The notes under the pieces: generated by a model
Told to the model about the DNA's origin: nothing
Databases searched by the model: none
Seen by the model: only the letters and a program-made list of their open reading frames with translations
Assembly: GCA_015069495.1 (NCBI GenBank)
Contig: SVIN01000006.1
Coordinates: 10,847-74,846 of the forward strand
DNA from: Clostridiales bacterium
GTDB taxonomy: Bacteria > Bacillota > Clostridia > Christensenellales > Borkfalkiaceae
Length of the DNA stretch: 64,000 nucleotides
Direction: 5' to 3'
Program-made: the position numbers and the translations under genes
Part shown: positions 1-64,000 of the stretch, piece by piece
How the letters are laid out: every line of letters starts with the position of its first letter
How positions within the stretch are numbered: the stretch's first letter is position 1

Positions 1-504
1 TTGAACGGTGAAATTTTCGACCTCTTGGAAAACCGCGCGGACGATTGGAAAGGCCTTACGTTTTTGGAAAGCTTGATTACCGCTTGCGTGTCGCATAAGG
101 CGCGCGTGGTGGAAATGGACGAAAAGGAATCGGGCGAGCGCCGTTCGCTGAACGTTGGGCACACCACGGGACACGCGATTGAATTGACCAGCGGGCTGTC
201 GCATGGTGAAAGCGTGCTTTACGGCATGTTGTTGGAAACGCGTATGGTGATGCAGGCGGGCGTGTGTGAAAAGACGTACGGTCAGCGTTTGCTTGCTTTG
301 GTGGAAAGAGCGATTGCTCTAGAGCCTACGGCGGGGATGGATTTCACCGCGATAGAGGACAGCGCGGAAAAGGCGCGTGCGGATAAGAAGAATACGGATG
401 ACGATAAAATCCGCATGGCGGTGGCGAAAGCGAAAGGGCAATGGACGGATTTTTCCTTGCCGTTTGCGGAGTACGTAACAGCGTTAAAAAACGCTTGTAA
501 ATAA
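1..504 (+). CDS. aroB: 3-dehydroquinate synthase, C-terminal part (5' end lies outside the window)
   Basis: ORF is open to the window edge. ERRSLNVGHTTGHAIE...HGESVLYGM metal-binding His motifs. First gene of an aro run. Confidence 0.85.
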   Translation: MNGEIFDLLENRADDWKGLTFLESLITACVSHKARVVEMDEKESGERRSLNVGHTTGHAIELTSGLSHGESVLYGMLLETRMVMQAGVCEKTYGQRLLALVERAIALEPTAGMDFTAIEDSAEKARADKKNTDDDKIRMAVAKAKGQWTDFSLPFAEYVTALKNACK

Positions 505-512
505 AAAACAAA

Positions 513-532
513 GGGGGCAGGTATGCGACGAA
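513..532 (+). repeat. dispersed motif copy (aroB|aroA junction)
   Basis: GGGGGCAGGTATGCGACGAA. Its ATG (523) is the aroA ORF start. Confidence 0.7.
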
Positions 533-1806
533 TACAATCAAGAGAATATTTTTCGGGTGAATTTGACCTGCCTGGAGATAAATCGATTACCCACCGCGCA
601 ATTATGTTCAACGGCGGTGCTGACGGAGAGGCGGTGATTAGCAACGCCTTGACGGGTGAGGATTGTTTGTCCACCTGCCAATGCCTGCGTGCGTTGGGTG
701 CAACGGTGGAAAGGGATGGTACGGCTTTACGAATAAAAGGCACTCCGCGGTTTCGAAGCGGGCAACGGTTGGATTGCGGAAATTCGGGTACAACCATGCG
801 TCTCTTGACGGGGTTTGTGGCTGGAAAAGGGGTTGATGTGACGTTGTTTGGCGACGAGTCCTTGTCCTCACGGCCGATGAAACGTGTAGCCGAACCGCTT
901 ACATTGCTCGGTGCGGACGTGAAAACAACGGATGGACATGCGCCCATATATATTACACCGAAAACTTTACACGGCGGGTCGGTGCAGTTAAAGGTAGCTT
1001 CCGCGCAGGTAAAAAGCGCGGTGCTGTTGGCAGGGCTTTCCGCGGAAGGGGAAACTTTTGTCAGCGAACCCGTCAAATCCCGCGATCACACCGAACGTAT
1101 GCTTTCGGCTATGGGCGCGGATATTCGCGTAGAAGGCAATGACGTGCGGGTGAAGAAAAGTAATTTGTGCGCGGTGGACGTGTGCGTTCCGTCTGATATT
1201 TCTTCGGCTGCATATTTCATGGCGCTTGGCGCATTGAAAGGGGAAACGCTGTGTAAAAACGTAGGGGTGAATCCTACACGCACGGGAATTTTGACCGCGT
1301 TCGACCGTTTGGGGGTGGAGTACGCTTTGCTCAATAAACGAGTATCGGGCGGGGAAGATATTGCGGATATTTTGGTGAAAAAATCCCATTTGCGCAGTAT
1401 TGAATTAACATCGGAAGATATTCCCGCGATGATTGACGAGTTGCCCTTGGTTGCGCTTTTGTGTGCGTTTGCAGACGGGGAAAGCCGTATTACGGGCGCG
1501 CAGGAATTGCGGGTCAAGGAGAGTGACCGTATTCGCACCACGGCAGAACTTATCCGTAATTTAGGCGGGGAATGTGAAGAACTTCCCGACGGCTTTATCA
1601 TCCGCGGCAGGAAAAAATTGCGGGGCGGAAAGGTGGACAGTTGCCTTGACCACCGCATTGCGATGACGGGCGCGGTGGGGTTGCTTGCCAGCGAAAACGG
1701 CGGGGAGATTTACCGCTCGGAATGTTGCGCAATTTCCTTCCCCGACTTCTTTGAGAAACTTGGAGAAAAAGGAAATGGACGGGGGCATGTACGCGATGAA
1801 TGGTAA
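523..1806 (+). CDS. aroA: 3-phosphoshikimate 1-carboxyvinyltransferase (EPSP synthase)
   Basis: 427-aa ORF with LPGDKSITHRA, GNSGTTMRLL and RVKESDRI motifs. The start ATG lies inside a dispersed-motif copy. The last ~12 codons are also encoded by a motif copy. Confidence 0.93.
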   Translation: MRRIQSREYFSGEFDLPGDKSITHRAIMFNGGADGEAVISNALTGEDCLSTCQCLRALGATVERDGTALRIKGTPRFRSGQRLDCGNSGTTMRLLTGFVAGKGVDVTLFGDESLSSRPMKRVAEPLTLLGADVKTTDGHAPIYITPKTLHGGSVQLKVASAQVKSAVLLAGLSAEGETFVSEPVKSRDHTERMLSAMGADIRVEGNDVRVKKSNLCAVDVCVPSDISSAAYFMALGALKGETLCKNVGVNPTRTGILTAFDRLGVEYALLNKRVSGGEDIADILVKKSHLRSIELTSEDIPAMIDELPLVALLCAFADGESRITGAQELRVKESDRIRTTAELIRNLGGECEELPDGFIIRGRKKLRGGKVDSCLDHRIAMTGAVGLLASENGGEIYRSECCAISFPDFFEKLGEKGNGRGHVRDEW

Positions 1807-2605
1807 AATGATACGGCTTGCTTTGGTTGGAAAAGACGTGGAAAAATCGCACAGCGCACGTATTCATACCTTCTTATTAAACCATTTTGGGTATGGTTGT
1901 GAATACGAATCGGTGTCCGTGGCGAAAGAGGATTTTGACAGTGTAATCGCTTACTTATTGGGGGATTTCGATGGTTTCAACGTGACCATTCCTTACAAGC
2001 GCGACGTGATGGCGTATTTGGACGAAGTGTCGGGCGATGCCTTTGACTGCGGTTCAGTGAACACCGTCTTAACGAGCACTCGGCAAGGCTTTAACACGGA
2101 CGGGGCAGGTTTTTTGCTGATGCTGCGTTTGGCGGGTATTGAGGTAAATGGTAAAAAAGTTTTGGTGCTTGGCGGCGGCGGATCAGGAAGAAGTACGGCG
2201 GCGGCATTGAAAAGAGCGGGCGCATCGGTGTCTGTTTATCAACGCCGTAGGGAGAAGTTGAAAGAACTTTGCAACGAGCTTGGCGTGACGGCTGCAGACG
2301 ACCCTGAAGCTGGCGGGTATGATATTCTCGTCAACTGTACGGGGGTGGGCATGCATGACAGTGAGGGAATTTCCCCTGTTAGCGCGCGTGCGTTTATAGG
2401 TGCAAGCCATGCGATTGATTTGATTTACCGCCCTGCGGTGTCAGAATTTTTGCGTTTGGCAAGCGAAGCGGGACTTTCCACCTTAAACGGCAAGGCAATG
2501 TTGTTTTACCAAGCATATTACGCCGATTGTATCTATTTGGGGAGAGAAACCGACGATACGGAAGCGATGGGATTATACGAAATGTTTTTAGGAGAAACGT
2601 TATGA
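1775..2605 (+). CDS. aroE: shikimate dehydrogenase
   Basis: NVTIPYK motif and GGGGSGRS dinucleotide-binding loop. The start is uncertain (ATG at 1775, 1787, 1796 or 1808); a GGAG precedes 1775. Confidence 0.85.
   Translation: MDGGMYAMNGKMIRLALVGKDVEKSHSARIHTFLLNHFGYGCEYESVSVAKEDFDSVIAYLLGDFDGFNVTIPYKRDVMAYLDEVSGDAFDCGSVNTVLTSTRQGFNTDGAGFLLMLRLAGIEVNGKKVLVLGGGGSGRSTAAALKRAGASVSVYQRRREKLKELCNELGVTAADDPEAGGYDILVNCTGVGMHDSEGISPVSARAFIGASHAIDLIYRPAVSEFLRLASEAGLSTLNGKAMLFYQAYYADCIYLGRETDDTEAMGLYEMFLGETL
1781..1800 (+). repeat. dispersed motif copy (aroA|aroE junction)
   Basis: GGGGGCATGTACGCGATGAA. Encodes the aroA tail and candidate aroE starts. Confidence 0.7.
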
Positions 2606-3030
2606 AATTTTTGGTGATGAACGGTGTGAATCTCAATTTGACGGGCATGCGCGAAAAGAGTGTGTACGGAACGGAAACTTTGGAAGAAATCAACGCCAAA
2701 ATCACGGTGTTTGCGGAAAACAACGGCGACAGCGTGGACTTTTACCAAAGCAATATCGAGGGGGAATTGGTCAATAAGTTACACGAAGCGTTTTTGCAAG
2801 GCGGGTACGATGGTATCGTGTTGAATGCAGGGGCGTACACCCATTACAGCTACGCTATTCGCGATGCGATTGCGGCAATTGATGTTCCCGTGGCGGAGGT
2901 GCATATGTCGAACGTACACGCGCGCGAGGAATTCCGTCATCACAGCGTGTTGTCCGAAGTCTGCAAAGGTGTTGTTTGCGGATTTGGGTGGAAAAGCTAC
3001 GCGATGGCGTTGTTAGGGTTGAAGAAATGA
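2602..3030 (+). CDS. aroQ: type II 3-dehydroquinate dehydratase
   Basis: MKFLVMNGVNLNLTGMRE...YG N-terminus and HMSNVHAREEFRHHS motif. AGGAG lies 7 nt upstream of ATG 2602. Confidence 0.92.
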   Translation: MKFLVMNGVNLNLTGMREKSVYGTETLEEINAKITVFAENNGDSVDFYQSNIEGELVNKLHEAFLQGGYDGIVLNAGAYTHYSYAIRDAIAAIDVPVAEVHMSNVHAREEFRHHSVLSEVCKGVVCGFGWKSYAMALLGLKK

Positions 3031-3524
3031 ACTTGATTTTATGCGGTATGATGGGCGCGGGAAAAACGTCCGTCGGCAGGGCGATTGCGGATTTGACGGG
3101 TCGCGTTTGGTATGATACCGACGATATCATTGTCAAGCAATACGGTCCGATTTCGGAGATTTTCACAAGCCACGGAGAGGAATATTTTCGTGCATTGGAA
3201 ACGGAAACGCTGAGAGGCTTGACCGCGCAGGATGATTTGGTGATTTCCGTGGGCGGGGGCTTGGTGTTGCGCCAAGAAAACGTGGATATTTTACGGCAGA
3301 ATGGTAAGATGATTTTTTTAAAAGCGACGATGGAAACGCTTGTCCAACGTTTGCGTATGGACACGGAAAGACCTTTGTTGCATACGGAAGAGGATTTGAA
3401 AACAAGGTTGGAAAAATTATTTTCCGAACGCGAGCCTATTTATGAACGCGTGGCGGATTTTACAGTGAAGGTAGACGGTAAAACCCCTGAAGAAATCGGG
3501 GCGGAAATTATGTCGATTGTGTAA
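3027..3524 (+). CDS. aroK: shikimate kinase
   Basis: GMMGAGKTSVG Walker A motif. ATGA start/stop overlap with aroQ. Confidence 0.9.
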   Translation: MNLILCGMMGAGKTSVGRAIADLTGRVWYDTDDIIVKQYGPISEIFTSHGEEYFRALETETLRGLTAQDDLVISVGGGLVLRQENVDILRQNGKMIFLKATMETLVQRLRMDTERPLLHTEEDLKTRLEKLFSEREPIYERVADFTVKVDGKTPEEIGAEIMSIV

Positions 3525-3531
3525 AACGGGC

Positions 3532-3550
3532 GGGGCAGGTATGAGATGAA
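3532..3550 (+). repeat. dispersed motif copy (aroK|SDR junction)
   Basis: GGGGCAGGTATGAGATGAA. Its second ATG is the SDR start. Confidence 0.6.
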
Positions 3551-4244
3551 GACAGTTTTGGTGACGGGCGGTGTACGCGGAATCGGTAAAAGCATCGCTG
3601 TGAAATTTAAAGGGAAAGGGTACCGCGTGTGCGCAGTTTATTCCCGTGATGAAGAGGGGGCGAAAGCGGTTTCCGCGTTGGGGATTGAAACCTATCGCGC
3701 GGACGTTTCCAAGGAAGACGAAGTGGTTGCGCTCTTTCAAAAAATCGGCGGAGTGGATATCCTTGTCAACAATGCAGGCGTGGCGTTGGTGAAACAGATT
3801 CAGGACGTGACGTATGACGAATACAACGCGTTGATGTCCGTCAATATGGGCGGGGCGTTTTTGTGTTCGCGCGAGGCGGTGAAGTATATGATTTCCAACC
3901 AAAGCGGGCTGATTGTCAATATTTCTTCCGTGTGGGGAGAAGTCGGCGCAAGTTGTGAGAGTGTGTACTCGGCATCGAAGGCGGCGCTGATTGGTTTCAC
4001 CAAGGCATTGGCGAAAGAGTTGGGCTGGTCGGGGATTCGTGTAAACAGCGTTTCTCCTGGGGTGATTGACACCAAGATGAACGCACATTTTACCGCAGAA
4101 GATATGCAGGCGTTAAAGGAAGAAATCCCGATGGGGCGCATCGGGCAGGGGGAAGACGTAGCAAATGCCGTCTTGTATTTGGAAGAAAATACCTACGTGA
4201 CGGGGATTGATTTGCCCGTCAACGGTGGATTTTCCATTGTGTAA
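3546..4244 (+). CDS. SDR-family oxidoreductase (FabG-like)
   Basis: TGGVRGIGKS cofactor loop, NNAG motif and YSASKAA catalytic YxxxK. Confidence 0.85.
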   Translation: MKTVLVTGGVRGIGKSIAVKFKGKGYRVCAVYSRDEEGAKAVSALGIETYRADVSKEDEVVALFQKIGGVDILVNNAGVALVKQIQDVTYDEYNALMSVNMGGAFLCSREAVKYMISNQSGLIVNISSVWGEVGASCESVYSASKAALIGFTKALAKELGWSGIRVNSVSPGVIDTKMNAHFTAEDMQALKEEIPMGRIGQGEDVANAVLYLEENTYVTGIDLPVNGGFSIV

Positions 4245-4249
4245 ACAAT

Positions 4250-4424
4250 GGCTCTGTCACATCACTTGGTTGATTTTTGACGGTAAAATACTGTGAAATT
4301 CTGCGTGTTTTTTTCGGTTGCAGACCGCTGTGGGTATGCTCCCTCACAAAACACTTGTCGTTCTTGTATTTTTCTCGTCAATCGCTAAAAAAAGCTAAAA
4401 TAAACCATTCTCTGTGACATAGCC
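4250..4424 (+). repeat. MITE-like element, copy 1 (full length)
   Basis: Begins GGCTCTGTCACATCACTTGGTTGATTTTTGACGG and ends ...CGTCAATCGC...AAACCATTCTCTGTGACATAGCC, giving imperfect terminal inverted repeats. Homologous to 16024-16197 and 20224-20335. Confidence 0.8.
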
Positions 4425-4427
4425 AAA

Positions 4428-4718
4428 TCAATTCTTCTTTAAATAATTATCTAAAATATTTTGGATAAATTCATCCGCGATTCCCGAGGTGGGGGATTGC
4501 GGATTTTCTTTTTCATTTTTGGGTTTTTCTTCCGTGTCGCAATCCGTTTTCTTGGTTTGTTGAAAGGTGTTAAAGGTTTGCGTAAAGGTGGATAAATCCT
4601 TTAAAAAGCTGAGCATCTGTTCGGAATTTTTTAATTTCGCCATCAACGGCCGAACGCTTTCCGAAAAATCGGGGTTTTGTGAAAGATAATATAACAGTAC
4701 CAATATCAAAATTTCCAT
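4428..4718 (-). CDS. hypothetical small protein with a hydrophobic N-terminus
   Basis: ORF begins MEILILVLLYYLSQNPDF.... I recognise no family. The start was chosen at the internal Met. Confidence 0.4.
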   Translation of the reverse strand: MEILILVLLYYLSQNPDFSESVRPLMAKLKNSEQMLSFLKDLSTFTQTFNTFQQTKKTDCDTEEKPKNEKENPQSPTSGIADEFIQNILDNYLKKN

Positions 4719-4791
4719 GTTACAGTATATGCACTGTGTCGAAAAGTTGATGATGAGAATAGTATGTAGTATCAATTTTTCGGAGGTGGAT

Positions 4792-5061
4792 ATGAAGAGT
4801 TTTAAGGACTACGCGCCAAATGAAACGCCAGTGCAAACGGCAAGCGCGGAGGAGTTAACGCGGAAAATTATTTCACAATATAATGGAAAAAGTAACGCGG
4901 ATATGTTGAAAAATATTTTATCGGAAGCGGAAAAAAGTAAACGCGCGGGCACGCTTTCCAATGAGGAAATCGAGGTGTTTTACCAAAGCTTTGCTCCCAT
5001 GCTGGACAGTTCGCAAAGAAAACGCCTGCGCGCAGTTGTGGATAAATTGAAAGAAATTTGA
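4792..5061 (+). CDS. hypothetical 89-aa protein
   Basis: GGAGG SD 5 nt upstream of ATG 4792. Divergent from the 4428-4718 ORF. No family recognised. Confidence 0.45.
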   Translation: MKSFKDYAPNETPVQTASAEELTRKIISQYNGKSNADMLKNILSEAEKSKRAGTLSNEEIEVFYQSFAPMLDSSQRKRLRAVVDKLKEI

Positions 5062-5063
5062 TT

Positions 5064-6188
5064 TTACATAGCGGATAACGCGTTTAATAGGATATCAATT
5101 TCTTGGCGTGTATTATCGTGTGAAAGGGAAACGCGCACCAAACCGCCGTCTTGCGTGCCTAAGGCTTCATGTATCAAGGGCGCGCAATGCAACCCGCCCC
5201 GCGTAGCGATTGCGTATTCTTCCGACAGCCGTTCCGCAATGGTTTCCGAGGGAAAAATTCGATGTGCAAACGCTGTAATTCCACAAGGATTGGGTGCGGA
5301 ATACAGCGTGTATTGCGGTAATTTTTGCAATCCCTTGACAAGATATTCGCTTAAAACGAGGATTTTACTTGTGATTTCTTTTTGGTGTAAAGTAAGGTGG
5401 CGCGCGCCCTCTAACAGAGAAAGGACTGCGGGGAAGTTGAGTGTCCCCGCTTCCAATGCATCGGGATAGAAATCGGGCATTTCCAAGGAAATACTCATCG
5501 ACCCCGTACCGCCGAATAAAAGGGGGACGGGGTTGACTCTTTCAGAAAAAAGCAACGCGCCGCTGCCTTGTATGCCCAGCATGCCTTTATGCCCTGCAAT
5601 CGTCAGTAAATCGATACCTGCCCCCTGCATTTTGATATCAAAGTGTCCCGCGCCTTGCGCTCCGTCGCACAAAAGCAGGACGTGATCGGGTAGAATTTTT
5701 CGCACTGCTTTGACATCGGGCGCATAGCCCGTGACGTTGGAAGCGGCGGTTACGGCAACCAATCGTGTGTTGGGACGAAGCAGGGCACGGATATCTTCCG
5801 CGTGCAGATACGCGCCCGCTTTCTCACCGCGCAAAGGGCAGATATCATATTCAATGGTTCCTGCTTGCCGTAAGTATTCCAAGGGGCGCAAGACGGAGTT
5901 ATGTTCCATGCAAGTGGCAATGACGTGGTCGCCTTTTTTCAATACGCCCAGCAATGCAACGTTTAAGGCTTCCGTACAGTTTTTGGTGAAAATAACGCGG
6001 TCGAATCCATACCCGTCGAACAGTGCGTTTAAGGTGTAACGGCAATTTTGTATCTGCTTGGCGCAAGCCAGCGACAGTTTGTGACCGCTTCTGCCAGGGT
6101 TGGCGCAAACCTTGATGGAGGAAGCAACGGCGGTCAGGACGGTATCGGGTTTTCTGCCGCCCGTGGCGGCGTTGTCAAAATATATCAT
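5064..6188 (-). CDS. class V aminotransferase / cysteine desulfurase family protein
   Basis: MIYFDNAATG N-terminus, GHK PLP-lysine context (AGHKGMLG) and a GGLHCAP active-site Cys loop. Confidence 0.85.
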   Translation of the reverse strand: MIYFDNAATGGRKPDTVLTAVASSIKVCANPGRSGHKLSLACAKQIQNCRYTLNALFDGYGFDRVIFTKNCTEALNVALLGVLKKGDHVIATCMEHNSVLRPLEYLRQAGTIEYDICPLRGEKAGAYLHAEDIRALLRPNTRLVAVTAASNVTGYAPDVKAVRKILPDHVLLLCDGAQGAGHFDIKMQGAGIDLLTIAGHKGMLGIQGSGALLFSERVNPVPLLFGGTGSMSISLEMPDFYPDALEAGTLNFPAVLSLLEGARHLTLHQKEITSKILVLSEYLVKGLQKLPQYTLYSAPNPCGITAFAHRIFPSETIAERLSEEYAIATRGGLHCAPLIHEALGTQDGGLVRVSLSHDNTRQEIDILLNALSAM

Positions 6189-6240
6189 ATACGAACCTCG
6201 GTTGGAGAAAAATTCATACAATATATTATTCCCCAAAGGA

Positions 6241-6259
6241 GGCGGGTATGACATGACAA
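6241..6259 (+). repeat. degenerate dispersed motif copy (desulfurase|DUF3343 junction)
   Basis: GGCGGGTATGACATGACAA. Its second ATG is the DUF3343 start. Confidence 0.35.
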
Positions 6260-6519
6260 TATTGGCGGTTTTTCGTTCGCGGGCGCACAGCTTGGATTAT
6301 GCAGAACGGTTACAATCCTACGGAGTATCGGCACAGACCGTTCCCACCCCGAAAGAGGCGCGGATCGGTTGCGGATTATGTGTAAAGTTTGACGAGCGTT
6401 CGTTTATACGCGCGCAAGCAATTTTACGGACGGGGCGGTATGCTTCGTTTAAGGGTTTTTATAAAATGGATTTTATCGGTGGTAAATTGTCCCTGACGCC
6501 GTATGGCGGAAAGGTTTAA
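6253..6519 (+). CDS. DUF3343-like small protein (putative S/Se carrier-like)
   Basis: 88 aa, MTILAVFRSRAHSLDYAERLQSYGV...CGLCV pattern. AAGGAGG upstream. Divergent from the desulfurase. Confidence 0.6.
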   Translation: MTILAVFRSRAHSLDYAERLQSYGVSAQTVPTPKEARIGCGLCVKFDERSFIRAQAILRTGRYASFKGFYKMDFIGGKLSLTPYGGKV

Positions 6520-6524
6520 AACGC

Positions 6525-6553
6525 TTGCATTCTATGCGCAGATGTGCTATAAT
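6525..6553 (+). promoter_or_regulatory. sigma-70-type promoter of nth with extended -10; probably gives a leaderless mRNA
   Basis: TTGCAT (6525-6530), 17-nt spacer, TGcTATAAT (6545-6553). ATG of nth at 6560 with no SD in between. Confidence 0.6.
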
Positions 6554-6559
6554 GCAAGT

Positions 6560-7186
6560 ATGAAAAAAGCGGAAAAACAAGCGGCTTTGTCCGAACTTGC
6601 AACTTTATACCCAGACGCGAAACCTGCGTTGAATTTTACGACCCCGTACGAGTTGTTTGTGGCGGTGGTTTTGTCTGCGCAATGCACGGACGCGCGGGTG
6701 AATATTGTAACGGCAAAATTATTTGAAAAATATTCCACCCCCCAAGCGATGGTGACTTTATCGCAAAAGGAACTGGAAAAATATATTTTCTCTTGCGGAT
6801 TTTACCGCATGAAGGCGGAACATATTCTGTCCGCTTCACAAGATATCTTGGATAAATTTAACGGTGAAGTGCCTGGTACGGTGGAAGAACTGATGACCCT
6901 TGCAGGTGTTGGAAAGAAGACGGCAAACGTTGTGTATGCAGTGGCGTTTGGCGGGGATGCGATTGCGGTGGATACTCACGTCTTCCGCGTGAGCAACCGT
7001 TTGGGACTTGCCAAAGGCAAAACGCCAAGCGAGGTGGAGGAAGGTTTGTACAAGGTCGTGCCGAAAACGGATTGGTCTAAGGCGCACCATTGGTTGATTT
7101 ATCATGGTCGGCAGGTCTGCCATTCGCAAAAACCTGCGTGTGAAACTTGCACTTTATCACATTTGTGTGATTATGCGAAAAAATAA
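6560..7186 (+). CDS. nth: endonuclease III
   Basis: HhH-GPD pattern (LMTLAGVGKKTANVV) and C-terminal 4Fe-4S cluster CHSQKPACETCTLSHLC. Confidence 0.92.
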   Translation: MKKAEKQAALSELATLYPDAKPALNFTTPYELFVAVVLSAQCTDARVNIVTAKLFEKYSTPQAMVTLSQKELEKYIFSCGFYRMKAEHILSASQDILDKFNGEVPGTVEELMTLAGVGKKTANVVYAVAFGGDAIAVDTHVFRVSNRLGLAKGKTPSEVEEGLYKVVPKTDWSKAHHWLIYHGRQVCHSQKPACETCTLSHLCDYAKK

Positions 7187-7196
7187 GGTATACAAT

Positions 7197-7237
7197 CTCC
7201 CGCGTTTCCCATACTGTGGAAAACGGGAGGTTTTTTA
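7197..7237 (+). terminator. rho-independent terminator after nth
   Basis: CTCCCGCGTTTCC / GGAAAACGGGAG stem followed by GTTTTTTATT. Confidence 0.8.
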
Positions 7238-7239
7238 TT

Positions 7240-7482
7240 GTGGAACATTGTGAACAGGAATGTTTGACCGCGCTTGCGGATTGGGAAGATATTTTGGAGA
7301 AAAAGGCAAAAATTTATTCACGGCTATTGACGGATCCCGCCCTTGCAAAGATGATGGAAGATTGCAGTTTTCGTCATGAAAAACGCAAGGAGAAATTATT
7401 AGGTTTGGTGTGCGGTAAAACGGTAAAAAAGAAAAATGGGCAGGGCATGTCTGCGTTGAATGAGGGGGAAGGTGCGCAATGA
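7240..7482 (+). CDS. hypothetical small protein, translationally coupled to the next gene
   Basis: The ORF-track start (7216) lies inside the nth terminator. GTG 7240 follows GGGAGG. Its end overlaps the next start through ATGA. Confidence 0.4.
   Translation: MEHCEQECLTALADWEDILEKKAKIYSRLLTDPALAKMMEDCSFRHEKRKEKLLGLVCGKTVKKKNGQGMSALNEGEGAQ
7443..7460 (+). repeat. dispersed motif copy (end of the hypothetical ORF, before the CotF-like gene)
   Basis: GGGCATGTCTGCGTTGAA. Confidence 0.55.
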
Positions 7483-7685
7483 GGTTGGAGAAACGAGAAA
7501 TTACCTTAAACGAAAAGGATAGTTTAAAGGATTTGCTTTTACTGGAAAAAGCGTTGCTTGGTCAGTATACGGACGCGTTGACGCGGGTGACAAGGAAAGA
7601 ACTCCGCGAACGAATTTTAGAACTTGTAAAAGAAACGTCGGGAGAAATTTTTTGGATGAAAGATTTACTGGATAAAGAAAGTTAA
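7479..7685 (+). CDS. Coat F (CotF)-like domain protein
   Basis: LNEKDSLKDLLLLEKALLGQYTDALTRVT...LRE resembles the Coat F domain pattern (recognised from memory). Confidence 0.5.
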   Translation: MRLEKREITLNEKDSLKDLLLLEKALLGQYTDALTRVTRKELRERILELVKETSGEIFWMKDLLDKES

Positions 7686-7694
7686 AAAAGGGTA

Positions 7695-7723
7695 TTGACA
7701 AAGCCTGTCGAATATTGTATACT
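7695..7723 (+). promoter_or_regulatory. sigma-70-type promoter of mscL
   Basis: TTGACA (7695-7700), 17-nt spacer, TATACT (7718-7723). Confidence 0.6.
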
Positions 7724-7765
7724 ATTGTCAAAATAACGCGGGCAACCGCGGAAAGGGGTTTGACA

Positions 7766-8407
7766 ATGGAAAAGAAGATTGGCAAAGTTAAGAAGTTTTT
7801 TGGCGAATTTAAGACGTTTATCACCCGCGGAAACGTGCTGGATATGGCTGTCGGTGTTATCGTCGGCGGTGCGTTTACGGGGATTGTGAACGGGTTGAGT
7901 AATTTTATTTTGAAACCCGTCATCAACTGGTTGTTGGCGATGGCTTTGGGCGGCGGCGCGTTGGAAAAAGCGGTGACTATTTTGGGCGAACCCGCTTACT
8001 TGGAAGACGGTGTGACGATTGACCTTGCAAGCTCGATTTATATTGATTGGGGCTCGTTTATCAGCGCGATTATCAACTTCCTCATTGTGGCATTCGTATT
8101 GTTTTTGGTGGTTCGTACCATGAACAACCTTGCCAAAGCGCACGAACGTATGTTGGAAGGGTTGGATTTTGATGAAAAGAAAGAAATTTACCGTATCTGC
8201 AGAGAACAGAGAGTATCGAAGAAAGAAGCGGTAGCAATCTATGAAAACAATGTAAAAGCCATCAAGGAAGCAAAGGCAGCGGCTGAAGCTGAGGCGGCTG
8301 CAAAGGCGGCGGAAGAAGCGGCGATTGCAGCGGCAAAAGAAGAGGAAAAAGCGATGGCAAATACCCGTCTTTTGGAAGAAATCCGTGACTTGCTTAAAAA
8401 TAAATAA
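7766..8407 (+). CDS. mscL: large-conductance mechanosensitive channel with a long Ala/Glu/Lys-rich C-terminal extension
   Basis: FKTFITRGNVLDMAVGVIVGGAFTGIV is the MscL TM1 signature. 213 aa. Confidence 0.88.
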   Translation: MEKKIGKVKKFFGEFKTFITRGNVLDMAVGVIVGGAFTGIVNGLSNFILKPVINWLLAMALGGGALEKAVTILGEPAYLEDGVTIDLASSIYIDWGSFISAIINFLIVAFVLFLVVRTMNNLAKAHERMLEGLDFDEKKEIYRICREQRVSKKEAVAIYENNVKAIKEAKAAAEAEAAAKAAEEAAIAAAKEEEKAMANTRLLEEIRDLLKNK

Positions 8408-8441
8408 ATCTTGACATTTACGCTTCGCGGCGGAAAAACGT

Positions 8442-8470
8442 TTGACTTTTTCCCGCGGAGCGTATATAAT
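8442..8470 (+). promoter_or_regulatory. promoter of the pheS T-box leader
   Basis: TTGACT (8442-8447), 17-nt spacer, TATAAT (8465-8470). Confidence 0.6.
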
Positions 8471-8477
8471 ATAGTAG

Positions 8478-8742
8478 TAAATTGCATACAGGCGATGAAA
8501 AAGCAGGTGCGTTTGAGGTTCCTTTGACAGAGATTTTACCCATAGGCTGAAAGGTAGAAAAAGGATAAAACGTTGCCATTTCACTTTGGAGCCGTCCTTT
8601 TGAGACTTATATAAGAGGTAGGAAGGACCGTATACCGCGGCGTAACGGCGGGAATAAGGCGTAAGAAATGCTTACGCGAATGCAGGTGGTACAGCGGAAA
8701 TTTCGCCCTGCGTGTCCTTTTGACACGCAGGGCGTTCTTGTT
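8478..8742 (+). promoter_or_regulatory. T-box leader (tRNA-Phe responsive), including its terminator
   Basis: T-box core AGGTGGTACAGCGG at 8684-8697. Terminator stem CCCTGCGTGTC/GACACGCAGGG at 8706-8732 followed by a T-rich tail. AGAGA and GAAAGG stem I elements. Candidate specifier UUC followed by A at 8580-8583. Located directly upstream of pheS. Confidence 0.85.
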
Positions 8743-8825
8743 ATAAAGAAATCATGCAATTGTTGATGGATAATTATGACAATGAATCTGGTAACATTTA
8801 ACGAAACTATTTTCGGAGGAAAGAT

Positions 8826-9839
8826 ATGAAAGAAAAAATCGAAAGCTTGCGCGCGGACATTACCGCGGCGATTGGGCAGACGGAAACGGGCAGAGCACTT
8901 TACGAAGTAAAGGTAAAGTTCCAAACCGAGCTGAAAGGGATTATGAGCGGCATGAAAGATTTGCCTAAGGAAGAACGTCCCACGTTCGGTAAAGTGGTCA
9001 ACGAATTTAAACAATCGATGGAAACGTTGTTTGACGAACGCGCTGTCGTTGTGCGTAAAATGGAATTGGAAGCGCAGTACGCCAAGGAACGTATCGACAT
9101 TACGATGCCTGGGAAAACCTACAAGGCGGGTGCATTACATCCTATTACTCTTGTAAAAAATGAGCTGATTGATATTTTCGCAGGTATGGGTTTTAAGGTG
9201 TTTGAAGGTCCTGAAATCGAAACCGATTACTACAACTTCACCGCCCTCAATACCCCCAAGGATCATCCCGCGCGCGATATGCAGGATACTTTCTATCTTG
9301 CGGAAAATTTACTCCTTCGTACGCAAACTTCGGCAGGCCAAATCCGCGTTATGGAAAAGAATGCGCCCCCGATTAAAATCCTTTCCCCCGGCCGAGTTTT
9401 CCGTTCGGACGATGACGCGACCCATTCGCCCATGTTCCACCAGATGGAAGGGCTTGTCGTAGACAAGGGGATTACTCTTTGTGATTTGCAGGGTATGCTT
9501 GGTGAATTTGCGCGTAAAATGTTCACCGATTCTACCAAAGTACGCTTGCGTCCTTCCTATTTCCCGTTCACCGAACCCAGTGTAGAGGTTGACCTCAGCT
9601 GTTCAGAATGCGGTGGGAAAGGTTGCCGTTTGTGTAAGGGTACGGGCTGGATTGAAGTGCTCGGCGCGGGCATGGTCAACCGTCACGTATTGGAAAATTG
9701 TAACGTAGACCCCGATGAATATACGGGTTTTGCATTCGGTATGGGTGTTGAACGTATTGCTATGTTGAAATACGGCATTAACAACATCAAAACGCTGTTC
9801 GAAAACGATACCAGATTTTTGGAACAGTTCGAGGATTAA
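8826..9839 (+). CDS. pheS: phenylalanine--tRNA ligase alpha subunit
   Basis: 337 aa with class II motifs ([43 protein letters not shown]). Confidence 0.96.
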
Positions 9840-9853
9840 GGGAGGGAACGGAT

Positions 9854-12286
9854 ATGAAAGCACCTTTAAGTTGGTTGAAAGATTACGTAGATATTGATAT
9901 TTCCGCGCAGGAATTGGCAGACAAACTCTTTTCCTGCGGTTTTGAGGTCGAAGAACTCATTTACCTTGGTGAGAAAATCAGCCGTGTCGTGGTTGGTGAA
10001 ATCAAGGCGTTGACTCCTCACCCCGACAGCGACCACATGCAAATCTGCGTCGTGGATTGCGGTGAAGAATACGGCAGAGAATTACAAATCGTAACGGGCG
10101 CGTCCAATGTATACGTTGGCATGAAAACGCCTTGCGCGTTGGATGGTTCGACGGTGGTGGAAAGCAATCCCGCCATGTTGGAAAAGAACCCCGACGGTAT
10201 CAAGAAAATTAAGAAAGGCAAGCTTCGCGGTGTAGAATCCTTCGGTATGCTTTGTTCGGGTGAAGAACTCGGTATCAACGATGATTTCTACCCTGGGGCA
10301 GAATTTGACGGCTTGTTGGATTTGGCAAAGGATGCGCCTGTGGGCGAAGATATCAAGAAAATCGTTGGTTTGGACGATTGGATTTTTGATATTTCCGTTA
10401 CTGCAAATCGTCCCGATTGTCAATGCATTTTGGGTATCGCGCGTGAAGTGGCGGCGGTTATGAATAAGCCTTTCAAGGCACCCGACTTTACCTATACGGC
10501 AAAAAAGACGTCGGCATCTCCCATCTCGGTAGAAGTGCTTGCGCCCGACCTTTGCCCCCGCTACGTGGGACATTACGTGGAAAATGTCACGGAAACGGTT
10601 TCGCCTGCTTGGCTGAGAAAACGTTTGGCGATTTCGGGGATTCGTTCTCTTTCGCCCATCGTTGATATCACCAACTTTGTCTTGTTGGAAATGGGACAGC
10701 CCATGCACGCGTTTGACGCAGACGATATCGCGGATAGAAAAATCATCGTTCGACGTGCGGAAAAGGGTGAAAAAATTGTTACTTTGGACGAAAAGGAATT
10801 TACTTTGAACCCCGAAAATCTTGTGATTTGCGATGGTAATAAACCCGTTGCGTTGGCAGGGATTATGGGTGGTTTAAACAGTGAAATCAAATCCTCGACC
10901 AAAAACGTTTACTTCGAATCGGCAAAGTTTGCGCGTGACAACGTAAGAAAAACTTCGCGTGCGCTTGGTCAGTCTTCCGACTCGTCTTCTCGATTTGAAA
11001 AGGGTGTGGATGCATACACCAACGGCTTGGGCATGGCGAGAGCGTTGCACTTAATAGAAGAACTTGCTTGCGGTACAGTCACCGAACTTTGCACAGACGT
11101 TTGCGCGGTGGATTTGGCCCCTCGTACAATGACGGCAAGTATTGCGAAAATCAATGCATTGCTCGGTATCACAGTGCCTAACGAGGAAATCTTGTCCATT
11201 TTGACCCGTTTGAATTTCCAACCCGCGATTGAGGGTGATGCTTTGACGGTGGTAATCCCTGGCTATCGCGATGACGTGGACGGATATCCCGATTTGGCAG
11301 AAGAAATCATCCGTATGTACGGTTATGACCATATCATCCCCACCTTCTTACAAGCGGCGCAAGTAACGGGCGGCGGCTTGACGGATGAACAGAAGAAGGA
11401 ATTACACCTTAAAAACTTGTTGTGTGTGCAAGGTTTCTCGGAAGCGTATAACTATTCGTTCTACTCCCCGAAGGATTTTGACCTCATGAAATTGCCCGAA
11501 GATGCAGAGGAAAGAAATGCCGTACGTATTTTGAACCCCATCAGCGAAGAATTGTCCGTGATGCGTACTTTCCTTGCGCCTTCCATGTTAATGAACGCGG
11601 TGCGTAATATTCGCCGTGGCAACGATGAAGGTAGACAATTTGAAATCGCAAGCACTTACACCCCTCGCAACACAGCGGCGAGCGAACAGCCCGACGAAAG
11701 AAAACACGTAGTGCTTGGCGTTTGGGGCGGTAAAAATGATTTCTTCGATATGAAAGGCGGGGTGGAACGCATCGCCGAAGTCTTCCATTTGAATTTTACC
11801 TATGAAAGAGCTTCGAAGTCCTACTTGCACCCTGGTGTTTCCGCGAACGTGATTTTGAATGGTAAGACGGTGGGTTACATTGGTGAGTTGGACCCTGCGA
11901 TTTCCGCATCCCTTGGTTTGGATAAGAAAGTATATTTGGGTGAATTGGATTTGGGTGCGTTGGATTTGGATGACGGCGTGCGTTATAAAAACTTGCCGAA
12001 ATTCCCTGCGGTGAAACGCGACCTTGCGTTGATTGCGGATGAAAAACTCACCTGCGCGGAAATCGAAGACGTACTGATGCATTCTTGCAAGTACGTGACG
12101 GAAGTAAAACTTTTCGACGTATATCGCGGCGGTCAAGTGCCTGAAGGCAAAAAGAGTATGGCGTTCACTTTGACCTTTACGCCTGATGCAAACGTGGAAA
12201 AGGCGTTTACTCCTGAAACTTTGGACGGATACGTGAAGAAGATTTTGAGCAACCTTAAATTTAAACTCGGTATTGAACTTAGATAA
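9854..12286 (+). CDS. pheT: phenylalanine--tRNA ligase beta subunit
   Basis: 810 aa. N-terminal tRNA-binding OB, B3/4 and B5 regions and a C-terminal FDX-ACB-like tail. Follows pheS. Confidence 0.95.
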   Translation: MKAPLSWLKDYVDIDISAQELADKLFSCGFEVEELIYLGEKISRVVVGEIKALTPHPDSDHMQICVVDCGEEYGRELQIVTGASNVYVGMKTPCALDGSTVVESNPAMLEKNPDGIKKIKKGKLRGVESFGMLCSGEELGINDDFYPGAEFDGLLDLAKDAPVGEDIKKIVGLDDWIFDISVTANRPDCQCILGIAREVAAVMNKPFKAPDFTYTAKKTSASPISVEVLAPDLCPRYVGHYVENVTETVSPAWLRKRLAISGIRSLSPIVDITNFVLLEMGQPMHAFDADDIADRKIIVRRAEKGEKIVTLDEKEFTLNPENLVICDGNKPVALAGIMGGLNSEIKSSTKNVYFESAKFARDNVRKTSRALGQSSDSSSRFEKGVDAYTNGLGMARALHLIEELACGTVTELCTDVCAVDLAPRTMTASIAKINALLGITVPNEEILSILTRLNFQPAIEGDALTVVIPGYRDDVDGYPDLAEEIIRMYGYDHIIPTFLQAAQVTGGGLTDEQKKELHLKNLLCVQGFSEAYNYSFYSPKDFDLMKLPEDAEERNAVRILNPISEELSVMRTFLAPSMLMNAVRNIRRGNDEGRQFEIASTYTPRNTAASEQPDERKHVVLGVWGGKNDFFDMKGGVERIAEVFHLNFTYERASKSYLHPGVSANVILNGKTVGYIGELDPAISASLGLDKKVYLGELDLGALDLDDGVRYKNLPKFPAVKRDLALIADEKLTCAEIEDVLMHSCKYVTEVKLFDVYRGGQVPEGKKSMAFTLTFTPDANVEKAFTPETLDGYVKKILSNLKFKLGIELR

Positions 12287-13170
12287 TGAAAAGAGAACAA
12301 AAAATTTCACAATTTGGATTTTTTAACGTAGACAAACCGTCGGGGATTGTTTCCTCGACGGTTGTCAACAAGATAAAATGGCTGTCGGGCGCACATTGCG
12401 GACACATGGGGACGCTTGACCCTTTGGCAAGCGGTGTTTTACCCGTAGGGGTTGGCAATGCCGCGCGCCTTTTCGATTACTTCTTGGAAAAGGAAAAAGA
12501 GTATATTGCCGAGTTTACTTTTGGGGTGGATTCGGATACGCTTGATTCGACGGGAAATCTCGTACAAGGGGGGCATGTACCCGATGAAACGGAAATTTCG
12601 GACGTATTGCCCACTTTTTTCGGGGATATTATGCAGGTTCCGCCTAAGTACAGCGCAAAGAACATCAACGGCCGCAGAGGGTATGATTTGGCGCGCGCAG
12701 GGATTGAATTTGAACTCGCGCCGAAAAAAGTGCATATCTATGGTATGGAACTTCTTGGTAAAAAAGAGGACAGTGCGGATACCTTCTTGGTGAAAATCCG
12801 TTGCGGCGGCGGTACGTATATTCGTTCGTTGGGGCGGGATATCGCGGCGGCATTGGGGACGAAAGCGGTGATGAGTGCGCTTCGCCGTACTCAAAGCGGT
12901 GTTTTTACCTTGCAAAAAGCGGTACCGTTTGACTTTTTCATGCACGACCCCGCAATCGAGGATATGGAAAAATACCTCATCCCGACCGACAGTGTATTGC
13001 CCTTTGAACGGTTAAACTTGACGGAAAAGGGTACAATGCGGATTTTACAAGGCAATTTTGTATCCGTGGACGTAGCGGATGGGTTGTATAAAATTTACGA
13101 CGGTGAGTCGTTTTACGGCTTGGCGGAAGTAACGGAAGGAAAGGCGAAAGCAAAGACAAAATTATGTTAA
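12286..13170 (+). CDS. truB: tRNA pseudouridine(55) synthase
   Basis: GHMGTLDPLASGVLPV catalytic Asp motif. Start overlaps the pheT stop (TAATGA). Confidence 0.93.
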   Translation: MKREQKISQFGFFNVDKPSGIVSSTVVNKIKWLSGAHCGHMGTLDPLASGVLPVGVGNAARLFDYFLEKEKEYIAEFTFGVDSDTLDSTGNLVQGGHVPDETEISDVLPTFFGDIMQVPPKYSAKNINGRRGYDLARAGIEFELAPKKVHIYGMELLGKKEDSADTFLVKIRCGGGTYIRSLGRDIAAALGTKAVMSALRRTQSGVFTLQKAVPFDFFMHDPAIEDMEKYLIPTDSVLPFERLNLTEKGTMRILQGNFVSVDVADGLYKIYDGESFYGLAEVTEGKAKAKTKLC

Positions 13171-14030
13171 AAACGGTATGGCTGACGGAACAACCGAATA
13201 CGGAAAAGGGCGTTGCGATGTTATTGGGCGGCTTTGACGGCTTGCACGCGGGGCATCGTAAGCTTTTATCGCGCGCAAAAAACAGCGGATGTTCGGTGGG
13301 GATTATGACCATTGTCGGCGGAAAGGAAAAGGGCTTGTTTACCTTTGCGGAGCGCGAGGAAATTTTTAAGACTGCTGGCGTGGATTTTGTTTTTGAGTTG
13401 CCGTTTGAGGAAATCAAGGACTTGTCACCGCGTGCGTTTTTACAGGTATTGGAAACGCAATTTACCCCTAAGTTGTTCGTTTGCGGGACGGATTTTCGTT
13501 TTGGCGCAAAAGCGGCGGGAACGGCGGAAATGTTAAAACAAAGCACCCAGGTATGCGTTGAAGTATTGCCGCTTGTGGAAATGAGCGGTGAAAAAGTTAG
13601 TTCGTCCTATATCAAAACGTTGTTGCAAAACGGAAAAGTGGAGCAAGCGCAGGAATTGTTGACCCATGCGTTTTTTTTGGTTGGAGAAGTATATGCTGAT
13701 CGAAAAATTGGTCGGACAATCGGGTTTCCGACGGCAAATATTTCTTACCCCATAGGTAAATATCCCTTAAAAATTGGGGTTTACGAAACGCGGGTTTGTG
13801 TGGATGGTAAAACGTATAAAGGAATTACCAATTACGGCGCGCGCCCGACTTTTGCGGATGAAACGGTGGTGACGGAAACCTATTTGGACGGCTTTGACGG
13901 GGATTTGTACGGTAAGACGTTAAAGGTGGAATTTATCCGCTATCTTCGCGACGTGCGGAAATTCGACAGTATAGACGGCTTAAAAAAACAATTGGAAGAA
14001 GATTTGAGGAGAGTAAGAACAAATGATTAA
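13164..14030 (+). CDS. ribF: bifunctional riboflavin kinase / FMN adenylyltransferase
   Basis: GGFDGLHAGH, SSSYIKTLL and GFPTANI motifs. Confidence 0.93.
   Translation: MLKTVWLTEQPNTEKGVAMLLGGFDGLHAGHRKLLSRAKNSGCSVGIMTIVGGKEKGLFTFAEREEIFKTAGVDFVFELPFEEIKDLSPRAFLQVLETQFTPKLFVCGTDFRFGAKAAGTAEMLKQSTQVCVEVLPLVEMSGEKVSSSYIKTLLQNGKVEQAQELLTHAFFLVGEVYADRKIGRTIGFPTANISYPIGKYPLKIGVYETRVCVDGKTYKGITNYGARPTFADETVVTETYLDGFDGDLYGKTLKVEFIRYLRDVRKFDSIDGLKKQLEEDLRRVRTND
13546..13562 (+). repeat. dispersed motif copy inside ribF
   Basis: CCCAGGTATGCGTTGAA, read as TQVCVE. Confidence 0.6.
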
Positions 14031-14868
14031 ATTTGGACCGAGCGGGAATTGTGAAAGTTTCTACGCGGAAGGATATTCCCACACGGAAGAATCGGCAGCG
14101 TTTGTAAAAAAACGCGGGTTGGATTGTTTTGAATATTCCTTCGGACGCGGTGTACGCATGTCTGAGGATAAGGCGATCTCTATTGGTGAAGCTTTTACCA
14201 AAGAGGATGTGGAAATTTCCGCGCACGCGCCCTATTTTATCAACTTTGCAAACCCCGACGATGAAATGGCGGCAAAATCCTACGGCTACGTATTGGACAG
14301 CGCAAAGATGCTGAAACTGATGGGCGGAAAGCGAGTGGTCTTTCACCCCGCGGCGCAGGGCAAAGCAAAGCGTGAAGAGGCGGTGGCTTTGACGGAAGAC
14401 CGCTTGAAAATTTTACGTGATTATATCTATCTCAATAATATGCAGGATATGATGTTCTGCCCTGAAACGATGGGTAAAATTGCCCAAATCGGCACCGTGG
14501 AAGAGGTGACCCGTTTCTGTAAAGTCGACCCCATATACACGCCTTGCGTAGATTTTGGACATATCAACGCGCGTGAGCAGGGTTCGCTTGTGACGGTGGA
14601 AGATTACAAGAGCCGTTTGGAATATATGATTGCGGAACTTGGGTTTGAACGCATGAAACATTTCCACGTACATTTCTCCAAAATTATGTACTCGGCAAAA
14701 GGGGAAATCAAGCACTTGACCTTTGCAGATGAAGTGTATGGACCGAACTTTGAACCTTTGGCGGTGGCTTTGAAAGAATTGGGGTTAGAACCTTACTTGG
14801 TCAGCGAATCAGCGGGCATGCAGGCGGAAGAAGCCGAAATTATGAAAAAAATCTACCAATCTTTGTAA
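14023..14868 (+). CDS. xylose-isomerase-like TIM-barrel protein (AP endonuclease family 2-like)
   Basis: 281 aa. HAPYFINFANPD and VVFHP patterns resemble the Nfo/TIM-barrel family. Exact function not determinable. Confidence 0.55.
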   Translation: MIKFGPSGNCESFYAEGYSHTEESAAFVKKRGLDCFEYSFGRGVRMSEDKAISIGEAFTKEDVEISAHAPYFINFANPDDEMAAKSYGYVLDSAKMLKLMGGKRVVFHPAAQGKAKREEAVALTEDRLKILRDYIYLNNMQDMMFCPETMGKIAQIGTVEEVTRFCKVDPIYTPCVDFGHINAREQGSLVTVEDYKSRLEYMIAELGFERMKHFHVHFSKIMYSAKGEIKHLTFADEVYGPNFEPLAVALKELGLEPYLVSESAGMQAEEAEIMKKIYQSL

Positions 14869-14871
14869 AAA

Positions 14872-14896
14872 CTCGCCCTTTAGGGCGGTTTTTTTA
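14872..14896 (+). terminator. rho-independent terminator
   Basis: CGCCC-TTTA-GGGCG hairpin followed by a T run. Confidence 0.75.
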
Positions 14897-14916
14897 TGGA
14901 AAATATCGTTGTATAC

Positions 14917-14945
14917 TTGACGAAAAGATTTTTTTTTGTTAAAAT
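14917..14945 (+). promoter_or_regulatory. sigma-70-type promoter of the M24 peptidase gene
   Basis: TTGACG (14917-14922), 17-nt spacer, TAAAAT (14940-14945). Confidence 0.5.
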
Positions 14946-14963
14946 AGTGATAAGAGGTAGTCT

Positions 14964-16019
14964 ATGGTGTACTCAAACGGCAAAAAGATATTGCAGCTTT
15001 CGGGTTGTGAAGCGGTGTATACGTCCTGCGCATTTCAAATGACTTATATCACGGGGATGGGACCTGAAAACGGTTGCGTCATTGTGGATAAGGACGGAGT
15101 AACGCTTTACACGGATATGCGTTATATGGAAGCGACGGAAAAACTGTTCGCGGGCACGGATATCAAACCTGCAATGGTGAATAAAACGGAAATTATGAAC
15201 CGCCTTGCAGGGTATAACAGTGTGGGTATTTCCTTTGACCAAACGACGTATACCGAATATCTTGCCTTGGAAAAGGCGGGGGTGCAGATGCAAAACGTCG
15301 ACGAGGCGTATACGCAGGCGATGATTACCAAAAACGATTGGGAACTTGACAATATCGCAAAAGCTTGTGAAATTGCCGAGGACGCGTTTAATGAGCTTCT
15401 CCCCGAAATTCGTGAAGGTATGACGGAAACGGAAGTTGCGGCTTTGCTTGAATATAAAATGCGTAAGTTGGGCGCGCAGGGTTTGTCCTTTGACACGATT
15501 GTGGCGTTTGGCGCGCATGCGGCGGTTCCTCACCACGAAACAGGTTTGACCAAGCTTTCGTTTGGTGACCCGATTTTGATTGACTTTGGCTGTAAAGTCA
15601 ACGGCTACTGTTCGGATATCACCCGCACCTTCTTGTTTGGCGATGATGGAAAGCATGAAGAGTTTAAAAAAGCGTATGCTTCGGTTTTGAAAGCGCACAA
15701 CCTTGTCAAGGAAAAAGTCACGGCGGGTATGACGGGTAAAGAAGCGGACGCGATTGCGCGTGATTCACTGAAAGCGGACGGATACGGCAATCTGTTTACC
15801 CATTCGTTGGGACATGGCATTGGCTTAAACGTGCATGAAAAACCCTCGGTTAGCCCGAAAGGGGAACAGGTTTTGGAAAACGGTATGGTTTTCTCGGATG
15901 AACCGGGTGTGTACGCGGCGGGCGAATACGGTATCCGCATTGAAGATACGGTTACCTTGAAAAACGGTAAAGTGGTAAGCTTTATGTCGAAAACCGACAG
16001 AAATCTTATTATATTATAA
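14964..16019 (+). CDS. pepP: M24-family Xaa-Pro aminopeptidase
   Basis: DFGCKVNGYCSDITRT, HSLGHGIGLNVHE and EPGVY...GIRIED metal-ligand motifs. Confidence 0.88.
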   Translation: MVYSNGKKILQLSGCEAVYTSCAFQMTYITGMGPENGCVIVDKDGVTLYTDMRYMEATEKLFAGTDIKPAMVNKTEIMNRLAGYNSVGISFDQTTYTEYLALEKAGVQMQNVDEAYTQAMITKNDWELDNIAKACEIAEDAFNELLPEIREGMTETEVAALLEYKMRKLGAQGLSFDTIVAFGAHAAVPHHETGLTKLSFGDPILIDFGCKVNGYCSDITRTFLFGDDGKHEEFKKAYASVLKAHNLVKEKVTAGMTGKEADAIARDSLKADGYGNLFTHSLGHGIGLNVHEKPSVSPKGEQVLENGMVFSDEPGVYAAGEYGIRIEDTVTLKNGKVVSFMSKTDRNLIIL

Positions 16020-16023
16020 ACAA

Positions 16024-16197
16024 GGTTTTGTCTCATCACTCGGCTGATTTTTGACGGCAAAACACGGCGAAATTCTATGCTTTACGCTCGGTTACAGACC
16101 GCTGAGGGTATGCGCCCTTGCGCAAAGCTTGTCTTTCTTGTGTTTTCCTCGTCAAAATGTGAAAAATCACTTATCAACCGCTTGCTGTGACACAACC
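16024..16197 (+). repeat. MITE-like element, copy 2 (full length, diverged)
   Basis: GGTTTTGTCTCATCACTCGGCTGATTTTTGACGG...CTTGCTGTGACACAACC. Collinear with copy 1 over its whole length. Confidence 0.75.
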
Positions 16198-16240
16198 TAA
16201 AAATAGAAAAAATTTATATAGCATATAAAGGAGAAAAATT

Positions 16241-16804
16241 ATGGCACAGATTTTGGCAGGCGATATTCGTAAGGGCGTAACTTTCGAGTACAAGAGCGGT
16301 GTTTACACCGTAACAGATTTCCAACACGTAAAACCCGGTAAGGGCGCGGCGTTTGTAAGAACGACGTTGAAGAACGTTGTTACGGGTCAAGTTTTGTCCA
16401 ACGAAACTTTCAACCCCACCACCAAGCTTGAAACCGCACAGGTAGAAACGAAGAAAATGACCTATTCCTACTTCGATGGCGAATTCTACGTATTCGTAGA
16501 CGAAGAATGGAACCAAGAAAACCTTACGTTCGACCAAGTGGAAGACGCGCTTAAATATATCAAGGAAAACGATACCGTTACCGTGAAATTCCTTTACGGC
16601 AAGGCATTCTCCGTTGAACCTGAAAACTTTGTTGAACTTAAGGTTATCGAAGCAGAACCCGGTGTTAAGGGCAACACTGCTACCAACGTTATGAAGAACG
16701 CTAAGGTAGAAACGGGCGCAACCATTCAGGTTCCTATGTTCGTAGAAGAAGGCGAAACGATCCGTATCGATACCAGAACGGGCGAATACATGAGCCGCGT
16801 TTAA
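16241..16804 (+). CDS. efp: elongation factor P
   Basis: 187 aa. [17 protein letters not shown] motif with the modified Lys loop. Confidence 0.96.
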
Positions 16805-16828
16805 TCTACGTATACAAACGACAAATGG

Positions 16829-16856
16829 CAGCAGGACGCAACGTCCTGCTGTTTGC
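16829..16856 (+). terminator. hairpin after efp (weak T tail)
   Basis: CAGCAGGACG-CAA-CGTCCTGCTG followed by TTTGCG. Confidence 0.5.
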
Positions 16857-16873
16857 GTATAGCGAGGTAAAAT

Positions 16874-17311
16874 ATGAAAGCAGTTGTACAACGCGTGAAA
16901 AAAACAACCTTATCCGTGGATGGGGAATTGATTTCGGAAATTCCTTTTGGGCTGACGGTATTTTTAGGGGTGAAAGTTGGCGATACTGAAAAGGAAGCGG
17001 CATACCTTGCAAAAAAAATTGCAGGGTTACGTATCTTTGAAGATGAAAACGGTAAAATGAATTTGTCTGTAAAAGACGTCGGCGGTGAAGTTTTGCTTGT
17101 GTCGCAGTTCACTTTATACGGTGACGCATCCCATGGCAACCGTCCCAGCTTTACCCTTGCTGAACGCCCCGAGCGCGCTGAGCCTTTGTACGAGTACGCA
17201 GTAAAGGAAGTATCTTCCTACGGTATTACGGTCAAAAAAGGCGTATTTGGCGCGGATATGAAAATTGAGCAGTTGAATGATGGTCCCGTGACCATCTTGT
17301 TAGAGATTTAA
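16874..17311 (+). CDS. dtd: D-aminoacyl-tRNA deacylase
   Basis: MKAVVQRV N-terminus, SQFTLYGD and GPVTILLE motifs. Confidence 0.94.
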   Translation: MKAVVQRVKKTTLSVDGELISEIPFGLTVFLGVKVGDTEKEAAYLAKKIAGLRIFEDENGKMNLSVKDVGGEVLLVSQFTLYGDASHGNRPSFTLAERPERAEPLYEYAVKEVSSYGITVKKGVFGADMKIEQLNDGPVTILLEI

Positions 17312-17623
17312 CAAAAATAACCCCGCAATTTCTTTAAAATAAAGGACTCTACTGTGCGTAGAGTTGTGATTCTACTGTGGATAGAGCGGTTTGTCTCTTT
17401 CGGTAGAATGGCAAAGAGGAGGGGTAGAGAGGAAAAGCGGGTAAAACGGTTGTCTTTTTTTGGTAAATTGGGTAGGATAATAATACCCCTTGTGCATGAG
17501 GGGTAGCTGAAACAATTTTTTGAAATAATGGATAAGCCTTGACAAGAATGAATGCCTTACAGTGCATGGCATGGATTGTGTAGGGTGAAGTTTGTGAAAA
17601 CGACTGAAAAGGAGAAAACCAAA

Positions 17624-18688
17624 ATGACAATTGTAAATGAAATTTCGCGTCCGAAAAGAAGAGGTTGGAACGAAGCAGACCACCTCATTGATACGCCCTT
17701 GAAAGATGAGCGTGGCGCGTCTGTGAAGGGGCGTAATAAAACGGGGGAAAATAAAGGGGTAATTCCGTTGTTCTTTGCAACAGACGACAATTATCTGCCC
17801 TTTCTTTCCGTGACGTTGCAATCCCTTTTGGAAAATTCTTCGCATGATTATGATTATCGCGTGTACGTATTGCATTCGGGGGTACGTGCAGATTTTGAAG
17901 AGAAGATTTTGCGCTTTTCCAAACCAGGTTTTACGGTGGAATTTGTAGACGTAACCCAGCCGTTGAAGGAAATTTCCGAACATTTACACATGCGCGATTA
18001 TTATACTTGTACCACTTATTTCCGTGTGTTCATTGCACAGATGTTTCCGCAGTACGATAAGGCATTGTACTTGGATTGCGACACCGTGGTTTTGGGAGAT
18101 ATCAGCGCGTTGTATGATTATGATTTGGGTGATCATCTCATTGCGGGTGCGCCTTGCGAGGGTGTGAACAGTTTTGAAGTTTACCGTGATTACGTGCGTA
18201 TCGTAGATGGGTTAAATCCCGATTATTTCTTTAACGCGGGCGTAATTTTGATGAATTTGAAAGCATTCCGTAAGGAAAATTTCTACGAGCAATTTGCCGA
18301 CTTGTTGCAAAAGTATAAATTCACCTTAATCCAAGACGAGGATTATCTCAACGTGCTTTGTCAAGACCGCGTATTGCGTTTGCCCCGCGCTTGGAATAAA
18401 TCCCCCGTCGGCAAGGATATTTTGCCCCGCGAGGACTTGCGCATTGTGCATTATTTGATGTCGTGGAAGCCTTGGCGTTACGATGACGTGCCTTACGGTG
18501 AATATTTTTGGGAATATGCAAAACAGACGGATTTTTACGATTATCTGAAAGAAATTTTTGATAAATCCGTAAAGGGCTTGGAGGAACAAGACAAACGCCA
18601 GGAAGCCAATTTGCAGGCAATGGCACGCAGTGAAATCGAGCGTGAAGATGGGTATTTCAAACGCTACGGAAAAGTGTACGGAAATTAA
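17624..18688 (+). CDS. family 8 glycosyltransferase
   Basis: DDNY, YLDCDTVVLGDI (DxD) and NAGVILMNL motifs. AAAGGAG SD before ATG 17624. Confidence 0.8.
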   Translation: MTIVNEISRPKRRGWNEADHLIDTPLKDERGASVKGRNKTGENKGVIPLFFATDDNYLPFLSVTLQSLLENSSHDYDYRVYVLHSGVRADFEEKILRFSKPGFTVEFVDVTQPLKEISEHLHMRDYYTCTTYFRVFIAQMFPQYDKALYLDCDTVVLGDISALYDYDLGDHLIAGAPCEGVNSFEVYRDYVRIVDGLNPDYFFNAGVILMNLKAFRKENFYEQFADLLQKYKFTLIQDEDYLNVLCQDRVLRLPRAWNKSPVGKDILPREDLRIVHYLMSWKPWRYDDVPYGEYFWEYAKQTDFYDYLKEIFDKSVKGLEEQDKRQEANLQAMARSEIEREDGYFKRYGKVYGN

Positions 18689-18701
18689 AAAGGAGCATAC
18701 C

Positions 18702-19553
18702 ATGGATGAGATGAAGCTGTCTCCCGATCGGGTAGAGGTGTTGAAAAAGATTGCATTGTACGAGCGCGAGGGGCGCTTTGACGAGGATGTGGAAAACGAT
18801 CCTGAAGCCCCTGAACTCTTACCTGATAAGGTGGATTATCTTTGTGAAAAATTCTCCAGCAAAGTTTCGCGCCGTGTTGCCAATTTCGTCGCGGACCATT
18901 ACTTTTTAAATTTAATAAAAAAGGACAAGTTGGTGATTGATAAGGTGTATGGGGAAGAACATTTGCACGCTTTAAAAAACGGTGCGATTGTGACCTGCAA
19001 CCATTTCCACCCTTATGACAATTACGCAGTGTTTCATTGCATCCGTAAGGCTTTACCGCACAAGTATCTTTACAAGATAATCCGCGAGGGGAATTACACC
19101 AATTTCCCTGGTTTGTATGGTTTTTTCTTTCGGCATTGCAACACGTTGCCTTTATCAAGCAACCGCCGTACGATGATAAATTTCATGTCCGCGGTCAATA
19201 CCTTGTTGAAACGCGGGGAAACGATTTTGATTTATCCCGAGCAGGGGATGTGGTGGAATTACAAAAAACCTCGCCCTTTCAAGCTTGGCGGGTTCAAAAT
19301 GGCATACAAAGCGGGCGTACCCGTGTTGCCTACCTTTATCACTATGACGGATGATACGCGGTTGGATGAAAGCGGATATCCGATACAGAGGTACACTTAC
19401 CACATTATGCCTCCGATTTATCCCGATATGGCGTTGGGTGAAAAGGCGGGCGCGCAGAAAATGTGCGACGAAGCGTACGCGCTTTGCAAAGCAAAATATG
19501 AAGAAGTTTACGGCGTGCCGTTGATGTACGGAACGCAAGAGGATGAAAAATGA
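18702..19553 (+). CDS. PlsC-type (lysophospholipid) acyltransferase
   Basis: TCNHFHPYD (HX4D), IYPEQG and a PVLP block. Confidence 0.75.
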   Translation: MDEMKLSPDRVEVLKKIALYEREGRFDEDVENDPEAPELLPDKVDYLCEKFSSKVSRRVANFVADHYFLNLIKKDKLVIDKVYGEEHLHALKNGAIVTCNHFHPYDNYAVFHCIRKALPHKYLYKIIREGNYTNFPGLYGFFFRHCNTLPLSSNRRTMINFMSAVNTLLKRGETILIYPEQGMWWNYKKPRPFKLGGFKMAYKAGVPVLPTFITMTDDTRLDESGYPIQRYTYHIMPPIYPDMALGEKAGAQKMCDEAYALCKAKYEEVYGVPLMYGTQEDEK

Positions 19554-20173
19554 TATTGTATTTGTTGATAATTTTTGTATGCTCGCTAGGACTCTCTGGT
19601 GCGGTGGCAATTTGGTCAGGTGAAAATTTTTTCCTGCTGTTTGGATTGGTCGCTCTCGGTGTAGTTTTTGAAATTGCAGTGGACGGCTTGACCGCAACGA
19701 TTGCGCGGTTGTTGCCCGCGAAATGTGCCGACCACACGAAAAAAATATTTGTGGTTTCCGCGAAAGAAAAGAAGTTCTACGAAAAATTAAAAATCCGTTT
19801 ATGGAAAGACAAAATCCCCGAAATCGGGCATTTTACAGGTTTCCGTAAAAATAAATTGGCGGACCCGCAAAGTGTTGAATACGTTGACCGCTTTTTATTG
19901 GAGAGCTGTTACGGTGAAATCGGGCATTTCTTCAGTTTGTTTACAGGGTTTACCCTTTTGTTTCTTTACCCCTTATCGGATATTTGGTTTGTGTTGGCGA
20001 TTCCCGTGGCTATCATCAATTTATTCCTCAATTTACCCTCACTGTTGGTTTTGAGATATAACTCGTACAAGTTAGAGGTATTAAGAAAGAGTCTTTTAAA
20101 AAAACAACAACGCAAAGCTGTACAGGCGCAGGCGGTTGAAATCGCACCTGCAACCGCGGAAAAAACAGAATAA
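19550..20173 (+). CDS. polytopic membrane protein, CrtO-like (glycosyl-4,4'-diaponeurosporenoate acyltransferase family-like)
   Basis: WKDKIPE...F.K..L......Y...F..E.CYGEIGH pattern recalled for that family. ATGA overlap with the upstream gene. Confidence 0.45.
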   Translation: MILYLLIIFVCSLGLSGAVAIWSGENFFLLFGLVALGVVFEIAVDGLTATIARLLPAKCADHTKKIFVVSAKEKKFYEKLKIRLWKDKIPEIGHFTGFRKNKLADPQSVEYVDRFLLESCYGEIGHFFSLFTGFTLLFLYPLSDIWFVLAIPVAIINLFLNLPSLLVLRYNSYKLEVLRKSLLKKQQRKAVQAQAVEIAPATAEKTE

Positions 20174-20182
20174 ATCTTGTCT

Positions 20183-20216
20183 AAGTCCTCCCTTTTTCAA
20201 GCGGAGGGCTTATTTG
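20183..20216 (+). terminator. hairpin terminator after the membrane acyltransferase-like gene
   Basis: AAGTCCTCC / GGAGGGCTT stem (one G-U pair) followed by ATTTGAT. Confidence 0.5.
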
Positions 20217-20223
20217 ATGTGAC

Positions 20224-20335
20224 GGCTCTGTCACATCGCTTGGTTGATTTTTAACGGAAAAATACTGTGAAATACGGCGTATTTTTCTCGTCAATCGCTA
20301 AAAAACTAAAATCAACCATTCTCTGGTGCATAGCC
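20224..20335 (+). repeat. MITE-like element, copy 3 (internally deleted)
   Basis: GGCTCTGTCACATCGCTTGGTTGATTTTTAACGG...CTCGTCAATCGCTAAAAAACTAAAATCAACCATTCTCTGGTGCATAGCC. Lacks about 60 bp of the central region present in copies 1 and 2. Confidence 0.8.
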
Positions 20336-20470
20336 TATGTGAATTTGGGAAAAATTATAAAAATATTCAAAAATTATTACAAAAAAAGAGGAAATACAAA
20401 AGATATGTCGAATACATAAGTGTAGGGGAAAAATGCATACTTGCTTTTATAAAGCAAAGGAGGGGAAAAG

Positions 20471-21505
20471 ATGAGCAAAGAAGTGCCAAAATACGAAACG
20501 GTACGCGAGCGCATTTGCGCCAACGAAGATAGGTTACTTTCACCGTACGCAGTACGCTCTTCGCAAACCAAAGGGCGTTTGCGGGAAGAACCTGCTTGTG
20601 AGTTCCGCACGGAATTTCAACGGGATCGAGACCGTATTATTTACAGCAATTCGTTTAAACGCTTGAAAAATAAAACGCAGGTGTTTTGCGCGCCTGAGGG
20701 GGATCACTTTATTACCCGCATGACGCACACCTTGGACGTGGCACAAATCGCCCGCTCGATTGCGCGCACGCTCTCCTTGAACGAGGATCTCGCGGAAGCC
20801 ATCGCGCTCGGTCATGATTTGGGACATACCCCTTTCGGGCACGTTGGGGAAATGGTTTTGGATAAGGTTTCCTCGCATGGTTTCATGCACAACGAACAAT
20901 CTTTGCGCGTTGTGGACGTAATTGAAAAATCGGGCAGAGGGTTGAATTTGACCGAGGAAGTCCGCGACGGTATTTTACAGCATAAGAGTTCGGGGAAACC
21001 CATGACTTTGGAAGGGGAAGCGGTTTCCCTTGCTGACCGCATTGCGTATATCAATCATGACATTGAGGATGCGATTCGCGGTGGAATGCTGAAAGAAAGC
21101 GACCTGCCCAAACGCGCGGTAAAGGTGCTTGGGGATAAGACGAAGACCCGCATTCATACCGCGATTGCGGATATTTGGCGGAACTCGTTGGGACAACCCT
21201 TCGTGCGTATGTCGGACGAAGTGATGGATGCCACGAACGAGCTTCGCAAGTTTATGTTTAAAAACGTTTACGCGGTGACGAATAAGTCCATGCAAGACCG
21301 CGCAGAACGGATGTTGACGCAGTTGTTTGAATATTTCATGGTACACGTGGATAAACTGCCGAAAAATTATTTAGTCAATTTGGAAAGGGACGGGAAAGAA
21401 CGCGCGGTGTGCGATTATATCTCCGGCATGACGGACAGATACGCAATCACCGTGTTTGAAAATCTCTTCATTCCCGCGACCTTTGCCTTAGGAGGTATTA
21501 CGTGA
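20471..21505 (+). CDS. dgt: dGTP triphosphohydrolase-like HD-domain protein
   Basis: RMTHTLDVAQIAR and GHDLGHTPFGH HD motif. Precedes dnaG, as is common in Firmicutes. Confidence 0.88.
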   Translation: MSKEVPKYETVRERICANEDRLLSPYAVRSSQTKGRLREEPACEFRTEFQRDRDRIIYSNSFKRLKNKTQVFCAPEGDHFITRMTHTLDVAQIARSIARTLSLNEDLAEAIALGHDLGHTPFGHVGEMVLDKVSSHGFMHNEQSLRVVDVIEKSGRGLNLTEEVRDGILQHKSSGKPMTLEGEAVSLADRIAYINHDIEDAIRGGMLKESDLPKRAVKVLGDKTKTRIHTAIADIWRNSLGQPFVRMSDEVMDATNELRKFMFKNVYAVTNKSMQDRAERMLTQLFEYFMVHVDKLPKNYLVNLERDGKERAVCDYISGMTDRYAITVFENLFIPATFALGGIT

Positions 21506-23316
21506 TAGGCGGAAGATTTGATTCCGAATTCTCGTCCTTTCTTAGGACGCTAAAACAGAAAAACGATATTGTCGAAGTCGTCCGCAGTTACGTTGCCGTG
21601 GATAGAAAGGGTGGAAATTATTGGGCGTGCTGTCCATTCCACCATGAAAAAACACCATCGTTTGCCATCAATGAGGGGGAACAGTTTTACCACTGTTTCG
21701 GCTGTCAAGAATCAGGCGACGTTATCAAGTTTGTGCAAGAGATTGAATCTACCGATTTCATGGGTGCGGTTCGTATCTTGGCATCGAGGGTAAAAATGAC
21801 GGTGCCTGAGAGTAACTTTGACACCGAAGAAGCGGCGCGGAAAAAGAAAAAGCGCGATGCGATGGCAAAAATTTTGTTGGATTCCGCAAGGTTTTACCTT
21901 GGCAATCTATACAGCGGAGACGCAAAGGCTGACCCGTATTTGCAATACATTTCCAACCGCGGTTTGGCACCGACGACTGTGAAAAAATTTGGATTGGGTG
22001 CGTCACTCGACTTCTATTCTTTGCCCGATTATCTTGCGGGGAAAGGGTATTTCAAGGAAGATTTGATTGACAGCGGGGTGCTTGGCGCCAGCGAGAAAAA
22101 CGGTCGATTGTACGATGCGTTGGGCGAACGGTTGATTTTTCCGATTATCAACGCCTTTGACGAAGTGATTGGCTTTGGCGGGCGCAAGCTGGAAAAGGTA
22201 AAATTCGGCAAGTATAAAAACACCAAAGAAACCATGTTGTTCGACAAGAGTAAAACCTTGTACAACGTCAACCTTTTAAAGAAGTTAAAACGCGAGCAGT
22301 CCTTGCAGGAAGTGATTTTCGTCGAAGGGTATATGGATACGATTTCCTTGTATCAAGCGGGTTTTAAAAACGTTGTTGCGACGATGGGGACTTCACTGAC
22401 CAAGGAACAAGCACGGCTTGCCAAGCGATACACTGACAACGTATTGATTAGCTACGACGGGGATTTCGCAGGGCAAAACGCCGATTTGCGCGGGTTGGAA
22501 ATTTTGAAAGACGCAGGTTTGCACGTACGCGTTGTGCCTATGCCCGACGGATTAGATCCCGATGACGTAGCGAAACAAGGTGCGGACGCTTATCAACAAT
22601 GTTTGGATAATGCGATGCCTGTCATCGATTATCGTTTGCATACCTTAGAACGGAAATTCGACCTCGATAAAACGGAAGAAAAACGTCGGTTTATCGGGGA
22701 AGCCTTGAAGATTGTGCGGGATGCAGAAAGCGAAAGCGAGCGGGAAGTGTTGTTGAAAAAAATCCGTGATAAAACGGGCATCACTTATCAATCGTTGGAA
22801 CGAGATTTGCAAAACGTGAAGAAGGAAGTGACTTCGGCTGAACCGCAGGATTTTAAAGAACGCATGGCGGAGACGGCTTCGGGTACGGATAAACAACAAA
22901 AGGCGAAACGATTTATTTTGGCGGCACGCCTATTTTCTGCGCCTTACGCGATGGGGGTATCGGTGACGGACTTGCCCTTAAAAGATGAAACGCACATCAT
23001 CATTGCCCGCTATATCGCGGATAGGGAAGAACAAGGCGAACGTATCAGACCGAGCGAATTGTTTGAATTCTTGGATGAGAACTGCGCGGAGTTTAACGCA
23101 ATTTTGGATTTAAACTATGGAGATAAATTATCGGGTGGGGTGGCTGAACGGTTCTTTGCGGACAGTTTAAAAACTTTACAGCTTGAATCCATCGAGGAAG
23201 AAATTGCGGAGCTGAATCAGCAATATGCCCAAGCAACGGAAGAAGAAGCGCGTAAACAAATTGCGGTGAAACTCAGTCAATGCATACAAAAACGCAAAGC
23301 ATTGAAAAAAGCATAA
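21502..23316 (+). CDS. dnaG: DNA primase
   Basis: CCPFHHEKTPSF...CFGC zinc finger and TOPRIM EGYMD. GTG start overlaps the dgt stop. Confidence 0.95.
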   Translation: MIGGRFDSEFSSFLRTLKQKNDIVEVVRSYVAVDRKGGNYWACCPFHHEKTPSFAINEGEQFYHCFGCQESGDVIKFVQEIESTDFMGAVRILASRVKMTVPESNFDTEEAARKKKKRDAMAKILLDSARFYLGNLYSGDAKADPYLQYISNRGLAPTTVKKFGLGASLDFYSLPDYLAGKGYFKEDLIDSGVLGASEKNGRLYDALGERLIFPIINAFDEVIGFGGRKLEKVKFGKYKNTKETMLFDKSKTLYNVNLLKKLKREQSLQEVIFVEGYMDTISLYQAGFKNVVATMGTSLTKEQARLAKRYTDNVLISYDGDFAGQNADLRGLEILKDAGLHVRVVPMPDGLDPDDVAKQGADAYQQCLDNAMPVIDYRLHTLERKFDLDKTEEKRRFIGEALKIVRDAESESEREVLLKKIRDKTGITYQSLERDLQNVKKEVTSAEPQDFKERMAETASGTDKQQKAKRFILAARLFSAPYAMGVSVTDLPLKDETHIIIARYIADREEQGERIRPSELFEFLDENCAEFNAILDLNYGDKLSGGVAERFFADSLKTLQLESIEEEIAELNQQYAQATEEEARKQIAVKLSQCIQKRKALKKA

Positions 23317-23332
23317 TTTGCCAAAACGACGT

Positions 23333-23350
23333 GGGCAGGTATGCGACGAA
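23333..23350 (+). repeat. dispersed motif copy (dnaG|sigA spacer)
   Basis: GGGCAGGTATGCGACGAA. 18/18 identical to the aroA copy. Confidence 0.7.
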
Positions 23351-23418
23351 ATACAAAAAGAAAAAATAAAAAAAGGAAAAAAACAGAATACTGTTTTGAT
23401 ATAAACGGAGGATAAAAG

Positions 23419-24474
23419 ATGAATATATCCGAGCAAAAACTCAATGAAATTCTGACTGGTATCATCAATGGGTACGGGAAGAAAGGCAGCATCACAACCA
23501 ACCAACTTTGCGATATCATGGAAAAGTACGACACCGATCCCGCGCAGATGGATTACGTGTACAAATCCTTAAGCGAAAACGGCATTCAAATCGTGGACGA
23601 AGATCAACGCGACCGCGAATTGTTTGAACAAGCACTTTCCGATATCGGCTTAGACGATCCCGTGAAAATGTACCTCAAGGACATCGGGCGCGTGCCTTTG
23701 CTGTCGGCGGAAGAAGAAGTCGAATTGGCAAAGCGTATGCAGGAAAACGATATCGCCGCAAGAAAGCGTTTGTCGGAAGCCAACTTGCGTTTGGTGGTTT
23801 CGATTGCGAAACGTTACGTGGGACGCGGTATGCTTTTCTTGGATTTGATTCAGGAAGGCAACCTCGGCTTGATGAAGGCTGTGGAAAAATTTGATTATCA
23901 AAAGGGGTTCAAGTTCTCCACGTATGCAACGTGGTGGATTCGCCAATCGATTACCCGCGCAATTGCAGATCAAGCGCGTACCATTCGTATTCCTGTGCAC
24001 ATGGTCGAAACCATCAATAAATTGACCCGCGTACAGCGCGTGTTGTTGCAGGAGCTCGGCCGTGAACCTTCACCCGAAGAAATCGCGGAAAAGATGGGTG
24101 TTACGGTAGAACGCGTACGCGAAATTCAAAAAATCGCGCAAGACCCCGTTTCGCTTGAAACGCCGATTGGTGAAGAGGAAGACAGCCATTTGGGCGATTT
24201 CATCGAAGATGAAAAAACGATTACTCCCAGTGATTCGGTAGCTTTCTCTATGTTGAAAGAACAGCTTCTTGGTGTTCTTGATACCTTGACCCCTCGTGAA
24301 GAAAAGGTGCTTCGTTTGCGTTATGGTATCGACGATGGTAAGCCTAGAACTTTGGAAGAAGTGGGTAAAGAATTCAACGTTACCCGTGAACGTATCCGTC
24401 AGATTGAAGCGAAAGCTTTGAGGAAGCTTCGTCATCCTTCCCGCAGTAAGCGTTTGAAAGATTTTCTTGAATAA
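23419..24474 (+). CDS. sigA: primary RNA polymerase sigma factor
   Basis: [31 protein letters not shown] and region 4.2 [20 protein letters not shown]. Confidence 0.96.
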
Positions 24475-25166
24475 TGGGTTACGGGAAACGGATTGACACG
24501 CTGTGTTCGTTGCTCAAAAAGGCGGAAACCTTTGCCGACGTAGGGTGCGACCATGGCTATTGTTCAGAATATATGTTGAAAAACGGCTTGTGCGACCGCG
24601 CAATTTTGTCCGATATCAGCAAAGGAAGTCTTGCCAAGGCGGAAGCATTGCTTGCGCCGTACATTCGGCAAGGTAAGGCAATCTCGGTGCTTGGCGACGG
24701 TTTTTTAGGTGTGCCCAAGGATGTGGACGAGGTGTTGATTGCAGGGATGGGCGGCAGTGAAATCGTGTCCATTTTATCGGATGAAAAGTACGGCTTTATG
24801 CCCAAACGTTTCGTCTTTCAGCCCATGCACGACGCGGAAAAATTGCGTAGATATATCCTTGCAAACGGCGGATACATCGACCGTGATTTCACTTTTGAAG
24901 ATGGTAAATTTTACGACGTCATCTGCGGTGGAAGGTGTGAATGCAGGGGGCAGGTATGCGATGAAGGTTCTTATACCGATGCGGAGTACGAGTTTGGCAA
25001 AGAGAATTTGGAAACCTTTCCTGAGGCGTTTACCAAGCGCATGAACAAGCTGATTGGCAATATTGACAAATACTTGAAACAACCCCAATTGCAGGAAGCA
25101 AGTAAGGCGGATTTATTACAGAGAAAAAATCGTTTACAAGGAGTGTTGAACGGTGAAATTAAGTGA
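24474..25166 (+). CDS. trmK: tRNA (adenine22-N1)-methyltransferase
   Basis: ADVGCDHGY SAM motif and IAGMGG. Conserved sigA-trmK-nif3 order. Contains a dispersed-motif copy at 24946-24965. Confidence 0.85.
   Translation: MGYGKRIDTLCSLLKKAETFADVGCDHGYCSEYMLKNGLCDRAILSDISKGSLAKAEALLAPYIRQGKAISVLGDGFLGVPKDVDEVLIAGMGGSEIVSILSDEKYGFMPKRFVFQPMHDAEKLRRYILANGGYIDRDFTFEDGKFYDVICGGRCECRGQVCDEGSYTDAEYEFGKENLETFPEAFTKRMNKLIGNIDKYLKQPQLQEASKADLLQRKNRLQGVLNGEIK
24946..24965 (+). repeat. dispersed motif copy inside trmK
   Basis: GGGGGCAGGTATGCGATGAA, read as RGQVCDE. Confidence 0.7.
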
Positions 25167-25962
25167 AATTTATAAAATAGCAGACGCGTTTGCGCCCAAG
25201 CGTTTGAGCGATGAATATTGCAAAACGGCAGGCGCATACGATAACAGCGGTTTGTTGGTGGAAGCTTGCGAGGAAGTGACGGGCATCGTCTTTTCGTTGG
25301 ATTTGACCAACGCGGCGATTGACAAAGCGATTGCGCACGGCGCGAATCTTATCATTACCCACCACCCCGTTATCTATGGTAAAATCAGCAACGTATGCAT
25401 GAACGATCCGATGATTTTGGGCGAGAAATTGGTGCGTTGTATCCGCGAGGGGATCTCCGTTATTTCCATGCACTTGAATTTGGACGTGGTAAAAGGCGGT
25501 ATTGACGATTGCTTGATGCAGGGGATTATGCGTGCGGCGGGCGCACCTGTCGGGGCGTTGCTTGGTATACAACATCCTGTGGAAGATAGCGGTTACGGTA
25601 AAGTATACGACGTGCAGCCGATTGCTTTGGGTGCGCTTGCGGAAAATATGAAAACGGTATTCTCCACCGACCGCATTCTTGTTTACGGGGATAAAAACGA
25701 AGAAGTATCGCGCGTGGCAAGTTTTTGCGGTGCGGGTGCGGACGAAGGTGCAATCCTCTATGCAAAAAAAATGGGCGCGCAGGTGATGGTTTCGTCCGAT
25801 TTTAAACATCATCTTTTACAACTTTTATCCGAATCGGGCATTTCCGTGATAGTTTTGACGCATTATGCATCCGAACAGTACGGCTTTGAAAAATACAGTA
25901 AAAAAATCCGTGAGCAAGTGGATATTCCTTGTGTTTATCACACGGAAGACAACTTGTTTTAA
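25153..25962 (+). CDS. Nif3-like dinuclear metal centre protein
   Basis: ITHHPVIY and MHLNLD motifs and a C-terminal HY.SE pattern. GTG start overlaps trmK. Confidence 0.85.
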   Translation: MKLSEIYKIADAFAPKRLSDEYCKTAGAYDNSGLLVEACEEVTGIVFSLDLTNAAIDKAIAHGANLIITHHPVIYGKISNVCMNDPMILGEKLVRCIREGISVISMHLNLDVVKGGIDDCLMQGIMRAAGAPVGALLGIQHPVEDSGYGKVYDVQPIALGALAENMKTVFSTDRILVYGDKNEEVSRVASFCGAGADEGAILYAKKMGAQVMVSSDFKHHLLQLLSESGISVIVLTHYASEQYGFEKYSKKIREQVDIPCVYHTEDNLF

Positions 25963-25982
25963 CGGGAGGGAGATATAATATT

Positions 25983-26684
25983 ATGGCACAGTTACAAGCA
26001 ATTTTAAATTATCAGGAAACGGACAGCAAGCTTTATAAGCTTGAACGTGAGTTGGCAGGCAGCGAGGAAAGAAAAGAATACGTCAAGTATAAAAAATTTC
26101 TCGAATCTGCACCTGAAAAATTGGACTCGTTAGAGGTGAAAGCAACCGCACTGAAGGCGGAAGCGGCAGAGCTTGAACAAAAGTATGCGCGCGCGGAAGA
26201 AACGTTGGGTGATTTCGATCATTTGGATGAATTGGTGACCAACGGCGCGGACGTTACATTCTACAAGAAAAAAGCACAATCGTTTGCAGAACAGTTGAAG
26301 AAGTTAAAAGCTGACCTCAACACGTTGTTGGCAAACATCAAGGCAACGGATGAAGAATACCAAAAATTGAAAAAGCAGGTGCTTGCCGCGCAGAAACAGT
26401 ATGCCGAAGCATCGGAAAAATACAAAGCCTTGAAAACTTCGCGCGATGCGGAAAAGAAAGCATTGGAAACAGAACTTGCGAAGCTTGAAAAGGAAGTGGA
26501 CGCGAAGTTTATGGAAGTCTATAAAACGAAACGTAAGGAGAAGATTTTCCCCGTCGTGGGTGAATTGATTGGCACACGTTGTCCGTTCTGTAGTATGGAA
26601 CCGCCCCTTGCGGCAAGAAATAAGTTGACGGGCGGCGCTTCCATCGAATGCGATAACTGTCATCGTATTATTTTCAGCAAATAA
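25983..26684 (+). CDS. coiled-coil / C4 zinc-ribbon protein (DUF164-like)
   Basis: Long coiled-coil followed by CPFC...CDNC. Usual neighbour of nif3. Confidence 0.7.
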   Translation: MAQLQAILNYQETDSKLYKLERELAGSEERKEYVKYKKFLESAPEKLDSLEVKATALKAEAAELEQKYARAEETLGDFDHLDELVTNGADVTFYKKKAQSFAEQLKKLKADLNTLLANIKATDEEYQKLKKQVLAAQKQYAEASEKYKALKTSRDAEKKALETELAKLEKEVDAKFMEVYKTKRKEKIFPVVGELIGTRCPFCSMEPPLAARNKLTGGASIECDNCHRIIFSK

Positions 26685-26720
26685 GTCGCAATTTACCGCC
26701 GATTGTGCATACGATATAGC

Positions 26721-27812
26721 ATGCAGAAGGTTCGCGCGGAAATCAATTTACAACATATACGGCATAACGCGGAGGCGTTTTCAAGGTTGACGAAGACGAA
26801 GCTTTGCGCAGTGGTCAAAGCAAATGCCTACGGCCATGGCGCGGAAGCGGTCACCGCCGCGTTGTGCGGGACAGCCGATTTGTTTGCGGTGGCATTGATA
26901 GAGGAAGGTTTGGCGATTCGTGTGGCGGCGTGCGGAAAAGATATCTTGGTGTTGACTCCGCCGACCGCTGAGGACGAGGTGTATGCTTTGGCGGTGAATG
27001 GCTTTACCGCGATGGCGGATTCACTGAAAACCGCCCGCTTAATTGTACGTGTTTGTGAAAAATACAACCTACCCCTCAAGGTACGTTTGAAGGTCAATAC
27101 AGGGATGAACCGTTACGGCATGAATGTGCAGACTCTAGGGAAAACTTGTAAGTTTTTACAAGGCAATCCATGGGTGCACGTTGTGGGTATGGATTCGCAT
27201 TTATGTGAGTGTAATATTACCCGCGCAGAAAAACAGTGCGTGTGTTTCGAACGAATGTTGACGATAGGGAAAAGGTATTTTCCTGCGCTCAACGCATACC
27301 TGGGTGCCACTTATGGGGCATTATTGGGTGAAAAATATCGCTTTGACGGGGTGCGTGTGGGGCTTGGTTTGTATGGATATTTACCATGTAAAGCAAACGA
27401 AACGACGGGTGTGGCGTTGGAAACAGTCAAAAGGCTTGACCTGAAAAAAGCTATGGCTGTATATGCCAAAACGATTGCATGCCGAACATATCAATTTGGC
27501 GGAATAGGTTACGGTGAAGAGAAAGCGCCCGAACGGTCGAAAGATTTGACTGTGATTAGGGCGGGATATGCAGATGGTTTTTTACGACAACGGGAAAATG
27601 GTACGGACGGTTGGCAAACCCAAGCGGGTGTATCGTGTATGGACGCTTGCATTCGTCAGGGCAGGTTCTTACAAGGACAATATTTGCCGATTATGACGGA
27701 TGCGGACGAGGTGGCAACCGTGACGGGTACGGTTGCGTATGAAGTTTTGTGCGCGGCTACCCGACGCGCGGAGTTTATTTATGACAAGGAATCTTCGTTT
27801 TGCGGACGGTGA
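26721..27812 (+). CDS. alr: alanine racemase
   Basis: AVVKANAYGHG PLP-lysine motif. Confidence 0.9.
   Translation: MQKVRAEINLQHIRHNAEAFSRLTKTKLCAVVKANAYGHGAEAVTAALCGTADLFAVALIEEGLAIRVAACGKDILVLTPPTAEDEVYALAVNGFTAMADSLKTARLIVRVCEKYNLPLKVRLKVNTGMNRYGMNVQTLGKTCKFLQGNPWVHVVGMDSHLCECNITRAEKQCVCFERMLTIGKRYFPALNAYLGATYGALLGEKYRFDGVRVGLGLYGYLPCKANETTGVALETVKRLDLKKAMAVYAKTIACRTYQFGGIGYGEEKAPERSKDLTVIRAGYADGFLRQRENGTDGWQTQAGVSCMDACIRQGRFLQGQYLPIMTDADEVATVTGTVAYEVLCAATRRAEFIYDKESSFCGR
27288..27304 (-). repeat. dispersed motif copy inside alr (reverse orientation)
   Basis: Reverse complement is CCCAGGTATGCGTTGAG, near-identical to the ribF copy. Confidence 0.6.
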
Positions 27813-28377
27813 GCCGTCTACGTTATCACAGCGAAAGGCGGACTTACGCGCGTACATGAAAGGGAAACGCGCGGAAAACACCAACCGCGATATCAAAGAG
27901 CAACGGTTAATCGAGCATTTTTACGAGGCAATTTTTCCTAAAACGGAGGGGGCAGGTATTTGTTTAACCTTTTTTATCTACCTTTCGTTTTTTCGGGAAG
28001 CCCCGACCGATCGATTGATTGAACGCTTAATTGCGGACGGACATAAGGTGTATTGTCCTCGGGTGGAAAATGGTGAAATGTACGCTGTGGAATACGGAGA
28101 GGATTTTACTTTATCCGATTATGGAATCCGCGAACCCGTAGGGGAGCGTTTTACAGGTAAAATCGACGTGGCGGTGATTCCATTTTTGGCTGTGGACAAG
28201 CAGGGGAATCGCTTGGGTTACGGTAAAGGATATTACGATCGCTATTTGAAACAATCCCCAGCGAGGCGGGTGGCGTTTGGGTATCAGTTCCAAATTGTCA
28301 ACGAAGTGCCCTGCGAAGCGTGGGATGAGAAAATGGACGTCCTTGTGACGGATGAAGAAGTTTTGTTTATTACGTGA
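27781..28377 (+). CDS. 5-formyltetrahydrofolate cyclo-ligase
   Basis: LAVDKQGNRLGYGKGYYDRYL C-terminal signature. Overlaps the alr end. Confidence 0.85.
   Translation: MTRNLRFADGEPSTLSQRKADLRAYMKGKRAENTNRDIKEQRLIEHFYEAIFPKTEGAGICLTFFIYLSFFREAPTDRLIERLIADGHKVYCPRVENGEMYAVEYGEDFTLSDYGIREPVGERFTGKIDVAVIPFLAVDKQGNRLGYGKGYYDRYLKQSPARRVAFGYQFQIVNEVPCEAWDEKMDVLVTDEEVLFIT
27948..27959 (+). repeat. half motif inside the 5-FCL gene
   Basis: GGGGGCAGGTAT only; the right half is not conserved. Confidence 0.3.
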
Positions 28378-28400
28378 GAAAAAAATTCGGAGAAACGAAT

Positions 28401-29141
28401 ATGGATGCAAAAGTGATTAAAAAACAATTAAAAAAAATCGGCAGACAGATGTGGGAATTATTCAAGCTTTCCATACCCGCAACTTTTATGTATTGTTGCG
28501 CGGGTACGATTTTGATGATGTTAACCATGAAAGGGGAACAGCTTGAATGGACAAGCAAGGGTGTTATGTGGACGGTGGTGTGTATCATCGGCGGTTCGGC
28601 GTATTCGGCGTTGCTTGCTTGGGCGAACGGCGGGTCGCAATATGAAATGTTGGTGTCGGGCAATATGAAGCGTATGTCTGCGGATGCGTTGGATGGCGGT
28701 TTTAAGATGTCCAGCCACAAGGAAGCGAAAGAATACCGCATCTGGAAAGGGTTTGCTTTCGGTGCGTTTACGGCACTGATTACCCTTATCATTGGGATTT
28801 TGTTCGGTGCGTTTGAGGGGAGAATCGACAGCGATGCGCCTGGGAAAGGGGTTGCGATTTTGGTGCTTATAGGATTTTTGACCTCTGGTTGGTCGGTGAT
28901 TCCCTTTTACCTTATGCATAAAACGGGCGCGGCGGTAATCAGTTATTACGTGTCTTGCTTATTTGCCTTAATTCCTATCGTGGTTGCGGGCGGATTCTAT
29001 ATTGCGGGTGCTTATGCGCGCCGTGCAAAACGCCTTCGCGAGCAGTTGATTGCGGAGCAAGCAATGAAAGCTGAAGAGGCAAAGGTGAAGAAAATTAATT
29101 ACGGCGGGTTGCCCGGCACGAAGCCTAAAAAACGTAAATGA
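28401..29141 (+). CDS. hypothetical multi-pass membrane protein with a basic C-terminal tail
   Basis: Several hydrophobic segments. GGAG SD before ATG 28401. No family recognised. Confidence 0.5.
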   Translation: MDAKVIKKQLKKIGRQMWELFKLSIPATFMYCCAGTILMMLTMKGEQLEWTSKGVMWTVVCIIGGSAYSALLAWANGGSQYEMLVSGNMKRMSADALDGGFKMSSHKEAKEYRIWKGFAFGAFTALITLIIGILFGAFEGRIDSDAPGKGVAILVLIGFLTSGWSVIPFYLMHKTGAAVISYYVSCLFALIPIVVAGGFYIAGAYARRAKRLREQLIAEQAMKAEEAKVKKINYGGLPGTKPKKRK

Positions 29142-29144
29142 TAA

Positions 29145-29162
29145 GGGCATGTACGCGTTGAA
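29145..29162 (+). repeat. dispersed motif copy (membrane protein|rsmD spacer)
   Basis: GGGCATGTACGCGTTGAA. Confidence 0.7.
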
Positions 29163-29191
29163 ATGGATTTTTGAGTAAGAGAGATACGAGT

Positions 29192-29737
29192 ATGAGAGTA
29201 ATTGGCGGACAATTTAGAAGCCGTGTTTTGGCGGAGTTTGCGGGCGATAACGTACGCCCGACGTCCGACCGCGCAAGGGAAGCGTTGTTTAATATTCTTT
29301 CCTTAAAAATTTACGGCGCGCGGGTGTTGGATTTGTTTGCGGGCAGCGGTGCGCTTGGGATTGAGAGTTTGTCCCGCGGGGCGAAAGAGGTTGTATTTAA
29401 CGACATTTCCAAAGACAGTATTGCCATCGTGAAGAAAAATTTAACCGCTTTAAAAATTGCGGTCAACGGCGAACAAGCAAAGGTGATGCAAAGCGATTAT
29501 CTTTCCTGCTTGGATATCGCGCGCGGGCAGTTTGATTTAATTTTTATTGATCCGCCCTATCGATTTGACTATGGGGAAAAGGCGTTGCAAAAAATTGCGC
29601 AACGCGGTTTGCTTAGTGAAAACGGGATTGCCGTGTACGAACGCGACGTACCGTTTGACGGTGAAATCGAGGGATTGGAAAAGTACGATCAGAGAAAATA
29701 CGGAAAAGCGTATTTGACCTTTTTTAAAAGAGGTTGA
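29192..29737 (+). CDS. rsmD: 16S rRNA (guanine966-N2)-methyltransferase
   Basis: MRVIGGQFRSR N-terminus, LDLFAGSGALGIE and FIDPPY motifs. Confidence 0.9.
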   Translation: MRVIGGQFRSRVLAEFAGDNVRPTSDRAREALFNILSLKIYGARVLDLFAGSGALGIESLSRGAKEVVFNDISKDSIAIVKKNLTALKIAVNGEQAKVMQSDYLSCLDIARGQFDLIFIDPPYRFDYGEKALQKIAQRGLLSENGIAVYERDVPFDGEIEGLEKYDQRKYGKAYLTFFKRG

Positions 29738-29740
29738 GGC

Positions 29741-30241
29741 ATGGAAAAACAGATCAGAAAATGCGTGTTTGCGGGTACGTTTGACCCATTGACTTTGGGA
29801 CATCAAAACTTGATTGAGGAGTGTTTAAAACTCTTTGACGAAGTAGTGGTTGCCATTTTGGTAAATCCTGCGAAGCAACCCTATTTCACATTGCAACAAA
29901 GACAAGATATGCTTGCTTTGGCGTTTGGACACGAACCGCGCGTGCGTGTGATTACTTCGGGAAATACGGTGGCGGAAATTCTGAAAGCGGAAAACACCCC
30001 CTTTTACGTTCGTGGGATTCGCAATTCGATTGACCTTGATTATGAAAACGCAAACTTTTACGCAAGTAAAAAATTGGATGCAAATTTGACGGCGGTATAT
30101 TTACCCTGCCCGCAACACTTGTTGCACGTTAGCTCGTCCATGGTGCGTAACAGTTTGAAATTTCACACCCCGATTGACGAGTACGTATCCAAACCAATAA
30201 AAAATTTCATAGAGAATGTAATAAAAGAAGGAGAGAAGTGA
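29741..30241 (+). CDS. coaD: pantetheine-phosphate adenylyltransferase
   Basis: FAGTFDPLTLGH nucleotidyltransferase motif and ISSSMVR. Confidence 0.93.
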   Translation: MEKQIRKCVFAGTFDPLTLGHQNLIEECLKLFDEVVVAILVNPAKQPYFTLQQRQDMLALAFGHEPRVRVITSGNTVAEILKAENTPFYVRGIRNSIDLDYENANFYASKKLDANLTAVYLPCPQHLLHVSSSMVRNSLKFHTPIDEYVSKPIKNFIENVIKEGEK

Positions 30242-30242
30242 T

Positions 30243-31265
30243 ATGTTAGAAAAACAAAATTATATTCCTGAACCCGAGGAATTTGTTGCGGAAAAGCCCT
30301 TAACGCCTGCGCTGATGGAAATCAAGAAACAGCGCGATGTGGAAATCCGTGACGTTATCGCAGGTAGAAGTGATAAAATGTTGGTGATCGTGGGACCTTG
30401 CTCTGCGCATGAACCCGCGCCTACGTTGGAATATATTTCCCGCTTGGGTAAGCTGAACGAGAAAGTGAAAGATAAATTGGTCATCGTTCCACGTATTTAT
30501 ACCAACAAACCTCGTACCAAGGGTGTGGGGTATAAGGGGATGTTCTTGCAACCTGATCCTGAAGGCATGGCGGATATTGTGCGTGGTATCCGCAGTATCC
30601 GCGCGTTGCACCTTGCAGCGATGAACGAATCGGGTTTGACCTCGGCAGATGAAATGCTGTACCCTGAAAATACTTCGTACGTAGAAGACTTGCTTTCCTA
30701 TTATGCAATTGGCGCGCGTAGTGTTGAGGATCAACTTCACCGTCAAGTGGCAAGCGGCGTGGACGCGCCCGTAGGGTTGAAGAACCCGATGAGCGGGAAT
30801 ATTATAGCGTTATTAAATTCGATTTTTGCGGCGCAGAGTCCACAGATTTTTAAATACAGAAACTATCAGGTAAGTTCCAACGGTAATCCCTATGCGCATG
30901 CGATTTTGCGTGGCGGTGTGGATGGTTCGGGGGCTGACGTACCAAATTTCCACTACGAAACGGTTATGCAACTTGCAGAGCTTTACAAGGGTAGTAAATT
31001 GGAAAACCCTGCCATTATCATCGATTGCAATCATTCTAATTCTGGTAAGAAGTTTAAACAGCAAATCCGTATCGCGCATGAAGTGATGCAAAACCGTAAA
31101 TTTGACGAGGAATTTAAGAAAATTATCAAAGGGTTTATGATTGAAAGTTTCTTGGTGGAAGGGAATCAGGCGCATGACGAAGTGTTTGGTAAATCCATCA
31201 CGGACCCTTGTATCGGCTGGGAAGATACCGAACGGTTGCTGTGTAATATTGCAGAACAAGTATAA
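30243..31265 (+). CDS. aroF: 3-deoxy-7-phosphoheptulonate (DAHP) synthase, class I
   Basis: 340 aa with GPCSAHE, NKPRTKGVGYKG and IIDCNHSNS motifs. Confidence 0.88.
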   Translation: MLEKQNYIPEPEEFVAEKPLTPALMEIKKQRDVEIRDVIAGRSDKMLVIVGPCSAHEPAPTLEYISRLGKLNEKVKDKLVIVPRIYTNKPRTKGVGYKGMFLQPDPEGMADIVRGIRSIRALHLAAMNESGLTSADEMLYPENTSYVEDLLSYYAIGARSVEDQLHRQVASGVDAPVGLKNPMSGNIIALLNSIFAAQSPQIFKYRNYQVSSNGNPYAHAILRGGVDGSGADVPNFHYETVMQLAELYKGSKLENPAIIIDCNHSNSGKKFKQQIRIAHEVMQNRKFDEEFKKIIKGFMIESFLVEGNQAHDEVFGKSITDPCIGWEDTERLLCNIAEQV

Positions 31266-31289
31266 ATGCGGTAGAAAGAGGTAAAAAAT

Positions 31290-32144
31290 ATGAAGATAGC
31301 ATTTTTAGGGCCGGAAGGGAGTTATTCACATTTGGCTGCGAAAGCTTTCTTGGAGAGTGAAAAAAGAGCGCAAAACGAAGGGCGCGGTTGGGACGAGTGT
31401 ATCCCGTTCCGCAATTTTTCCGAGGTGCTTGCCGCGGTAGGAAGCGGTAAAGCGGATGCGGCGGTATTGCCCATTGAGAACAGTTTGCAAGGCGGCGTAT
31501 CGCAAAACTTAGATTTATTGCAATCGGCAGACAACGTATATGCGGTCAAGGAGTACGTACTTCCCATTGAACATCATTTGATTTACAAGGAAGGGGTAAA
31601 GTTGTCCGAAATCGGACGTGTGTATTCGCACCGTCAAGCTTTGGATCAATGTGTAGAATATTTGGATAGAGAGCTTCCATTCGCTTCCTTGCGTGAAACG
31701 GAGTCGACGGCGTTTGGTTTGACCAAAGCCATGGAAGACGAATCGGGTAAAAGCGCAGCGATTGCAGGCGCGCATACGTTACACCTTCGCAATGGGTTTG
31801 TGGTGGGGAAAGAATGTATCTCGGACGAGAAACGGAACTTTACCCATTTCTTGTTGGTGAAGAAAGGGGAAGAGGCTTTGCCTACGCACAGCGAAAGGGT
31901 CTTCTTTTCGGCTGCTTGTCCGCATAGAAAGAGAAGCTTGTTAGCGTTGTTGCAGATTATTGCGGATTACGATATCAACATGACGAAGATTGAAAGCCGT
32001 CCGGTAAAAGACCAGCCTGGGCATTTCCGTTTTTTTATCGAGGCCGAATGCGACATCGCTTCGCCCGAGGTTTTGGAGATGTTGGCGGCGATTAGAGCGA
32101 GTACGTTAGAATGTAAATTATTGGGCGCGTATAGTTGCAATTGA
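31290..32144 (+). CDS. pheA: prephenate dehydratase
   Basis: FLGPEGSYSH, ENSLQGGV and a TRF-like ACT region (TKIESRP). Confidence 0.9.
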   Translation: MKIAFLGPEGSYSHLAAKAFLESEKRAQNEGRGWDECIPFRNFSEVLAAVGSGKADAAVLPIENSLQGGVSQNLDLLQSADNVYAVKEYVLPIEHHLIYKEGVKLSEIGRVYSHRQALDQCVEYLDRELPFASLRETESTAFGLTKAMEDESGKSAAIAGAHTLHLRNGFVVGKECISDEKRNFTHFLLVKKGEEALPTHSERVFFSAACPHRKRSLLALLQIIADYDINMTKIESRPVKDQPGHFRFFIEAECDIASPEVLEMLAAIRASTLECKLLGAYSCN

Positions 32145-32146
32145 GC

Positions 32147-32169
32147 TTCAACGCATACATGGTATGCCC
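32147..32169 (-). repeat. long palindromic variant (pheA|patatin spacer, reverse orientation)
   Basis: Reverse complement is GGGCATACCATGTATGCGTTGAA. GCATAC-CAT-GTATGC inverted repeat. Confidence 0.7.
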
Positions 32170-32199
32170 ATTTTAAAAGATAAGGATGAGGAAAAGAGT

Positions 32200-32979
32200 A
32201 TGAAAACACTTGGTTTGGCGCTTGGCGCGGGCGGTAGCCGCGGCGTTGCGCATATTGGTTTTTTAAAAGCGTTAGAGGAAGCGGGGATGAAACCCGATTA
32301 TATTGTAGGTTGTTCCATGGGTTCGGTCGTAGGGGGAGCCTATGCGGCGGGTGTTAGCGTGGATTATATGCGCGAGGTAGTGTGCAAGCTTCGCCTTTTG
32401 GATTTGGCTACACCTTCCAAACAAAAGGGCGGATTGATTGGCAATACCAAAATCCGCGCATTGCTTTGCAAACATATCGGAGATATTACTTTTGAAGATT
32501 TGAAATTGCCTTTTCGCTGTGTGGCGGTGGATATGTTGAAACAAGAGGTGGTCGAGTTCTCTAAAGGAAGCGTTATTGATGCAATCGTAGCTTCGTCGGC
32601 TATACCTGCATTGTTTCCTCCTTTGCATTCGGATGAAAGGCGTTTGATTGACGGCGGGGTATTGGAACGTGTTCCCGCTATGCGTGTGAAGCATTTGGGC
32701 GCGGACGTTGTTGTTGCCGTAGACGTGCTTGGATGGAGAAAGGCGAGTGAAAAAGTTCCTGGCCCCATCGGGGTTTCTTTAGAGACATTTGATATTATGG
32801 ATAATTACCTCACGCGCGAATATCATAAGAAACATAAAAAACATATCGATTTTTGGTTGGAGGCAGACCTTGGCGACGTAAGCCAATATTCATTTAAACA
32901 GCTCAACGAGGTGTACGAAAAGGGTTACGCATTGGGGAAAGCCAACGCGGACGCCATTAAAAAGGCGTTGGAAGAGTAA
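32200..32979 (+). CDS. patatin-like phospholipase
   Basis: GAGGSRG oxyanion loop, GCSMGS nucleophile elbow and a DGG motif. Confidence 0.88.
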   Translation: MKTLGLALGAGGSRGVAHIGFLKALEEAGMKPDYIVGCSMGSVVGGAYAAGVSVDYMREVVCKLRLLDLATPSKQKGGLIGNTKIRALLCKHIGDITFEDLKLPFRCVAVDMLKQEVVEFSKGSVIDAIVASSAIPALFPPLHSDERRLIDGGVLERVPAMRVKHLGADVVVAVDVLGWRKASEKVPGPIGVSLETFDIMDNYLTREYHKKHKKHIDFWLEADLGDVSQYSFKQLNEVYEKGYALGKANADAIKKALEE

Positions 32980-32985
32980 GAATAT

Positions 32986-34296
32986 ATGATGGATTTATTT
33001 GATTTTAACAATCACGAAGAAACAGCGAAACCGCTTGCAGAACGCATGCGCGCAAATACGCTGGATGAATTTATCGGGCAGAGACATATCGTTTCGGAAG
33101 GCTCGTTGCTTCGGCGCGCAATTTCAATTGACCGTTTGGGCAGTTGTATTTTTTGGGGGCCTCCCGGATGCGGGAAGACAACGCTTGCCAATATTATCGC
33201 CATGCAAACGAATGGGGAATTTGTCAAGTTGAACGCTGTTAACGCAGGGGTTGCGGACGTGAAAAAAGCGGTGGATAAGGCGCGTGACGATTTGAAAATG
33301 TACGGCAAACGCACTTATTTGCTGTTGGATGAATGTCACCGTTTTAATAAAACGCAAAGCGATTCTTTGTTGCCTGCGATTGAACAGGGGACGATTATCT
33401 TTATCGGCTCAACCACTGAAAATCCCTATGCGTCCATGACGCCTGCTATCGTGTCTCGCTGCCGCGTGTTTGAATTTAAACATTTGACAGACGAAGATAT
33501 CATCGGCGCGTTACGTTCGGCGTTGAAAAATCGCCATAAGGGGCTTGGAAAACAAAATATTACCGCGGATGACGATGCGGTGGAACATATCGCCCGCACA
33601 GCGGGCGGGGATTTGCGCACGGCATACAATGCGTTGGAACTTGCCGCGCTGACCTCGAACCCCGATGGGGATGGCAAGGTACATATTACGTTAGCGGATG
33701 CGGAGCAATCCATTCAAAGGAAAGCGCTTTCCTATAATCAGGATTCTTACTATGATTTCCTTTCCGCATTCTGTAAATCCTTGCGCGGAAGCGACGCCAA
33801 CGCCGCACTGTATTACGCGATGCGATTGCTTGAGGGCGGTTGCGATCCCATGTTGGTGGCGCGCCGTTTGGTGGTGCATTCGGCGGAAGACGTGGGGATG
33901 GCTGACCCGCGTGCATTGCAAATTGCGACGTCTGCAATGTATGCCTTGGAAAAGATTGGGTATCCCGAAGCGCGCATTCCTTTGGCTGAAGCCATCATTT
34001 ACGTGTGTGAAGCGGATAAGAGTAACTCGGTGGTTGAGGCAATGTATGCGGCGGTGCATGATGCGCACGAAGTCCGCGACGACAATATTCCGCCCTATTT
34101 GAAGGATAATTCAAAGGGGAGTGCGGAGGATAAGGCGCAGAGTAAAAATTATAAATATCCCCATGATTACGGCGGGTATGTCGAACAGCAATATTTGCCC
34201 GATTCATTAAAGGACAAAATTTATTACAAGCCGACGGACAACGGCTATGAACAAACGGTGCAAGAAATTCGGAGAAAAAAGGGTAAGAAAAACTAA
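32986..34296 (+). CDS. rarA: replication-associated recombination protein A (AAA ATPase)
   Basis: GPPGCGKTT Walker A, LLLDECHRFNK Walker B and the MgsA C-terminal region. Confidence 0.93.
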   Translation: MMDLFDFNNHEETAKPLAERMRANTLDEFIGQRHIVSEGSLLRRAISIDRLGSCIFWGPPGCGKTTLANIIAMQTNGEFVKLNAVNAGVADVKKAVDKARDDLKMYGKRTYLLLDECHRFNKTQSDSLLPAIEQGTIIFIGSTTENPYASMTPAIVSRCRVFEFKHLTDEDIIGALRSALKNRHKGLGKQNITADDDAVEHIARTAGGDLRTAYNALELAALTSNPDGDGKVHITLADAEQSIQRKALSYNQDSYYDFLSAFCKSLRGSDANAALYYAMRLLEGGCDPMLVARRLVVHSAEDVGMADPRALQIATSAMYALEKIGYPEARIPLAEAIIYVCEADKSNSVVEAMYAAVHDAHEVRDDNIPPYLKDNSKGSAEDKAQSKNYKYPHDYGGYVEQQYLPDSLKDKIYYKPTDNGYEQTVQEIRRKKGKKN

Positions 34297-34299
34297 AAC

Positions 34300-34322
34300 G
34301 GCCATACCATGTATGCGTTGAA
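34300..34322 (+). repeat. long variant (rarA|lipoprotein spacer)
   Basis: GGCCATACCATGTATGCGTTGAA. Confidence 0.7.
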
Positions 34323-34359
34323 ATATAAATTGAATCATTCCAATAAGGAGGGGAAAACT

Positions 34360-35886
34360 ATGAAAAAATCAGTGATTGCAACTATGTTGGCGAGCGTGTT
34401 GACGTTCGGTGTGCTTGGTACGGGTTGTCAAATTCACAACAGTTTTGACAGCCTTGTGCCCGATGCCTACGGCGAGTGGGAAAACCATTATATTTACCGC
34501 GGAAACGTACGCAGTAAAACGACGGGGGAAGAGAGTACATATTTGGTGACCGAAGTATCCGCGGACAAGGAAACCTATACGGTGGAATCTTGTTTGGATT
34601 CGGATATTTTAGGGGATGATTTGTATCTGTGCTTATCCTTGTCAGAGCCCGAAAGCAACGGTTTGGAAACGAAATACGCCTTGGTGTGTTACAATATCAA
34701 GAATAAAACGCAGGAAACTTTGATGTTGGATTATACCTATCAAGACGAGGCGGGAGGTACTTACACCTTTCATCCCTACTCGATTGATGCCCTGCATGGG
34801 GATGGGCAGATTGTTTTATACGGTCAGCGCGAAGAGGTTACGGTAGATAATAACGGACAAGAAAAAACAGAGTATATGGCAACTTACTTCACGTTTAGCT
34901 GTGAAACGATGAGCGGATATGAAACGCCGTTTATGTGGGAAGGTTATATGCGAAACGGCGGGTATTACTTTACCAAAACTATAGCGGATGAGGAAGCGCA
35001 GACCGCATCCGTATATTATGGCATGTGGGGGATGCAGGAACCTGTATTTATGGCGAGTGTGGATGGTTCGGATGGGAAGCGCACGGAAACGGAATTTGTG
35101 GAAAAGAATGGTGCAAGAGGTTTTCTTTTGACGACGTATTCCTCTAAGAATAATATGTATGGCACGCAGGAAGATTGTTTGCAGAGGATATCTTTTTATA
35201 ACCTTACTACGGCGACCTTGACAACCTTGTTTGAAGGGGATGATTTTGTGGATTGGGTGAACGTTCCCGACAATGAATATTTCCTGACTTACGCCTACGA
35301 TACGGTGACTTATACCCAAAAGAATAGTTTATTTGAGTCCGCACAAACGTATACGACAAGCGTGAAACAGAATTGTATTTTACGTCAAATCGTTTATTCA
35401 GCCAATGGCGCGGAGTTGAAAACGGCTTATGAATTTGATAACGGTGTGAGTGTGAACAATATACAAGGGATTGAAAAGGACGGCTGTTTGTACGCATCTG
35501 TCGAATGGTATGAAAATGCGGGGATTTTGAATAAAGGCGGGTATAAATCCCAACGCTCTAAAATGGATTTGTCGGTCGGTAAAATGACGGAGGCGGACAG
35601 TGAAGAATGGGCTACGAGCTCTGCACGCTGTTACGGTTCGTATGCATTATACAACAAACCTACGTGCGAAGGTTACGCTTATTATGTGGAAAGTGTGGCT
35701 TTAACCACGGTCAATAACAGCACGTCGTATGCGTATCGTTTGAAGCGGTTTGATTCGAATACGAAAAAGACGGACGTTATGCAACTGTGGAAGGGGATTG
35801 GTACGCAAGAGGGTGAAAAATATTCGGCGATGATGTGGAGAGATAACGGCGGAGATTATTCGAAGTTTGTCGTTCGAAATTACTAA
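34360..35886 (+). CDS. hypothetical lipoprotein
   Basis: MKKSVIATMLASVLTFGVLGTGC signal peptide with lipobox. AGGAGGGG SD. No family recognised. Confidence 0.6.
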   Translation: MKKSVIATMLASVLTFGVLGTGCQIHNSFDSLVPDAYGEWENHYIYRGNVRSKTTGEESTYLVTEVSADKETYTVESCLDSDILGDDLYLCLSLSEPESNGLETKYALVCYNIKNKTQETLMLDYTYQDEAGGTYTFHPYSIDALHGDGQIVLYGQREEVTVDNNGQEKTEYMATYFTFSCETMSGYETPFMWEGYMRNGGYYFTKTIADEEAQTASVYYGMWGMQEPVFMASVDGSDGKRTETEFVEKNGARGFLLTTYSSKNNMYGTQEDCLQRISFYNLTTATLTTLFEGDDFVDWVNVPDNEYFLTYAYDTVTYTQKNSLFESAQTYTTSVKQNCILRQIVYSANGAELKTAYEFDNGVSVNNIQGIEKDGCLYASVEWYENAGILNKGGYKSQRSKMDLSVGKMTEADSEEWATSSARCYGSYALYNKPTCEGYAYYVESVALTTVNNSTSYAYRLKRFDSNTKKTDVMQLWKGIGTQEGEKYSAMMWRDNGGDYSKFVVRNY

Positions 35887-35899
35887 CAAAGTAAAAAAT

Positions 35900-35922
35900 G
35901 GGCGTACCATGTACGCGTTGGA
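35900..35922 (+). repeat. long palindromic variant (lipoprotein|nrdR spacer)
   Basis: GGGCGTACCATGTACGCGTTGGA. GCGTAC-CAT-GTACGC inverted repeat. Confidence 0.7.
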
Positions 35923-35930
35923 GATAAAAA

Positions 35931-36401
35931 ATGAAATGTCTTTATTGTAACTGTACGGACAGCAAAGTGGTCGATTCGCGCGCGGCGGACGACGATAAAG
36001 CTATCAGAAGGCGTCGCGAATGTACGGGGTGCGGGCGGAGGTTTACCACCTATGAAACCATTGAATTTGCACCTGTATTGGTGGTGAAAAACAACGGCAC
36101 TAGACAATCGTACAATGCGGAAAAGGTGCGTAACGGGATTATTAAATCGTGTGAAAAACGCCCCGTGCCCATGCACGTGATTGACGAGATGGTTTCGGAT
36201 ATTTCCAAGCAAGTTTACAACAGTATGGAAAGCGAAATCAGCAGTAAAGAAATTGGGGAAATGGTCATGGAACGATTGAAAAAGGTGGACGAGGTTTCCT
36301 ACGTGCGCTATGCTTCCGTGTACCGCTCGTTTAAGGATTTGTCCTCGTTTATGGCAGAATTGAAACAGATGATGAAAGCGGAAAAAAAGGAAAATAAATA
36401 G
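35931..36401 (+). CDS. nrdR: transcriptional repressor NrdR
   Basis: MKCLYCN...CTGCGRRFTTYE zinc ribbon plus ATP-cone. Confidence 0.95.
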   Translation: MKCLYCNCTDSKVVDSRAADDDKAIRRRRECTGCGRRFTTYETIEFAPVLVVKNNGTRQSYNAEKVRNGIIKSCEKRPVPMHVIDEMVSDISKQVYNSMESEISSKEIGEMVMERLKKVDEVSYVRYASVYRSFKDLSSFMAELKQMMKAEKKENK

Positions 36402-36409
36402 GGGTAATC

Positions 36410-37468
36410 ATGCACAATCAAACAACAAAACTCGTAAAGGTCGGCGGGGTTTCGCTCGGCGGCGGTTCGGGGGTAAAAATTCAATCGATGACTACGACGA
36501 AAACAGCGGATTTGGATGCGACCGTTTCACAGATTCACGCTTTGGAAAAGGCGGGTTGTGAAATCATCCGCGTGGCGGTTTCGGATGAGGCGGATGCTTT
36601 GGCGATTGCTTCGGTCAAGGAAAAAATACATATTCCGCTTGTGGCGGATATTCACTTTTCCCCCAAGCTTGCCGTGATGGCGATTGAAAGCGGGGCGGAT
36701 AAGGTGCGTATTAACCCTGGCAATATCGGCGGTGAAGCGGAAATCAAGTACGTTGCCGATTGCGTGAAAGCGCATAAAATCCCCGTGCGCGTCGGTTCGA
36801 ATACGGGCAGTATTGAAAAACATTTCCTTGCACAGTACGGTAAGAGTGCGAATGCCTTGGTGGAAAGCGCATTGTACAACGTTGGGATTTTGGAAAAATT
36901 CGGGGTCGACGATATCGTGATTTCGGTAAAGGCTTCGGATGTGAAATTGACGGTAGACGCGTACATGCTATTGGCAAAGCGTACTTCGTACCCCTTACAC
37001 CTTGGGGTGACGGAAGCGGGGACAACGGAAGCGGGGATTGTGAAAAGTGCGGTTGGCATCGGCAGTTTGTTGTTGAACGGTATCGGGGATACCATTCGTG
37101 TTTCTTTGACAGATAACCCCGTAAAGGAAGTCTATGCAGCGCAAAATATTTTACGTGCCTGCGGGTTAGATGAACAGTTTGTCGAGGTGGTTTCCTGCCC
37201 GACTTGCGGTCGGTGCGAATGGGAAAGCATGTCGCTTGCAGAAAAGGTAACGGACTTTGTGCGTCCCTATAAAAAATCAGCGAAAATTGCGGTGATGGGC
37301 TGTGTAGTCAATGGTCCGGGCGAGGCGAAAGACGCGGATTTGGGGATTGCGGGCGGTAAGGGTTCTTGCTTGATTTTTAAGAAAGGCGAGCCGTTTAAAA
37401 AGGTATCGGCGGATTGTGCCGAAGAAGAATTTTTTAAGGAAATAAGGTTGTTGTTGGATGGCGAGTAA
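36410..37468 (+). CDS. ispG: 4-hydroxy-3-methylbut-2-en-1-yl diphosphate synthase
   Basis: IQSMT, RINPGNIG and SCPTCGR motifs. Confidence 0.94.
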   Translation: MHNQTTKLVKVGGVSLGGGSGVKIQSMTTTKTADLDATVSQIHALEKAGCEIIRVAVSDEADALAIASVKEKIHIPLVADIHFSPKLAVMAIESGADKVRINPGNIGGEAEIKYVADCVKAHKIPVRVGSNTGSIEKHFLAQYGKSANALVESALYNVGILEKFGVDDIVISVKASDVKLTVDAYMLLAKRTSYPLHLGVTEAGTTEAGIVKSAVGIGSLLLNGIGDTIRVSLTDNPVKEVYAAQNILRACGLDEQFVEVVSCPTCGRCEWESMSLAEKVTDFVRPYKKSAKIAVMGCVVNGPGEAKDADLGIAGGKGSCLIFKKGEPFKKVSADCAEEEFFKEIRLLLDGE

Positions 37469-39035
37469 GTTAAATGAATATTTGGCGGAAATCCGTGCGT
37501 TGGATGGGTTGAAAAACGCAATTTTGCGCGGGATTCTCGTGTCAAAAAAAGAGAACGTGGCAGAGTTTTTTCTGGTGACAGACAAATCCTATACCACGCG
37601 TGAGGAAGCAGAGGCTCGGGCGATTTGTGAAAATTATCTTCCCGACGGTATTTCCGCGCGGATAAAAATCACCAAACGCGTGCCTGACCCTGAGGGGCTG
37701 AAAACCCGTATTTACGAGTATATCCAAAAGACATTCCCTGCGGCCTCCGCGTTCTTGGAAGAGGAGAATATCGAGGTGGAAATGCTGTCCAGCGGGGCGA
37801 ATTTTTACGTGGATATCGCCTCTGGCGAACAGAGCCTTTTTACGTCGGGGAAAATCTTGGACGAGGTAAGCAGGTATTTGACGAGTGTCTTCTGCGGTAG
37901 CTTTTACGGCAACGTTCGCATCGTGGAAAAAGCCGTGCCCGACGCGTCGATTTTGGAGGAAGTGCCCGAAACGGAAGAGGAAGAAATTCCGCACGTGGAA
38001 ATTCGTCGGTTTCCGATTTGCGATTATGAAAAAATCGACGGCTGTGACGAGCCGTTGAAATCGGCTGTTTACATGGCAGACTGCCAAGCGGTCGAGGGGA
38101 GTTATAACATTTGCGGTACAGTCACCTACATAGAGGAGATTGAGTATACCCGTCACAATGAAAAGACGGGCGAAGACGTGCAGAAAACGCGTTTTTCAGT
38201 GTCGTTGACGGACGGAACTTTGACCATGCGTACGACCTACTTTCCGAAAAAGGCGACAGTAGAAAAGATTCGTGATATTAAAATTGGCGATAGAATCGTG
38301 ATCAGCGGTGCGAATGAGGAATATAAAGGTTCGACCTCGTTCAAGGCATCAAAGATAAATTACGGCACGCCCCCCGATGGGTTTGAGCCTGTGGCAAGAA
38401 AGGGGAAACCCGTGCCCAAAGCCTACCACAACGTATTCCCCGAACCGTACGTGGATTATACGCAGGCGGGGTTATTTGACGATTTAAGCAAGCCTGCTGA
38501 TTTGAAAAACAACGTGTTCGTTGTATTTGACTTGGAAACAACGGGTTTGAACAACAACCCCGCGATGGGGCGTATGGATAGGATTATCGAGCTTGGCGCG
38601 GTGAAAATTATCAACGGTGAAATCGCGGAGAAGTTCTCCACCTTCGTTGCATGCAAGGAAAAGCTGTCCAATGAAATCATCAACTTGACAGGGATTCACG
38701 ATGAGGATTTGGTGGGCGCGCCCGAAGTGGAAAAGGTGCTTGCGGATTTTTACCGCTTTGCGGACGGAGCTTTTTTGGTCGGGCATAACGTGACGTTTGA
38801 CTACCGCTTCGTGCATTATTACGGGGAACAGAACGGCTACATGTTCGACCATAAAACGTATGATACGCTTGCGCTCGCGCAAGAAGTGTTGCGCGGTCAG
38901 CTTGCCAATTATAAGCTGAATACGGTGGCGGATTATTACGGATTGACGTTTAACCACCACCGCGCGTTCGATGATGCCAGCGTGACGGCGAAAGTGTTTA
39001 TCGAGTTGGTAAAAGCGAAAGGTCGGTTGGATTGA
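37458..39035 (+). CDS. PolC-like N-terminal/OB/DnaQ-type 3'-5' exonuclease protein with no PHP or polymerase domains
   Basis: Exo motifs VFDLETTGL, GHNVTFDYRF and HRAFDDA in the C-terminal third. An OB-like segment precedes them. Only 525 aa. Sits between ispG and rimP, where polC normally lies. Confidence 0.7.
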   Translation: MASKLNEYLAEIRALDGLKNAILRGILVSKKENVAEFFLVTDKSYTTREEAEARAICENYLPDGISARIKITKRVPDPEGLKTRIYEYIQKTFPAASAFLEEENIEVEMLSSGANFYVDIASGEQSLFTSGKILDEVSRYLTSVFCGSFYGNVRIVEKAVPDASILEEVPETEEEEIPHVEIRRFPICDYEKIDGCDEPLKSAVYMADCQAVEGSYNICGTVTYIEEIEYTRHNEKTGEDVQKTRFSVSLTDGTLTMRTTYFPKKATVEKIRDIKIGDRIVISGANEEYKGSTSFKASKINYGTPPDGFEPVARKGKPVPKAYHNVFPEPYVDYTQAGLFDDLSKPADLKNNVFVVFDLETTGLNNNPAMGRMDRIIELGAVKIINGEIAEKFSTFVACKEKLSNEIINLTGIHDEDLVGAPEVEKVLADFYRFADGAFLVGHNVTFDYRFVHYYGEQNGYMFDHKTYDTLALAQEVLRGQLANYKLNTVADYYGLTFNHHRAFDDASVTAKVFIELVKAKGRLD

Positions 39036-39148
39036 GTAATATGGCATTGTTCAAGCGAAGTGGCAACCCGACATTGTGTTGTGGTTAAATGATGGGCGTG
39101 GTTGATGAGATATTCCGCGACTTTTTTTAGAAAACCTATAAAAAATGC

Positions 39149-39177
39149 TTGCCTAATCGTTATAACTATGTTATAAT
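39149..39177 (+). promoter_or_regulatory. sigma-70-type promoter of the rimP-nusA-infB operon
   Basis: TTGCCT (39149-39154), 17-nt spacer, TATAAT (39172-39177). Confidence 0.55.
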
Positions 39178-39203
39178 AAGAACACTTAATAATGCTTTTT
39201 GTT

Positions 39204-39233
39204 ATTGAGAGTGGTCTGACGGCCACTCTCAAT
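39204..39233 (+). promoter_or_regulatory. leader hairpin upstream of rimP
   Basis: ATTGAGAGTGG-TCTGACGG-CCACTCTCAAT perfect 11-bp stem with no U tract, lying between the promoter and the rimP SD. Confidence 0.5.
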
Positions 39234-39256
39234 CTTCATGTATAGGGAGAAAAAAC

Positions 39257-39733
39257 ATGAAAATTAAACCCATCGAAGAAATTCAAGGCGCTCTGCAACC
39301 CATTGCGGACGAAATGTCTATCGAAATCGTGGAAATCGAATTTAAGCAGGGCAAGGAACCCGCTTTGACCGTCTATATCGACATTGACGGCGGGGTGGAT
39401 TTGGATACTTGTGAAAAATTCCACCGCGCAATCGACCCTGTTTTGGACGAGGTTGACCCCACGTTTGGCGCGCCTTACACCCTCAACGTGTCCAGCCCTG
39501 GTTTGGACAGACCTTTGAAGACCGACCGCGACTATGAAAAATGCATCGGTTTGAAGGTGGAAGTGAAGCTCTTCGCACCCATGCAGGGGAAAAAGTTTTT
39601 CGAAGCGACCTTGAAAGGCTATGATGAAAATTGCGTTTACCTCGAAGACAAAAACGGGGAAATGAAGCTTGAAAAAAGCAAAATTGCAAAGATTTGCCGT
39701 GCGATTGACTTCGCGGCTTTGGGACTTGCATAA
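39257..39733 (+). CDS. rimP: ribosome maturation factor RimP
   Basis: 158 aa. LNVSSPGLDRPLK signature. Precedes nusA. Confidence 0.92.
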   Translation: MKIKPIEEIQGALQPIADEMSIEIVEIEFKQGKEPALTVYIDIDGGVDLDTCEKFHRAIDPVLDEVDPTFGAPYTLNVSSPGLDRPLKTDRDYEKCIGLKVEVKLFAPMQGKKFFEATLKGYDENCVYLEDKNGEMKLEKSKIAKICRAIDFAALGLA

Positions 39734-39820
39734 GTCCGCTTTACAACCTATCGGCACGAATATCCAACCTCGGTTGGAAGACGAAATATTTTACGAAAAT
39801 TCAATAGGAGATTGAAAACA

Positions 39821-40912
39821 ATGGAAAACAAAGAGTTTTTTGCGGCGCTTACCGACTTGGTAAAAGAAAAAGGCATCAGCGAAGAAGCGTTCATCGCAAC
39901 GCTTGAAAACGCACTTGCGTCCGCGTACAAAAAACAATTCGACGGCGGTGCGGAAGTATCTGTTTCGTTGAATGCGGAAAAGGGTACCATCGAATTTAAG
40001 GCAACCCGCTACGTCGTAGAAGAAGTAGAGGATAAGGACAAGGAAATTTCCTTGGAAGACGCGCAGGAGTTGGACCCCGCTTACCAAGTGGGCGACACCA
40101 TCGTCAAGACCTTTATCCCTAAAAATTTCGGCCGCATCGCGGCGCAGACTGCAAAGCAGGTTATCTTGCAGAAATTGCACGAAGCGGAACGCGACAACAC
40201 TTTCTCCGAATTTTCGGATAAAGAAGGCGAGTTGATGGAAGGTATCATCCGTAAAATCGACGAAAAAAATATCTACGTGGAACTCGGCGATAAGAAAATC
40301 GAAGGCGTTATGCCTCCTCAAGATCGCATTCCTACCGAAAAATATGCAATCGGCGATAAATTGAAGGTGTTTGTAAAACGCGTTAAGAACAACGGTAAAA
40401 ATTCTCAAATCGTCGTATCTCGTACCGCGCAGGGCTTAGTGAAGAAACTCTTCGAAGAACAAGTTCCCGAAATCGGTCAAGGTATCGTAGAAATCAAAGA
40501 AATCGCGCGTGAACCTGGTCACAGAACGAAGATGGCGATTCTTTCCACGGATGCACGTGTGGACGCGGTTGGTGCTTGCGTTGGTAACCGCGGGGCAAGA
40601 GTAAACGCCGTTGTGGAAGAACTCGGCGGTGAAAAGATTGACATTATCTTGTGGAATGAAGATCCTTTGGCGTTCATTTACAAAGCGCTTTCCCCTGCAA
40701 CCGTTTTGTCGGTTACCGCAAAGGGTGAAAAGAGCGCAATGGCAATCGTACCCGATGATAAACTTTCCTTGGCAATCGGCAGAGACGGTCAAAACGCACG
40801 TTTGGCGGCTCGTTTGACGGGTTGGAAGATTGACGTAAAGAGTGCTTCTTCCCCCGAAGCTGCGGAAATTCTTGCGCAAATCGACAGCGAAGAAGAAACG
40901 GTTGAGGAATAA
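39821..40912 (+). CDS. nusA: transcription termination/antitermination factor NusA
   Basis: S1 and KH regions (GHRTKMAI, GACVGNRGARV, AIGRDGQNARLAARLTGWKIDV). Confidence 0.96.
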   Translation: MENKEFFAALTDLVKEKGISEEAFIATLENALASAYKKQFDGGAEVSVSLNAEKGTIEFKATRYVVEEVEDKDKEISLEDAQELDPAYQVGDTIVKTFIPKNFGRIAAQTAKQVILQKLHEAERDNTFSEFSDKEGELMEGIIRKIDEKNIYVELGDKKIEGVMPPQDRIPTEKYAIGDKLKVFVKRVKNNGKNSQIVVSRTAQGLVKKLFEEQVPEIGQGIVEIKEIAREPGHRTKMAILSTDARVDAVGACVGNRGARVNAVVEELGGEKIDIILWNEDPLAFIYKALSPATVLSVTAKGEKSAMAIVPDDKLSLAIGRDGQNARLAARLTGWKIDVKSASSPEAAEILAQIDSEEETVEE

Positions 40913-40930
40913 TCGCGCGGGAGGTGCGTT

Positions 40931-41203
40931 ATGCCTAAAAAGAAAAATATCCCTATGCGCATGTGTATTGCCTGCCGTGAAATGAAACCCAAGGCGGAAA
41001 TGACGCGCGTGGTGAAAAACGCGGAGGGTGAAATTTCTCCCGACCCGACGGGCAAAGCGCCTGGTCGCGGCGCGTATATTTGCTCCAATGAAGAATGTCT
41101 GAAAAAACTGACGGGAAAAAGGTTGCTCAACAAAGCCTTTTCCGCCAACGTTTCCCTTGAGGTGTACCGCGGGGTTGAGGAGGATGCTCTTGGAGAAAAG
41201 TAA
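40931..41203 (+). CDS. ylxR: YlxR/RnpM family protein (DUF448)
   Basis: PMRMCIACRE...GRGAYIC signature. Confidence 0.9.
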   Translation: MPKKKNIPMRMCIACREMKPKAEMTRVVKNAEGEISPDPTGKAPGRGAYICSNEECLKKLTGKRLLNKAFSANVSLEVYRGVEEDALGEK

Positions 41204-41522
41204 AATCGAAACCTATCTCGGCTTTTGCATTCGTTCTCGTCAAATCATCTTTGGCGCGGAAACGATTGAAAAGCAAAAGAAAGGGGTTTTCCTGCTCGTC
41301 ATTGACGGTGCGATTGGGAAAAACTCGTTAAAACCTATCTTGCGTGCGCAGGAAAAACTCGGCTGTCCATTATATATAACGGACGCGGGCGCGCTTGCGG
41401 AATGGGTACACCGCCCTGCGGTAAGAGCAGCGGCAATCACGGACAACAACCTTGCTTCGGCGATGATAAAATCCGCCGATAGCGAGCCGAAATTCAAATT
41501 ATATTCAGGAGGGAACAACTGA
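41184..41522 (+). CDS. ylxQ: L7Ae-family RNA-binding protein YlxQ
   Basis: Its position between ylxR and infB. LGFCIRSRQIIFG pattern. Start chosen at the internal Met. Confidence 0.75.
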   Translation: MLLEKSKIETYLGFCIRSRQIIFGAETIEKQKKGVFLLVIDGAIGKNSLKPILRAQEKLGCPLYITDAGALAEWVHRPAVRAAAITDNNLASAMIKSADSEPKFKLYSGGNN

Positions 41523-41526
41523 ACCT

Positions 41527-44220
41527 ATGGCAAAAAAATATGAAAACGTGGAGAAAATCACCTCACTTTTGGATGATAAACAGCTTGGCGGTTTGCAAAA
41601 GCGTCTTTTATCCACGGAAAAAAGCCTTTCCGGCATCCTGAAAAAATTGGCGGATTTAGAGCTTGAAAAACAAGAACGCGAGGCGGCGGAAGCGGCTCGT
41701 ATCGCAGCGGAAGAAGCGGCACGCATCGCGGCTGAAGAAAAGGCAAAAGCGGAAGCGGCGGCAAAGGCAGCTGCAGAAGCGGAAAAGCCCAAGAAGAAAA
41801 CAACGAAAAAGAAAGAAGAAGCGGTAGAAACGCCCGCGGAAGCACCCGCGGCGGCAGAATCTGCCCCCGCAGAGGAAACGCCTGCAGTGGAATCGCCCGC
41901 ACCTCAGCCTGAAGCAAAACCTGAGGTGAAAGCGGAGGTAAAACCTGAGGCGAAACCCGTACAAGAAAAGAAAGCGGAAACAAAGCCCGAAGCACGTACG
42001 TTCGTACCTAAAACCGAAACTCGTACGGCGCCTGCTGCACCTCGCGCGCCTAGATATTTCCGCAACGGTCAAGAACAAGGCGTATACGTGGCAAAGCCCG
42101 GCGTAGAAAATAATACGTCCGCGCCTTCGACATTCCGTCCTCGTCCCGCAGGAGACAGACCGCAAAGACCTGCAGGCGACAGACCTTTCAACGGTCCTCG
42201 TCCCGCAGGAGACAGACCGCAAAGACCCGCGCCCAGCGCACCCGTTGCTGCGCCGATTGCGGCTCCTTCGAGAGATAGCAAAAACTTCTCCGCACCCGCG
42301 AAGAAGAAGACTTTTGAAAAGACTTACAGCGAAAAGAAACCCATGTCCAAGCGTTCGCTGATTAAACAGCAAGGTATGACGGTGGAAGATTTCGACGAAG
42401 ATAAGTCGGGATACAGAAAAGTTCGCTCGCCTAAAAAGCAAAAGCAACAAGAAATCCCCACCATCAAGATTGAACACGCAGTGGTTACTACGCAGGACAT
42501 TCCTTTGAAGGTCCTTTCCGAAAAGCTTGGCGTATCCGCAGTAGAAATCACCAAACGCCTTTTCAAAGAAGGTATCATGAAAGGTATCAACGATTCCATC
42601 GATTATGAAAACGCGTTGATGATTGCGATGGATTTGGGTATTGACCTTGAATACAAACCCGAAAAGACAGCAGAAGAAGTATTGATGGACAACGTAGCGG
42701 TAGAAGACGAAAGCAAGTTGATTACCCGCGCGCCCGTCGTTACCGTTATGGGTCACGTTGACCACGGTAAAACTTCCTTGCTTGACAAAATCCGTTCCAC
42801 CGCCGTTACGGCAGGGGAAGCGGGAGGTATTACGCAGAGCATCGGTGCTTATACGGTTACGGCGAAGGGTAAACAAATCACCTTCATTGATACCCCTGGT
42901 CACGCGGCGTTCACGGCAATGCGTGCGCGCGGTGCGTCCATTACGGACATCGTAATCCTTGTGGTTGCGGCGGACGACGGTATCATGCCTCAGACGGTAG
43001 AAGCCATCAACCACGCAAAAGCGGCAGACGTTCCTATCATCGTTGCGATGAATAAGATGGATAAATACGAAGTCAACCCCGACAGAGTAAAACAAGAATT
43101 GATGAAATACGAACTCGTTCCCGAAGAATGGGGCGGGGACACGATGTTGATTCCTATTTCCGCGAAGACGGGTATGGGTATTGACGAGTTGTTGGAATCG
43201 ATTAACTTGGTTGCAGAAATGCAAGAACTCAAGGCGAACCCCGACCGTCAAGCGAAAGGTACAATCATCGAAGCGAAACTTGACAAGGGTAAAGGTCCTG
43301 TGGCAAGCATTATCGTTCAAACGGGTACTTTGAAGACGGGCGATAACATTTTGTCGGGTACGACGATGGGTCGTGTTCGTGCAATGTTCGACGACAAGGG
43401 CAGACCTGTAAAATCCGCAGGTCCTTCCATGGCAGTATCCATTTTGGGCTTGGAAGACGTTCCCAACGCAGGCGACAGCATCATGGCGGTAGATCAAGCG
43501 CTCATGAAGCAGGTTCAGGAAGAAAGAAAGAACCGTCAGCGTGAAGAAATGATTAAACAGCAAAGCCGCGTTACCCTCGACGACGTATTCGCACAAGTGG
43601 AAGAAGGTAAAATCAAGAACCTCAACCTCATTGTTAAGGGCGACGTACAAGGCAGCGTAGAAGCAGTGAAACAATCGTTGGAAAAGATTTCCAACGAAGA
43701 AGTACGCGTAAAAGTTATCCACGCGGCGGCGGGTGCAATCAACGAAGGCGACGTTATGTTGGCGGACAGTGCAAACGCAATCATCATCGGCTTCAACGTT
43801 CGTCCCGATACCAAGGCGAAGAAACTTGCCGAACAGTCCAAGGTAGACGTACGCAGTTACCGTATCATTTACGAATTGCTTGACGATATGGAAGCGGCTC
43901 TTAAGGGTATGCTTGCACCCAAGCTTAAAGAAGTTCTTACGGGTAAATGCGAAGTTCGTCAGACGTTCAATATTACGGGCGTTGGTACAATTGCAGGTTG
44001 CTACGTTACGGATGGTAAAATTGTTCGCGGCGGTAAGTTGCGTATTTACCGTGAAGATATCATGATTTGCGAAGGCGGCGTGAAGCAGTTGAAACGTTTC
44101 AAGGATGACGTGAAAGAAGTTAACTACGGATACGAATGCGGTTGTGCTATTGAAGGCTTTAATGAAATCCGCGTAGGCGATATCATCGAATGTTATATCA
44201 CGGAGGAATTGAAGGCGTAA
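41527..44220 (+). CDS. infB: translation initiation factor IF-2
   Basis: 897 aa. GHVDHGKTSLLD, DTPGH and NKMD GTPase motifs. Low-complexity Ala/Glu/Pro-rich N-terminus. Confidence 0.97.
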   Translation: MAKKYENVEKITSLLDDKQLGGLQKRLLSTEKSLSGILKKLADLELEKQEREAAEAARIAAEEAARIAAEEKAKAEAAAKAAAEAEKPKKKTTKKKEEAVETPAEAPAAAESAPAEETPAVESPAPQPEAKPEVKAEVKPEAKPVQEKKAETKPEARTFVPKTETRTAPAAPRAPRYFRNGQEQGVYVAKPGVENNTSAPSTFRPRPAGDRPQRPAGDRPFNGPRPAGDRPQRPAPSAPVAAPIAAPSRDSKNFSAPAKKKTFEKTYSEKKPMSKRSLIKQQGMTVEDFDEDKSGYRKVRSPKKQKQQEIPTIKIEHAVVTTQDIPLKVLSEKLGVSAVEITKRLFKEGIMKGINDSIDYENALMIAMDLGIDLEYKPEKTAEEVLMDNVAVEDESKLITRAPVVTVMGHVDHGKTSLLDKIRSTAVTAGEAGGITQSIGAYTVTAKGKQITFIDTPGHAAFTAMRARGASITDIVILVVAADDGIMPQTVEAINHAKAADVPIIVAMNKMDKYEVNPDRVKQELMKYELVPEEWGGDTMLIPISAKTGMGIDELLESINLVAEMQELKANPDRQAKGTIIEAKLDKGKGPVASIIVQTGTLKTGDNILSGTTMGRVRAMFDDKGRPVKSAGPSMAVSILGLEDVPNAGDSIMAVDQALMKQVQEERKNRQREEMIKQQSRVTLDDVFAQVEEGKIKNLNLIVKGDVQGSVEAVKQSLEKISNEEVRVKVIHAAAGAINEGDVMLADSANAIIIGFNVRPDTKAKKLAEQSKVDVRSYRIIYELLDDMEAALKGMLAPKLKEVLTGKCEVRQTFNITGVGTIAGCYVTDGKIVRGGKLRIYREDIMICEGGVKQLKRFKDDVKEVNYGYECGCAIEGFNEIRVGDIIECYITEELKA
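42137..42227 (+). repeat. perfect 34-nt direct repeat (two copies, 57-nt period) inside infB
   Basis: GTCCTCGTCCCGCAGGAGACAGACCGCAAAGACC at 42137-42170 and 42194-42227, with a degenerate AGDRP unit between them. Encodes RPRPAGDRPQRP twice. Confidence 0.9.
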
Positions 44221-44597
44221 TGAAAGTGTCGAGAACTTCCCGTTTGAACGGTGAATATCAAAAAGAAATCAGCGAAATCATTCGTCTGCAAAAGGACAGA
44301 ATGCCCGATTTGAAAGGCTTGGTATCCATCACGGAAGTGGACGTCGCGCCCGATTTAAAGACGGCAATCGTTTACGTCAGCATTTACGGATCGGGTGAAG
44401 AGGAAAGCAAGCGTTCGTTGTCGGTTTTGCAATCGAACGCAGGGTTTATCCGTCACCAATTGTCGCAGGTAATGCGTATGCGAACGGTACCTTCCTTGAC
44501 CTTCCGTTTGGATGGCAGTATGGTATACGGTGCAAAGATGGACGAATTGTTTAAGAAAATTACCTATTCCACCCCTGAAACAACGGACGAGGAATAA
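44220..44597 (+). CDS. rbfA: ribosome-binding factor A
   Basis: MKVSRTSRLNGEYQKEISEII N-terminus and MRTVPSLTF motif. Start overlaps the infB stop. Confidence 0.92.
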   Translation: MKVSRTSRLNGEYQKEISEIIRLQKDRMPDLKGLVSITEVDVAPDLKTAIVYVSIYGSGEEESKRSLSVLQSNAGFIRHQLSQVMRMRTVPSLTFRLDGSMVYGAKMDELFKKITYSTPETTDEE

Positions 44598-44617
44598 GTA
44601 CATTTTAACGGTAAAAA

Positions 44618-44650
44618 TCTCTCCCTCGTTTGAGGGAGGGATGGTTTTTT
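44618..44650 (+). terminator. rho-independent terminator after rbfA
   Basis: CTCCCTC-GTTTG-AGGGAGG hairpin followed by GATGGTTTTTT. Confidence 0.7.
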
Positions 44651-44661
44651 AAGGGGAAACT

Positions 44662-45630
44662 ATGCAACATACTTTACAACAAATTGCAGATAGAATCAAG
44701 CAGGCAAACAGTGTGTTAATTGTGACGCATATGCGTCCTGACGGGGATGCCATTGGCGGTGCGTTGGCGCTTTCGCGCGCGCTGGATTTTCTCAAAATAC
44801 TCAACCAGGTATGCGTTGAATCGGATATTCCGTCCAATTTGACGTTTTTGGAAGGCGTCGAAAAAGTACAAAAGAAACCGCAAGACGAATTTGATTTATT
44901 GGTGACGGTGGATTGCAGTGATGAACAGCGTTTGGGCGGGTTATCCGAAACGTTTTTTATCGCAAAACGCAAGAAAATTGATACGATAAATATAGATCAT
45001 CACGTGTCGAATAAGCTGTTTGCAAAGTATAATTACATGCATCCTTGCTCGGCAAATTGTATGCATATTTGTGGACTCATCGAATACATGGGTGCCCCGA
45101 TTGATAAAAAAACAGCGGAGTATCTTTTGGTTGGGCTGTTGACCGATTCGGGAAATTTCAGTCACGATGACGTGACGGAAGAAACGATGGTTTTGGCGGG
45201 TAAGCTGATCAAAGCGGGTGCGGATATCTGCTACTGTAACGAAATGCTGTTCAAACGCCAAACCAAGGCGCGTGCGATGCTGTATGCACGTACGATGACG
45301 GGGATGCGTTTTTACCACGATAACCGTTTTGCGGTGATTGTTGTGACGAAGAAGAATATGGACGATTGCGGGGCGGATGCAAGTATGACGGAAGGGTTCG
45401 TTGATTTTCCTTTGAACGTGGATACGGTGGAAATTGCCGCGTCCGTGTTGGAAGTGAAAAGGGGGCAATATAAAATTTCCCTGCGTTCGAAACATTACGC
45501 GGATATGAACCGCTTGGCGGGCGTTTATGGCGGCGGCGGGCACGTGCGCGCGGCGGGCTGTATGCTGTTTGGTGAGATGGAGGAAGTGCTGGATAAGATC
45601 TCCTTTACCGCATCGCAATATTTAGATTAA
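44662..45630 (+). CDS. nrnA: DHH/DHHA1 phosphoesterase (NrnA-like)
   Basis: HMRPDGDAIG, NIDHH and GGGGHVRAAG motifs. Confidence 0.85.
   Translation: MQHTLQQIADRIKQANSVLIVTHMRPDGDAIGGALALSRALDFLKILNQVCVESDIPSNLTFLEGVEKVQKKPQDEFDLLVTVDCSDEQRLGGLSETFFIAKRKKIDTINIDHHVSNKLFAKYNYMHPCSANCMHICGLIEYMGAPIDKKTAEYLLVGLLTDSGNFSHDDVTEETMVLAGKLIKAGADICYCNEMLFKRQTKARAMLYARTMTGMRFYHDNRFAVIVVTKKNMDDCGADASMTEGFVDFPLNVDTVEIAASVLEVKRGQYKISLRSKHYADMNRLAGVYGGGGHVRAAGCMLFGEMEEVLDKISFTASQYLD
44805..44820 (+). repeat. dispersed motif copy inside nrnA
   Basis: CCAGGTATGCGTTGAA, read as QVCVE. Confidence 0.6.
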
Positions 45631-45666
45631 AAAAAATCGCATGAGCTGCTCATGCGATTTTTTTTG
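45630..45666 (+). terminator. strong rho-independent terminator after nrnA
   Basis: AATCGCATGAG / CTCATGCGATT stem flanked by an A run and a T run. Confidence 0.9.
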
Positions 45667-45710
45667 TGTAAAAAACTTCATTTTTCCAACAAGAAAATTT
45701 CAGATAAGGG

Positions 45711-45739
45711 TTGATTTTTTCACAAATAGCGTGTATAAT
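45711..45739 (+). promoter_or_regulatory. sigma-70-type promoter of the giant helicase gene
   Basis: TTGATT (45711-45716), 17-nt spacer, TATAAT (45734-45739). Confidence 0.55.
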
Positions 45740-45757
45740 AGAAAAGAATAAAATAGG

Positions 45758-45778
45758 GATACCATTTATAATGGTATC
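45758..45778 (+). promoter_or_regulatory. 21-nt palindrome between the promoter and the SD of the giant helicase gene
   Basis: GATACCATT-TAT-AATGGTATC with 9-bp perfect arms. Ends 4 nt before GGGAG, 13 nt before ATG 45791. Confidence 0.6.
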
Positions 45779-45790
45779 TGGGAGAAAATT

Positions 45791-48700
45791 ATGGCGCAGA
45801 AAATTAGAAAATTGGAAGAAATTTTATCGATTACGGGAGAAGTTGCAAAGGTTATATCCTATGCTGATTATTTTGCCCGCCGTCCATTGTTTTCCACTTT
45901 ACAAATTCAAAACCAAGGCGACGAAACTATGGAAGGGTTGCGGTTGAGCGTACAAAACGCCAATGGTATGCTGTTGCCTTGCGAGAAGGAAGTGGACGTA
46001 CCGTTTGAAAGTACGGTCGAGGTGGATTTGGGCAGTATTTTATCCCCCTTGTATTTTTCCAATATTGAACAAGCGGCGGAAGAACGAATTGTCGTTACTT
46101 TACGCAAGGATAAAAAAATTATCGTCGAGCAACAGTATACCTTGACCGCTTTGCCTTTTGATTATTGGCAGGGTACGGACGGGGATGCGGAATTGCTCGC
46201 TTCGTTTGTCAGACCGAAATTGGGGGATTGCGCGCGCGTTCGTGCGGAGATTGCCGACCAATTGAAAAAGTGGAATACCCCCTGTGAATTGGGCGGGTAC
46301 GTTGGCAATGACAAAAACGCCGTACGCCGTATCATTGCGGCGTTGTACGCGGTGTTACGCCGTCATTCTATCTTGAAGAAGCCCTGCGTTTTGACCGAAC
46401 CCGTTTCCGCGGGTGCGGGTACGAAAATCTTGTCCGAACGCAAAGCAAGCGTTTTGGAAATTGCATTGTTCGCCTGCAGTTGCTTGGAAAATATGGGTTT
46501 GCATTCGGTATTGGTATTCGGGGAAAAAGAGGTATCCGTGGGTGTGTGGCTCTATGACAGCTGTTTCCTTGACACCGTGTCGGATGATATGCAACGCTTG
46601 GACGCGTACATTGCCGAAGGTATCAACAACGTAAGCTGTTTTGACGTGGAAGATTTGTTCTCGGATAAAAACGCAGCGTACTCCACCTCGGAAAATCATT
46701 TCCGTCAGAAATTGCAATCAGGGTATTACGAACGGTACGTAGACGTGCGCCGTTGCCGTATCGCATCGATTGCGCCCCTGCCTTTACGCGCGAAGAGCGT
46801 AAAAGGGTTTGAGGTGTTGTCGGAAGAGGATATGTCCCCCGATGCGGCACCGAGAGAATTGCGCGAAACGCAGAAACTCTCCTTAGATACGGAAGAAACG
46901 CGTGATAAGCAATGGGAACGCAGATTGTTGGATTTATCCATGAAAAACACTCTGCTGAACTTTAACCCTGCAAAGATGGCGGTGAAAATTCTTTCCGCCT
47001 CGTCGGATAAGACCTTGGATGCGTTGACCGAGCAGGATGAATTGGTGTTTGCGCCCGTCAGCGACGAAGTGAAGAAGATTTCGGATAAAAAGCAGGATTT
47101 CGGCATTGGCAATACAGCGAAACAAATGCGGGAATTGATTGATTTGGAAAATCAATCGGGGTTGGTACGCACCTACATGGATTCGACTGCTATGTTAGAA
47201 TCGTTGGGTCGTTTACAGCGTAAAAATAAAGAATCATACGAGGAATCGGGCGCGAAAATTTTGTACCTTTCGATGGGGTTTTTGAAGTGGTATTCGAAGA
47301 TGGATGGCGCAGAACATTACGCGCCGTTGGTGCTTTTACCCGTACAAATCAAACGTAGCAAAGGTGCAAGCGGTTATGCTTTGTCTGTGACGGACGAGGA
47401 CGTTTCCGTCAATACCACTTTGCTTGAATTTTTGAAGCAGGATTTCAACATCGATATCCGCGGTTTGGCGGATGCGATTCACGGGTTGAAGATTTCCGAA
47501 ATTCTCGCCATGGTGCGTGTGGAAATCGTCAAAATGCGTAATTGGGAAGTCATTGACGACGTATACCTTGCGGCGTTCTCCTTCGCGCGCTATCAAATGT
47601 GGAACGATCTTCGCCAAAACATCAATGAATTTTCGAAAAATAAAATCATCGAAGCGTTGTTGGATAATTCGATTTTGGCAGGCGGTTTAGAGGAAACGGC
47701 GAAAGAAGACGATGTTTCGCCTGAAACTACCCTTACTCCGTTGCCGGCGGACGCTTCGCAGTGGAGCGCGATCAACTTGTCGCAAAAGGGCAGAAGCTTC
47801 GTGTTGCACGGCCCCCCTGGTACGGGGAAATCGCAGACGATTACCAACATCATCGCAAACGCGTTAAACGATAACCGCAGCGTATTGTTCGTTGCGGAAA
47901 AACAAGCGGCTTTGTCTGTGGTTAAAAAACGTTTGGATAGTTTGGGGTTGGGAGATTTCTGTTTAGAATTACACTCGAATAAGACCAATAAAACCGAAGT
48001 GCTTCAAAAATTGCAAAACACCCTCGCGCTTGCGGGCGCGCAGGAGCAGGTGCGTTTGGATGAAACAGCGGTTTCTATCGCGCGTTTGAAAAATGAAATC
48101 GCCGAGCCGATGGAAGCGTTACACAAAAAACGCCGTTTGGGTGTGTCTGTGTATGAAGCGTTATTGATTTGCTTGCAAAACAAAAACGCCCCGACCATCA
48201 TGAATATCGAAAGCACTTTCTACGACGGTTTGACCAAGGAAAAAATGGACGAATACGAACGTATGATGGTGCAAGCGGCAGTTGCCGCGAAAGAATGCGG
48301 CGGCGTGCATAACACACCTTTTACCAACGTAAACGTGTCTGAATATAGCTTGGAATTGCGTGATTTAATCTATTGCTCGTCCGAGGTTATGATTGCGGAA
48401 ATTAAGCATTTGAAGAACTATATTGCGCTGTTCTTGGATTTGTACGGTCAAAATATCAGCACGCTGACTCGTAAGAAGTTGGAGAATCTCTACGAGATTG
48501 CCAAGCGTTTGCAAAGCGGTTCGCTGAATAAATATTTTAAGGAAAACGAAGAGGCGTTTTTCGCGTTCTTTAACGCCAACAGACGGTTGGATATCTGCCT
48601 TGAAAAGTATTTCGCATCCTGCAAAAAATTGGTGGATTTGGGCAAGGAATACAAGGAACTTGGCGAATGGCTTGATGCGGGTAAAACCGATTATGACAAG

Positions 48701-51439
48701 AATAAAACCATCAAAGGTATCGTGAAAAAGCTGAATAAGGTTTTGAAAGAGGATTTGGATGAAGCGACCTTGTTGCAACTGTTGAAAACAATCTACGATA
48801 TCTACGAATCAATGGATGCGATTCGTTCAAACACTTCGTTGGTACAATATTTCACCTTCGCGTTTGGCAGAGTGGACTTCTTCGATGCCCGCAGAAATTT
48901 CATGAAAGAGTTATACGATTTGCATCAGTTGTGCGCGTCCGTATTTATGGATTACAATGCGGACAGCTTCAACAGTATGTGTATGCGCGCGACGTGCGGG
49001 TATACTATGCCCGTCTTAAAAGGTTTGATGCGCTCGATGGGAAGTTTTAAGGAAGCAGAGAATAGTTTCCTTGAAATAACGCAAGCGGACAGAGAACGCT
49101 TGCCTGAGGAAGAAGTGTTGGAAATTTACACCTCGAAAGCGGGCGCGTTGATTGAAAACATTGACATGCTTGCCAACTGGTGTATGTATAAAAAGACAGC
49201 GCGCGCGTTGAACGATGCGGGTTTAACCTTCATCACCGATGCATTGGAAAACGGTTCGGTGACGGGTGAAAATATCGTGGAAAGCTTCGAAAAGAACGTT
49301 TATAAAAACTTCTTGCAGACGAATATTCCGCTCGACCCCGTATTGGCTCGTTTCTCGGCGGCAGTCTCCGAAGAAAAGGCGGAGAACTTGCGCGCGTTAA
49401 TGGATGAGTTTGCGAAACTTACCAAAGAACATATCCGTGCAAAATTGATTTCCCGCTTGCCTGTAGATACGGCGGACAGTACGCTTGCCTTGGAATTGGC
49501 AAATTTCCAACGTTTGACAAAGACCAATTTGCGCGGGGTGGGCTTACGCCGTCTGTTTGAAGATGCGCCCGAGCTGATGAAAACGCTTGCACCTTGTATG
49601 CTCATGAGTCCGATTACCGTATCGCAATATTTGCGCGCGGAAAACGGTTTGTTCGATTTGGTTATCTTTGACGAAGCCTCTCAAATTCCTACCGCGGAAG
49701 CGATTTGTTCGATTGCGCGCGGTAAGAGTTCGATTATCGTCGGCGATCCCAAACAGTTGCCTCCCACCGTATTCTTCAACAGCACTTACGTAGATGAAGA
49801 CAATTTGGAAAACGAGGATATGGAAAGTATTCTTGACGACTGCTTGACCATCAATATGGCGCAAAGGCATTTGACGTGGCATTATAGAAGTAAGCACGAA
49901 AGTTTGATTGCATTCTCTAATACTATGTACTATGAAAACAGATTGTGTACCTTCCCTTCGCCTGATACATTGGCAAGTAAAGTGCACTTCCAATACGTGG
50001 AAGATGGTATTTACGATCGCGGTGGTACGAAGCGTAATAAAGAGGAAGGGGATAAGTTGGTCAAAGAAGTATTGCGCCGTTTGACCGATCCCAAGGCGAG
50101 CAAGCAGAGTATGGGCGTCGTGACGTTTAGTACGGCGCAGAAGGAATATATCGAACGCAAACTCTCTGCGGCGATAGCCGAAAGAAAGTTGGAAAAAGTT
50201 GCATACGAACGCGAAGAGCCGCTGTTTGTCAAGAACCTTGAAAACGTGCAGGGGGACGAACGCGACGTGATTTTGTTCTCCGTTTGCTACGGCCCCGACC
50301 GTTTGGGCAGAATATCTTTGAATTTCGGGCCTTTGAATCAGTTTGGCGGTTGGCGCCGTTTGAACGTTGCCGTATCTCGTGCGCGTGAAGAAATGTTGGT
50401 CTTCTCGTCTATGACGGGTGCGATGATTGACGTTTCCAAGACGAAATCCCGCGGGGTAATGGGTTTGAAAGCCTTCCTTGAATTTGCACAGAAAGGCCGT
50501 ACTAACCTTGCAATTTCCTCGGCAAACGTTATGCGTAAAAAGGATGGTATCGGGAAGTATATCGCGGATGAGTTGGCTTCCTACGGGTATGATTGCCGTT
50601 ATGATGTGGGTGCGTCCGGGTTTAAGGTGGACGTTGCCGTGATTGACCCGAAGGATAGAAAACGCTTTATTTTGGCGATTATGTGCGATACGCCCAATCG
50701 TTTCTCGATTAAGGACAGAAACGTGTTGCAGTTGCAAACGCTTAAGCGCAACAACTGGAACGTAATGCGTATTTACTCGGTAAACTATTACAACAACCCT
50801 AAACGTGAAATTAAGAAAATCAAGGATTTGCTTGATAAGTTGACGGGCGCGGATAAAAAGGGCGGTGCGGAGCTTAACCGTTATAAAAAGACCTATAAGC
50901 AGGCAACGCTGACCAACATTGAAACAGACAGCGCATACGTCACCTCGGGTGAAAACGATAAGGATATCATCAATCGTTTGAAACTGATTGTGGCGGCGGA
51001 GGAACCCATTTCGACCGAATTCCTCATCCGCAGATGCTTAAACAGTTTGGGGATTACCAAATATGGTTCGAAGGTGGAAACACGCATGCAGGCGTTGATT
51101 GGCCTTTGCGGGTTTAAGTACGAGAAAGTGCTGGGTATGTCCTTCTATCATAAGACGGATAAATGTATCAGCTATGACCGCTACCGTGTGGAAGTAGGGG
51201 AAACGGTACGTAAAAATGAAGAGGATTATACTCCTTATGAAATTATCTCCATCGTGCGCGGTGCGTTAGAAGATAAGGTGGCGTTGTACATGGAAGAAAT
51301 TCAAACCATAGTTGCCTCTGTGTTCCGTGTGGTGAAACCGACGGACGGCTTTGCTTCCTACGTCAACGATTGCGTGACGTTGGGTGAAGAAAAGGGTTGG
51401 TTTGTGCGTTCCGTTTCGGATAGAATTTCTTTGGCGTAA
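45791..51439 (+). CDS. giant SF1 (Upf1-like) helicase with DUF4011-like region, PD-(D/E)xK (MTES_1575/DUF559-like) domain and DUF3320-like C-terminus; Hhe-like architecture
   Basis: 1882 aa. RLLDLSMKNTLLNF (DUF4011-type). Walker A GPPGTGKSQ at nt 47810-47836. Motif II FDEASQ, then GDPKQLPPT, QGDERDVILFS and NVAVSRAREEM. Next VDVAVIDP...LAIMCDT...NWNVMRIYS, a REase-like fold. Then a tail containing AAEEPIS..FLIRRC. Confidence 0.85.
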   Translation: MAQKIRKLEEILSITGEVAKVISYADYFARRPLFSTLQIQNQGDETMEGLRLSVQNANGMLLPCEKEVDVPFESTVEVDLGSILSPLYFSNIEQAAEERIVVTLRKDKKIIVEQQYTLTALPFDYWQGTDGDAELLASFVRPKLGDCARVRAEIADQLKKWNTPCELGGYVGNDKNAVRRIIAALYAVLRRHSILKKPCVLTEPVSAGAGTKILSERKASVLEIALFACSCLENMGLHSVLVFGEKEVSVGVWLYDSCFLDTVSDDMQRLDAYIAEGINNVSCFDVEDLFSDKNAAYSTSENHFRQKLQSGYYERYVDVRRCRIASIAPLPLRAKSVKGFEVLSEEDMSPDAAPRELRETQKLSLDTEETRDKQWERRLLDLSMKNTLLNFNPAKMAVKILSASSDKTLDALTEQDELVFAPVSDEVKKISDKKQDFGIGNTAKQMRELIDLENQSGLVRTYMDSTAMLESLGRLQRKNKESYEESGAKILYLSMGFLKWYSKMDGAEHYAPLVLLPVQIKRSKGASGYALSVTDEDVSVNTTLLEFLKQDFNIDIRGLADAIHGLKISEILAMVRVEIVKMRNWEVIDDVYLAAFSFARYQMWNDLRQNINEFSKNKIIEALLDNSILAGGLEETAKEDDVSPETTLTPLPADASQWSAINLSQKGRSFVLHGPPGTGKSQTITNIIANALNDNRSVLFVAEKQAALSVVKKRLDSLGLGDFCLELHSNKTNKTEVLQKLQNTLALAGAQEQVRLDETAVSIARLKNEIAEPMEALHKKRRLGVSVYEALLICLQNKNAPTIMNIESTFYDGLTKEKMDEYERMMVQAAVAAKECGGVHNTPFTNVNVSEYSLELRDLIYCSSEVMIAEIKHLKNYIALFLDLYGQNISTLTRKKLENLYEIAKRLQSGSLNKYFKENEEAFFAFFNANRRLDICLEKYFASCKKLVDLGKEYKELGEWLDAGKTDYDKNKTIKGIVKKLNKVLKEDLDEATLLQLLKTIYDIYESMDAIRSNTSLVQYFTFAFGRVDFFDARRNFMKELYDLHQLCASVFMDYNADSFNSMCMRATCGYTMPVLKGLMRSMGSFKEAENSFLEITQADRERLPEEEVLEIYTSKAGALIENIDMLANWCMYKKTARALNDAGLTFITDALENGSVTGENIVESFEKNVYKNFLQTNIPLDPVLARFSAAVSEEKAENLRALMDEFAKLTKEHIRAKLISRLPVDTADSTLALELANFQRLTKTNLRGVGLRRLFEDAPELMKTLAPCMLMSPITVSQYLRAENGLFDLVIFDEASQIPTAEAICSIARGKSSIIVGDPKQLPPTVFFNSTYVDEDNLENEDMESILDDCLTINMAQRHLTWHYRSKHESLIAFSNTMYYENRLCTFPSPDTLASKVHFQYVEDGIYDRGGTKRNKEEGDKLVKEVLRRLTDPKASKQSMGVVTFSTAQKEYIERKLSAAIAERKLEKVAYEREEPLFVKNLENVQGDERDVILFSVCYGPDRLGRISLNFGPLNQFGGWRRLNVAVSRAREEMLVFSSMTGAMIDVSKTKSRGVMGLKAFLEFAQKGRTNLAISSANVMRKKDGIGKYIADELASYGYDCRYDVGASGFKVDVAVIDPKDRKRFILAIMCDTPNRFSIKDRNVLQLQTLKRNNWNVMRIYSVNYYNNPKREIKKIKDLLDKLTGADKKGGAELNRYKKTYKQATLTNIETDSAYVTSGENDKDIINRLKLIVAAEEPISTEFLIRRCLNSLGITKYGSKVETRMQALIGLCGFKYEKVLGMSFYHKTDKCISYDRYRVEVGETVRKNEEDYTPYEIISIVRGALEDKVALYMEEIQTIVASVFRVVKPTDGFASYVNDCVTLGEEKGWFVRSVSDRISLA

Positions 51440-51466
51440 GATTTTTAAGGATAAAATTTATACAGT

Positions 51467-53134
51467 ATGAGTAGCAAGATTGCATTGAAAAGAGAAAGGG
51501 TGGATAAACTGTTTAATTTCCGTCCCTTCCTTTTCGGTGCAATCTTTTTTGCTTTTGGCATCGTCTTCTCTCTGGCGCATTATTTACATGAGGTGCATGC
51601 CGTGTGGATGTTGTGCGTGTTGCCTTGCGCCCTGATTCCCTTTTTCTTCTGTTCCGAAAAACGGCAATGGCTTCGGGTTGGATATGCCATGCTTGGTTTG
51701 TGTGTATGCTTCTTGGTCGGCTTTTTCGGGTTTGCCTTACAGATGGAACGTTATCAACGTGTGGAAAGTACGTATGATTGCTATTTCACAGGCAAAGTGG
51801 TGGAAATGCGGGAAGGTTATGGTGAAGTCGGTTTGGTGTTGGATGATTTATCCGTGAACGGAGAAGTATATCAATGTAAACTCATCGCGTACATGCCTAT
51901 GTCCTTTTGTGGAAATATCGGGTTATCCGACGTGTTGACTTTACATGGCGATATTGAAAAAATCGGTTTGGACGAGGATGGATTTGGACGTTATGCGAAG
52001 GATTTTGGTAAACGCATTTTTCTATCGTCCAATCGCCCCGAGGGTAGAAAAACGGGGCATGCGTTTGATTTATTTTTAATGTTGAACGCTCGCGCTCGTC
52101 AGGTGATTGAGGCAGGAATGGACAAAACACCCGCCGCAGTCACGAAAGGGGTATTGCTTGGCGATACCACGGGGATAGAGTCGGGATTGTATGAAAATAT
52201 CCGTTACGGCGGGGTGGCTCATATCTTTGCCGTCTCGGGGTTGCACGTGGGGGCACTGTTTGCCTTTTGTCTGTTATTGATGAAGAAGACGGGATTGAAA
52301 CGAGCGCCTGCACTTTTACAATTCATCTTAACGGCAAGCGTGCTGTTTCTTTATGCAGGGATGTGCGCGTTTACGCCGTCCGTTGTCCGCGCAAGTGTTA
52401 TGTGCTTGGTTGGATATATGTGCAAGTTGGTATTGGTTAAATTCGACTTCTTACAATCGTTGGGTTTATCTGCGATTGCGGTTTTGTTTTTTACACCTTC
52501 ATCATTGTTTACGGCAGGGTTTCAACTCTCCTTTTCGGCGTGCTTTGGGATTGCGTTTTTGGCGAAACCCATAGGGCAGGTATTTGATGAAGTTGCAAAA
52601 GGCTTTCGATATTTCTTCCCGCAAAAGCCTACCTCCGCAGAAATCGAAGCAATGAAAAACGATGATACCATGCCCCCTCGTTTGAGCACCCGCGCTTATC
52701 GTGCTGTGTCTTCGTTCTTGGCGGTCAGTATGAGTGCGCAAATTTTTACCGCACCGTTTTTGCTGTACTATTTCGGATATGTGTCGGGTTGGGCGTTGTT
52801 GCTCAATTGCATCTTCGTGCCTTTTATCAGTTTGATTTTCTCGCTGTTGTTGGCAGCGGTGGTGTTGGCGTGTCTATTGCCGACGGCTTGGGCAAGCGTT
52901 TTGTTGTTCCTGCCAAACACTTTGTGGTCGGCTGTACTGCTGTTATTTGAGGCGGTTGATTTTACTTCGTTTGCCTTGGAAATAGAAAACGTTTCGATAT
53001 CCATGGCGGCGGTCTATATCTTGGGATTCTTGTTCTGTACGGACAAATGGAACGTAAGCAAGTGGACGCGCTTTGTGCTTGCGATGGCATGTTTTTGTGT
53101 GTTTGGCGTGGGCATGTATGCGTTGAACGTATAA
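51467..53134 (+). CDS. comEC: ComEC/Rec2-family membrane protein with no metallo-beta-lactamase domain
   Basis: GVAHIFAVSGLHVG competence-domain signature. Many TM segments. No HxHxDH motif. 555 aa. Confidence 0.8.
   Translation: MSSKIALKRERVDKLFNFRPFLFGAIFFAFGIVFSLAHYLHEVHAVWMLCVLPCALIPFFFCSEKRQWLRVGYAMLGLCVCFLVGFFGFALQMERYQRVESTYDCYFTGKVVEMREGYGEVGLVLDDLSVNGEVYQCKLIAYMPMSFCGNIGLSDVLTLHGDIEKIGLDEDGFGRYAKDFGKRIFLSSNRPEGRKTGHAFDLFLMLNARARQVIEAGMDKTPAAVTKGVLLGDTTGIESGLYENIRYGGVAHIFAVSGLHVGALFAFCLLLMKKTGLKRAPALLQFILTASVLFLYAGMCAFTPSVVRASVMCLVGYMCKLVLVKFDFLQSLGLSAIAVLFFTPSSLFTAGFQLSFSACFGIAFLAKPIGQVFDEVAKGFRYFFPQKPTSAEIEAMKNDDTMPPRLSTRAYRAVSSFLAVSMSAQIFTAPFLLYYFGYVSGWALLLNCIFVPFISLIFSLLLAAVVLACLLPTAWASVLLFLPNTLWSAVLLLFEAVDFTSFALEIENVSISMAAVYILGFLFCTDKWNVSKWTRFVLAMACFCVFGVGMYALNV
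53110..53127 (+). repeat. dispersed motif copy at the comEC 3' end
   Basis: GGGCATGTATGCGTTGAA. Encodes the terminal GMYALN of the ComEC ORF. Confidence 0.7.
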
Positions 53135-53165
53135 TTTCTGCCAAAAAGAAAATGTAAAAAAAGTC

Positions 53166-53194
53166 TTGCTTTTTTGCATAAGTTATGCTATAAT
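53166..53194 (+). promoter_or_regulatory. extended -10 promoter of holA
   Basis: TTGCTT (53166-53171), 17-nt spacer including TGc, TATAAT (53189-53194). Confidence 0.55.
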
Positions 53195-53225
53195 ATAGCA
53201 TATAGAATATTGGGAGGCGTATTTC

Positions 53226-54224
53226 GTGAAATATATCGACTTTAAAAAATTCACAGATGAACACGGCGCGCAACCCATTTATCTGTTTGAGGGAGAAGAA
53301 GTATACTTCCGTGAAAAAGGGGAGGCGTTGCTTAAATCCCGATTTCTACAAGAACCCACGCTTGATTATGCATCCTTTGACGGCGCTTCGTTAAAAGGGG
53401 ATAAAATCAAGGGGTTGATTGACGCGGTCAATTGTTTTCCATTTGTCAGTGAAAAGCGTGTGGTTTGCGTGCGGGAATTTTACCCCACGGAAAAGGATTT
53501 TGATTTTTATTTAAAAGACTTGTTCGACAATCCCCCGTTGACGTCCATTTTGTTGATTTCCAACGGCGGGAAGGGGAAAACTGGCATCGCACCCTTGGCG
53601 AAAAAATCCAACGTCACCTACGTGGATTGCGCGCGTTCGGATGAAGAAACCATCAAGAAATGGATTTACGTGACTTGTAAACGCGCGGGTTTGTACGCAG
53701 ATGGCGTTACCTGTGGGAAGTTGGCGTCCTATTGTGTGTATGACATGTCACGTGTGGCGCAGGAAACGGAGAAATTGCTTGGTTATTGCGCGGCTGTGGG
53801 GGCAACTCGTTTGACGGATGAAGTGGTCGAAGAGTTGGTTTATCCCGATGCGGAGTATAAAATTTACGAACTCGCCAATGCGTTGGCGCGGAAAAATTAT
53901 TCGGTATATATGCGGGTAATCAAGGACTTATCCACCCGCGGATTCAACGAAACGGCATTGCTTTCCTCGTTGGTTTCCTACTTCAAAGGCTTGTATGAAA
54001 CCTCGCTTTGTAAGGGGAGTGACCAAGAGGTAGCAACGGCACTGGGGATTAAGGAGTACGCCGCAAGAAAGAACCGCGAACAGGCGGCAAAGTTCGGGAA
54101 AGAACGCTTGTTGCAATTATACAACGACGTGTACGGGGCAATCAGCGACGTGAAATGCGGTGTCATCACCCCTGCTTCCGCTTTAAAGACGGTGACGGCG
54201 CGCTTGTTTTTTGAAAAAATATAA
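53226..54224 (+). CDS. holA: DNA polymerase III delta subunit
   Basis: 332 aa. IYLFEGEE N-terminal pattern. Conserved comEC-holA adjacency. GTG start after GGGAGG. Confidence 0.8.
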   Translation: MKYIDFKKFTDEHGAQPIYLFEGEEVYFREKGEALLKSRFLQEPTLDYASFDGASLKGDKIKGLIDAVNCFPFVSEKRVVCVREFYPTEKDFDFYLKDLFDNPPLTSILLISNGGKGKTGIAPLAKKSNVTYVDCARSDEETIKKWIYVTCKRAGLYADGVTCGKLASYCVYDMSRVAQETEKLLGYCAAVGATRLTDEVVEELVYPDAEYKIYELANALARKNYSVYMRVIKDLSTRGFNETALLSSLVSYFKGLYETSLCKGSDQEVATALGIKEYAARKNREQAAKFGKERLLQLYNDVYGAISDVKCGVITPASALKTVTARLFFEKI

Positions 54225-54334
54225 AATTCTAAAAGAAAAAGCTTTAAATCACTTTCTTTTTCTTGGGGAATTATATATAATATAATGGTAAGTTATTTAC
54301 TCAGCGCATAGCTCAGTGCGCGATAGGAGGAAAT

Positions 54335-55210
54335 ATGTTGACAACTCTTTTGGCAAACAGCGTTGATTTTGCAAAATTGATGGAAAACGTTACGGCGTTT
54401 TTTGTTAATTTCAGCGTTTTACACGCGATTGAAATTTTGTTCTTCTTTGGCATTATTTTCTTCGCATCAAAGGTATTACGCGATAACGGTGCTACTAAGC
54501 TGATGATTGTGTATTGGATCATGTTGCTTGCGGGCGGTGCGATGCACGTATTTGACGGGGAAGTCATGGATAAACAGTTTTTCATGTTTTACGTTGTGAT
54601 TTTATCCTCGGTGATGTTCATTTTGTTTAATGTGGAAGCAAAGAAATATTTCTGGGACGTGCATAAATCAAAAAGCAGCGGTACGGAAGTTTTTTCCAGA
54701 CATACGGAAACGTATACACAAGCGGACAGCGAACGTTGTATTACCAATATTGTCAAAGCGTTGCAGAATATGTCCAAGAACAACATTGGTGCGTTGATTG
54801 TGCTTTCGCGCGGCAGTTTGCCGAAACAAGTGGTACAAAGCGGCGTGGCAATTGATGCGGAAATTTCCACCCAAATGATTGAAGGGGTATTCTTCCCCAA
54901 AGCGCCTTTGCACGACGGCGCGATGATTATTCACGGGCATAAAATTCAAGCGGCGGGGTGTTTCCTGCCTTTGACGCAGAAAACCAGCTATCCCAAGGAA
55001 TACGGTACCCGCCATCGCGCAGGGATTGGTATTACCGAGGTGGCAAACGTAATCTCGTTGATTGTTTCTGAAGAAACGGGGATTATCTCGGTGGTGAAGC
55101 AGGGCAACGTGACCCGCTATGCCGATTATGATATGTTGGTGGAAACCTTGAAGGATTATTATTGGCAAGATATTGCTTTGATGAAAAAGAGCGGAGGTAA
55201 CAAATCGTGA
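54335..55210 (+). CDS. cdaA: diadenylate cyclase CdaA
   Basis: Three N-terminal TM segments, then the DAC domain (GALIVL, LHDGAMII, GTRHRAGIGITE). Confidence 0.93.
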   Translation: MLTTLLANSVDFAKLMENVTAFFVNFSVLHAIEILFFFGIIFFASKVLRDNGATKLMIVYWIMLLAGGAMHVFDGEVMDKQFFMFYVVILSSVMFILFNVEAKKYFWDVHKSKSSGTEVFSRHTETYTQADSERCITNIVKALQNMSKNNIGALIVLSRGSLPKQVVQSGVAIDAEISTQMIEGVFFPKAPLHDGAMIIHGHKIQAAGCFLPLTQKTSYPKEYGTRHRAGIGITEVANVISLIVSEETGIISVVKQGNVTRYADYDMLVETLKDYYWQDIALMKKSGGNKS

Positions 55211-55311
55211 AATTTGGTCAATTTTTAAAAAATGTATTTATTTCTAATTTTTGGGTGAAGTTGATTTCCTTGTTGCTTGCGCTGTTTGTGGTGTTGGTAA
55301 TCAACATATAA
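55207..55311 (+). pseudogene. 34-codon ORF matching only the N-terminal TM anchor of CdaR (YbbR); a remnant or a minimal peptide
   Basis: GTGA overlap with the cdaA stop. Encodes VKFGQFLKNVFISNFWVKLISLLLALFVVLVINI, resembling the CdaR N-terminus. No YbbR domains follow. Confidence 0.4.
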
Positions 55312-55322
55312 TAGAGGTGTAT

Positions 55323-56645
55323 ATGGGTTTAAAAGTTTGTAAATTTGGCGGAACGTCCATGGCGGACGGCAGTACCATTCAACGGGGCGCGGCGATTGTA
55401 AAATCGGACGCGGAACGCCGTTACGTGGTGGTGTCTGCGCCTGGGAAACGTTTCAGCGGTGATATTAAGGTGACGGACCTTCTGTACCAATGCGCGGACG
55501 CGTTGGAAGCGGGGGAGCAAGCTGCTTTTAAGACGACTTTTGATAAAATTCGTGTGCGCTTCCTCAATATTGAAACGGAACTTGGCAAGGATATCGGTAT
55601 GCAAGCAGGGCTTGATCGGGTAGAGGCGGAAATGCTTGCGGGGGCGGGCAGAGATTATTGTGCATCCCGCGGTGAATATTTCGCAGGCTTGATCATGGCG
55701 GCGGTTTTGGATATACCCTTTGTGGACGCGACGGAATTTATCCGTTTTGATAAAGACGGTGTATTGGACAGTGTAACCTTTGAATTGGGGGCGCAAGTGC
55801 TTTCACAGTATAAAAGCGCGGTTATTCCTGGGTTCTATGGATTGGGCGCAGATGGCAAAGTGAAAACTTTCTCACGCGGCGGCGGAGATATTTCCGGGTC
55901 GATTGTGGCGCGCGCTGTTTCAGCGACGTTGTATGAAAATTGGACGGACGTAAGCGGTTTCTATGCCTGCGATCCCCGCATTGTGACTTCTCCTCGCTGG
56001 ATTTCCGAATTGACGTATCAGGAATTGCGCGAACTTTCCTATATGGGCGCGAACGTTTTACACAGTGAATCAATTTTCCCTGTAAGAAGCGCGGGGATTC
56101 CCATTCGTATTTGTAATACATTCCGTCCTGAAGACGCGGGTACATACATCGTAAAACGCTCGACGCGCGACGTTGGCGAAACGGTTGTTACGGGTGTTGC
56201 GGGGAAGAAGGGCTTCACCTCGATTACCCTTGAAAAATCGATGATGAACTTGGAAGTTGGCTTCGTTGGTAAAGTGCTTTCCGTGATTGGTAAGTATGGG
56301 ATTTCGTTTGAACATTTGCCTTCGGGGATTGATACCATGTCTTTGGTTATTGACAACGAATTTTTAAAAGACGGTATCTTGGAAGTGTTGATGGCGGAAA
56401 TGCAGGAAGCGGTGCATCCTGACCGTATTTATGCACATGAAGATATCGCATTGGTGGCAACGGTAGGGCACGGTATGGCAAAAAACGTGGGTACTTCCGC
56501 TCGTTTGTTTAAGGCGTTGTCTGATGCGCATATCAACGTGAATATGATTGACCAAGGCTCTAGCGAGTTAAACATTATCGTAGGGGTAGAAAGCGCGGAC
56601 TGCGCGGCTTGTATTCAAGCAATTTATAACGAGTTTTTTAATTAA
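55323..56645 (+). CDS. lysC: aspartate kinase
   Basis: VCKFGGTSMADG N-terminus, VVVSAPG and C-terminal ACT-type repeats. Confidence 0.9.
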   Translation: MGLKVCKFGGTSMADGSTIQRGAAIVKSDAERRYVVVSAPGKRFSGDIKVTDLLYQCADALEAGEQAAFKTTFDKIRVRFLNIETELGKDIGMQAGLDRVEAEMLAGAGRDYCASRGEYFAGLIMAAVLDIPFVDATEFIRFDKDGVLDSVTFELGAQVLSQYKSAVIPGFYGLGADGKVKTFSRGGGDISGSIVARAVSATLYENWTDVSGFYACDPRIVTSPRWISELTYQELRELSYMGANVLHSESIFPVRSAGIPIRICNTFRPEDAGTYIVKRSTRDVGETVVTGVAGKKGFTSITLEKSMMNLEVGFVGKVLSVIGKYGISFEHLPSGIDTMSLVIDNEFLKDGILEVLMAEMQEAVHPDRIYAHEDIALVATVGHGMAKNVGTSARLFKALSDAHINVNMIDQGSSELNIIVGVESADCAACIQAIYNEFFN

Positions 56646-56687
56646 GGAGAAGCCTACCGTTTCAATGGCGGTATTCTAAGTAAAAAT

Positions 56688-57518
56688 ATGAAAGCGTATA
56701 CGATTGATTTAACGAAAGAATATTCTTTCTTGCAAGGCGGTAATTTGCAATGCATTTTAGGGGATTGCCCTTGGGACGGTGAAAGACCTGATTGGAACCG
56801 TCCTGCGGTAATCGTGGTACCTGGCGGTGGATACGGTATGGTGAGTAAGCGCGAGGGGGAACCCATTGCGCACGCCTTTTTAGCGAAGGGTTTCCAAACT
56901 TTTATCCTTTGGTATTCGGTTGCGCCCGATGCAGTGTACCCTGAACAGTTGTTGCAACTTTCTGTGGCGGTGGATTACGTGAAAAAGAATGCGAAAGAAA
57001 TGAACGTAAATCCCGATGAAGTGTTCGTTGTGGGCTTCTCCGCAGGCGGGCATTTGACAGGTAACTTGGCGGTAGAACATCAAAACGTTTCCGCGAAAGT
57101 GGGGGTGGAATTGGATTGCAAACCTACGGCGGTCGGGCTTGCGTACCCCGTAATTTCCAATATCAATGGACATCAAGGTTCGTATGAGAATCTTTTGCTT
57201 GGTTATACGGAAGAAGCGCAAGAAGAACTCATGAAGACGCTCAGCCTTAATGAAGCGGTATCTGAAAATACGCCGCCTGCCTTTATTTGGGCAACGGCAC
57301 AGGATAACGTTGTGCCTGCGGATAATTCGTTGCGTTATGCAATGGCACTCGCAAAATATGGTATTCAATACGAATTACATATCTATCCTTTCGGGATTCA
57401 CGGTGCATCAACGGGTAGTGACGAAATCAACGTGGACGTTCCCGAAGACCAAAAGATTAAAGGTTGGATTAACGATTGCGCGAAATTCTTCCGCATTTAT
57501 ACAGTGGAAAAAGCTTAA
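56688..57518 (+). CDS. alpha/beta hydrolase (acetyl-esterase/lipase type)
   Basis: VVPGGGY oxyanion motif and GFSAGGH nucleophile elbow. Confidence 0.8.
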   Translation: MKAYTIDLTKEYSFLQGGNLQCILGDCPWDGERPDWNRPAVIVVPGGGYGMVSKREGEPIAHAFLAKGFQTFILWYSVAPDAVYPEQLLQLSVAVDYVKKNAKEMNVNPDEVFVVGFSAGGHLTGNLAVEHQNVSAKVGVELDCKPTAVGLAYPVISNINGHQGSYENLLLGYTEEAQEELMKTLSLNEAVSENTPPAFIWATAQDNVVPADNSLRYAMALAKYGIQYELHIYPFGIHGASTGSDEINVDVPEDQKIKGWINDCAKFFRIYTVEKA

Positions 57519-57530
57519 TCAGAATAAATC

Positions 57531-57561
57531 AAAAAGAAGGGGTTTTGCCCCTTCTTTTTAT
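57531..57561 (+). terminator. rho-independent terminator
   Basis: AAGAAGGGG-TTTTG-CCCCTTCTT followed by TTTTA. Confidence 0.85.
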
Positions 57562-57562
57562 A

Positions 57563-57584
57563 TTCAACGCGTACATGGTATAGG
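57563..57584 (-). repeat. long variant in the convergent spacer (esterase / deacetylase)
   Basis: Reverse complement is CCTATACCATGTACGCGTTGAA. Confidence 0.65.
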
Positions 57585-57585
57585 T

Positions 57586-58428
57586 CTATCGTTTTCTAAG
57601 GCGAACGTATTCTCCGCCATTTTTCAAGGTGCATCCATGCGCTTTGGCAAGGGCGGATACACTGACAATTTGATATCCCGCGTTTTTCAAATCGGGTAAC
57701 AGCCGTTTCAAAGCTTCTACCGTATTGGGGTATCCGTCGTGCATCAAAACAATGGCCCCCGACGATACGCGGTCGTATACGCTGTGGTAAATTTCTTCCG
57801 CTGACACTTTACTCCAATCCATGGTATCCACGTTCCAATTGATGATAGGGGCGGAGGTTTGCGCTTTTACCGCATCATTGATAAAACCGAAAGGCGGGCG
57901 TAATAGATGTTGCTTTTTACCGTCTATCTTGGATAAAATTGCATCGGTGGTATCAATTTCTGCGTGTAATTCCTCATTGGGGAGCGTGGTCAAATCCAAA
58001 TGGGATTGAGTATGATTGCCCAGTTCAAAACCCAGTGCGTTTGCAGCGTGTAGGGTTTGGATGGAATCTTCCGTAACCAAGCCGCCGTTGACAAATAAGG
58101 TTGCCGTTGCCTTGCAATCAGGGTTATTTTCGTTGTATTCGGCAAAGACTGCGAAGATGTTTTCTAAGGTTTTTGCAGGGGAATCATCGAAGGTGAATGC
58201 AATTAATTTTCGGTTTTGTTGGATATAGGAAATGTCAATATCTGAAACGTCCCAAATGGGATTTTGTGAATTCGGCGTACCCTCTAAAGGGATGATTTCT
58301 TCGAAAAAATCATCAAATGATGGGGGCATGTACACGTTGAATTGTAAATTGTTGGCCTTTTTACCCGAACAACAGGGCAAAAAGAAAAGGCAAGCGGATA
58401 ATAAAATCGCACAAAAATATCTATACAT
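57586..58428 (-). CDS. polysaccharide deacetylase (NodB domain) lipoprotein
   Basis: FTFDD, HTQSH and LMHD motifs. N-terminal MYRYFCAILLSACLFFLPCCSG signal/lipobox. Start chosen at the internal Met. Confidence 0.85.
   Translation of the reverse strand: MYRYFCAILLSACLFFLPCCSGKKANNLQFNVYMPPSFDDFFEEIIPLEGTPNSQNPIWDVSDIDISYIQQNRKLIAFTFDDSPAKTLENIFAVFAEYNENNPDCKATATLFVNGGLVTEDSIQTLHAANALGFELGNHTQSHLDLTTLPNEELHAEIDTTDAILSKIDGKKQHLLRPPFGFINDAVKAQTSAPIINWNVDTMDWSKVSAEEIYHSVYDRVSSGAIVLMHDGYPNTVEALKRLLPDLKNAGYQIVSVSALAKAHGCTLKNGGEYVRLRKR
58322..58341 (+). repeat. dispersed motif copy inside the deacetylase gene (antisense to the gene)
   Basis: GGGGGCATGTACACGTTGAA. Confidence 0.6.
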
Positions 58429-58485
58429 ACAACAAGCATTTGCATTTTGTAAAATATTATACATAATGAAAAAACAAAAAACCAC

Positions 58486-58514
58486 TTGACAAGTTGCCTT
58501 TTATGTGGTATAAT
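58486..58514 (+). promoter_or_regulatory. consensus extended -10 promoter of the kinase gene
   Basis: TTGACA (58486-58491), 17-nt spacer, TGgTATAAT (58506-58514). Confidence 0.7.
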
Positions 58515-58633
58515 CCTTTGGTAAGTATTGAGATAATTGATGATATTATCCGTATAGTGGCACAATGAGGGGACGGATGCATAGGAATAAAGTATCCGCT
58601 GAGGCGGAATAATAATCAGGTATAGGTGTAGTT

Positions 58634-59740
58634 TTGGATACAGAAAAACAGATAAGGGCAGTGTGTGAAAAATTTCAATTGCGGGGTGAGTATCAATCGT
58701 ATCGCGTACTCACGAGCGGGCATATCAATAATTCCTATCAGGTCATTATGCTCCGCGATGGCAAATTGAAGGATTACATTTTACAAAAAATTAATACATA
58801 CGTATTCCACGATCCGATTGCTATGATGGATAATATCTCCTCTGTAACCGAGTACGTGCGTGCGAAAATCAAACAAAAGCAAACGTCGGCGAAACGTAAC
58901 GTGTTGCATTATGCGACGACGGAAGGCGGGGAATATTATACCACGATGGAAGACGGCAGTTTTTGGCGTTGTTGCCGATTTATCGACGATTCGGTGTGTT
59001 TCGAATATACGGACGATTTAAAGGTGGTGGAAGGCGCAGGGAAAGCATTTGGCGAGTTTCAGGTGTACCTTTCCGATTATCCCGTGCAGGATTTGCATAT
59101 TGTTATCCCGCATTTCCACAACACGGTGATGCGTTTTGACGATTTCCGCAAAGCGATTGAAAAGGATTTTGCGGGCAGAAAGTCTGCCGTGCAGGATTGG
59201 ATTGATGGTTTCATGGCGTTAGAAGAGGTTGCGACTCGATTGTACCGCATGCAAAAAGCGGGGTTGTTGCAACTTCGCGTTACGCACAACGATACCAAAC
59301 CGAGCAATGTTTTATTTGATAAAAACACCTTAGAACACCTTTCCGTCATTGATTTGGATACGGTTATGCCTGGGTTGTTGGCGTGCGATTTCGGGGATGC
59401 AATCCGTGTGATTGGCTCTACGGGCGCGGAAGACGAGCAAGATTTGTCGAAGGTTGCGTTGGATATGGGGAAATACGAAGCGTTTACACGTGGTTTTGTC
59501 GGTACGCTTTGCGACAGCATGACGCAGGTGGAAAAGGATACCTTGGCGCTTGGCGCGTTGGCGATGACGGTTGAATGCGGTATTCGGTTCTTGGGTGATT
59601 ACTTGGACGGTGATAAGTATTTCCGTATTCATTACCCTGATCAGAATTTGGCGCGCGCGAAAGCTCATTTAATTTTGGCACAAGATATGCTCAAAAAATT
59701 AGATGAAATGCAACAAATTGTTTATAAATACTGTAAATAA
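58634..59740 (+). CDS. APH/ChoK-fold phosphotransferase (N-acetylhexosamine kinase-like)
   Basis: HNDTKPSNVLFD catalytic loop and IDLDTV metal-binding motif. TTG start. Confidence 0.6.
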   Translation: MDTEKQIRAVCEKFQLRGEYQSYRVLTSGHINNSYQVIMLRDGKLKDYILQKINTYVFHDPIAMMDNISSVTEYVRAKIKQKQTSAKRNVLHYATTEGGEYYTTMEDGSFWRCCRFIDDSVCFEYTDDLKVVEGAGKAFGEFQVYLSDYPVQDLHIVIPHFHNTVMRFDDFRKAIEKDFAGRKSAVQDWIDGFMALEEVATRLYRMQKAGLLQLRVTHNDTKPSNVLFDKNTLEHLSVIDLDTVMPGLLACDFGDAIRVIGSTGAEDEQDLSKVALDMGKYEAFTRGFVGTLCDSMTQVEKDTLALGALAMTVECGIRFLGDYLDGDKYFRIHYPDQNLARAKAHLILAQDMLKKLDEMQQIVYKYCK

Positions 59741-59780
59741 AATTAAGGTCGGCAGAAAATTCTGCCGACCTTAATTTTTA
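59739..59780. terminator. bidirectional terminator
   Basis: AAATTAAGGTCGGCAGA-AAAT-TCTGCCGACCTTAATTT with an A run and a T run on either side. Confidence 0.85.
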
Positions 59781-59860
59781 TGCGCGCTTACCAAAGCCAT
59801 GACGATGACGCCTACGTTACCGCCTAACACTACCCCAACCAAAAATCCAATCCAAAACAT
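59771..59860 (-). CDS. 29-aa hydrophobic peptide
   Basis: MFWIGFLVGVVLGGNVGVIVMALVSAHKN. GGAGG lies 5 nt upstream of the ATG. Its stop lies in the bidirectional terminator. Confidence 0.5.
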   Translation of the reverse strand: MFWIGFLVGVVLGGNVGVIVMALVSAHKN

Positions 59861-59990
59861 TAAGGCCTCCCGTTTGATTATTCCCCGCAGGGGTGCATTT
59901 ATACAAGATATGCAAAAAAAAAGAAGGCGGTGTAACCATTTTTTGCGGAAATGGATATAATGAATGGAAGATAAAAAAGGGGGACGGTAT

Positions 59991-60650
59991 ATGACGGTTC
60001 GATTGGTAGGGCGCGGGCGGTTGGGGGATTTGCATGATGGGTGTACAATCACGGAAGAAATTACGCTCTGTTCATTTGACTGTATGGGGACGGTCAGCTA
60101 TGAGCAGGAGTTAAAAGGAGAGAGTGATTTCTTCGAGAAAGCTACACGGCTTTCAAAACAAACGAAAGGAGTGGTGGTGTGCGGTTGTGTGACCGATACG
60201 CGGGGGATGAAACGAAAATCAGCATTGGTTGCGGAAAACGGACGGTTGATTGGGATTTCGGATATGACGCATTCGGTGGATGGTGAAGTTGGTTGCGGAG
60301 CAGGTTTACACGTTTACGATACGAAAATCGGACGAATAGGGGTCGCGGTTGCGGACGATATCGCGTTTGCGCAGGTGGTGGATTGTTTGGCAAATTGTGG
60401 CAGTGATGTGATTCTTTGTCCATATACGCAGGTAACGGACATGACCCCGCAACTTCTTATGCGGGCGTATGCCTATTTGTATGGTGTGCCAATTGTGTTG
60501 TGCGGTGTGGGGTATAGCATGATTGCTGAAGCGGATGGCGGTTTGGCATTTGCGACACCGCAAAATACCGCTGTCTTTTCGTTGGATAGACGAAAGGAAT
60601 ATCATTTGGTGGAAACACGGAAACGAGGTTTGCTGCATTTTCACGGTTAA
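59991..60650 (+). CDS. carbon-nitrogen hydrolase-fold-like protein apparently lacking the catalytic Cys
   Basis: IGRIGVAVADDIAF aligns by eye to the G.x.IC.D nitrilase-superfamily block, with Ala in place of Cys. Weak overall call. Confidence 0.35.
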   Translation: MTVRLVGRGRLGDLHDGCTITEEITLCSFDCMGTVSYEQELKGESDFFEKATRLSKQTKGVVVCGCVTDTRGMKRKSALVAENGRLIGISDMTHSVDGEVGCGAGLHVYDTKIGRIGVAVADDIAFAQVVDCLANCGSDVILCPYTQVTDMTPQLLMRAYAYLYGVPIVLCGVGYSMIAEADGGLAFATPQNTAVFSLDRRKEYHLVETRKRGLLHFHG

Positions 60651-60682
60651 AAAAAGCTCCGCGATTGCGGAGCTAAATTTTT
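60650..60682. terminator. bidirectional terminator
   Basis: AGCTCCGC-GATT-GCGGAGCT flanked by an A run and a T run. Confidence 0.85.
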
Positions 60683-61133
60683 AAAAACCAGCGTTTTTGA
60701 TATCGCGGTCAGTCGAACGTTTCAAATCGCGTTCGGCAATCGATTGTTTTTTGTCGTAGGTGTGTTTACCTCGGCAGAGAGCAATTTCCATCTTAACCAA
60801 CGAGCCCTTAAAATACATTTTCAAAGGCACTAAAGTATAACCCTGACGATTGATTTTGCCTGCAATTTTGGCAATTTCACCTTTATGAAGTAATAATTTT
60901 CGGTCTCTGCGAGTGTCCTTGGTGCTAAAAGCGTCGGACTTGTCGTATAAAGCAATATGCATATTTTTCACCGAAACGTCACTGCCTCGCACAAAACAGA
61001 AACTGTCGTTCATATTGACGTTGCCTGCGCGTAAGGATTTGATTTCGTTGCCTTCCAATACGATGCCTGCCTCATATTTTTCTTCGATAAAGTATTCAAA
61101 AGAAGCGCTTTTATTGTTTGTGATAATTTTCAT
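60681..61133 (-). CDS. smpB: SsrA-binding protein
   Basis: 150 aa. NKSASFEYFIEEKYEAGIVL, GYTLVPLKMYF and KHTYDKK motifs. Confidence 0.96.
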   Translation of the reverse strand: MKIITNNKSASFEYFIEEKYEAGIVLEGNEIKSLRAGNVNMNDSFCFVRGSDVSVKNMHIALYDKSDAFSTKDTRRDRKLLLHKGEIAKIAGKINRQGYTLVPLKMYFKGSLVKMEIALCRGKHTYDKKQSIAERDLKRSTDRDIKNAGF

Positions 61134-61153
61134 AATAGACTCCGTTTTTTGCG

Positions 61154-61176
61154 TTCAACGCGTACATGGGTGGGGG
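61154..61176 (-). repeat. dispersed motif copy (rnr|smpB spacer)
   Basis: Reverse complement is CCCCCACCCATGTACGCGTTGAA. Confidence 0.65.
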
Positions 61177-61177
61177 A

Positions 61178-63283
61178 TTACAGCTTTTTCAACAATTTAA
61201 ACTCGGTTCTGCGACGGTAAAAATCTACGTCGTCAACCTTTACCTTTAACCGTTCGCCGATGGTGTAGGTTTCCGTGTGACCGACCAAACGGAAACGATC
61301 AGCGTCATAGGAAAATTCACCGTAAAGAGATTCAATAGGGATAAACCCTTCAATGGTATTGGGCAATTCTGCAAACAATCCAAATGAGGTGACGCCTGAA
61401 ATGATGGCTTCGTATACTTGCCCGATTCGTTCGCTCATATACATGGCCATATACAAATCATCCACGTCGCGTTCGGCATCGGTTGCGCGCCGTTCGCGGT
61501 CGGAAGATTGTTTCGCTGCTGTGGAAACAAATTCGCTGAAACGCTCTACCGCTTCGGGATATCCACCATTTAACACCAACTTGATGATGCGGTGAATGCA
61601 AAGGTCGGGGTAACGGCGAATGGGGGAAGTAAAGTGGCAGTAACAAGCACTTGCCAAACCAAAATGTCCCAAATTTTCCGTGTCATAACGCGCCTTTTGC
61701 ATGGAACGAAGCATCACGCGATTGAGCACCGAATAGCTGGGCAAATTCTCCGCCGATTTCAGGATGTTTTGATAATCGTAGGGTTTTACGTCCTGCGCAG
61801 AGAAGCGCGCAGTCAATCCCAAGGTTTGAGCAAAAGCGCGGAATACGGTGGCTTTTTCTTCCGTTGGCTTTTCGTGCACGCGATATACGAAAGGCGCTTC
61901 AATCGAATGCATGTATTCTGCAACCGTTTCATTGGCCAATACCATAAAGGCTTCAATGATTTGATAGGAGAATTCCCGTTGATAATCGGGGATTTTGATT
62001 TCATCGTTTTCCAAGATAATTTTGGCTTCTTTGACATCCAACGAAATGTTGCCTTTTTTCTCGCGCATCGTCTGTAAAATATGGGTTAATTCACCGAAGA
62101 GGCATACCATGTCTTTGACGAGTGCATATTTTTGGCAAGTTTCATGGTCATTATCAAGGATTTTTCCGACTTCGGTATAGGTCATTTTATACTTCGAACG
62201 GATAATTCCTTCTACGATTTCACTGCTTTTCACGTTGCCTTTTTTGTCGATGGTCATAAGGCAAGATAAAGTCAAACGGTCTTCTCCCTCGTTTAAGGAA
62301 CAGATGCCGTTGGAGAGGGCACGGGGGAGCATGGGGAATACGCGGTCGGGAAAATAGACGCTGGTACCGCGTTCCAATGCTTCCAAATCCAATGGAGAAC
62401 GATATTCCACGTAATGGGTGACGTCGGCAATATGCACGCCAAGTAAATACTCTTCACCCACTTTTTCCAAAGATACCGCATCGTCAATATCGCGGGTATC
62501 CGCACCGTCGATGGTGACGATGAGTTTGTCTCGGAAATCTCTGCGCGCGAGGATGTCTTCTTGTGTAATCGGGCGGGACGCTTGTTTATCCGCTTCTTTA
62601 AGAACACGCGGGGGAAATTCCTCTTTGAGGTCGTACGAACGGATGATGGACAATTCTTCTGCAAAGAAGTCGTCCTCTTCACCAAGCACCTCAATGATTT
62701 CACCGCCAGGGCATTTGCCTTGCGGGTAAGAAGTGATTTTTGCGACCGCTTTGACTCCGCTTTTGATATGGGAGCAATCGGAAAGGGGGATATAGATTTC
62801 TGTAGAGAAACGTTTTTCATCGGGGAAGAGATAACCTGCGCGGCGATCTCTGCGGAAGGTGCCGACGATTTTGGTGTAACCGCGTTCGAGGATAGCAATT
62901 ACGTTGCCTTCATCATCGCTTCTGCCCCATGATTTTTCCATTAAAACGGTGTCGCCGTGTAAGGCGCCGTGTAAATTTTTATGGGGGATGAAATAATCGT
63001 TTTCGTTGCGTTCTTGACCCTCAGGGGTGAGAAATGCAAACCCGCGTTCGTTGCCGCAAATCGTGCCTTTGATAAGCCCCAATTGTGCAATCGTTCCATA
63101 CCTGCCCCCGTCATTTCGATAAATTTTACCTTCATCGCATAAAGCTTGTAATAGGTCGAAGAGTCTGTTTTTCTCCCGATAGGGGATTTGTAAAATTTTC
63201 AAAATTTCCGTCATTGTTTTACCGGCAAGCGTACCGTCTTCAAACGATGAGAAAAGGGATTCTTTCGCGTTCACAAAAATCAC
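61178..63283 (-). CDS. rnr: ribonuclease R
   Basis: 701 aa. RNB motifs (TIDGADTRDIDDAVS, HFGLAS..YCHFTSPIRRYPD) and a C-terminal S1 domain. Confidence 0.95.
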   Translation of the reverse strand: MIFVNAKESLFSSFEDGTLAGKTMTEILKILQIPYREKNRLFDLLQALCDEGKIYRNDGGRYGTIAQLGLIKGTICGNERGFAFLTPEGQERNENDYFIPHKNLHGALHGDTVLMEKSWGRSDDEGNVIAILERGYTKIVGTFRRDRRAGYLFPDEKRFSTEIYIPLSDCSHIKSGVKAVAKITSYPQGKCPGGEIIEVLGEEDDFFAEELSIIRSYDLKEEFPPRVLKEADKQASRPITQEDILARRDFRDKLIVTIDGADTRDIDDAVSLEKVGEEYLLGVHIADVTHYVEYRSPLDLEALERGTSVYFPDRVFPMLPRALSNGICSLNEGEDRLTLSCLMTIDKKGNVKSSEIVEGIIRSKYKMTYTEVGKILDNDHETCQKYALVKDMVCLFGELTHILQTMREKKGNISLDVKEAKIILENDEIKIPDYQREFSYQIIEAFMVLANETVAEYMHSIEAPFVYRVHEKPTEEKATVFRAFAQTLGLTARFSAQDVKPYDYQNILKSAENLPSYSVLNRVMLRSMQKARYDTENLGHFGLASACYCHFTSPIRRYPDLCIHRIIKLVLNGGYPEAVERFSEFVSTAAKQSSDRERRATDAERDVDDLYMAMYMSERIGQVYEAIISGVTSFGLFAELPNTIEGFIPIESLYGEFSYDADRFRLVGHTETYTIGERLKVKVDDVDFYRRRTEFKLLKKL
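62101..62118 (+). repeat. partial long variant inside rnr (antisense to the gene)
   Basis: GGCATACCATGTCTTTGA. Shares the 12-nt GGCATACCATGT with the 32147 copy. Confidence 0.4.
63097..63109 (-). repeat. half motif inside rnr
   Basis: Reverse complement is GGGGGCAGGTATGG. Confidence 0.3.
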
Positions 63284-63292
63284 CTCCTTATG

Positions 63293-63333
63293 TAAAAATA
63301 AACAAAAACGACGGCTAAAAGCAAGCCGCCGTT
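63293..63333 (-). terminator. hairpin terminator after secG, directly abutting the rnr SD
   Basis: On the minus strand: AACGGCGGC-TTGCTTTTA-GCCGTCGTT, then TTTTGTTTATTTTT. AGGAGGTG and the rnr ATG follow immediately. Confidence 0.6.
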
Positions 63334-63348
63334 ATATTTGATAGGTTC

Positions 63349-63669
63349 TTAAGCAGTCAACAAGGTGTACAAGATGCAGAAAACAACAGAAAGAACAAGA
63401 AGGATTGCAAGGCAAATCCAAGTCCATTTCTTCATTTTTGCTTCAATCGACTTACCTTTATTTTTGCCGAAGAAAGTTTCACTGGAACCGCCCAAAGCAT
63501 CGATACCAGTCGAGTTGCTGGGTTGAAGCAAAACCAATATAATTGCAGCTAAGGATACGACGGTCATCAAAACTACTAAGATAATACAAAGGATTTGATA
63601 TAAGCTGAAGTTATCTGTCAGCCCATCCGTACCCGTACTTAATAAATTCATAAAATTGAACATGTTCAT
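63349..63669 (-). CDS. secG: preprotein translocase subunit SecG
   Basis: LVLLQPSNSTGIDALGGSSETFFGK signature between two TM segments. Confidence 0.85.
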   Translation of the reverse strand: MNMFNFMNLLSTGTDGLTDNFSLYQILCIILVVLMTVVSLAAIILVLLQPSNSTGIDALGGSSETFFGKNKGKSIEAKMKKWTWICLAILLVLSVVFCILYTLLTA

Positions 63670-63727
63670 TTCCTCTTTATTTCTTTTGTCGAGCCTGAAA
63701 AGAGCCCGTTTCTAAAATTACCTATTG

Positions 63728-63756
63728 ATTATAGCACACTTAAAAGAATATCGCAA
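63728..63756 (-). promoter_or_regulatory. extended -10 promoter of secG
   Basis: On the minus strand: TTGCGA, 17-nt spacer, TGcTATAAT. Confidence 0.5.
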
Positions 63757-63806
63757 GTGTTTTTGCGGGTTTTTAAGAAAAAATTTAATATTTTACCAAA
63801 GTATGC

Positions 63807-64000
63807 TTATTTAATCAAGCTCTTACCCGTCATTTCAGCAGGTTGCGCCAAGTTCATCACGTCGAGAAGAGTGGGGGCAAGGTCGGCCAAAACGCCGTCT
63901 TCGCGCAAGGAAACGTTTTTGTAGGTTTCAGAAACGAGGATTACGGGCACGGGGAAAGTGGTGTGCTGTGTGAATGCGCCCACGCCGTCGTCGGCGATCA
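63807..64000 (-). CDS. gpmI: 2,3-bisphosphoglycerate-independent phosphoglycerate mutase, C-terminal end (rest lies outside the window)
   Basis: Minus-strand translation ...[13 protein letters not shown]...[27 protein letters not shown] matches the iPGM C-terminus. Absent from the ORF track because it has no start in the window. Confidence 0.8.

Follow-up and report, generated by a model that had tools for sequence, protein, structure and literature searches.

A short, asymmetric DNA word of 15-18 bp, (GGG)CAKGTAYGCGWTGAA, recurs throughout the 64-kb window (the whole stretch of DNA analyzed here, to which all coordinates refer) and is kept by uncultured gut Clostridia that form a family-level clade (Candidatus Scatosoma and its relatives). 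We tentatively propose, with a confidence just short of even, that it is a candidate DNA uptake specificity sequence, whose copies would secondarily serve as terminator stems and occasionally as a ribosome-binding site with its start codon. A DNA-level signal such as an uptake sequence was the third of three hypotheses offered by an earlier, sequence-only reading of this DNA, and it is the best-fitting of the three, with the function one that we infer.

Within the window, 12 matches to GGGCAKGTAYGCGWTGAA were found at no more than two mismatches, against 0.02 expected, and the core GTAYGCGNYGAA has 12 exact matches, against 0.1 expected. Alignment of the core-bearing sites yields 21 copies, 15 on the plus strand and 6 on the minus strand, which bears out, position by position and far above expectation, the earlier claim of a dispersed motif with about 21 copies in 64 kb. 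All copies share the 15-nt core CAKGTAYGCGWTGAA, preceded by GGG or (T/A)AC. The previously described long variant also exists, in the corrected spelling GGGCATACC-AK..., and holds a 15-nt palindrome (GCATACC-A-GGTATGC); the string GGGGGCAGG given for the copy at 23333 was misread, the actual sequence being GTGGGCAGG.... Because the likeness between copies stops at the word and short A/T tracts, the motif is not a MITE. The reported bias toward gene junctions holds as well, with 12 of the 21 copies touching a spacer or gene end in a window that is only 6.8% non-coding (binomial p = 2e-9).

A search of 185,579 species genomes found exact matches almost confined to this one clade, in which at least 52 genomes at species level carry the motif (the window organism and at least 51 other MAGs), at a density of about 1 site per 3-10 kb. 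Matches outside the clade were isolated singles, mostly in high-GC genomes of other phyla. Viral contigs gave few matches (n = 9). In a clade sample of 98 sequences (739 kb), which contains 173 copies, 94 copies (54%) are intergenic, as compared with about 14% non-coding sequence, while the 79 copies within genes (46%) comprise 61 in sense and 18 in antisense orientation. Both stop-free frames are occupied in genes, and the third frame is used only where its TGA is destroyed. Gene 3' ends are preferred, with copies lying a median of 23 nt past the stop codon, and the density per kb falls from 2.55 in convergent spacers (23 copies) through 1.12 in co-directional to 0.11 in divergent ones (p = 2e-9). 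Divergent spacers are as copy-poor as coding sequence. The clade also shows dialects: the K position is T in 7 of 12 window copies, compared with 18 of 158 elsewhere (p = 3e-4).

Several window copies illustrate this placement. The dnaG/rpoD spacer holds GGGCAGGTATGCGACGAA (23333..23350, plus strand), which begins 16 nt past the dnaG stop and is kept in clade locus L063, and GGGCATGTACGCGTTGAA (29145..29162, plus) lies 3 nt past a stop codon upstream of rsmD, where it is kept in L027 and L090 though the spacer around it is unalignable. At a junction of small ORFs, GGGCATGTCTGCGTTGAA, with one mismatch (7443..7460, plus), occupies the end of ORF 7240-7482, for which no Pfam match was found, just ahead of ORF 7479-7685. 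Long-variant copies are located between pheA and the patatin gene, on the strand opposite to both (GGGCATACCATGTATGCGTTGAA, 32147..32169, minus), past an mgsA-like gene with its stop at 34296 (GGCCATACCATGTATGCGTTGAA, 34300..34322, plus), upstream of nrdR (GGGCGTACCATGTACGCGTTGGA, 35900..35922, plus), and in a convergent spacer immediately 3' of the stop of a deacetylase gene (57563..57585, minus); this last copy is directly followed by a terminator-like hairpin (57560-57530) and is also found in L125 and L129. The rnr/smpB spacer carries ACCCATGTACGCGTTGAA (61154..61171, minus), sense to both lagging-strand genes and again present in L125.

The copies within genes indicate that the constraint acts on DNA. 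In nrnA, AACCAGGTATGCGTTGAA (44803..44820, plus, frame 0, NQVCVE) recurs at this position in six of the seven unbiased syntenic loci, and L126 has a better copy at the site of a weak antisense one, ACCCATGTATTCGATGAG (45076..45093, minus). Three copies lie in comEC: the antisense AGGCATGTACGCGATGAG (51881..51898, minus), whose site is occupied in 7 of 7 syntenic loci, with at most two mismatches in six and three in L128; GGGCAGGTATTTGATGAA (52574..52591, plus, frame 0, GQVFDE), matched with at most two mismatches in 5 of 7 and degraded in L127; and GGGCATGTATGCGTTGAA (53110..53127, plus), over the final codons (stop 53132-53134) and shared with L125. Third-codon-position identity in motif codons reaches 0.93 for the nrnA copy (0.53 gene-wide) and 0.86 for the antisense comEC copy (0.43 gene-wide), with a further value of 0.76, and this constraint holds from 85% down to 42% ComEC identity. 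Full copies occur at the position of the ribF copy ACCCAGGTATGCGTTGAA (13545..13562, plus, frame 0, TQVCVE) in L059, L066 and L105, and exact copies in L125 and L126 at that of GGGCATGTACACGTTGAA (58324..58341, plus), which lies in antisense orientation within the 5' portion of the deacetylase gene. The weakest member of the set, the near-copy GGGCATGTACCCGATGAA in truB (12571..12588, plus, frame 0, GGHVPDE), lies in a region that orthologues also keep as protein. Orthologues without a copy show substitutions and no indel (L014 for ribF; L129 for nrnA and for comEC at 52574..52591), as do L063 and L090, which differ by substitutions only at ACCCAGGTATGCGTTGAG (27288..27305, minus), antisense within the alanine racemase gene. 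Moreover, alignment to solved homologues accommodates the motif-encoded residues of RibF, NrnA and TruB without any insertion in the query. Copies within genes thus arose mostly by substitution, not insertion.

Flanks and orientation point in the same direction. A/T tracts flank the core at about -16, -8, +24 and +35, which makes the whole element about 55 bp long; at position -7, A or T occurs in 97% of copies, alike for intergenic, sense and antisense copies, and the remaining tracts likewise persist within genes. Copies favor the leading strand by 120 to 25 (83%), a ratio of 4.8 that equals ((1+s)/(1-s))^6 for a word with 8 G and 2 C at a skew s of about 0.14, and near-matches show a trend matching this bias. 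The sense fraction of 0.75 compares with 0.72 expected from strand bias alone (calculated from the counts), and in the clade set all four copies associated with lagging-strand genes are antisense, so that orientation tracks the replication strand and not transcription. The motif is therefore read on double-stranded DNA, not RNA, and is orientation-neutral once skew is allowed for. The earlier observation that copies point the same way as the downstream gene is correct, but not as a gene-linked signal, because GC skew and gene-strand bias suffice to produce it.

Under the uptake proposal, we infer that the reader of the motif would be the uptake machinery and that these bacteria would be competent. 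A competence receptor for DNA at the cell surface, in monoderms a ComG-type pseudopilus subunit or ComEA, would bind word-carrying fragments; these would enter through ComEC and recombine into the chromosome, and uptake bias together with recombination would spread and keep the word wherever it is tolerated, mainly just past stop codons and, within genes, in the two stop-free frames. Some copies, in our reading, have acquired secondary roles: inverted pairs act as terminator stems, and where operon genes are closely packed the G-rich half at the 5' side and the internal ATG double as ribosome-binding site and start codon. ComEC is the DNA-import channel of competence systems, and, as context, the window contains a short-form comEC (51467..53134, plus) with DUF4131 and Competence domains and without the metallo-beta-lactamase domain (Pfam PF03772, E = 6e-49; NCBIfam TIGR00360 above its cut-off, the full-length equivalog TIGR00361 below). 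Its lack of the nuclease domain counts against the uptake reading. In clade locus L065, two copies flank a ComF-family gene; however, homologues of ComEC and ComF are common also in bacteria not known as competent, and no pseudopilus, ComEA or DprA genes were seen in the approximately 0.9 Mb of scattered clade sequence screened. To our knowledge, sequence-specific uptake is not known in any Gram-positive bacterium.

The comparison with established uptake sequences nevertheless argues for this proposal. About half of DUS/USS copies lie in terminators, inverted pairs form terminators, and copies in coding sequence are frame-biased, with one orientation favored within reading frames (PMC1852404; PMC2346458; bioRxiv 10.1101/2025.10.24.684340). 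The clade motif matches these published features, and we propose that it is functionally analogous to the DUS of Neisseria and the USS of Pasteurellaceae, although it is several-fold sparser (about 1 per 3-10 kb) than their classical density of about 1 per kb. The avoidance of divergent spacers exceeds what simple tolerance predicts and counts against uptake; combined with how deeply copy positions are conserved, it would also suit an intracellular site at gene 3' ends that is bound by a protein and kept by selection.

Such a site is the main rival explanation, which we consider rather unlikely: the word would bind a lineage-specific chromosomal protein with an intracellular role, possibly as a gyrase or topology site, a domain boundary or a roadblock to transcription where genes end, and would be kept by selection and not by uptake drive. 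Constraint on the DNA itself, seen at identical orthologous sites even between deeply diverged loci, is consistent with this, as are the asymmetric core with A/T tracts, suggestive of protein-induced bending, the moderate density with copies spaced roughly at random (coefficient of variation 0.9), and the approximately 20-fold enrichment of convergent spacers, in which positive supercoils build up and polymerases collide, over divergent ones. However, we know of no nucleoid or topology site that is an 18-bp asymmetric word present at hundreds of sites, even in genes despite an amino-acid cost; parS, matS and the sites of Noc and SlmA are palindromes present in tens of copies. Furthermore, inverted pairs, frame use and dialects between clades together make up what has been published as the hallmark of uptake sequences.

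It is less probable still that the motif is a REP/BIME-like or otherwise mobilized short hairpin, a self-spreading terminator family whose single copies are decayed halves. Perfect hairpins with a 13-bp stem, GGGCAGGTATGCG-TTSAA-CGCATACCTGCCC followed by a T run, do occur in L005, L006, L012, L053 and L068, along with many degenerate partner arms, and the placement past stop codons and between convergent genes is that of REP elements. The inverted pairs have a loop of 5-6 nt and a tail rich in T; their folding energies are -25 to -33 kcal/mol (z-scores from -5 to -9), and single copies show no RNA structure (z about 0). At one site, trmK, where GGGCAGGTATGCGATGAA (24948..24965, plus, frame 0, GQVCDE) occupies a variable loop, whether the copy is there tracks an 18-nt indel: it is found in L063 and missing from L027 (18-nt gap) and L090 (9-nt gap). 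Against this explanation, the unit itself is no palindrome, only 17 of the 94 intergenic copies (about 18%, over a 2% background) have a complementary arm matched at 9 or more of 13 positions, and 46% of copies lie in genes, where comparison with orthologues and solved homologues mostly shows no indel. The 5' arm is also far better conserved than the 3' arm, which hairpin need does not explain, and neither target-site duplications nor longer shared flanks are present.

The other two hypotheses of the sequence-only reading, a portable Shine-Dalgarno-plus-ATG cassette and an RNA processing or protein-binding site marking cistron boundaries, are largely refuted as a primary function, and we regard an RNA-level role of this kind as very improbable. 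In favor of such a role, three successive junctions of the aro operon hold a copy, and the GGCAGGT segment of the motif resembles GGAGGT. In the aroB/aroA spacer, GGGCAGGTATGCGACGAA (515..532, plus) begins 10 nt past the aroB stop (504) and contains the predicted aroA start, the ATG at 523, with position 3 of the EPSP_synthase profile at residue 6; GGGCATGTACGCGATGAA (1783..1800, plus), at the aroA/aroE overlap, spans the final aroA codons (stop 1804-1806) and the aroE start region; and GGGCAGGTATGAGATGAA (3533..3550, plus), in the aroK/SDR spacer, begins 8 nt past the aroK stop and supplies the SDR start (ATG at 3546), with position 1 of the adh_short profile at residue 2. The internal ATG is thus the predicted start for aroA and SDR, as had been claimed, and we read this provision of a start region as a secondary use. 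Only 8 of 59 co-directional spacer copies overlap a predicted start, the convergent-spacer copies have no downstream start, and 79 copies, 18 of them antisense, lie in genes. Conserved synonymous sites in antisense copies, orientation set by the replication strand at a skew-level ratio, unstructured single copies and the absence of an Rfam match speak equally against an RNA element.

That the word is a polar signal oriented with replication, comparable to Chi, KOPS or SRS, or else a promoter read by a special sigma factor, is the least probable explanation, given that the leading-strand preference is no more than mononucleotide skew predicts, inverted pairs place both orientations at one site, known polar motifs are only 5-8 nt long, the TTGAA end resembling a -35 element lacks a suitably spaced -10 hexamer (one occurs at offsets 35-37 in 2-3 of 171 copies), the GGCA-to-TTG spacing exceeds the established sigma-54 consensus by 2 nt, and divergent, promoter-containing spacers are avoided.

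The superficial likeness to the neisserial DUS was earlier taken as probably coincidental: ATGCGTTGAA equals ATGCCGTCTGAA minus two C, a curiosity and not evidence of relatedness. What these gut Clostridia carry is a word distributed like the uptake sequences of Neisseria and Haemophilus, which, if the uptake proposal is correct, would be a signal so far unreported in Gram-positives.

Matches to GGGCAKGTAYGCGWTGAA at up to two mismatches occur 12 times in the 64 kb of the window, where 0.02 are expected, and for the core GTAYGCGNYGAA there are 12 exact matches where 0.1 would be expected. Collecting all core-bearing sites yielded 21 copies, 15 on the forward and 6 on the reverse strand, in agreement, apart from small corrections, with the copy number of about 21 and the coordinates proposed in the sequence-only reading. 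The invariant part is CAKGTAYGCGWTGAA, which is preceded on its 5' side by GGG or, in one subfamily, by (T/A)AC. The long form distinguished in that reading is GGGCATACC-AKGTAYGCGTTGAA, and it holds a 15-nt palindrome. This long subfamily, GGGC(A/G)TACCAKGTAYGCGTTGAA, with the perfect palindrome GCATACC-A-GGTATGC inside, is found in the window at 32147-32169, 34300-34322, 35900-35922 and 57563-57585, and also in another locus of the clade (L115, about 585-612); it is more frequent in the window organism than elsewhere. Outside the 21 copies, a half-motif, GGGGGCAGGTATGG, lies in the 5' part of the RNase R gene (window 63097-63142, reverse strand), with a core-like string, TTATGCGATGAA, 21 nt upstream of it; together they may represent a decayed or nascent copy of the motif.

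By Pfam annotation the window is a housekeeping region, with 46% G+C, a strong positive GC skew and nearly all genes on the forward strand. It carries, in order, aroB-aroA-aroE-aroQ-aroK, pheS/T, truB, ribF, efp and dnaG-rpoD-trmK, followed by nusA-infB-rbfA-nrnA, an 1882-aa helicase-nuclease gene, comEC-holA, and then smpB, rnr and secG. No Rfam family, tRNA gene or tmRNA gene was found in the window, and the exact protein encoded by its rpoD is recorded only in a JGI metagenome. The bias towards gene junctions that had been noticed by eye is borne out, since 12 of the 21 are in contact with a spacer or with the end of a gene, in a window that is only 6.8% non-coding (p = 2e-9).

To describe the distribution of the motif across bacteria, the exact 18-mer was scanned in one genome per species for 185,579 species, and at least 114 stretches matched. 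About 95 of the 114 listed stretches belong to MAGs of Candidatus Scatosoma sp., a taxon placed in Clostridia incertae sedis by NCBI, or of unnamed Clostridia and Clostridiales bacteria, and the hosts whose guts yielded the clade MAGs are human, ruminant and poultry. The rest of the list consists of isolated one-off matches, for the most part in other phyla and in genomes of high GC content. Not counting the window organism, the exact 18-mer is present in at least 51 species-level MAGs of the clade. The 2.9 million viral contigs of IMG/VR contain nine exact matches, which by a rough estimate is about chance level, and a phage origin is rejected on this count. An assembly artefact is rejected as well: assemblies made independently by several laboratories contain the motif, which occupies orthologous sites and is in frame within conserved proteins. 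The confinement of the matches to one clade and the small number of viral matches thus indicate that the motif belongs to this bacterial clade, and not to a mobile element or an assembly artefact. A dialect shift is observed in the window organism, where the variable G/T position of the motif is T in 7 of 12 copies, compared with 18 of 158 elsewhere (p = 3e-4).

The placement of the motif was analyzed in a clade sample consisting of the window and 97 further loci (739 kb), with genes called by a codon-usage ORF caller and copies mapped at up to two mismatches (n = 173). Intergenic copies number 94 (54%, against about 14% non-coding sequence), with 61 copies inside genes in sense and 18 in antisense orientation. 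The 46% of copies inside genes (79/173) lie in genes backed by Pfam or PDB matches, at a density of about 0.12 per kb (79 copies in about 639 kb of coding sequence), and spacers are approximately 7-fold denser in the motif than genes. Sense copies within genes are read in frame 0 (GQVCVE or GQVRVE) or frame 2 (GRYAL[NK]), and the third frame is used only where its TGA has mutated. When intergenic copies are classified by their flanking genes, with the motif read left to right, 44 are sense/sense, 15 antisense/antisense, 23 convergent and 2 divergent, which corresponds to 2.55 copies per kb of convergent spacer, 1.12 of co-directional and 0.11 of divergent spacer (convergent versus divergent, p = 2e-9); copies are therefore avoided in divergent spacers as strongly as in coding sequence. 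In co-directional spacers the median gap is 23 nt from the preceding stop and 63 nt to the next start, for either direction of the motif. Many copies are placed after a stop codon and ahead of a distinct terminator hairpin, as is the window copy at 57563-57585, which precedes a hairpin at 57560-57530.

That the motif is read at the level of DNA is shown by four results: its flanks, the substitution origin of its in-gene copies, its conservation in unbiased orthologues, and its intergenic conservation. First, 97% of copies have A or T at position -7, whether they are intergenic or lie in genes in sense or in antisense, and the A/T tracts at -17 to -15, +23 to +25 and +34 to +37 are retained inside coding sequence. 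Second, the motif-encoded residues of RibF, NrnA and TruB align to solved homologues with no insertion in the query, and the motif-encoded stretch of an ABC ATPase reads GQVCVEGKDI, at a position whose usual consensus we take to be G-x-I-x-I-D-G-x-D-I. Third, because loci ascertained by the pattern are biased by their mode of discovery, orthologue conservation was retested on seven syntenic loci fetched through ComEC homologues (85% to 42% identity) without consulting the motif. The nrnA copy is found at the same position in six of these seven loci, the comEC antisense copy in all seven (in one of them, L128, with three mismatches) and the comEC sense copy in five at up to two mismatches. Third-codon-position identity in the motif codons reaches 0.93 in nrnA, 0.86 for the comEC antisense copy and 0.76 for the sense copy, compared with gene-wide values of 0.53 for nrnA and 0.43 for comEC, or 0.60 and 0.54 in amino-acid-invariant columns. 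Where two of these copies are missing, in L129, the same columns read EVCIE and ADVLFA, with no indel. Fourth, the copy after the stop at 29141 is kept in two other loci (L027 and L090) although the spacer around it fails to align. Small indels separate the loci at a few sites: those in trmK measure 18 and 9 nt, and L063 has one relative to the window, so substitution is the rule and not an absolute. At up to two mismatches, the 152 kb of unbiased loci contain 15 copies; the density is 1 per 5-10 kb in these loci and about 1 per 3 kb in the window.

The same syntenic region displays two features of its own. The 1882-aa gene with DUF4011, AAA_11, AAA_12 and MTES_1575 domains (window 45791-51439), located between nrnA and comEC, is present in six of eight syntenic loci, including the window; it is missing in L128 and L129 and thus has the look of an inserted accessory gene that may serve in defence. 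Over 34 kb of this gene there is a single motif copy, compared with 34 copies over 139 kb elsewhere (p = 0.005), a depletion that is suggestive only, given that orthologous sites are counted repeatedly. In several of the loci, a conserved ORF of 34-35 codons directly follows the gene for a DisA-type diadenylate cyclase (L126 13760-13864, L127 13725-13829, L128 13774-13878, L129 13761-13868).

Some intergenic copies are arranged as inverted pairs. In five loci (L005, L006, L012, L053 and L068) the 5-nt TTSAA is shared by a forward and a reverse copy, which together form GGGCAGGTATGCG-TTSAA-CGCATACCTGCCC with a T run behind it. A complementary arm, defined by at least 9 of 13 paired positions and a loop of 5-6 nt, accompanies 17 of the 94 intergenic copies (18%), compared with 2 of the 79 in-gene copies and 2% of random positions, and in the 10 nt that follow, the paired intergenic copies average 6.1 T. 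Folding energies of paired copies lie between -25 and -33 kcal/mol (z-scores between -5 and -9), while folding of single copies revealed no structure (z about 0) and no self-complementarity. The 5' arm of the hairpin is consistently better conserved than the 3' arm, an asymmetry that would not be expected under a pure stem requirement.

Taken together, these properties lead us to propose, tentatively, that the motif is a DNA uptake signal, which was the best-fitting of the three ideas raised in the sequence-only reading. What remains after the comparisons is a word recognised on duplex DNA, made and kept by drive or selection wherever it is tolerated, and among described classes DNA uptake sequences appear to be the only one with the full set of properties, judged by analogy with published examples (PMC1852404, PMC2346458, bioRxiv 10.1101/2025.10.24.684340). 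The uptake-like traits found here are a word common to a family-level clade, conserved with dialect variation and rare outside; over-representation by orders of magnitude (12 versus 0.02); both orientations, with in-gene copies confined to stop-free frames and created by substitution; stability at orthologous sites; approximately 7-fold enrichment in spacers; enrichment in 3' spacers; close inverted copies that serve as terminator hairpins; and A/T flanks of the USS kind.

The DUS of Neisseriaceae (AT-GCCGTCTGAA and its dialects) resembles the motif in being short, asymmetric, massively over-represented and family-wide with species dialects, about 7-fold denser in spacers, paired in inverted terminator hairpins after genes, and restricted in its coding frames. 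It differs in belonging to Pseudomonadota, whereas the motif belongs to Bacillota, in its core of 10-12 bp versus 15-18 bp, and in its density of about 1 per kb versus about 1 per 3-10 kb; the receptor of the DUS in Neisseria is ComP. The match in letters between the two, ATGC(C)GT(C)TGAA, is probably a coincidence. The USS of Pasteurellaceae (AAGTGCGGT with flanking AT tracts) shares with the motif a conserved core, A/T flanks that are also present in coding copies, an origin of copies through base substitutions inside codons, the persistence of many copies at orthologous sites in different species, and inverted pairs in terminators. The motif, however, has its A/T tracts on both sides of a longer core, a lower density, and a strong strand bias, though one accounted for by GC skew.

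Three observations weigh against an uptake signal: the density does not reach the classical 1 per kb, copies are as scarce in divergent spacers as in coding sequence, and positional conservation is deep. These would suit a site for a lineage-specific chromosomal DNA-binding protein with a role other than uptake, which we consider less likely: an asymmetric site of about 55 bp, maintained by selection at conserved positions within genes and shortly downstream of them, that would organise termination, supercoiling or chromosome domains and that would have no described counterpart. The low density, the avoidance of divergent spacers and the deep positional conservation keep such a selected 3'-end binding site a serious rival. 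On informal comparison, none of the known operators cre, LexA, Rex, NrdR, Spo0A and IHF aligns with the motif. As for competence genes, the window encodes a short-form ComEC in a gene with three motif copies, and in L065, a locus of a clade MAG, a gene for a ComF-family phosphoribosyltransferase (2329-3169; E = 5e-24, below the NCBIfam cut-off) stands between two motif copies. Both families are widespread in bacteria that are not known to be competent, so the presence of these genes is weak support for an uptake signal. In about 0.9 Mb of scattered clade sequence, a regular-expression search for the motifs of prepilins and ComGA-type ATPases found no prepilin or ComGA-like gene; since it returned only one spurious antisense ORF and one ComF-family gene, the screen is uninformative about competence. 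The ComEC of the clade (window 51467-53134) is a short form of about 555 aa that consists of DUF4131 and Competence domains, without the C-terminal metallo-beta-lactamase nuclease domain, and nearly all full-length proteins among its 120 best homologues have about the same length.

A REP-like mobile hairpin appears improbable. The REP/BIME elements of Gammaproteobacteria do resemble the motif in being located downstream of stop codons and in convergent spacers, alone or as inverted pairs, and in their capacity to form hairpins. They are, however, themselves imperfect palindromes, strictly extragenic and tied to RAYT transposases, whereas the motif is no palindrome, has a partner arm in 18% of intergenic copies only, and places 79 of 173 copies in genes, mostly without indels and made by substitution. 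A MITE or longer repeat is likewise rejected, as the aligned flanks of the 21 window and 173 clade copies have only the A/T tracts in common and contain no terminal repeats or target duplications.

Readings at the RNA level are very improbable. The aro operon would favour them: its three junctions aroB/aroA, aroA/aroE and aroK/SDR (window 515-3550) each consist almost wholly of one motif copy, and the internal ATG is indeed the predicted start of aroA (523) and of the SDR gene (3546). These three junction copies genuinely supply the start region. As a general role this fails: among 59 copies in co-directional spacers, no more than 8 reach into a predicted start, and we regard the starts in the aro operon as a secondary use of a G-rich, ATG-containing word. 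Both the portable SD-plus-ATG cassette and the RNA processing or cistron-boundary site suggested earlier are contradicted by the in-gene and antisense copies, the convergent spacers, an orientation driven by composition and the unstructured single copies; an Rfam search of ten hairpin-form loci returned no family besides tRNAs.

Equally remote are polar and promoter readings. Polarity is strong, with 120 copies on the leading and 25 on the lagging strand (4.8:1). The word, however, contains 8 G and 2 C, and a mean skew s of 0.14 then predicts a ratio of ((1+s)/(1-s))^6, about 5 (4.8-5.4:1). The better the near-match, the higher its lead:lag ratio: with 11 mismatches it is 1.16, with 5-6 about 2, and the rise is smooth and extrapolates to about 4 at zero. 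GC skew in the window is very strong, at 0.07-0.25 per 4 kb, and about 83% of coding bases in the clade sample are on the leading strand; this by itself gives any G-rich 18-mer a strand asymmetry of about 5:1. Where a copy can be assigned to a gene direction, the leading:lagging counts are 93:21 for leading-strand genes and 4:0 for lagging-strand genes, and the sense fraction in co-directional spacers is 0.75, with 0.72 expected from the two strand biases alone. Since ratio and sense fraction equal the bias expectation, orientation tracks base composition and not transcription, and the earlier remark that 11 of 13 copies point the same way as the downstream gene loses its functional meaning. 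Chi, KOPS, SRS and the cyanobacterial HIP1 (GCGATCGC) are, like the motif, over-represented words that enter coding sequence by substitution, but their length is 5-8 nt, HIP1 is palindromic, and Chi and KOPS have functional polarity where that of the motif does not exceed the skew expectation. A sigma-70 promoter lacks -10 enrichment (TANNNT follows the -35-like hexamer TTGAAN by 16-18 nt in 2-3 of 171 copies) and is contradicted by the avoidance of divergent spacers, a window-wide promoter consensus scan found no more sites than in shuffled sequence, and for a sigma-54 promoter the spacing does not fit.

To our knowledge, sequence-selective DNA uptake is known in two proteobacterial families only, Neisseriaceae and Pasteurellaceae. 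A full-text literature search found neither the motif word nor repeats of Scatosoma described, and no uptake sequence reported for Bacillota; the uptake-sequence papers cited here (PMC1852404, PMC2346458, bioRxiv 10.1101/2025.10.24.684340) describe such signals for those two families only. The motif matters for annotation, because start and stop codons as well as terminators overlap with its copies, and it is in either case a practical marker of the clade. If it is not an uptake signal, it would be a genome-wide DNA-level signal that overrides synonymous-site drift and shapes amino-acid sequences. If it is one, monoderm bacteria would have gained self-preferring natural transformation through an independent evolutionary origin, natural competence would extend to an abundant, uncultured clade of Clostridia that lives in the gut of humans, ruminants and poultry, and the motif would offer a ready-made tag for the genetic tractability of the clade and for tracing within-clade gene flow in metagenomes.

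Follow-up and report, generated by a model that had tools for sequence, protein, structure and literature searches.

Results

Three related elements in the window

Three similar non-coding sequences lie just downstream of + strand genes in the window, the stretch of 64,000 nucleotides from a Clostridiales bacterium that was analysed here. Are they mobile DNA, and if so what moved them, or are they regulatory sequences that belong to the genes they follow? A sequence-only reading had described them as a MITE family that may double as a terminator or RNA stability element. Our alignment confirms that the three copies are collinear and occupy the positions given in that reading, all on the + strand.

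Copy 1 (4250–4424) is a full short form of 175 bp that starts 5 nt after the stop codon of an SDR gene. It is flanked by the target duplications TAAACAAT (4242–4249, + strand, with the SDR stop codon within) and AAATCAAT (4425–4432, + strand), which match at 6/8 positions. Copy 2 (16024–16197, 174 bp) is also a full short form and starts 4 nt after the stop codon of a gene for an M24 peptidase (pepP). It represents a divergent subfamily, with 78.7% identity to copy 1 over 127 bp, and its nearest relatives are the copies at C11:32749 (83%) and C34:13986 (82%). The target duplication of copy 2 is degenerate, with ATAAACAA on the left (16016–16023, + strand, pepP stop within) and TAAAAATA on the right (16198–16205, + strand). 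Copy 3 (20224–20335) is an internal-deletion form of 112 bp, which has kept both arms and lost 63 central bases. It lies 50 nt beyond the stop codon of a CrtO-like gene, between the target duplications GATGTGAC (20216–20223, + strand) and TATGTGAA (20336–20343, + strand), which again match at 6/8 positions.

Family size and distribution

In line with a mobile repeat, the genome holds many further copies: blastn and nhmmer searches located about 40 family loci, far more than chance would give, on 24 contigs of the 1.74-Mb assembly. Their lengths range from 77 to 453 bp and fall into classes of ~175 bp, ~450 bp and deletion forms of 77–112 bp. We counted 15 full short copies, at least six long copies (three intact, the remainder at contig ends), a single 224-bp copy, seven deletion forms and about nine fragments. 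No ORF conserved between forms or species was found, and the element is non-coding. The ~40 copies adjoin unrelated genes, and most are situated between co-directional genes, 2–9 nt past a stop codon and 20–60 nt ahead of the next start. Ca. Scatosoma and MAGs of related uncultured Clostridia are the only genomes in which we have seen the MITE; a MITE-specific pattern scan of metagenomes returned only six short contigs.

The sequence-only reading was also right that the family is old and has given rise to decayed and deleted derivatives. Forms that have lost the centre persist; at least one of them has spread to a second locus. The deletion junction of copy 3 is common to C40:71782 and C40:80417, and among the copies with this junction these two alone share further derived bases. 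We rejected the shared junction itself as proof of mobility, as it coincides with a GT/TTT microhomology, where the same deletion could arise more than once.

Target duplications and empty sites

The 8-mers flanking 31 copies match at a mean of 5.06/8 positions, compared with 3.19/8 for permuted flank pairs (maximum 4.26 in 2000 permutations), confirming the presence of 8-bp target-site duplications. Four of these are perfect (TACTGAAA, TTTTTTAA, TTTTGTAA and TTTATTTT), many are degenerate, and several match at five positions or fewer. The A+T content of the duplications is 86%. An asymmetric target was considered and rejected, the duplications holding 118 T versus 96 A without clear polarity.

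An empty site was found for copy 2. Ten related contigs carrying an identical EF-P have a pepP–efp spacer of only 38–48 bp without the element; these empty sites read ...TATAAAAAGAAAAATTT..., and the filled site has ~9 additional bases beyond the element. Sites that are filled in relatives (L091 and L113) are empty in the source genome, as judged by flank spacing. The site of copy 1 is filled identically in metagenome contigs L115 and L116 and holds only a decayed right-end remnant in L117, and the site of copy 3 is filled in L139. One site is occupied in two species, where the arms are ~90% alike and the adjacent spacer is unalignable.

Relationship to IS1595-family elements

Our first guess, an ISL3 origin based on the GGCTCT start, was dropped after a scan with the end pattern, which returned >114 loci across many phyla, had found an IS1595 element. 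This tISSag10-like element (L076:3851–5575) is 1,725 bp long and has the 8-bp duplication AATTGTTA on either side. It carries genes for an IS1595 transposase (NF033547, 196 bits; Pfam PF12762 and PF12760) and for Lnu(C) (NF000141, 380 bits, the cut-off being 300). The left end of the MITE is identical to that of the L076 element at 30/34 bases (22/25 over the first 25), and the right ends share their terminal 12 bases and 20/25 overall. At positions 13–17 the ends of the MITE and of tISSag10 differ, so the true partner of the MITE may be an unsampled relative.

Other candidates came no closer. In a sister element of 77% identity (L131 and L132) the right end, GCTAAAAATCAGTCAT..GTGACAGAGCC, is similar to that of the MITE; the element is no nearer to the MITE than tISSag10 and was rejected as a closer autonomous relative. 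Homologues of 65–68% identity (L128 and L130) were rejected because their ends differ (GGGTTGACAAAT type). Direct comparison with L076, L131 and L132 shows that the MITE ends resemble those of the ISSag10 clade, which start with GGCnnTG....

A transposase associated with the same terminal inverted repeats thus exists elsewhere, in L076, and was not found in the source genome: tblastn for transposases of the ISSag10 clade in the source assembly returned nothing, and a 90-homologue profile, searched against the assembly translated in six frames, gave a best E of 0.31 and no transposase. We therefore regard the MITE copies as non-autonomous. Multi-copy IS are often missing from MAGs, and not finding the transposase is therefore not proof. 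The copies, the 8-bp duplications, the empty site and the matching transposase-bearing element elsewhere all support the MITE reading, and we consider it highly probable that the three copies are a non-autonomous MITE descended from an IS of the ISSag10/MTnSag1 clade of the IS1595 family.

MTnSag1 (= tISSag10) is among the nearest known systems. As reviewed in PMC5704250 (Achard & Leclercq 2007), it is 1.7 kb long, with lnu(C) next to the gene for a DDE transposase of IS1595 type, and has 25-bp inverted repeats, 8-bp direct repeats, a preference for AT-rich targets and a circular intermediate. The MITE shares its terminal sequence, 8-bp target duplication and AT-rich target preference, but is non-coding, only 77–450 bp long, and without transposase or resistance gene. 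Its arms pair over their full length, and bases 13–17 of its ends differ. Whereas the MITE is confined to Ca. Scatosoma-like Clostridia, tISSag10 occurs across many phyla at ~99–100% identity. An IS1595-derived MITE has been described from Haloquadratum walsbyi (ISHwa6-related; 165 bp, seven copies, IR 25, DR 8; PMC3852290). It resembles ours in family, size and 8-bp direct repeats, but its host is an archaeon, its sequence is unrelated, and neither an orientation bias nor compensatory evolution of a hairpin was reported for it (PMC3852290).

A long hairpin maintained by compensatory changes

The inverted-repeat ends extend over ~45 bp and are interrupted by a single conserved 5x5 mismatch block, GGCTCTGTCACA...TGGTTGATTTT pairing with AAAATCAACCA...TGTGACATAGCC. 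As the sequence-only reading had proposed, the whole element can form a long hairpin, with z close to −5 in all three copies relative to dinucleotide shuffles (copy 1, −51.2 kcal/mol, z −5.0; copy 2, z −4.9; copy 3, z −5.3). The pairing is kept by compensatory changes: 90.8% of cells pair, against 40–46% when the partners are slid, and there are 20 both-sided pair changes compared with 12.5 ± 1.9 in shuffles (0/500 reach 20). Species differ hardly at all in the central 33 bases, which form two small hairpins. Hairpin and centre are under constraint, the possible causes of which are taken up in the Discussion. Both strands fold about equally well. G-U exceeds A-C in total (123 versus 34), an excess driven by a few fixed columns; counted as events, the two are about equal (~14 versus 22 columns).

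Covariance-model searches of Rfam with the short and long forms gave no match at E ≤1. The suggestion that the element serves as a terminator was not borne out: no intrinsic terminator (a GC-rich stem with a T-run immediately after it) is present inside or at the end of the three copies, and neither orientation contains a consensus terminator or promoter. Separate terminator-like hairpins lie at 20190–20208, belonging to the CrtO-like gene and upstream of copy 3, and at 4473–4504, downstream of copy 1. The left end of the tISSag10-like IS carries TTGATT-17-TATAAT; a promoter remnant in the MITE was rejected, as decay has turned the -10 element into TGAAAT or CGAAAT, and a scan gave no promoter-like site.

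Hairpin-forming MITEs are familiar from other bacteria, among them Correia (Neisseria), RUP (S. pneumoniae), bcr1 (B. cereus group) and ERIC. These are small and intergenic, often co-transcribed, predicted to form long RNA hairpins, and known in deletion and insertion variants; their parent IS families and target duplications differ (TA for Correia and RUP). Sequence similarity to the present MITE is not expected.

Orientation relative to replication

The element is of an ordinary kind; its one unusual trait is its replication-linked orientation. Of 40 copies in the source genome, 35 agree with the local GC skew, i.e. run in the leading-strand direction, with polarity scored from simple gene calls and contig GC skew rather than from a mapped origin. 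The copies able to tell replication from neighbouring transcription are those between divergent, convergent or lagging-strand genes with clear skew. All 11 follow replication, two of them at loci where the genes on both sides run antisense to the element. In other genomes, too, most copies run along the leading strand, including 11/11 intact or near-intact copies with a flank |skew| >0.05. Of the remaining scored loci, L028 and L072 agree and L018 disagrees (all with weak skew), and L100 has one copy each way.

This near-uniform leading-strand orientation of IS1595-derived copies is new. Gomez et al. 2014 found that some Firmicutes IS families are orientation-biased relative to local GC skew, and saw the cause in the mechanism of insertion, not in selection (PMC3971601). 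Our MITE likewise shows a family-specific orientation relative to local GC skew, but IS1595 was not among the biased families (Firmicutes P = 0.519, 33 copies) and MITEs were not part of the survey (PMC3971601). Intact tISSag10 copies are split only 10:5 by orientation. The polarity is therefore without precedent in the family. A polar oligomer of the KOPS or Chi type within the element was considered and rejected: no central 8-mer is strongly skewed, GGTATGCG reaching only 101:43. The TTGACG words of the two arms cancel in polarity.

Discussion

How might such a family have spread? An IS1595-type DDE transposase acting in trans would recognise the terminal inverted repeats GGCTCTGTCACA...TGGTTGATTTTTGACG and insert the element into AT-rich 8-bp targets, which would become duplicated. 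Targets of this kind are commonest just past stop codons and in short spacers, and this would explain the position just after a gene. By analogy with the published work on MTnSag1, the steps may be copy-out, a circular intermediate and paste-in. Given that the assembly lacks a transposase, the copies would be either fossils of past bursts or mobilised whenever a tISSag10-like element visits the cell. They were inserted, or have survived, almost only with the left end towards the origin side, in leading-strand co-orientation.

The orientation bias and the constraint on the hairpin could both arise from selection at the RNA level. Copies inside or between co-directional transcription units would be read through and would survive only in the sense orientation, where the hairpin is harmless or stabilises the mRNA, and the MITE would in part have been domesticated for RNA stability or processing. 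The usual location between co-directional genes, 2–9 nt after a stop codon, fits this idea, as do the strongly stable hairpin kept by compensatory changes, the near-invariant central loops and the site occupied in two species, where the arms are conserved next to an unalignable spacer. However, both strands fold about equally, G-U versus A-C events are not sense-skewed, and neither an Rfam match nor a consensus terminator or promoter in either orientation was obtained. Copies between divergent or lagging-strand genes follow replication, not the genes, and forms without the centre persist, one of them at least having spread to a second locus. We consider RNA-level selection unlikely on this balance. 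Another explanation, which we put forward as a speculation with rather poor odds, is that the element is more than a selfish MITE: the hairpin and its invariant loops would be kept because single-stranded DNA folded in this way acts on the lagging-strand template (or because the RNA does), and the near-absolute co-orientation with the fork would stem from a strand-specific step of IS1595-type transposition, or a host use of the hairpin, as yet undescribed for the family.

Leading-strand polarity would follow directly if the element were moved as single-stranded DNA by a Y1 enzyme (IS200/IS605 TnpA or RAYT), in the manner of PATEs or REP/BIME, and replication-linked orientation combined with a structure-conserved long hairpin is a hallmark of such elements. 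They have neither target duplications nor terminal inverted repeats, however, and the MITE has both; its 8-bp duplications are significant, and its left end is identical at 30/34 bases to that of an IS1595-family DDE element whose target duplication is likewise 8 bp. Movement by a Y1 enzyme is thus very improbable. Hardly credible at all is the reading in which the copies are not mobile DNA but small RNA genes or conserved leaders or trailers that regulate in cis. The conserved centre and stable fold would suit such a role, but it is contradicted by the ~40 copies beside unrelated genes, by the empty site in close relatives and by the target duplications, and there is neither an Rfam family nor a conserved centre in the deletion forms.

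The end matches link this MITE family to a lincosamide-resistance transposon that circulates nearly unchanged across gut phyla, and resident MITEs could therefore be stirred when the transposon enters a cell. Orientation and compensatory upkeep of the hairpin would provide a data point on the coupling of DDE transposition to the replication fork in Firmicutes; apart from these two features, the result is ordinary annotation. It documents a lineage-specific MITE family in poorly known uncultured gut Clostridia. MITEs of this kind also break short-read assemblies, five contig ends of the present one lying inside the long form of the element.

The MITE family and its distribution

The three repeats in the window are a real MITE family. 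The collinear copies 1, 2 and 3 lie at 4250-4424, 16024-16197 and 20224-20335, starting 5, 4 and 50 nt past the stop codons of an SDR gene, an M24 peptidase gene (pepP) and a CrtO-like gene, respectively; copy 3 is missing 63 central bases, and identity between copies 1 and 2 is 78.7% across 127 bp. A sequence-only reading had given these positions, the 4-50 nt distances, the loss of about 60 bp and a divergence at roughly a quarter of positions, all of which were borne out. It had also proposed a BLASTN search for further copies, and blastn with an nhmmer profile located about 40 loci in the assembly (1.74 Mb, 50 contigs, 45% G+C; the window is positions 10847-74846 of contig C41). Fifteen are full short copies (167-183 bp), three are intact long copies (443-453 bp; C28:1915-2366, C32:18440-18882 and C43:25305-25757), five are long copies interrupted by contig ends, one has 224 bp, about nine are fragments, and seven are the suspected deletion derivatives (77-112 bp), keeping the arms alone.

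At its centre the long form has an insert, palindromic and about 280 bp long, which was not found outside the MITE in this genome and within which five contig ends of the assembly fall. Long forms in two other species (L018:860-1318 and L091:2093-2547) carry inserts that differ from those of this genome, at slightly shifted central positions. Neither between forms nor between species is any ORF conserved. Among the loci examined, the MITE occurs only in Ca. Scatosoma spp. and Clostridia/Clostridiales MAGs of human, ruminant or other gut origin.

Evidence for transposition

The 8-base flanks of 31 complete copies match at a mean of 5.06/8 positions, compared with 3.19/8 for permuted left/right flank pairs (maximum 4.26 in 2000 permutations). 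Four duplications are perfect (TACTGAAA, TTTTTTAA, TTTTGTAA and TTTATTTT), and 86% of the duplicated target bases are A+T. Empty sites, sought along with target-site duplications at the suggestion of the earlier reading, were also found: the pepP-efp spacer, which holds copy 2 in the window, is 38-48 bp long and lacks the element in ten contigs with an EF-P identical to that of the window, where it measures 221 bp, the element and about 9 further bases included. The copy 1 site is identically filled in two contigs, and a third, L117, has a decayed right-end remnant alone. Judged by flank spacing, sites that are filled in relatives (L091 and L113) look empty here.

C40:71782 and C40:80417, two copies 8.6 kb apart, have the same deletion junction and additional derived bases in common, and thus a deleted form has spread. 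The first of these (C40:71782-71891) occupies a T-run site upstream of a gene at which a second species also has a copy (L100:3854-3986), with a perfect duplication, TTTTTTTA. The two copies carry different deletions, their arms are about 90% alike and the adjoining spacer is unalignable; the site represents either an old shared insertion remodelled later or a hot spot struck twice.

The probable parent element

A scan for GGCTNTGTCACNNNNNNTGGTTGATTTT in one genome per species returned at least 114 loci, many of them at contig ends; the matches listed come from Firmicutes, Actinobacteria, Fusobacteria, Lentisphaerae, Cloacimonadota, Bacteroidales, Desulfovibrionaceae, Gastranaerophilales and others. 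In one of them, L076, the match starts a 1,725-bp element (3851-5575) between 8-bp duplications, AATTGTTA, encoding a 347-aa IS1595-family transposase (PF12762 and PF12760; NF033547, 196 bits) and Lnu(C) (NF000141, 380 bits; cut-off 300). This is the published MTnSag1, also called tISSag10 (PMC5704250): a 1.7-kb element that carries lnu(C) and a DDE transposase of the IS1595 family, is bounded by 25-bp inverted repeats, favours AT-rich targets, leaves 8-bp direct repeats and forms a circular intermediate. Among the matches listed, more than 20 loci encode this transposase at about 99-100% identity. Further examples with lnu(C) are L003, L014, L022, L030, L036, L040, L078, L104-L106 and L112, and the hosts include Veillonella, Fusobacterium, Streptococcus suis, Collinsella, Lentisphaeria, Cloacimonadota, Bacteroidales and Gastranaerophilales.

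The MITE and tISSag10 share 30 of 34 bases at the left end (22 of the first 25) and the terminal 12 bases at the right end, and the inner right arm of the MITE (TGGTTGATTTT...TTGACGAGAAAAATAC) resembles the tISSag10 left end. Sister elements of tISSag10 at L131:1120-2983 and L132:1120-2983, with a 77% identical transposase, a hexapeptide-repeat acetyltransferase passenger and 8-bp duplications (TAAAAGAA and ATTCTTTT), have a right end similar to that of the MITE. The clade of tISSag10 is now identified as the putative parent. More distant transposase homologues were rejected as parents; their ends differ. An IS1595-derived MITE with 8-bp repeats was already known from Haloquadratum (PMC3852290).

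As the earlier reading had noted, the window has no transposase; in the whole assembly, tblastn found none of the tISSag10 type (nothing below E = 2), nor did a 90-homologue profile run unfiltered against the six-frame translation (best E, 0.31). This is absence from the assembly alone, as multi-copy IS are often missing from MAGs. A transposase gene with matching inverted repeats, for which the earlier reading had proposed a search of this genome, was instead found in others, such as L076.

Orientation and replication

Orientation was scored from codon-model gene calls of our own and from local GC skew. The MITE points in the leading-strand direction in 35 of 40 copies, and three of the five exceptions lie at near-zero skew. 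Beyond this genome, agreement is complete among the 11 intact or near-intact copies with a flank |skew| above 0.05; the remaining scored loci are L028 and L072, which agree, L018, which disagrees, all three at weak skew, and L100, with one copy each way. Gene-strand bias is extreme (983 adjacent gene pairs co-directional versus 227 not, genome-wide), and most copies are therefore also co-oriented with neighbouring genes. In many contigs a single strand holds 90-100% of the coding bases, and GC skew is about +/-0.15.

The main rival explanation is selection on read-through RNA. The informative copies followed replication in 11 of 11 cases: six divergent-gene loci, three convergent-gene loci and two flanked by lagging-strand genes (one between the gene for an 800-aa protein and an mgtE-like gene, the other with a regulator gene on one side and a gene for a 524-aa protein on the other). 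We favour a replication-linked insertion polarity, perhaps made possible by positions 13-17, at which the two ends show a fixed difference. No polar oligomer was found in the element, and the target duplications show no A/T polarity. Replication-tied IS orientation has been described as family-specific, chiefly in Firmicutes, and ascribed to the insertion mechanism; IS1595 had no bias (P = 0.519, 33 copies) (PMC3971601). Intact tISSag10 copies in our analysis are oriented 10:5. The replication-polar orientation of the MITE merits follow-up.

A conserved hairpin

Copies 1-3 each fold into a single long hairpin (z about -5 against dinucleotide shuffles), as had been predicted. Across an alignment of 23 full copies, of which 15 belong to this genome and eight to others, the 67-pair hairpin is 90.8% paired, compared with 40-46% when partners are slid. 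Both sides have changed in 20 pairs, versus 12.5 +/- 1.9 in shuffles (0/500 reach 20), with 68 double-change cells versus 20.6; TGACGG/CGTCA, TTACGG/CGTAA and TAACGG/CGTTA all occur. A small right-arm hairpin keeps its shape with unrelated sequences, and there is almost no variation in the central 33 bases (CGGTTACAGACCGCTG.GGGTATGCGCCCT). This upkeep by compensatory changes is a second trait worth following up. Folding is about equal on both strands, and G-U and A-C departures occur about equally often when scored by event; the data are therefore silent on which strand is constrained and on DNA versus RNA. No Rfam family matched the MITE. The copies contain no consensus promoter or terminator, so the idea that the element doubles as a terminator is unsupported.

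Terminator-like hairpins with T-runs adjoin copies 1 and 3 on the outside (4473-4504 and 20190-20208, both + strand), the latter separating the CrtO-like gene from copy 3. Elsewhere in the window, a T-box leader match (RF00230, 8486-8713, + strand; E = 7e-16; 78.4 bits against a gathering score of 93) lies directly 5' of two ORFs (8826-12286; 337 and 810 aa). The invariant central loop of the MITE holds the octamer GGTATGCG (for example, 4333-4340), which is about 3-fold over-represented genome-wide outside MITEs, with 101 occurrences on the leading strand and 43 on the lagging strand. This octamer is the core of a dispersed motif, CAGGTATGCGTTGAA, to which the MITE may be linked.

Follow-up and report, generated by a model that had tools for sequence, protein, structure and literature searches.

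Several families of short DNA words recur at high copy number in bacterial chromosomes. The uptake sequence of the Pasteurellaceae (USS) consists of a 9-bp core, AAGTGCGGT, and helically phased AT tracts, and that of the Neisseriaceae (DUS) occurs as 12-mer dialects with ComP as receptor. In cyanobacteria, HIP1 (GCGATCGC) is hyper-abundant and conserved as DNA inside genes across species; it is an 8-bp palindrome tied to methyltransferases, far denser than the word described here and without phased flanks. REP/BIME elements lie after genes in hundreds of copies, REPs being palindromic and extragenic. Known uptake sequences are found about once per 1.2 kb (1,471 and 1,892 copies per genome) and originate by mutation in place, overriding amino-acid conservation (PMC2817400). 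In Neisseriaceae, terminators contain about half of the DUS, and DUS are over-represented in genome-maintenance genes (bioRxiv 10.1101/2025.10.24.684340). The E. coli gyrase motif has a centre from -16 to +19 and arms of periodic AT/GC content (10.75 bp) that extend to about 63-66 bp per side, read as DNA wrapped on the protein (PMC6379681).

Here we describe an asymmetric, non-palindromic word of about 20 bases, with about 250 genomic copies in genes and gene junctions, found in a 64,000-nucleotide stretch of DNA (the window). It is a clade-specific, orientation-independent double-stranded DNA word of Candidatus Scatosoma and close relatives. No comparable element was found in the open literature searched.

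Sequence and abundance of the word

The initial annotation proposed that one nucleotide motif sits inside unrelated CDSs in different frames and orientations. This motif is real: CAKGTAYGCGWTGAA / CAGGTATGCGTTGAA with up to two mismatches matched 14 times in the window (0.14 expected), CATGTAYGCGTTGAA with at most one mismatch 12 times (0.01 expected) and the 11-mer core GTAYGCGWTGA, also with at most one mismatch, 27 times (4.4 expected). Genome-wide, in an incomplete 1.74-Mb Candidatus Scatosoma MAG of unordered contigs, the core 11-mer occurs 127 times compared to 6.3 expected. A PWM scan of the same genome gave 244 sites, or about one per 7 kb, whereas an order-3 Markov null yielded 11; 20 of the 244 are located in the window (Table 1), about half of them outside CDSs, in short spacers right after stop codons. 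The consensus is AAA-N-G-N2-[GGGGG / NNTAC / GCACC]-CAK-GTAYGCGWTGAA-N3-4-AAAAA, with two upstream subfamilies, GGGGGCAK and NNTACCAT; GCATAC-CAT-GTATGC is present in one subfamily. Lineage variants (ACCGTGTAC, ACGGTAC) occupy orthologous sites.

Pfam identified RibF, TrmK, Alr, a DHH/DHHA1 NrnA, ComEC, a polysaccharide deacetylase and RNase R as products of host genes. The positions first given were 1-5 nt off, the true 15-mer starting at 13548, 44806, 24951, 53113, 7446, 1786, 27288 (-) and 58327. The peptides initially read were seen in the translations of RibF and NrnA (QVCVE), TrmK (QVCDE), the ComEC end (GMYALN) and, from a copy on the opposite strand, Alr (LNAYLG). MYAMN, reported at 1787, is the +1 frame, the aroA frame at 1786 reading GHVRDEW*. 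As for the copies described as antisense to the deacetylase and rnr genes, the former holds, but the latter, at 62101, is just a decayed half-copy under the PWM threshold. Additional intragenic copies, new to this analysis, lie in the genes for TruB (12577), ComEC (51882, -) and NrnA (45077, -, weak).

Table 1. Copies of the word in the window. Positions are those of the core unless indicated otherwise; L numbers designate loci of relatives.
Position	Strand	PWM (bits)	Context	Relatives and remarks
521..531	+	22.4	GGGGGCAG-GTATGCGACGA; 17 nt past upstream ORF stop	predicted aroA ATG (523) inside core
1789..1799	+	30.8	final aroA codons, GHVRDEW*	EPSP synthase Pfam
3539..3549	+	21.2	spacer before SDR gene; ATG (3546) within 3' end of word	retained in L121, L124
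7449..7459	+	22.5	GTCTGCGTTGA variant, in/after small ORF	same place in L121, L123, L124, L125
12577..12587	+	22.7	GGGGGGCAT-GTACCCGATGA in truB, sense	TruB Pfam; retained in L121
13551..13561	+	25.8	ribF, QVCVE	identical codons in five relatives
23339..23349	+	20.0	dnaG-sigA spacer, 22 nt past stop	retained in L121, L123; gene names assigned by synteny with L121
24954..24964	+	30.3	trmK hypervariable loop, GQVCDE	
27289..27299	-	23.4	antisense in alr, LNAYLG	in place of AHLG/S
29151..29161	+	28.9	29-nt spacer between co-directional genes, 9 nt past stop	retained in L002, L004, L005, L007, L068
32148..32158	-	28.8	19-nt spacer, opposite to flanking genes	
34311..34321	+	28.8	spacer, 14 nt past upstream gene's stop	
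35911..35921	+	22.3	5' of nrdR; variant GCGTTGGAG provides the Shine-Dalgarno sequence	fold z -2.1
44809..44819	+	24.9	nrnA, QVCVE	orthologues QVC[V/D]E
45077..45087	-	13.6	antisense in nrnA	weak copy
51882..51892	-	21.5	antisense in comEC	
53116..53126	+	30.0	final comEC codons, GMYALNV*	
57564..57574	-	27.3	convergent spacer	terminator-like hairpin directly after
58330..58340	+	24.6	antisense in polysaccharide deacetylase gene, FNVYMP	
61155..61165	-	25.4	12 nt past rnr stop, sense to rnr	
62101..62121	+	below threshold	decayed half-copy GGCATACCAT-GTCTTTGACGA, antisense in rnr	GGCATACCAT retained, core lost

Conservation of intragenic copies

Inside genes, the word is conserved as DNA and not as a shared peptide. 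RibF orthologues with 66-94% identity carry the peptide [Q/H]V[C/R]VE. In the DNA of five relatives it is always written CAK GTA YGC GTT GAA, while the adjacent codons vary freely. The Q/H and C/R alternatives fall on the K and Y positions of the word, as does V/D of NrnA on the W position, and both swaps in RibF are radical amino-acid changes. Synonymous sites of the word's codons are invariant in RibF, NrnA and TrmK orthologues, and a near-exact word is retained in the trmK loop of at least 10 species. The initial proposal of DNA-level over protein-level conservation is therefore supported, as all stop-free frames are used and synonymous sites do not vary. Consistently, the peptides were not seen in other orthologues, where their presence with different codons would have pointed to protein constraint: more distant TrmK orthologues (42-65% identity) lack a QVCDE-type peptide, and 67 of 67 other Alr orthologues carry AHL(S/G) instead of the word peptide.

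In Alr, an otherwise invariant His is replaced by Tyr, thereby perfecting the word. The ribF copy, as suggested previously, occupies alignable positions and is a substitution patch, and this also applies to NrnA and Alr. An in-frame insertion had been proposed for trmK; its loop is about 3 codons longer than in word-less relatives, indicating a substitution patch with a small length change and no clean insertion. Site positions are conserved even between species with no more than about 66% identity in Alr. Point substitutions create copies in place, which then stay at the same site across species; their birth places are the free space after stop codons and tolerant, sometimes not so tolerant, intragenic positions.

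Orientation and chromosomal distribution

The word has no strand polarity beyond base composition. Genome-wide, 131 sites lie in CDSs (86 sense and 45 antisense), in all stop-free frames with a frame preference. Sense and antisense copies stand at 42:23 in co-directional spacers, and 72% of sites run with the leading strand, compared to 65% for chance-level PWM matches. Intergenic enrichment is five-fold, with a sharp peak of the core 13-14 nt past stop codons; densities are 0.45-0.49 sites/kb in gene-end spacers, 0.24 in divergent spacers and 0.086 in CDS. In some cases the word overlaps with a start codon or a Shine-Dalgarno sequence. Tandem direct copies are found 31-32 bp apart, four of them at C9:11952-12083. 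Only 4-5 inverted pairs exist in the genome, a few of which form terminator-like hairpins.

Sites are over-dispersed along the chromosome (variance-to-mean ratio 1.77; 64 empty 10-kb bins versus 36.8 expected). One core contig of 90 kb, with the genes for PolA, MutS, ParC and NrdD, is devoid of sites (p = 3e-6), and contig C3 (EF-G, ValS) has one in 57 kb. The MutS/PolA desert is conserved and common to relatives: in five relatives, MutS loci contain 0.03 sites/kb, compared to 0.25/kb around RibF and 0.44/kb around TrmK (among the loci compared, L129 and L003 are from one NCBI assembly). No clear relation of sites to origin or terminus was established from the unordered contigs.

Phased A/T flanks

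An A/T wave with a period of 11.4-11.5 bp and an amplitude of 0.06-0.11 is locked in phase to the word. It reaches about 170 bp upstream and 130 bp downstream, involving about 250-350 bases around each copy. Since the PWM was built on positions -8 to +12 only, these flanks were not selected for in the search. The wave is equally strong at CDS sites and is also observed in the loci of relatives. Amplitudes were 0.06-0.09 in all classes of at least 12 bits, as compared to 0.007-0.013 around chance-level matches (0-8 bits) and 0.004-0.012 in controls anchored at generic A-tract words. At one site, upstream of the word in TrmK, the flank correlates with the wave with r 0.28 in word-less species and 0.36 in those with the word. 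This nearly equal fit suggests that the wave may predate the word instead of having been shaped by a bound protein.

Possible functions of the word

Given its DNA-level conservation despite protein change and its phased A/T flanks, the word resembles an undescribed docking site for a protein, or a 'self-tag', and not a peptide motif. The best explanation, which we favour tentatively and with somewhat less than even confidence, is a docking site for a putative DNA-bending or DNA-wrapping protein, whose existence and function we infer from sequence. Such a protein would read the asymmetric ~20-bp core as a high-affinity site. On each side, about 100-170 bp of DNA could then follow its surface or take a tight superhelical course with a register of 11.4 bp, the A/T tracts of the flanks being in phase with the core. 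Where copies stand in tandem, their spacing of 31-32 bp would align several protein units along one helix face. The wave itself might be due to selection, to the word having arisen preferentially where the DNA was already curved, or to a periodic imprint of mutation and repair left by the bound complex. Chromosome-organiser sites (parS/ParB, matS/MatP, the Noc and SlmA sites and the ram sites of RacA) are likewise specific DNA words with an uneven, regional and conserved distribution, tolerated in genes, although the reader of the present word is putative. However, these are palindromic dimer sites of about 10-100 copies with known proteins, and a long phased A/T wave is not known from any of them. 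An asymmetric, strongly conserved 20-mer at ~250 copies would be unusual for a nucleoid protein, and weak selection over hundreds of flank positions would be difficult to sustain. The TrmK flanks also weigh against docking, and, apart from the long wave, the deserts and the spacing of tandems, a DNA uptake sequence would be expected to show every sequence property equally well.

Uptake is the main rival, although unlikely in our view: competent cells would preferentially bind and import word-bearing DNA via a pilus-associated receptor, and biased uptake with homologous recombination would spread the word over the genome by point mutation, as for USS and DUS. Hundreds of copies on both strands without polarity, intragenic copies that occupy every open frame, though with a preference among frames, and an origin in place that imposes peptides at the expense of amino-acid conservation (C/R, V/D, His to Tyr) would all follow. 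The word further resembles USS in its intergenic enrichment, in A-tracts next to the core in helical phase, as in Haemophilus, and in being common to related species with variants. With DUS it shares a clade-wide occurrence, lineage variants, the preference for gene 3' ends and occasional hairpin-forming inverted pairs. A ComEC gene lies in the window and, as in Neisseriaceae, the genome holds a type IV pilus operon. Yet the word is roughly six-fold less dense than known uptake sequences, its core (15-20 bp) is longer than that of USS, and its host is an uncultured Gram-positive Clostridia lineage of the gut. The wave of ~130-170 bp on both sides and the 31-32 bp tandems have no counterpart in USS or DUS; the conserved deserts in core and DNA-repair regions, including the empty MutS/MutL/PolA region, are opposite to the Neisseriaceae bias; and inverted pairs are few, the window sites not being terminators. 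ComEC lacks a beta-lactamase domain (Pfam), and DprA, ComEA and ComFC were not found by crude motif searches, a weak test in an incomplete MAG.

A strong topoisomerase site (gyrase or topo IV) at gene ends, functionally analogous to the enterobacterial BIME-2/REP gyrase sites, with the core as G-segment, arms wrapping the enzyme and relief of transcription supercoils, is improbable. A central block of ~35 bp with periodic arms and the preference for gene-3'-end over divergent promoter spacers are as this would predict, but the symmetric gyrase motif is highly degenerate and the core of the word, by contrast, asymmetric and almost invariant, the periods differ (11.4 bp here, 10.75 bp for gyrase), and the arms (at least 100 bp, against ~47 bp) are about twice as long. 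Moreover, over half of the sites are intragenic, unlike REPs, and the deserts include highly transcribed core regions such as that of EF-G and ValS. It is very improbable that the word is a selfish or relic repeat, either a REP/RAYT- or MITE-type remnant or a word with no cellular function that biased gene conversion has propagated. High copy number, the two subfamilies, some inverted and tandem pairs and the gene-end preference could be so explained. Against this, the RibF, NrnA and Alr copies sit in alignable codons without insertion, target duplications and longer homologous flanks are absent, the word is not palindromic, positions are conserved between divergent species and phased flanks lie in unrelated coding DNA; viral contigs were not enriched, with 43 single matches, about the chance number as estimated from collection size. 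Scarcely credible, finally, is an RNA-level or expression signal at cistron junctions (processing site, terminator/antiterminator, translational coupling or an operator for a dimeric regulator on the 6-3-6 dyad), in spite of the peak after stop codons, the copies over start codons or Shine-Dalgarno sequences and the dyad of one subfamily. Co-directional spacers hold both orientations at the compositional baseline, intragenic sites are numerous and partly antisense, and no covariation is seen in the putative stem (A/C 25, A/T 18, G/C 10, G/T 9). Folding is no better than for shuffled sequences at nine of 10 sites, the nrdR site (35911) being the lone hairpin; Rfam gave no match to the word, and terminator-like and promoter-like matches at its sites were at chance level only. 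Both orientations, intragenic sites and the lack of covariation and of an Rfam match largely refute this signal.

Under the docking explanation, the conserved word-rich and word-empty regions suggest a role in organising chromosome domains or in managing supercoils at gene ends. If the word were instead an uptake sequence, it would be the first in a Gram-positive lineage.

A dispersed DNA word in the Candidatus Scatosoma genome

The window carries a dispersed DNA motif of about 20 bp (here, the word) with the 11-mer core GTAYGCGWTGA. Allowing at most one mismatch, the core was matched 27 times in the window where 4.4 matches were expected, while the 15-mer CAGGTATGCGTTGAA with at most two mismatches gave 14 matches (0.14 expected) and CATGTAYGCGTTGAA with at most one mismatch gave 12 (0.01 expected). 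The assembly holding the window, a Candidatus Scatosoma MAG, comprises 1.74 Mb in 50 contigs. An order-3 Markov model predicts 6.3 occurrences of the core and 0.03 of CAKGTAYGCGTTGAA in the whole genome, where 127 and 75 are observed. A PWM was built from positions -8 to +12, with the flanks left outside, and matches of at least 12 bits were taken as sites. This gave 244 sites in the genome (1 per 7.1 kb), compared to 11 in a simulated genome. The word is asymmetric and 15-20 nt long, and its complete form reads AAA(-15..-13)-N-G-N2-(GGGGG or NNTAC or GCACC)-CAK-GTAYGCGWTGAA-N3-4-AAAAA.

Relatives were retrieved by the TrmK protein. They are MAGs from ruminant, chicken and human gut labelled Clostridia bacterium or Candidatus Scatosoma, the latter placed by NCBI in Clostridia incertae sedis. 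Slightly differing words in the more distant relatives suggest, at the sequence level, the existence of lineage 'dialects'. At orthologous junctions (e.g. upstream of nrdR), the word variant is ACCGTGTAYGCG in three of the fetched loci (L007, L003 and L068) and ACGGTACGCG in two others (L009 and L015).

Copies within genes are conserved as DNA

The initial annotation had argued that conservation at these copies acts on DNA rather than on protein, and our comparisons agree as judged by frames, orientations, RibF codon invariance and the C/R, Q/H and V/D alternations. The host genes that it named were borne out by Pfam: RibF, TrmK, Alr, NrnA (DHH/DHHA1), ComEC, a polysaccharide deacetylase and RNase R. 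The peptides were also recovered as described, with QVCVE in RibF and NrnA, QVCDE in TrmK, GMYALN at the ComEC end and LNAYLG for the antisense copy in alr; the antisense copy announced in the deacetylase gene is present and reads FNVYMP. Motif coordinates had been placed 1-5 nt off. The copy at 1786 reads GHVRDEW* in the aroA frame instead of the proposed MYAMN, and at 62101, where a copy had been listed, a remnant of the motif does exist in the form of a decayed half-copy.

In TrmK the word occupies a hypervariable loop. There, GGGCAGGTATGCGATGAA is kept in at least 10 species with single-base variants only. The codons preceding it are unrelated among species, and the block YTDAEYEFG which follows is strongly conserved as protein, with freely variable synonymous sites. 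The loops of more distant species have similar length and unrelated sequence. RibF carries (Q/H)V(C/R)VE in 120 orthologues of 66-94% identity, and in the five of five relatives with fetched DNA the codons of the word are CAK GTA YGC GTT GAA, with neighbouring codons varying freely. The radical C/R and Q/H alternations in RibF coincide exactly with the Y and K positions of the word, and the V/D alternation in NrnA with its W position. Alr reads AHL(S/G)ATYG in 67 of 67 other fetched orthologues and LNAYLG in the window genome alone, in which a His to Tyr replacement at residue ~199 perfects the word on the opposite strand; several orthologues carry the near-word CACCCAGGTGTGCGAT antisense. Spacer sites also keep their position between species whose Alr proteins are only ~66% identical.

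As judged by the alignments of TrmK, RibF, NrnA and Alr, word copies are thus born in place by substitution, at times against protein conservation. Multiple frames, both orientations and codon invariance rule out a shared peptide motif, and the location of copies in alignable codons rules out a MITE or other insertion origin.

An A/T wave is phased with the word on both sides

Around sites, A/T content rises and falls every 11.4-11.5 bp in register with the word (the wave). Peaks are found upstream at -14, -22, -33, -46, -57, -69, -80, -92 and -103, and downstream at +18, +29, +41, +53, +64, +76, +87, +97 and +108. Close to the word, the wave has an amplitude of 0.06-0.11, and it remains above noise to ~170 bp upstream and ~130 bp downstream. 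The wave was equally strong at intragenic and intergenic sites. It was absent from matches scoring 0-8 bits and present in full in every PWM score class of at least 12 bits. Control anchors on generic A-tract words gave amplitudes of 0.004-0.012, and equal-size random subsamples never exceeded 0.025. With controls 5-10 times weaker, the wave is not a by-product of the general 11-bp periodicity of the genome. It was also observed at the loci of relatives, many of whose sites are orthologous to one another.

Tandem direct copies lie 31-32 bp apart, and the +18 tract of one copy is therefore the -14 tract of the next. At TrmK, the one site tested, species without the word have an upstream flank that agrees with the wave almost as closely; the wave may thus be a prerequisite of the word rather than its consequence.

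Placement relative to genes

Sites were assigned to coding or intergenic sequence from crude in-house gene calls. On this basis, 131 of the 244 sites fall within coding sequences (86 sense, 45 antisense) and use every stop-free frame; 94 are intergenic and 19 are located at gene ends. Densities for the different sequence classes are listed in the table. Behind genes, sense copies show a sharp peak of stop codons 13-14 nt upstream of the core, TAA therefore providing the A-tract of the word. About half of the 20 copies in the window lie outside genes, in short spacers directly behind stop codons, and of the eight window sites located in ORFs, seven have a host gene confirmed by Pfam.

Some copies touch predicted start signals: the ATGs of aroA and of an SDR gene fall within word copies, and at nrdR a variant 3' end of the word forms the Shine-Dalgarno GGAG. 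A 1882-aa protein (DUF4011, SF1 helicase, REase MTES_1575) is encoded between nrnA and comEC, and no word copy was detected by PWM in this 5.6-kb gene.

Sequence classes, loci and features referred to in the text (positions without contig name are those of the window; contigs C13 to C43 belong to the window's own genome)
Feature	Position	Extent and sites	Sites per kb
Convergent spacers			0.49
Co-directional spacers			0.45
Divergent spacers			0.24
Coding sequence			0.086
MutS loci, 5 relatives (83-100% identity)		99 kb, 3 sites	0.03
RibF loci		83 kb	0.25
TrmK loci, close relatives		97 kb	0.44
Predicted ATG of aroA	523		
Predicted ATG of SDR gene	3546		
Word on the opposite strand in alr	27288-27302		
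Shine-Dalgarno of nrdR	35918-35921		
DUF4011/SF1 helicase/REase gene	45791-51439		
comEC and holA-like gene	51467-54224		
Pilus operon (- strand)	C13:20776-29935		
69-bp tandem repeats	C34 (59-101 kb), C30 (90-91.5 kb), C17 (9.7-11.6 kb)		
GC skew switch, + to -	C43, ~24-26 kb		
Weak GC skew switch back	C43, ~64 kb		

Word-free regions of the chromosome

Sites are over-dispersed along the genome, with a variance-to-mean ratio of 1.77 and 64 empty 10-kb bins where 36.8 were expected. Contig C41, which contains the window, holds 25 sites (12 expected), and the contig carrying dnaA (C17) has average density. At the other extreme are regions free or nearly free of the word (deserts). Contig C38 has no site in 90 kb (p = 3e-6), and contig C3 only one in 57 kb. 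Pfam identified MutS in the former and ValS in the latter; other proteins, recognised by eye, are presumably PolA, MutS2, ParC, NrdD and CarB on C38 and EF-G and GuaB in the C3 stretch.

In relatives, MutS loci are likewise poorer in sites than RibF and TrmK loci (see table), including two loci of one NCBI assembly, with one site at the MutS locus (L129) and five at the TrmK locus (L003). The MutS-region desert is conserved across species. The deserts agree with the remaining genome in composition and skew, and core genes are not duplicated; together with the recurrence in relatives, same-assembly pair included, these observations exclude an assembly artefact. The deserts are native to this genome. 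No other word was enriched in them, and a second 'dialect' hidden there is rejected, only 69-bp intragenic tandem repeats being seen.

Tandem repeats of this length (23 codons), which are unrelated to the word, occur in large genes on three contigs and account for the genome's most frequent single-strand 12-16-mers. On C43, GC skew changes in a terminus-like manner; word sites are present on both sides of this switch, with a 26-kb gap before it.

In being specific, regionally restricted and conserved in distribution, the word is comparable to parS, matS, Noc and SlmA sites. However, these are palindromic and have an identified cognate protein, whereas the word is asymmetric and its reader protein only putative.

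Polarity, structure and mobile origin

Co-orientation with the leading strand, as given by GC skew, was about 72% (66-73%) for the word and about 65% (63-69%) for chance-level PWM matches. The strand bias equals the compositional baseline, which excludes a polar motif of the Chi or KOPS type. Chi and KOPS/SRS are 5-8 nt long and strongly co-oriented with replication beyond base composition, in contrast to the 15-20-nt word, which has no such excess.

The sole candidate stem, a 6-3-6 dyad GCATAC-CAT-GTATGC found in one subfamily, displayed no covariation, and nine of ten tested sites folded no better than shuffled sequence. A selected hairpin or operator dyad is thereby excluded. The RAYT-associated REP/BIME elements are extragenic, imperfect palindromes forming hairpins, whereas the word, found inside coding sequences at more than half of its sites (131/244), has neither stem covariation nor excess folding. 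An Rfam search of the window returned zero matches, which, in the absence of conserved secondary structure, rules out a known structured RNA.

Terminator-like and sigma-70 promoter-like matches in the window were at chance level, and only one of the terminator-like matches overlaps a site. Several word copies adjoin terminators, and only 4-5 inverted pairs were counted genome-wide. With matches at chance and inverted pairs scarce, the word is not a terminator or promoter. The 15-mer was present in 43 viral contigs, always as one copy and at an estimated number close to chance, which excludes a phage-borne word.

A DNA site for a putative protein

Taken together, these results establish a DNA-level word used in either orientation, with copies that the alignments indicate to be born in place, long-term site conservation, two-sided phased flanks and a conserved regional distribution. 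These properties point to recognition of the word as double-stranded DNA by a putative protein. An architectural or wrapping protein may dock there, a reading of the sequence patterns to which we give a little less than an even chance. Such a protein, or a topoisomerase, would best explain why the wave is long and two-sided, why tandem copies are spaced 31-32 bp apart and why the deserts are conserved. A gyrase-specific version, drawn by analogy, appears improbable. The E. coli gyrase motif consists of a central block and periodic arms of ~47 bp with a period of 10.75 bp (PMC6379681), and is both symmetric and degenerate. The word has a similar plan, but its period is 11.4 bp, its arms are twice as long and its core is asymmetric and invariant.

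By analogy with the USS/DUS type, the word could instead be a DNA uptake sequence, which we consider unlikely. Uptake would best explain the override of protein coding, in which intragenic copies are born in place, use several frames and shape peptides (PMC2817400), as well as the enrichment between genes. It also agrees with 244 sites against a null of 11, on both strands and without replication polarity beyond composition. Both ComEC and a type IV pilus operon are present. The short ComEC (555 aa) has a Competence domain and weak DUF4131 and lacks a metallo-beta-lactamase domain; its gene itself holds two word copies and is followed by a holA-like gene. The operon, for a type IV or competence pilus, encodes a T2SSE ATPase, the T2SSF platform protein, a probable prepilin peptidase and several N_methyl pilins. 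A 367-aa pilin among these has a large C-terminal domain without recognised fold. Known USS/DUS systems comprise full machinery (pilus, ComEA, ComEC, DprA, ComF) and a specific receptor; here the short ComEC and the T2SSE/T2SSF/pilin operon were found. Several points speak against uptake. A regex search of the incomplete MAG, a weak test, matched none of DprA, ComEA and ComFC, and the density of 1 per 7 kb is roughly six-fold lower than that of known uptake sequences. The MutS/PolA region is empty, whereas known USS/DUS cover the whole native core genome and often form inverted pairs within terminators, which are scarce here.

For the wrapping protein, we propose a specific and rather doubtful model, in which the word anchors an as yet undescribed nucleoprotein complex in gut Clostridia of the Christensenellales type. 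This complex would have ~250-350 bp of DNA wrapped around it with an 11.4-bp register, would occupy ~250 places per genome, both within genes and at their ends, and would mark particular chromosome domains. The 'dialects' would be lineage-specific and co-evolve with the protein, and the pressure for keeping the word would suffice to alter conserved protein residues.

Neisseriaceae and Pasteurellaceae are both Gram-negative and, to our knowledge, high-copy DNA words overriding protein coding occur in few bacterial groups only. In a 2025 survey, these two families are the only ones known to have uptake-enhancing sequences (bioRxiv 10.1101/2025.10.24.684340). The word is carried by a Gram-positive, uncultured and very common gut lineage. 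In the literature searched, we found no description of a word that is long and asymmetric and has a phased wave on both sides. Two features have no described counterpart in known cases: the 130-170-bp two-sided wave in unrelated coding DNA and the conserved word-free regions.

The word accounts for odd lineage-specific residues (C/R, V/D, Alr His to Tyr) otherwise misread as protein evolution, and provides a sharp marker for binning and for detection of foreign DNA in these MAGs. Should it prove to be a protein-wrapped architectural site, it would represent a new kind of bacterial chromosome organisation whose sequence signal metagenomes reveal directly; should it prove to be an uptake tag, Bacillota would have their first evidence for sequence-specific transformation. 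Either would be a first.
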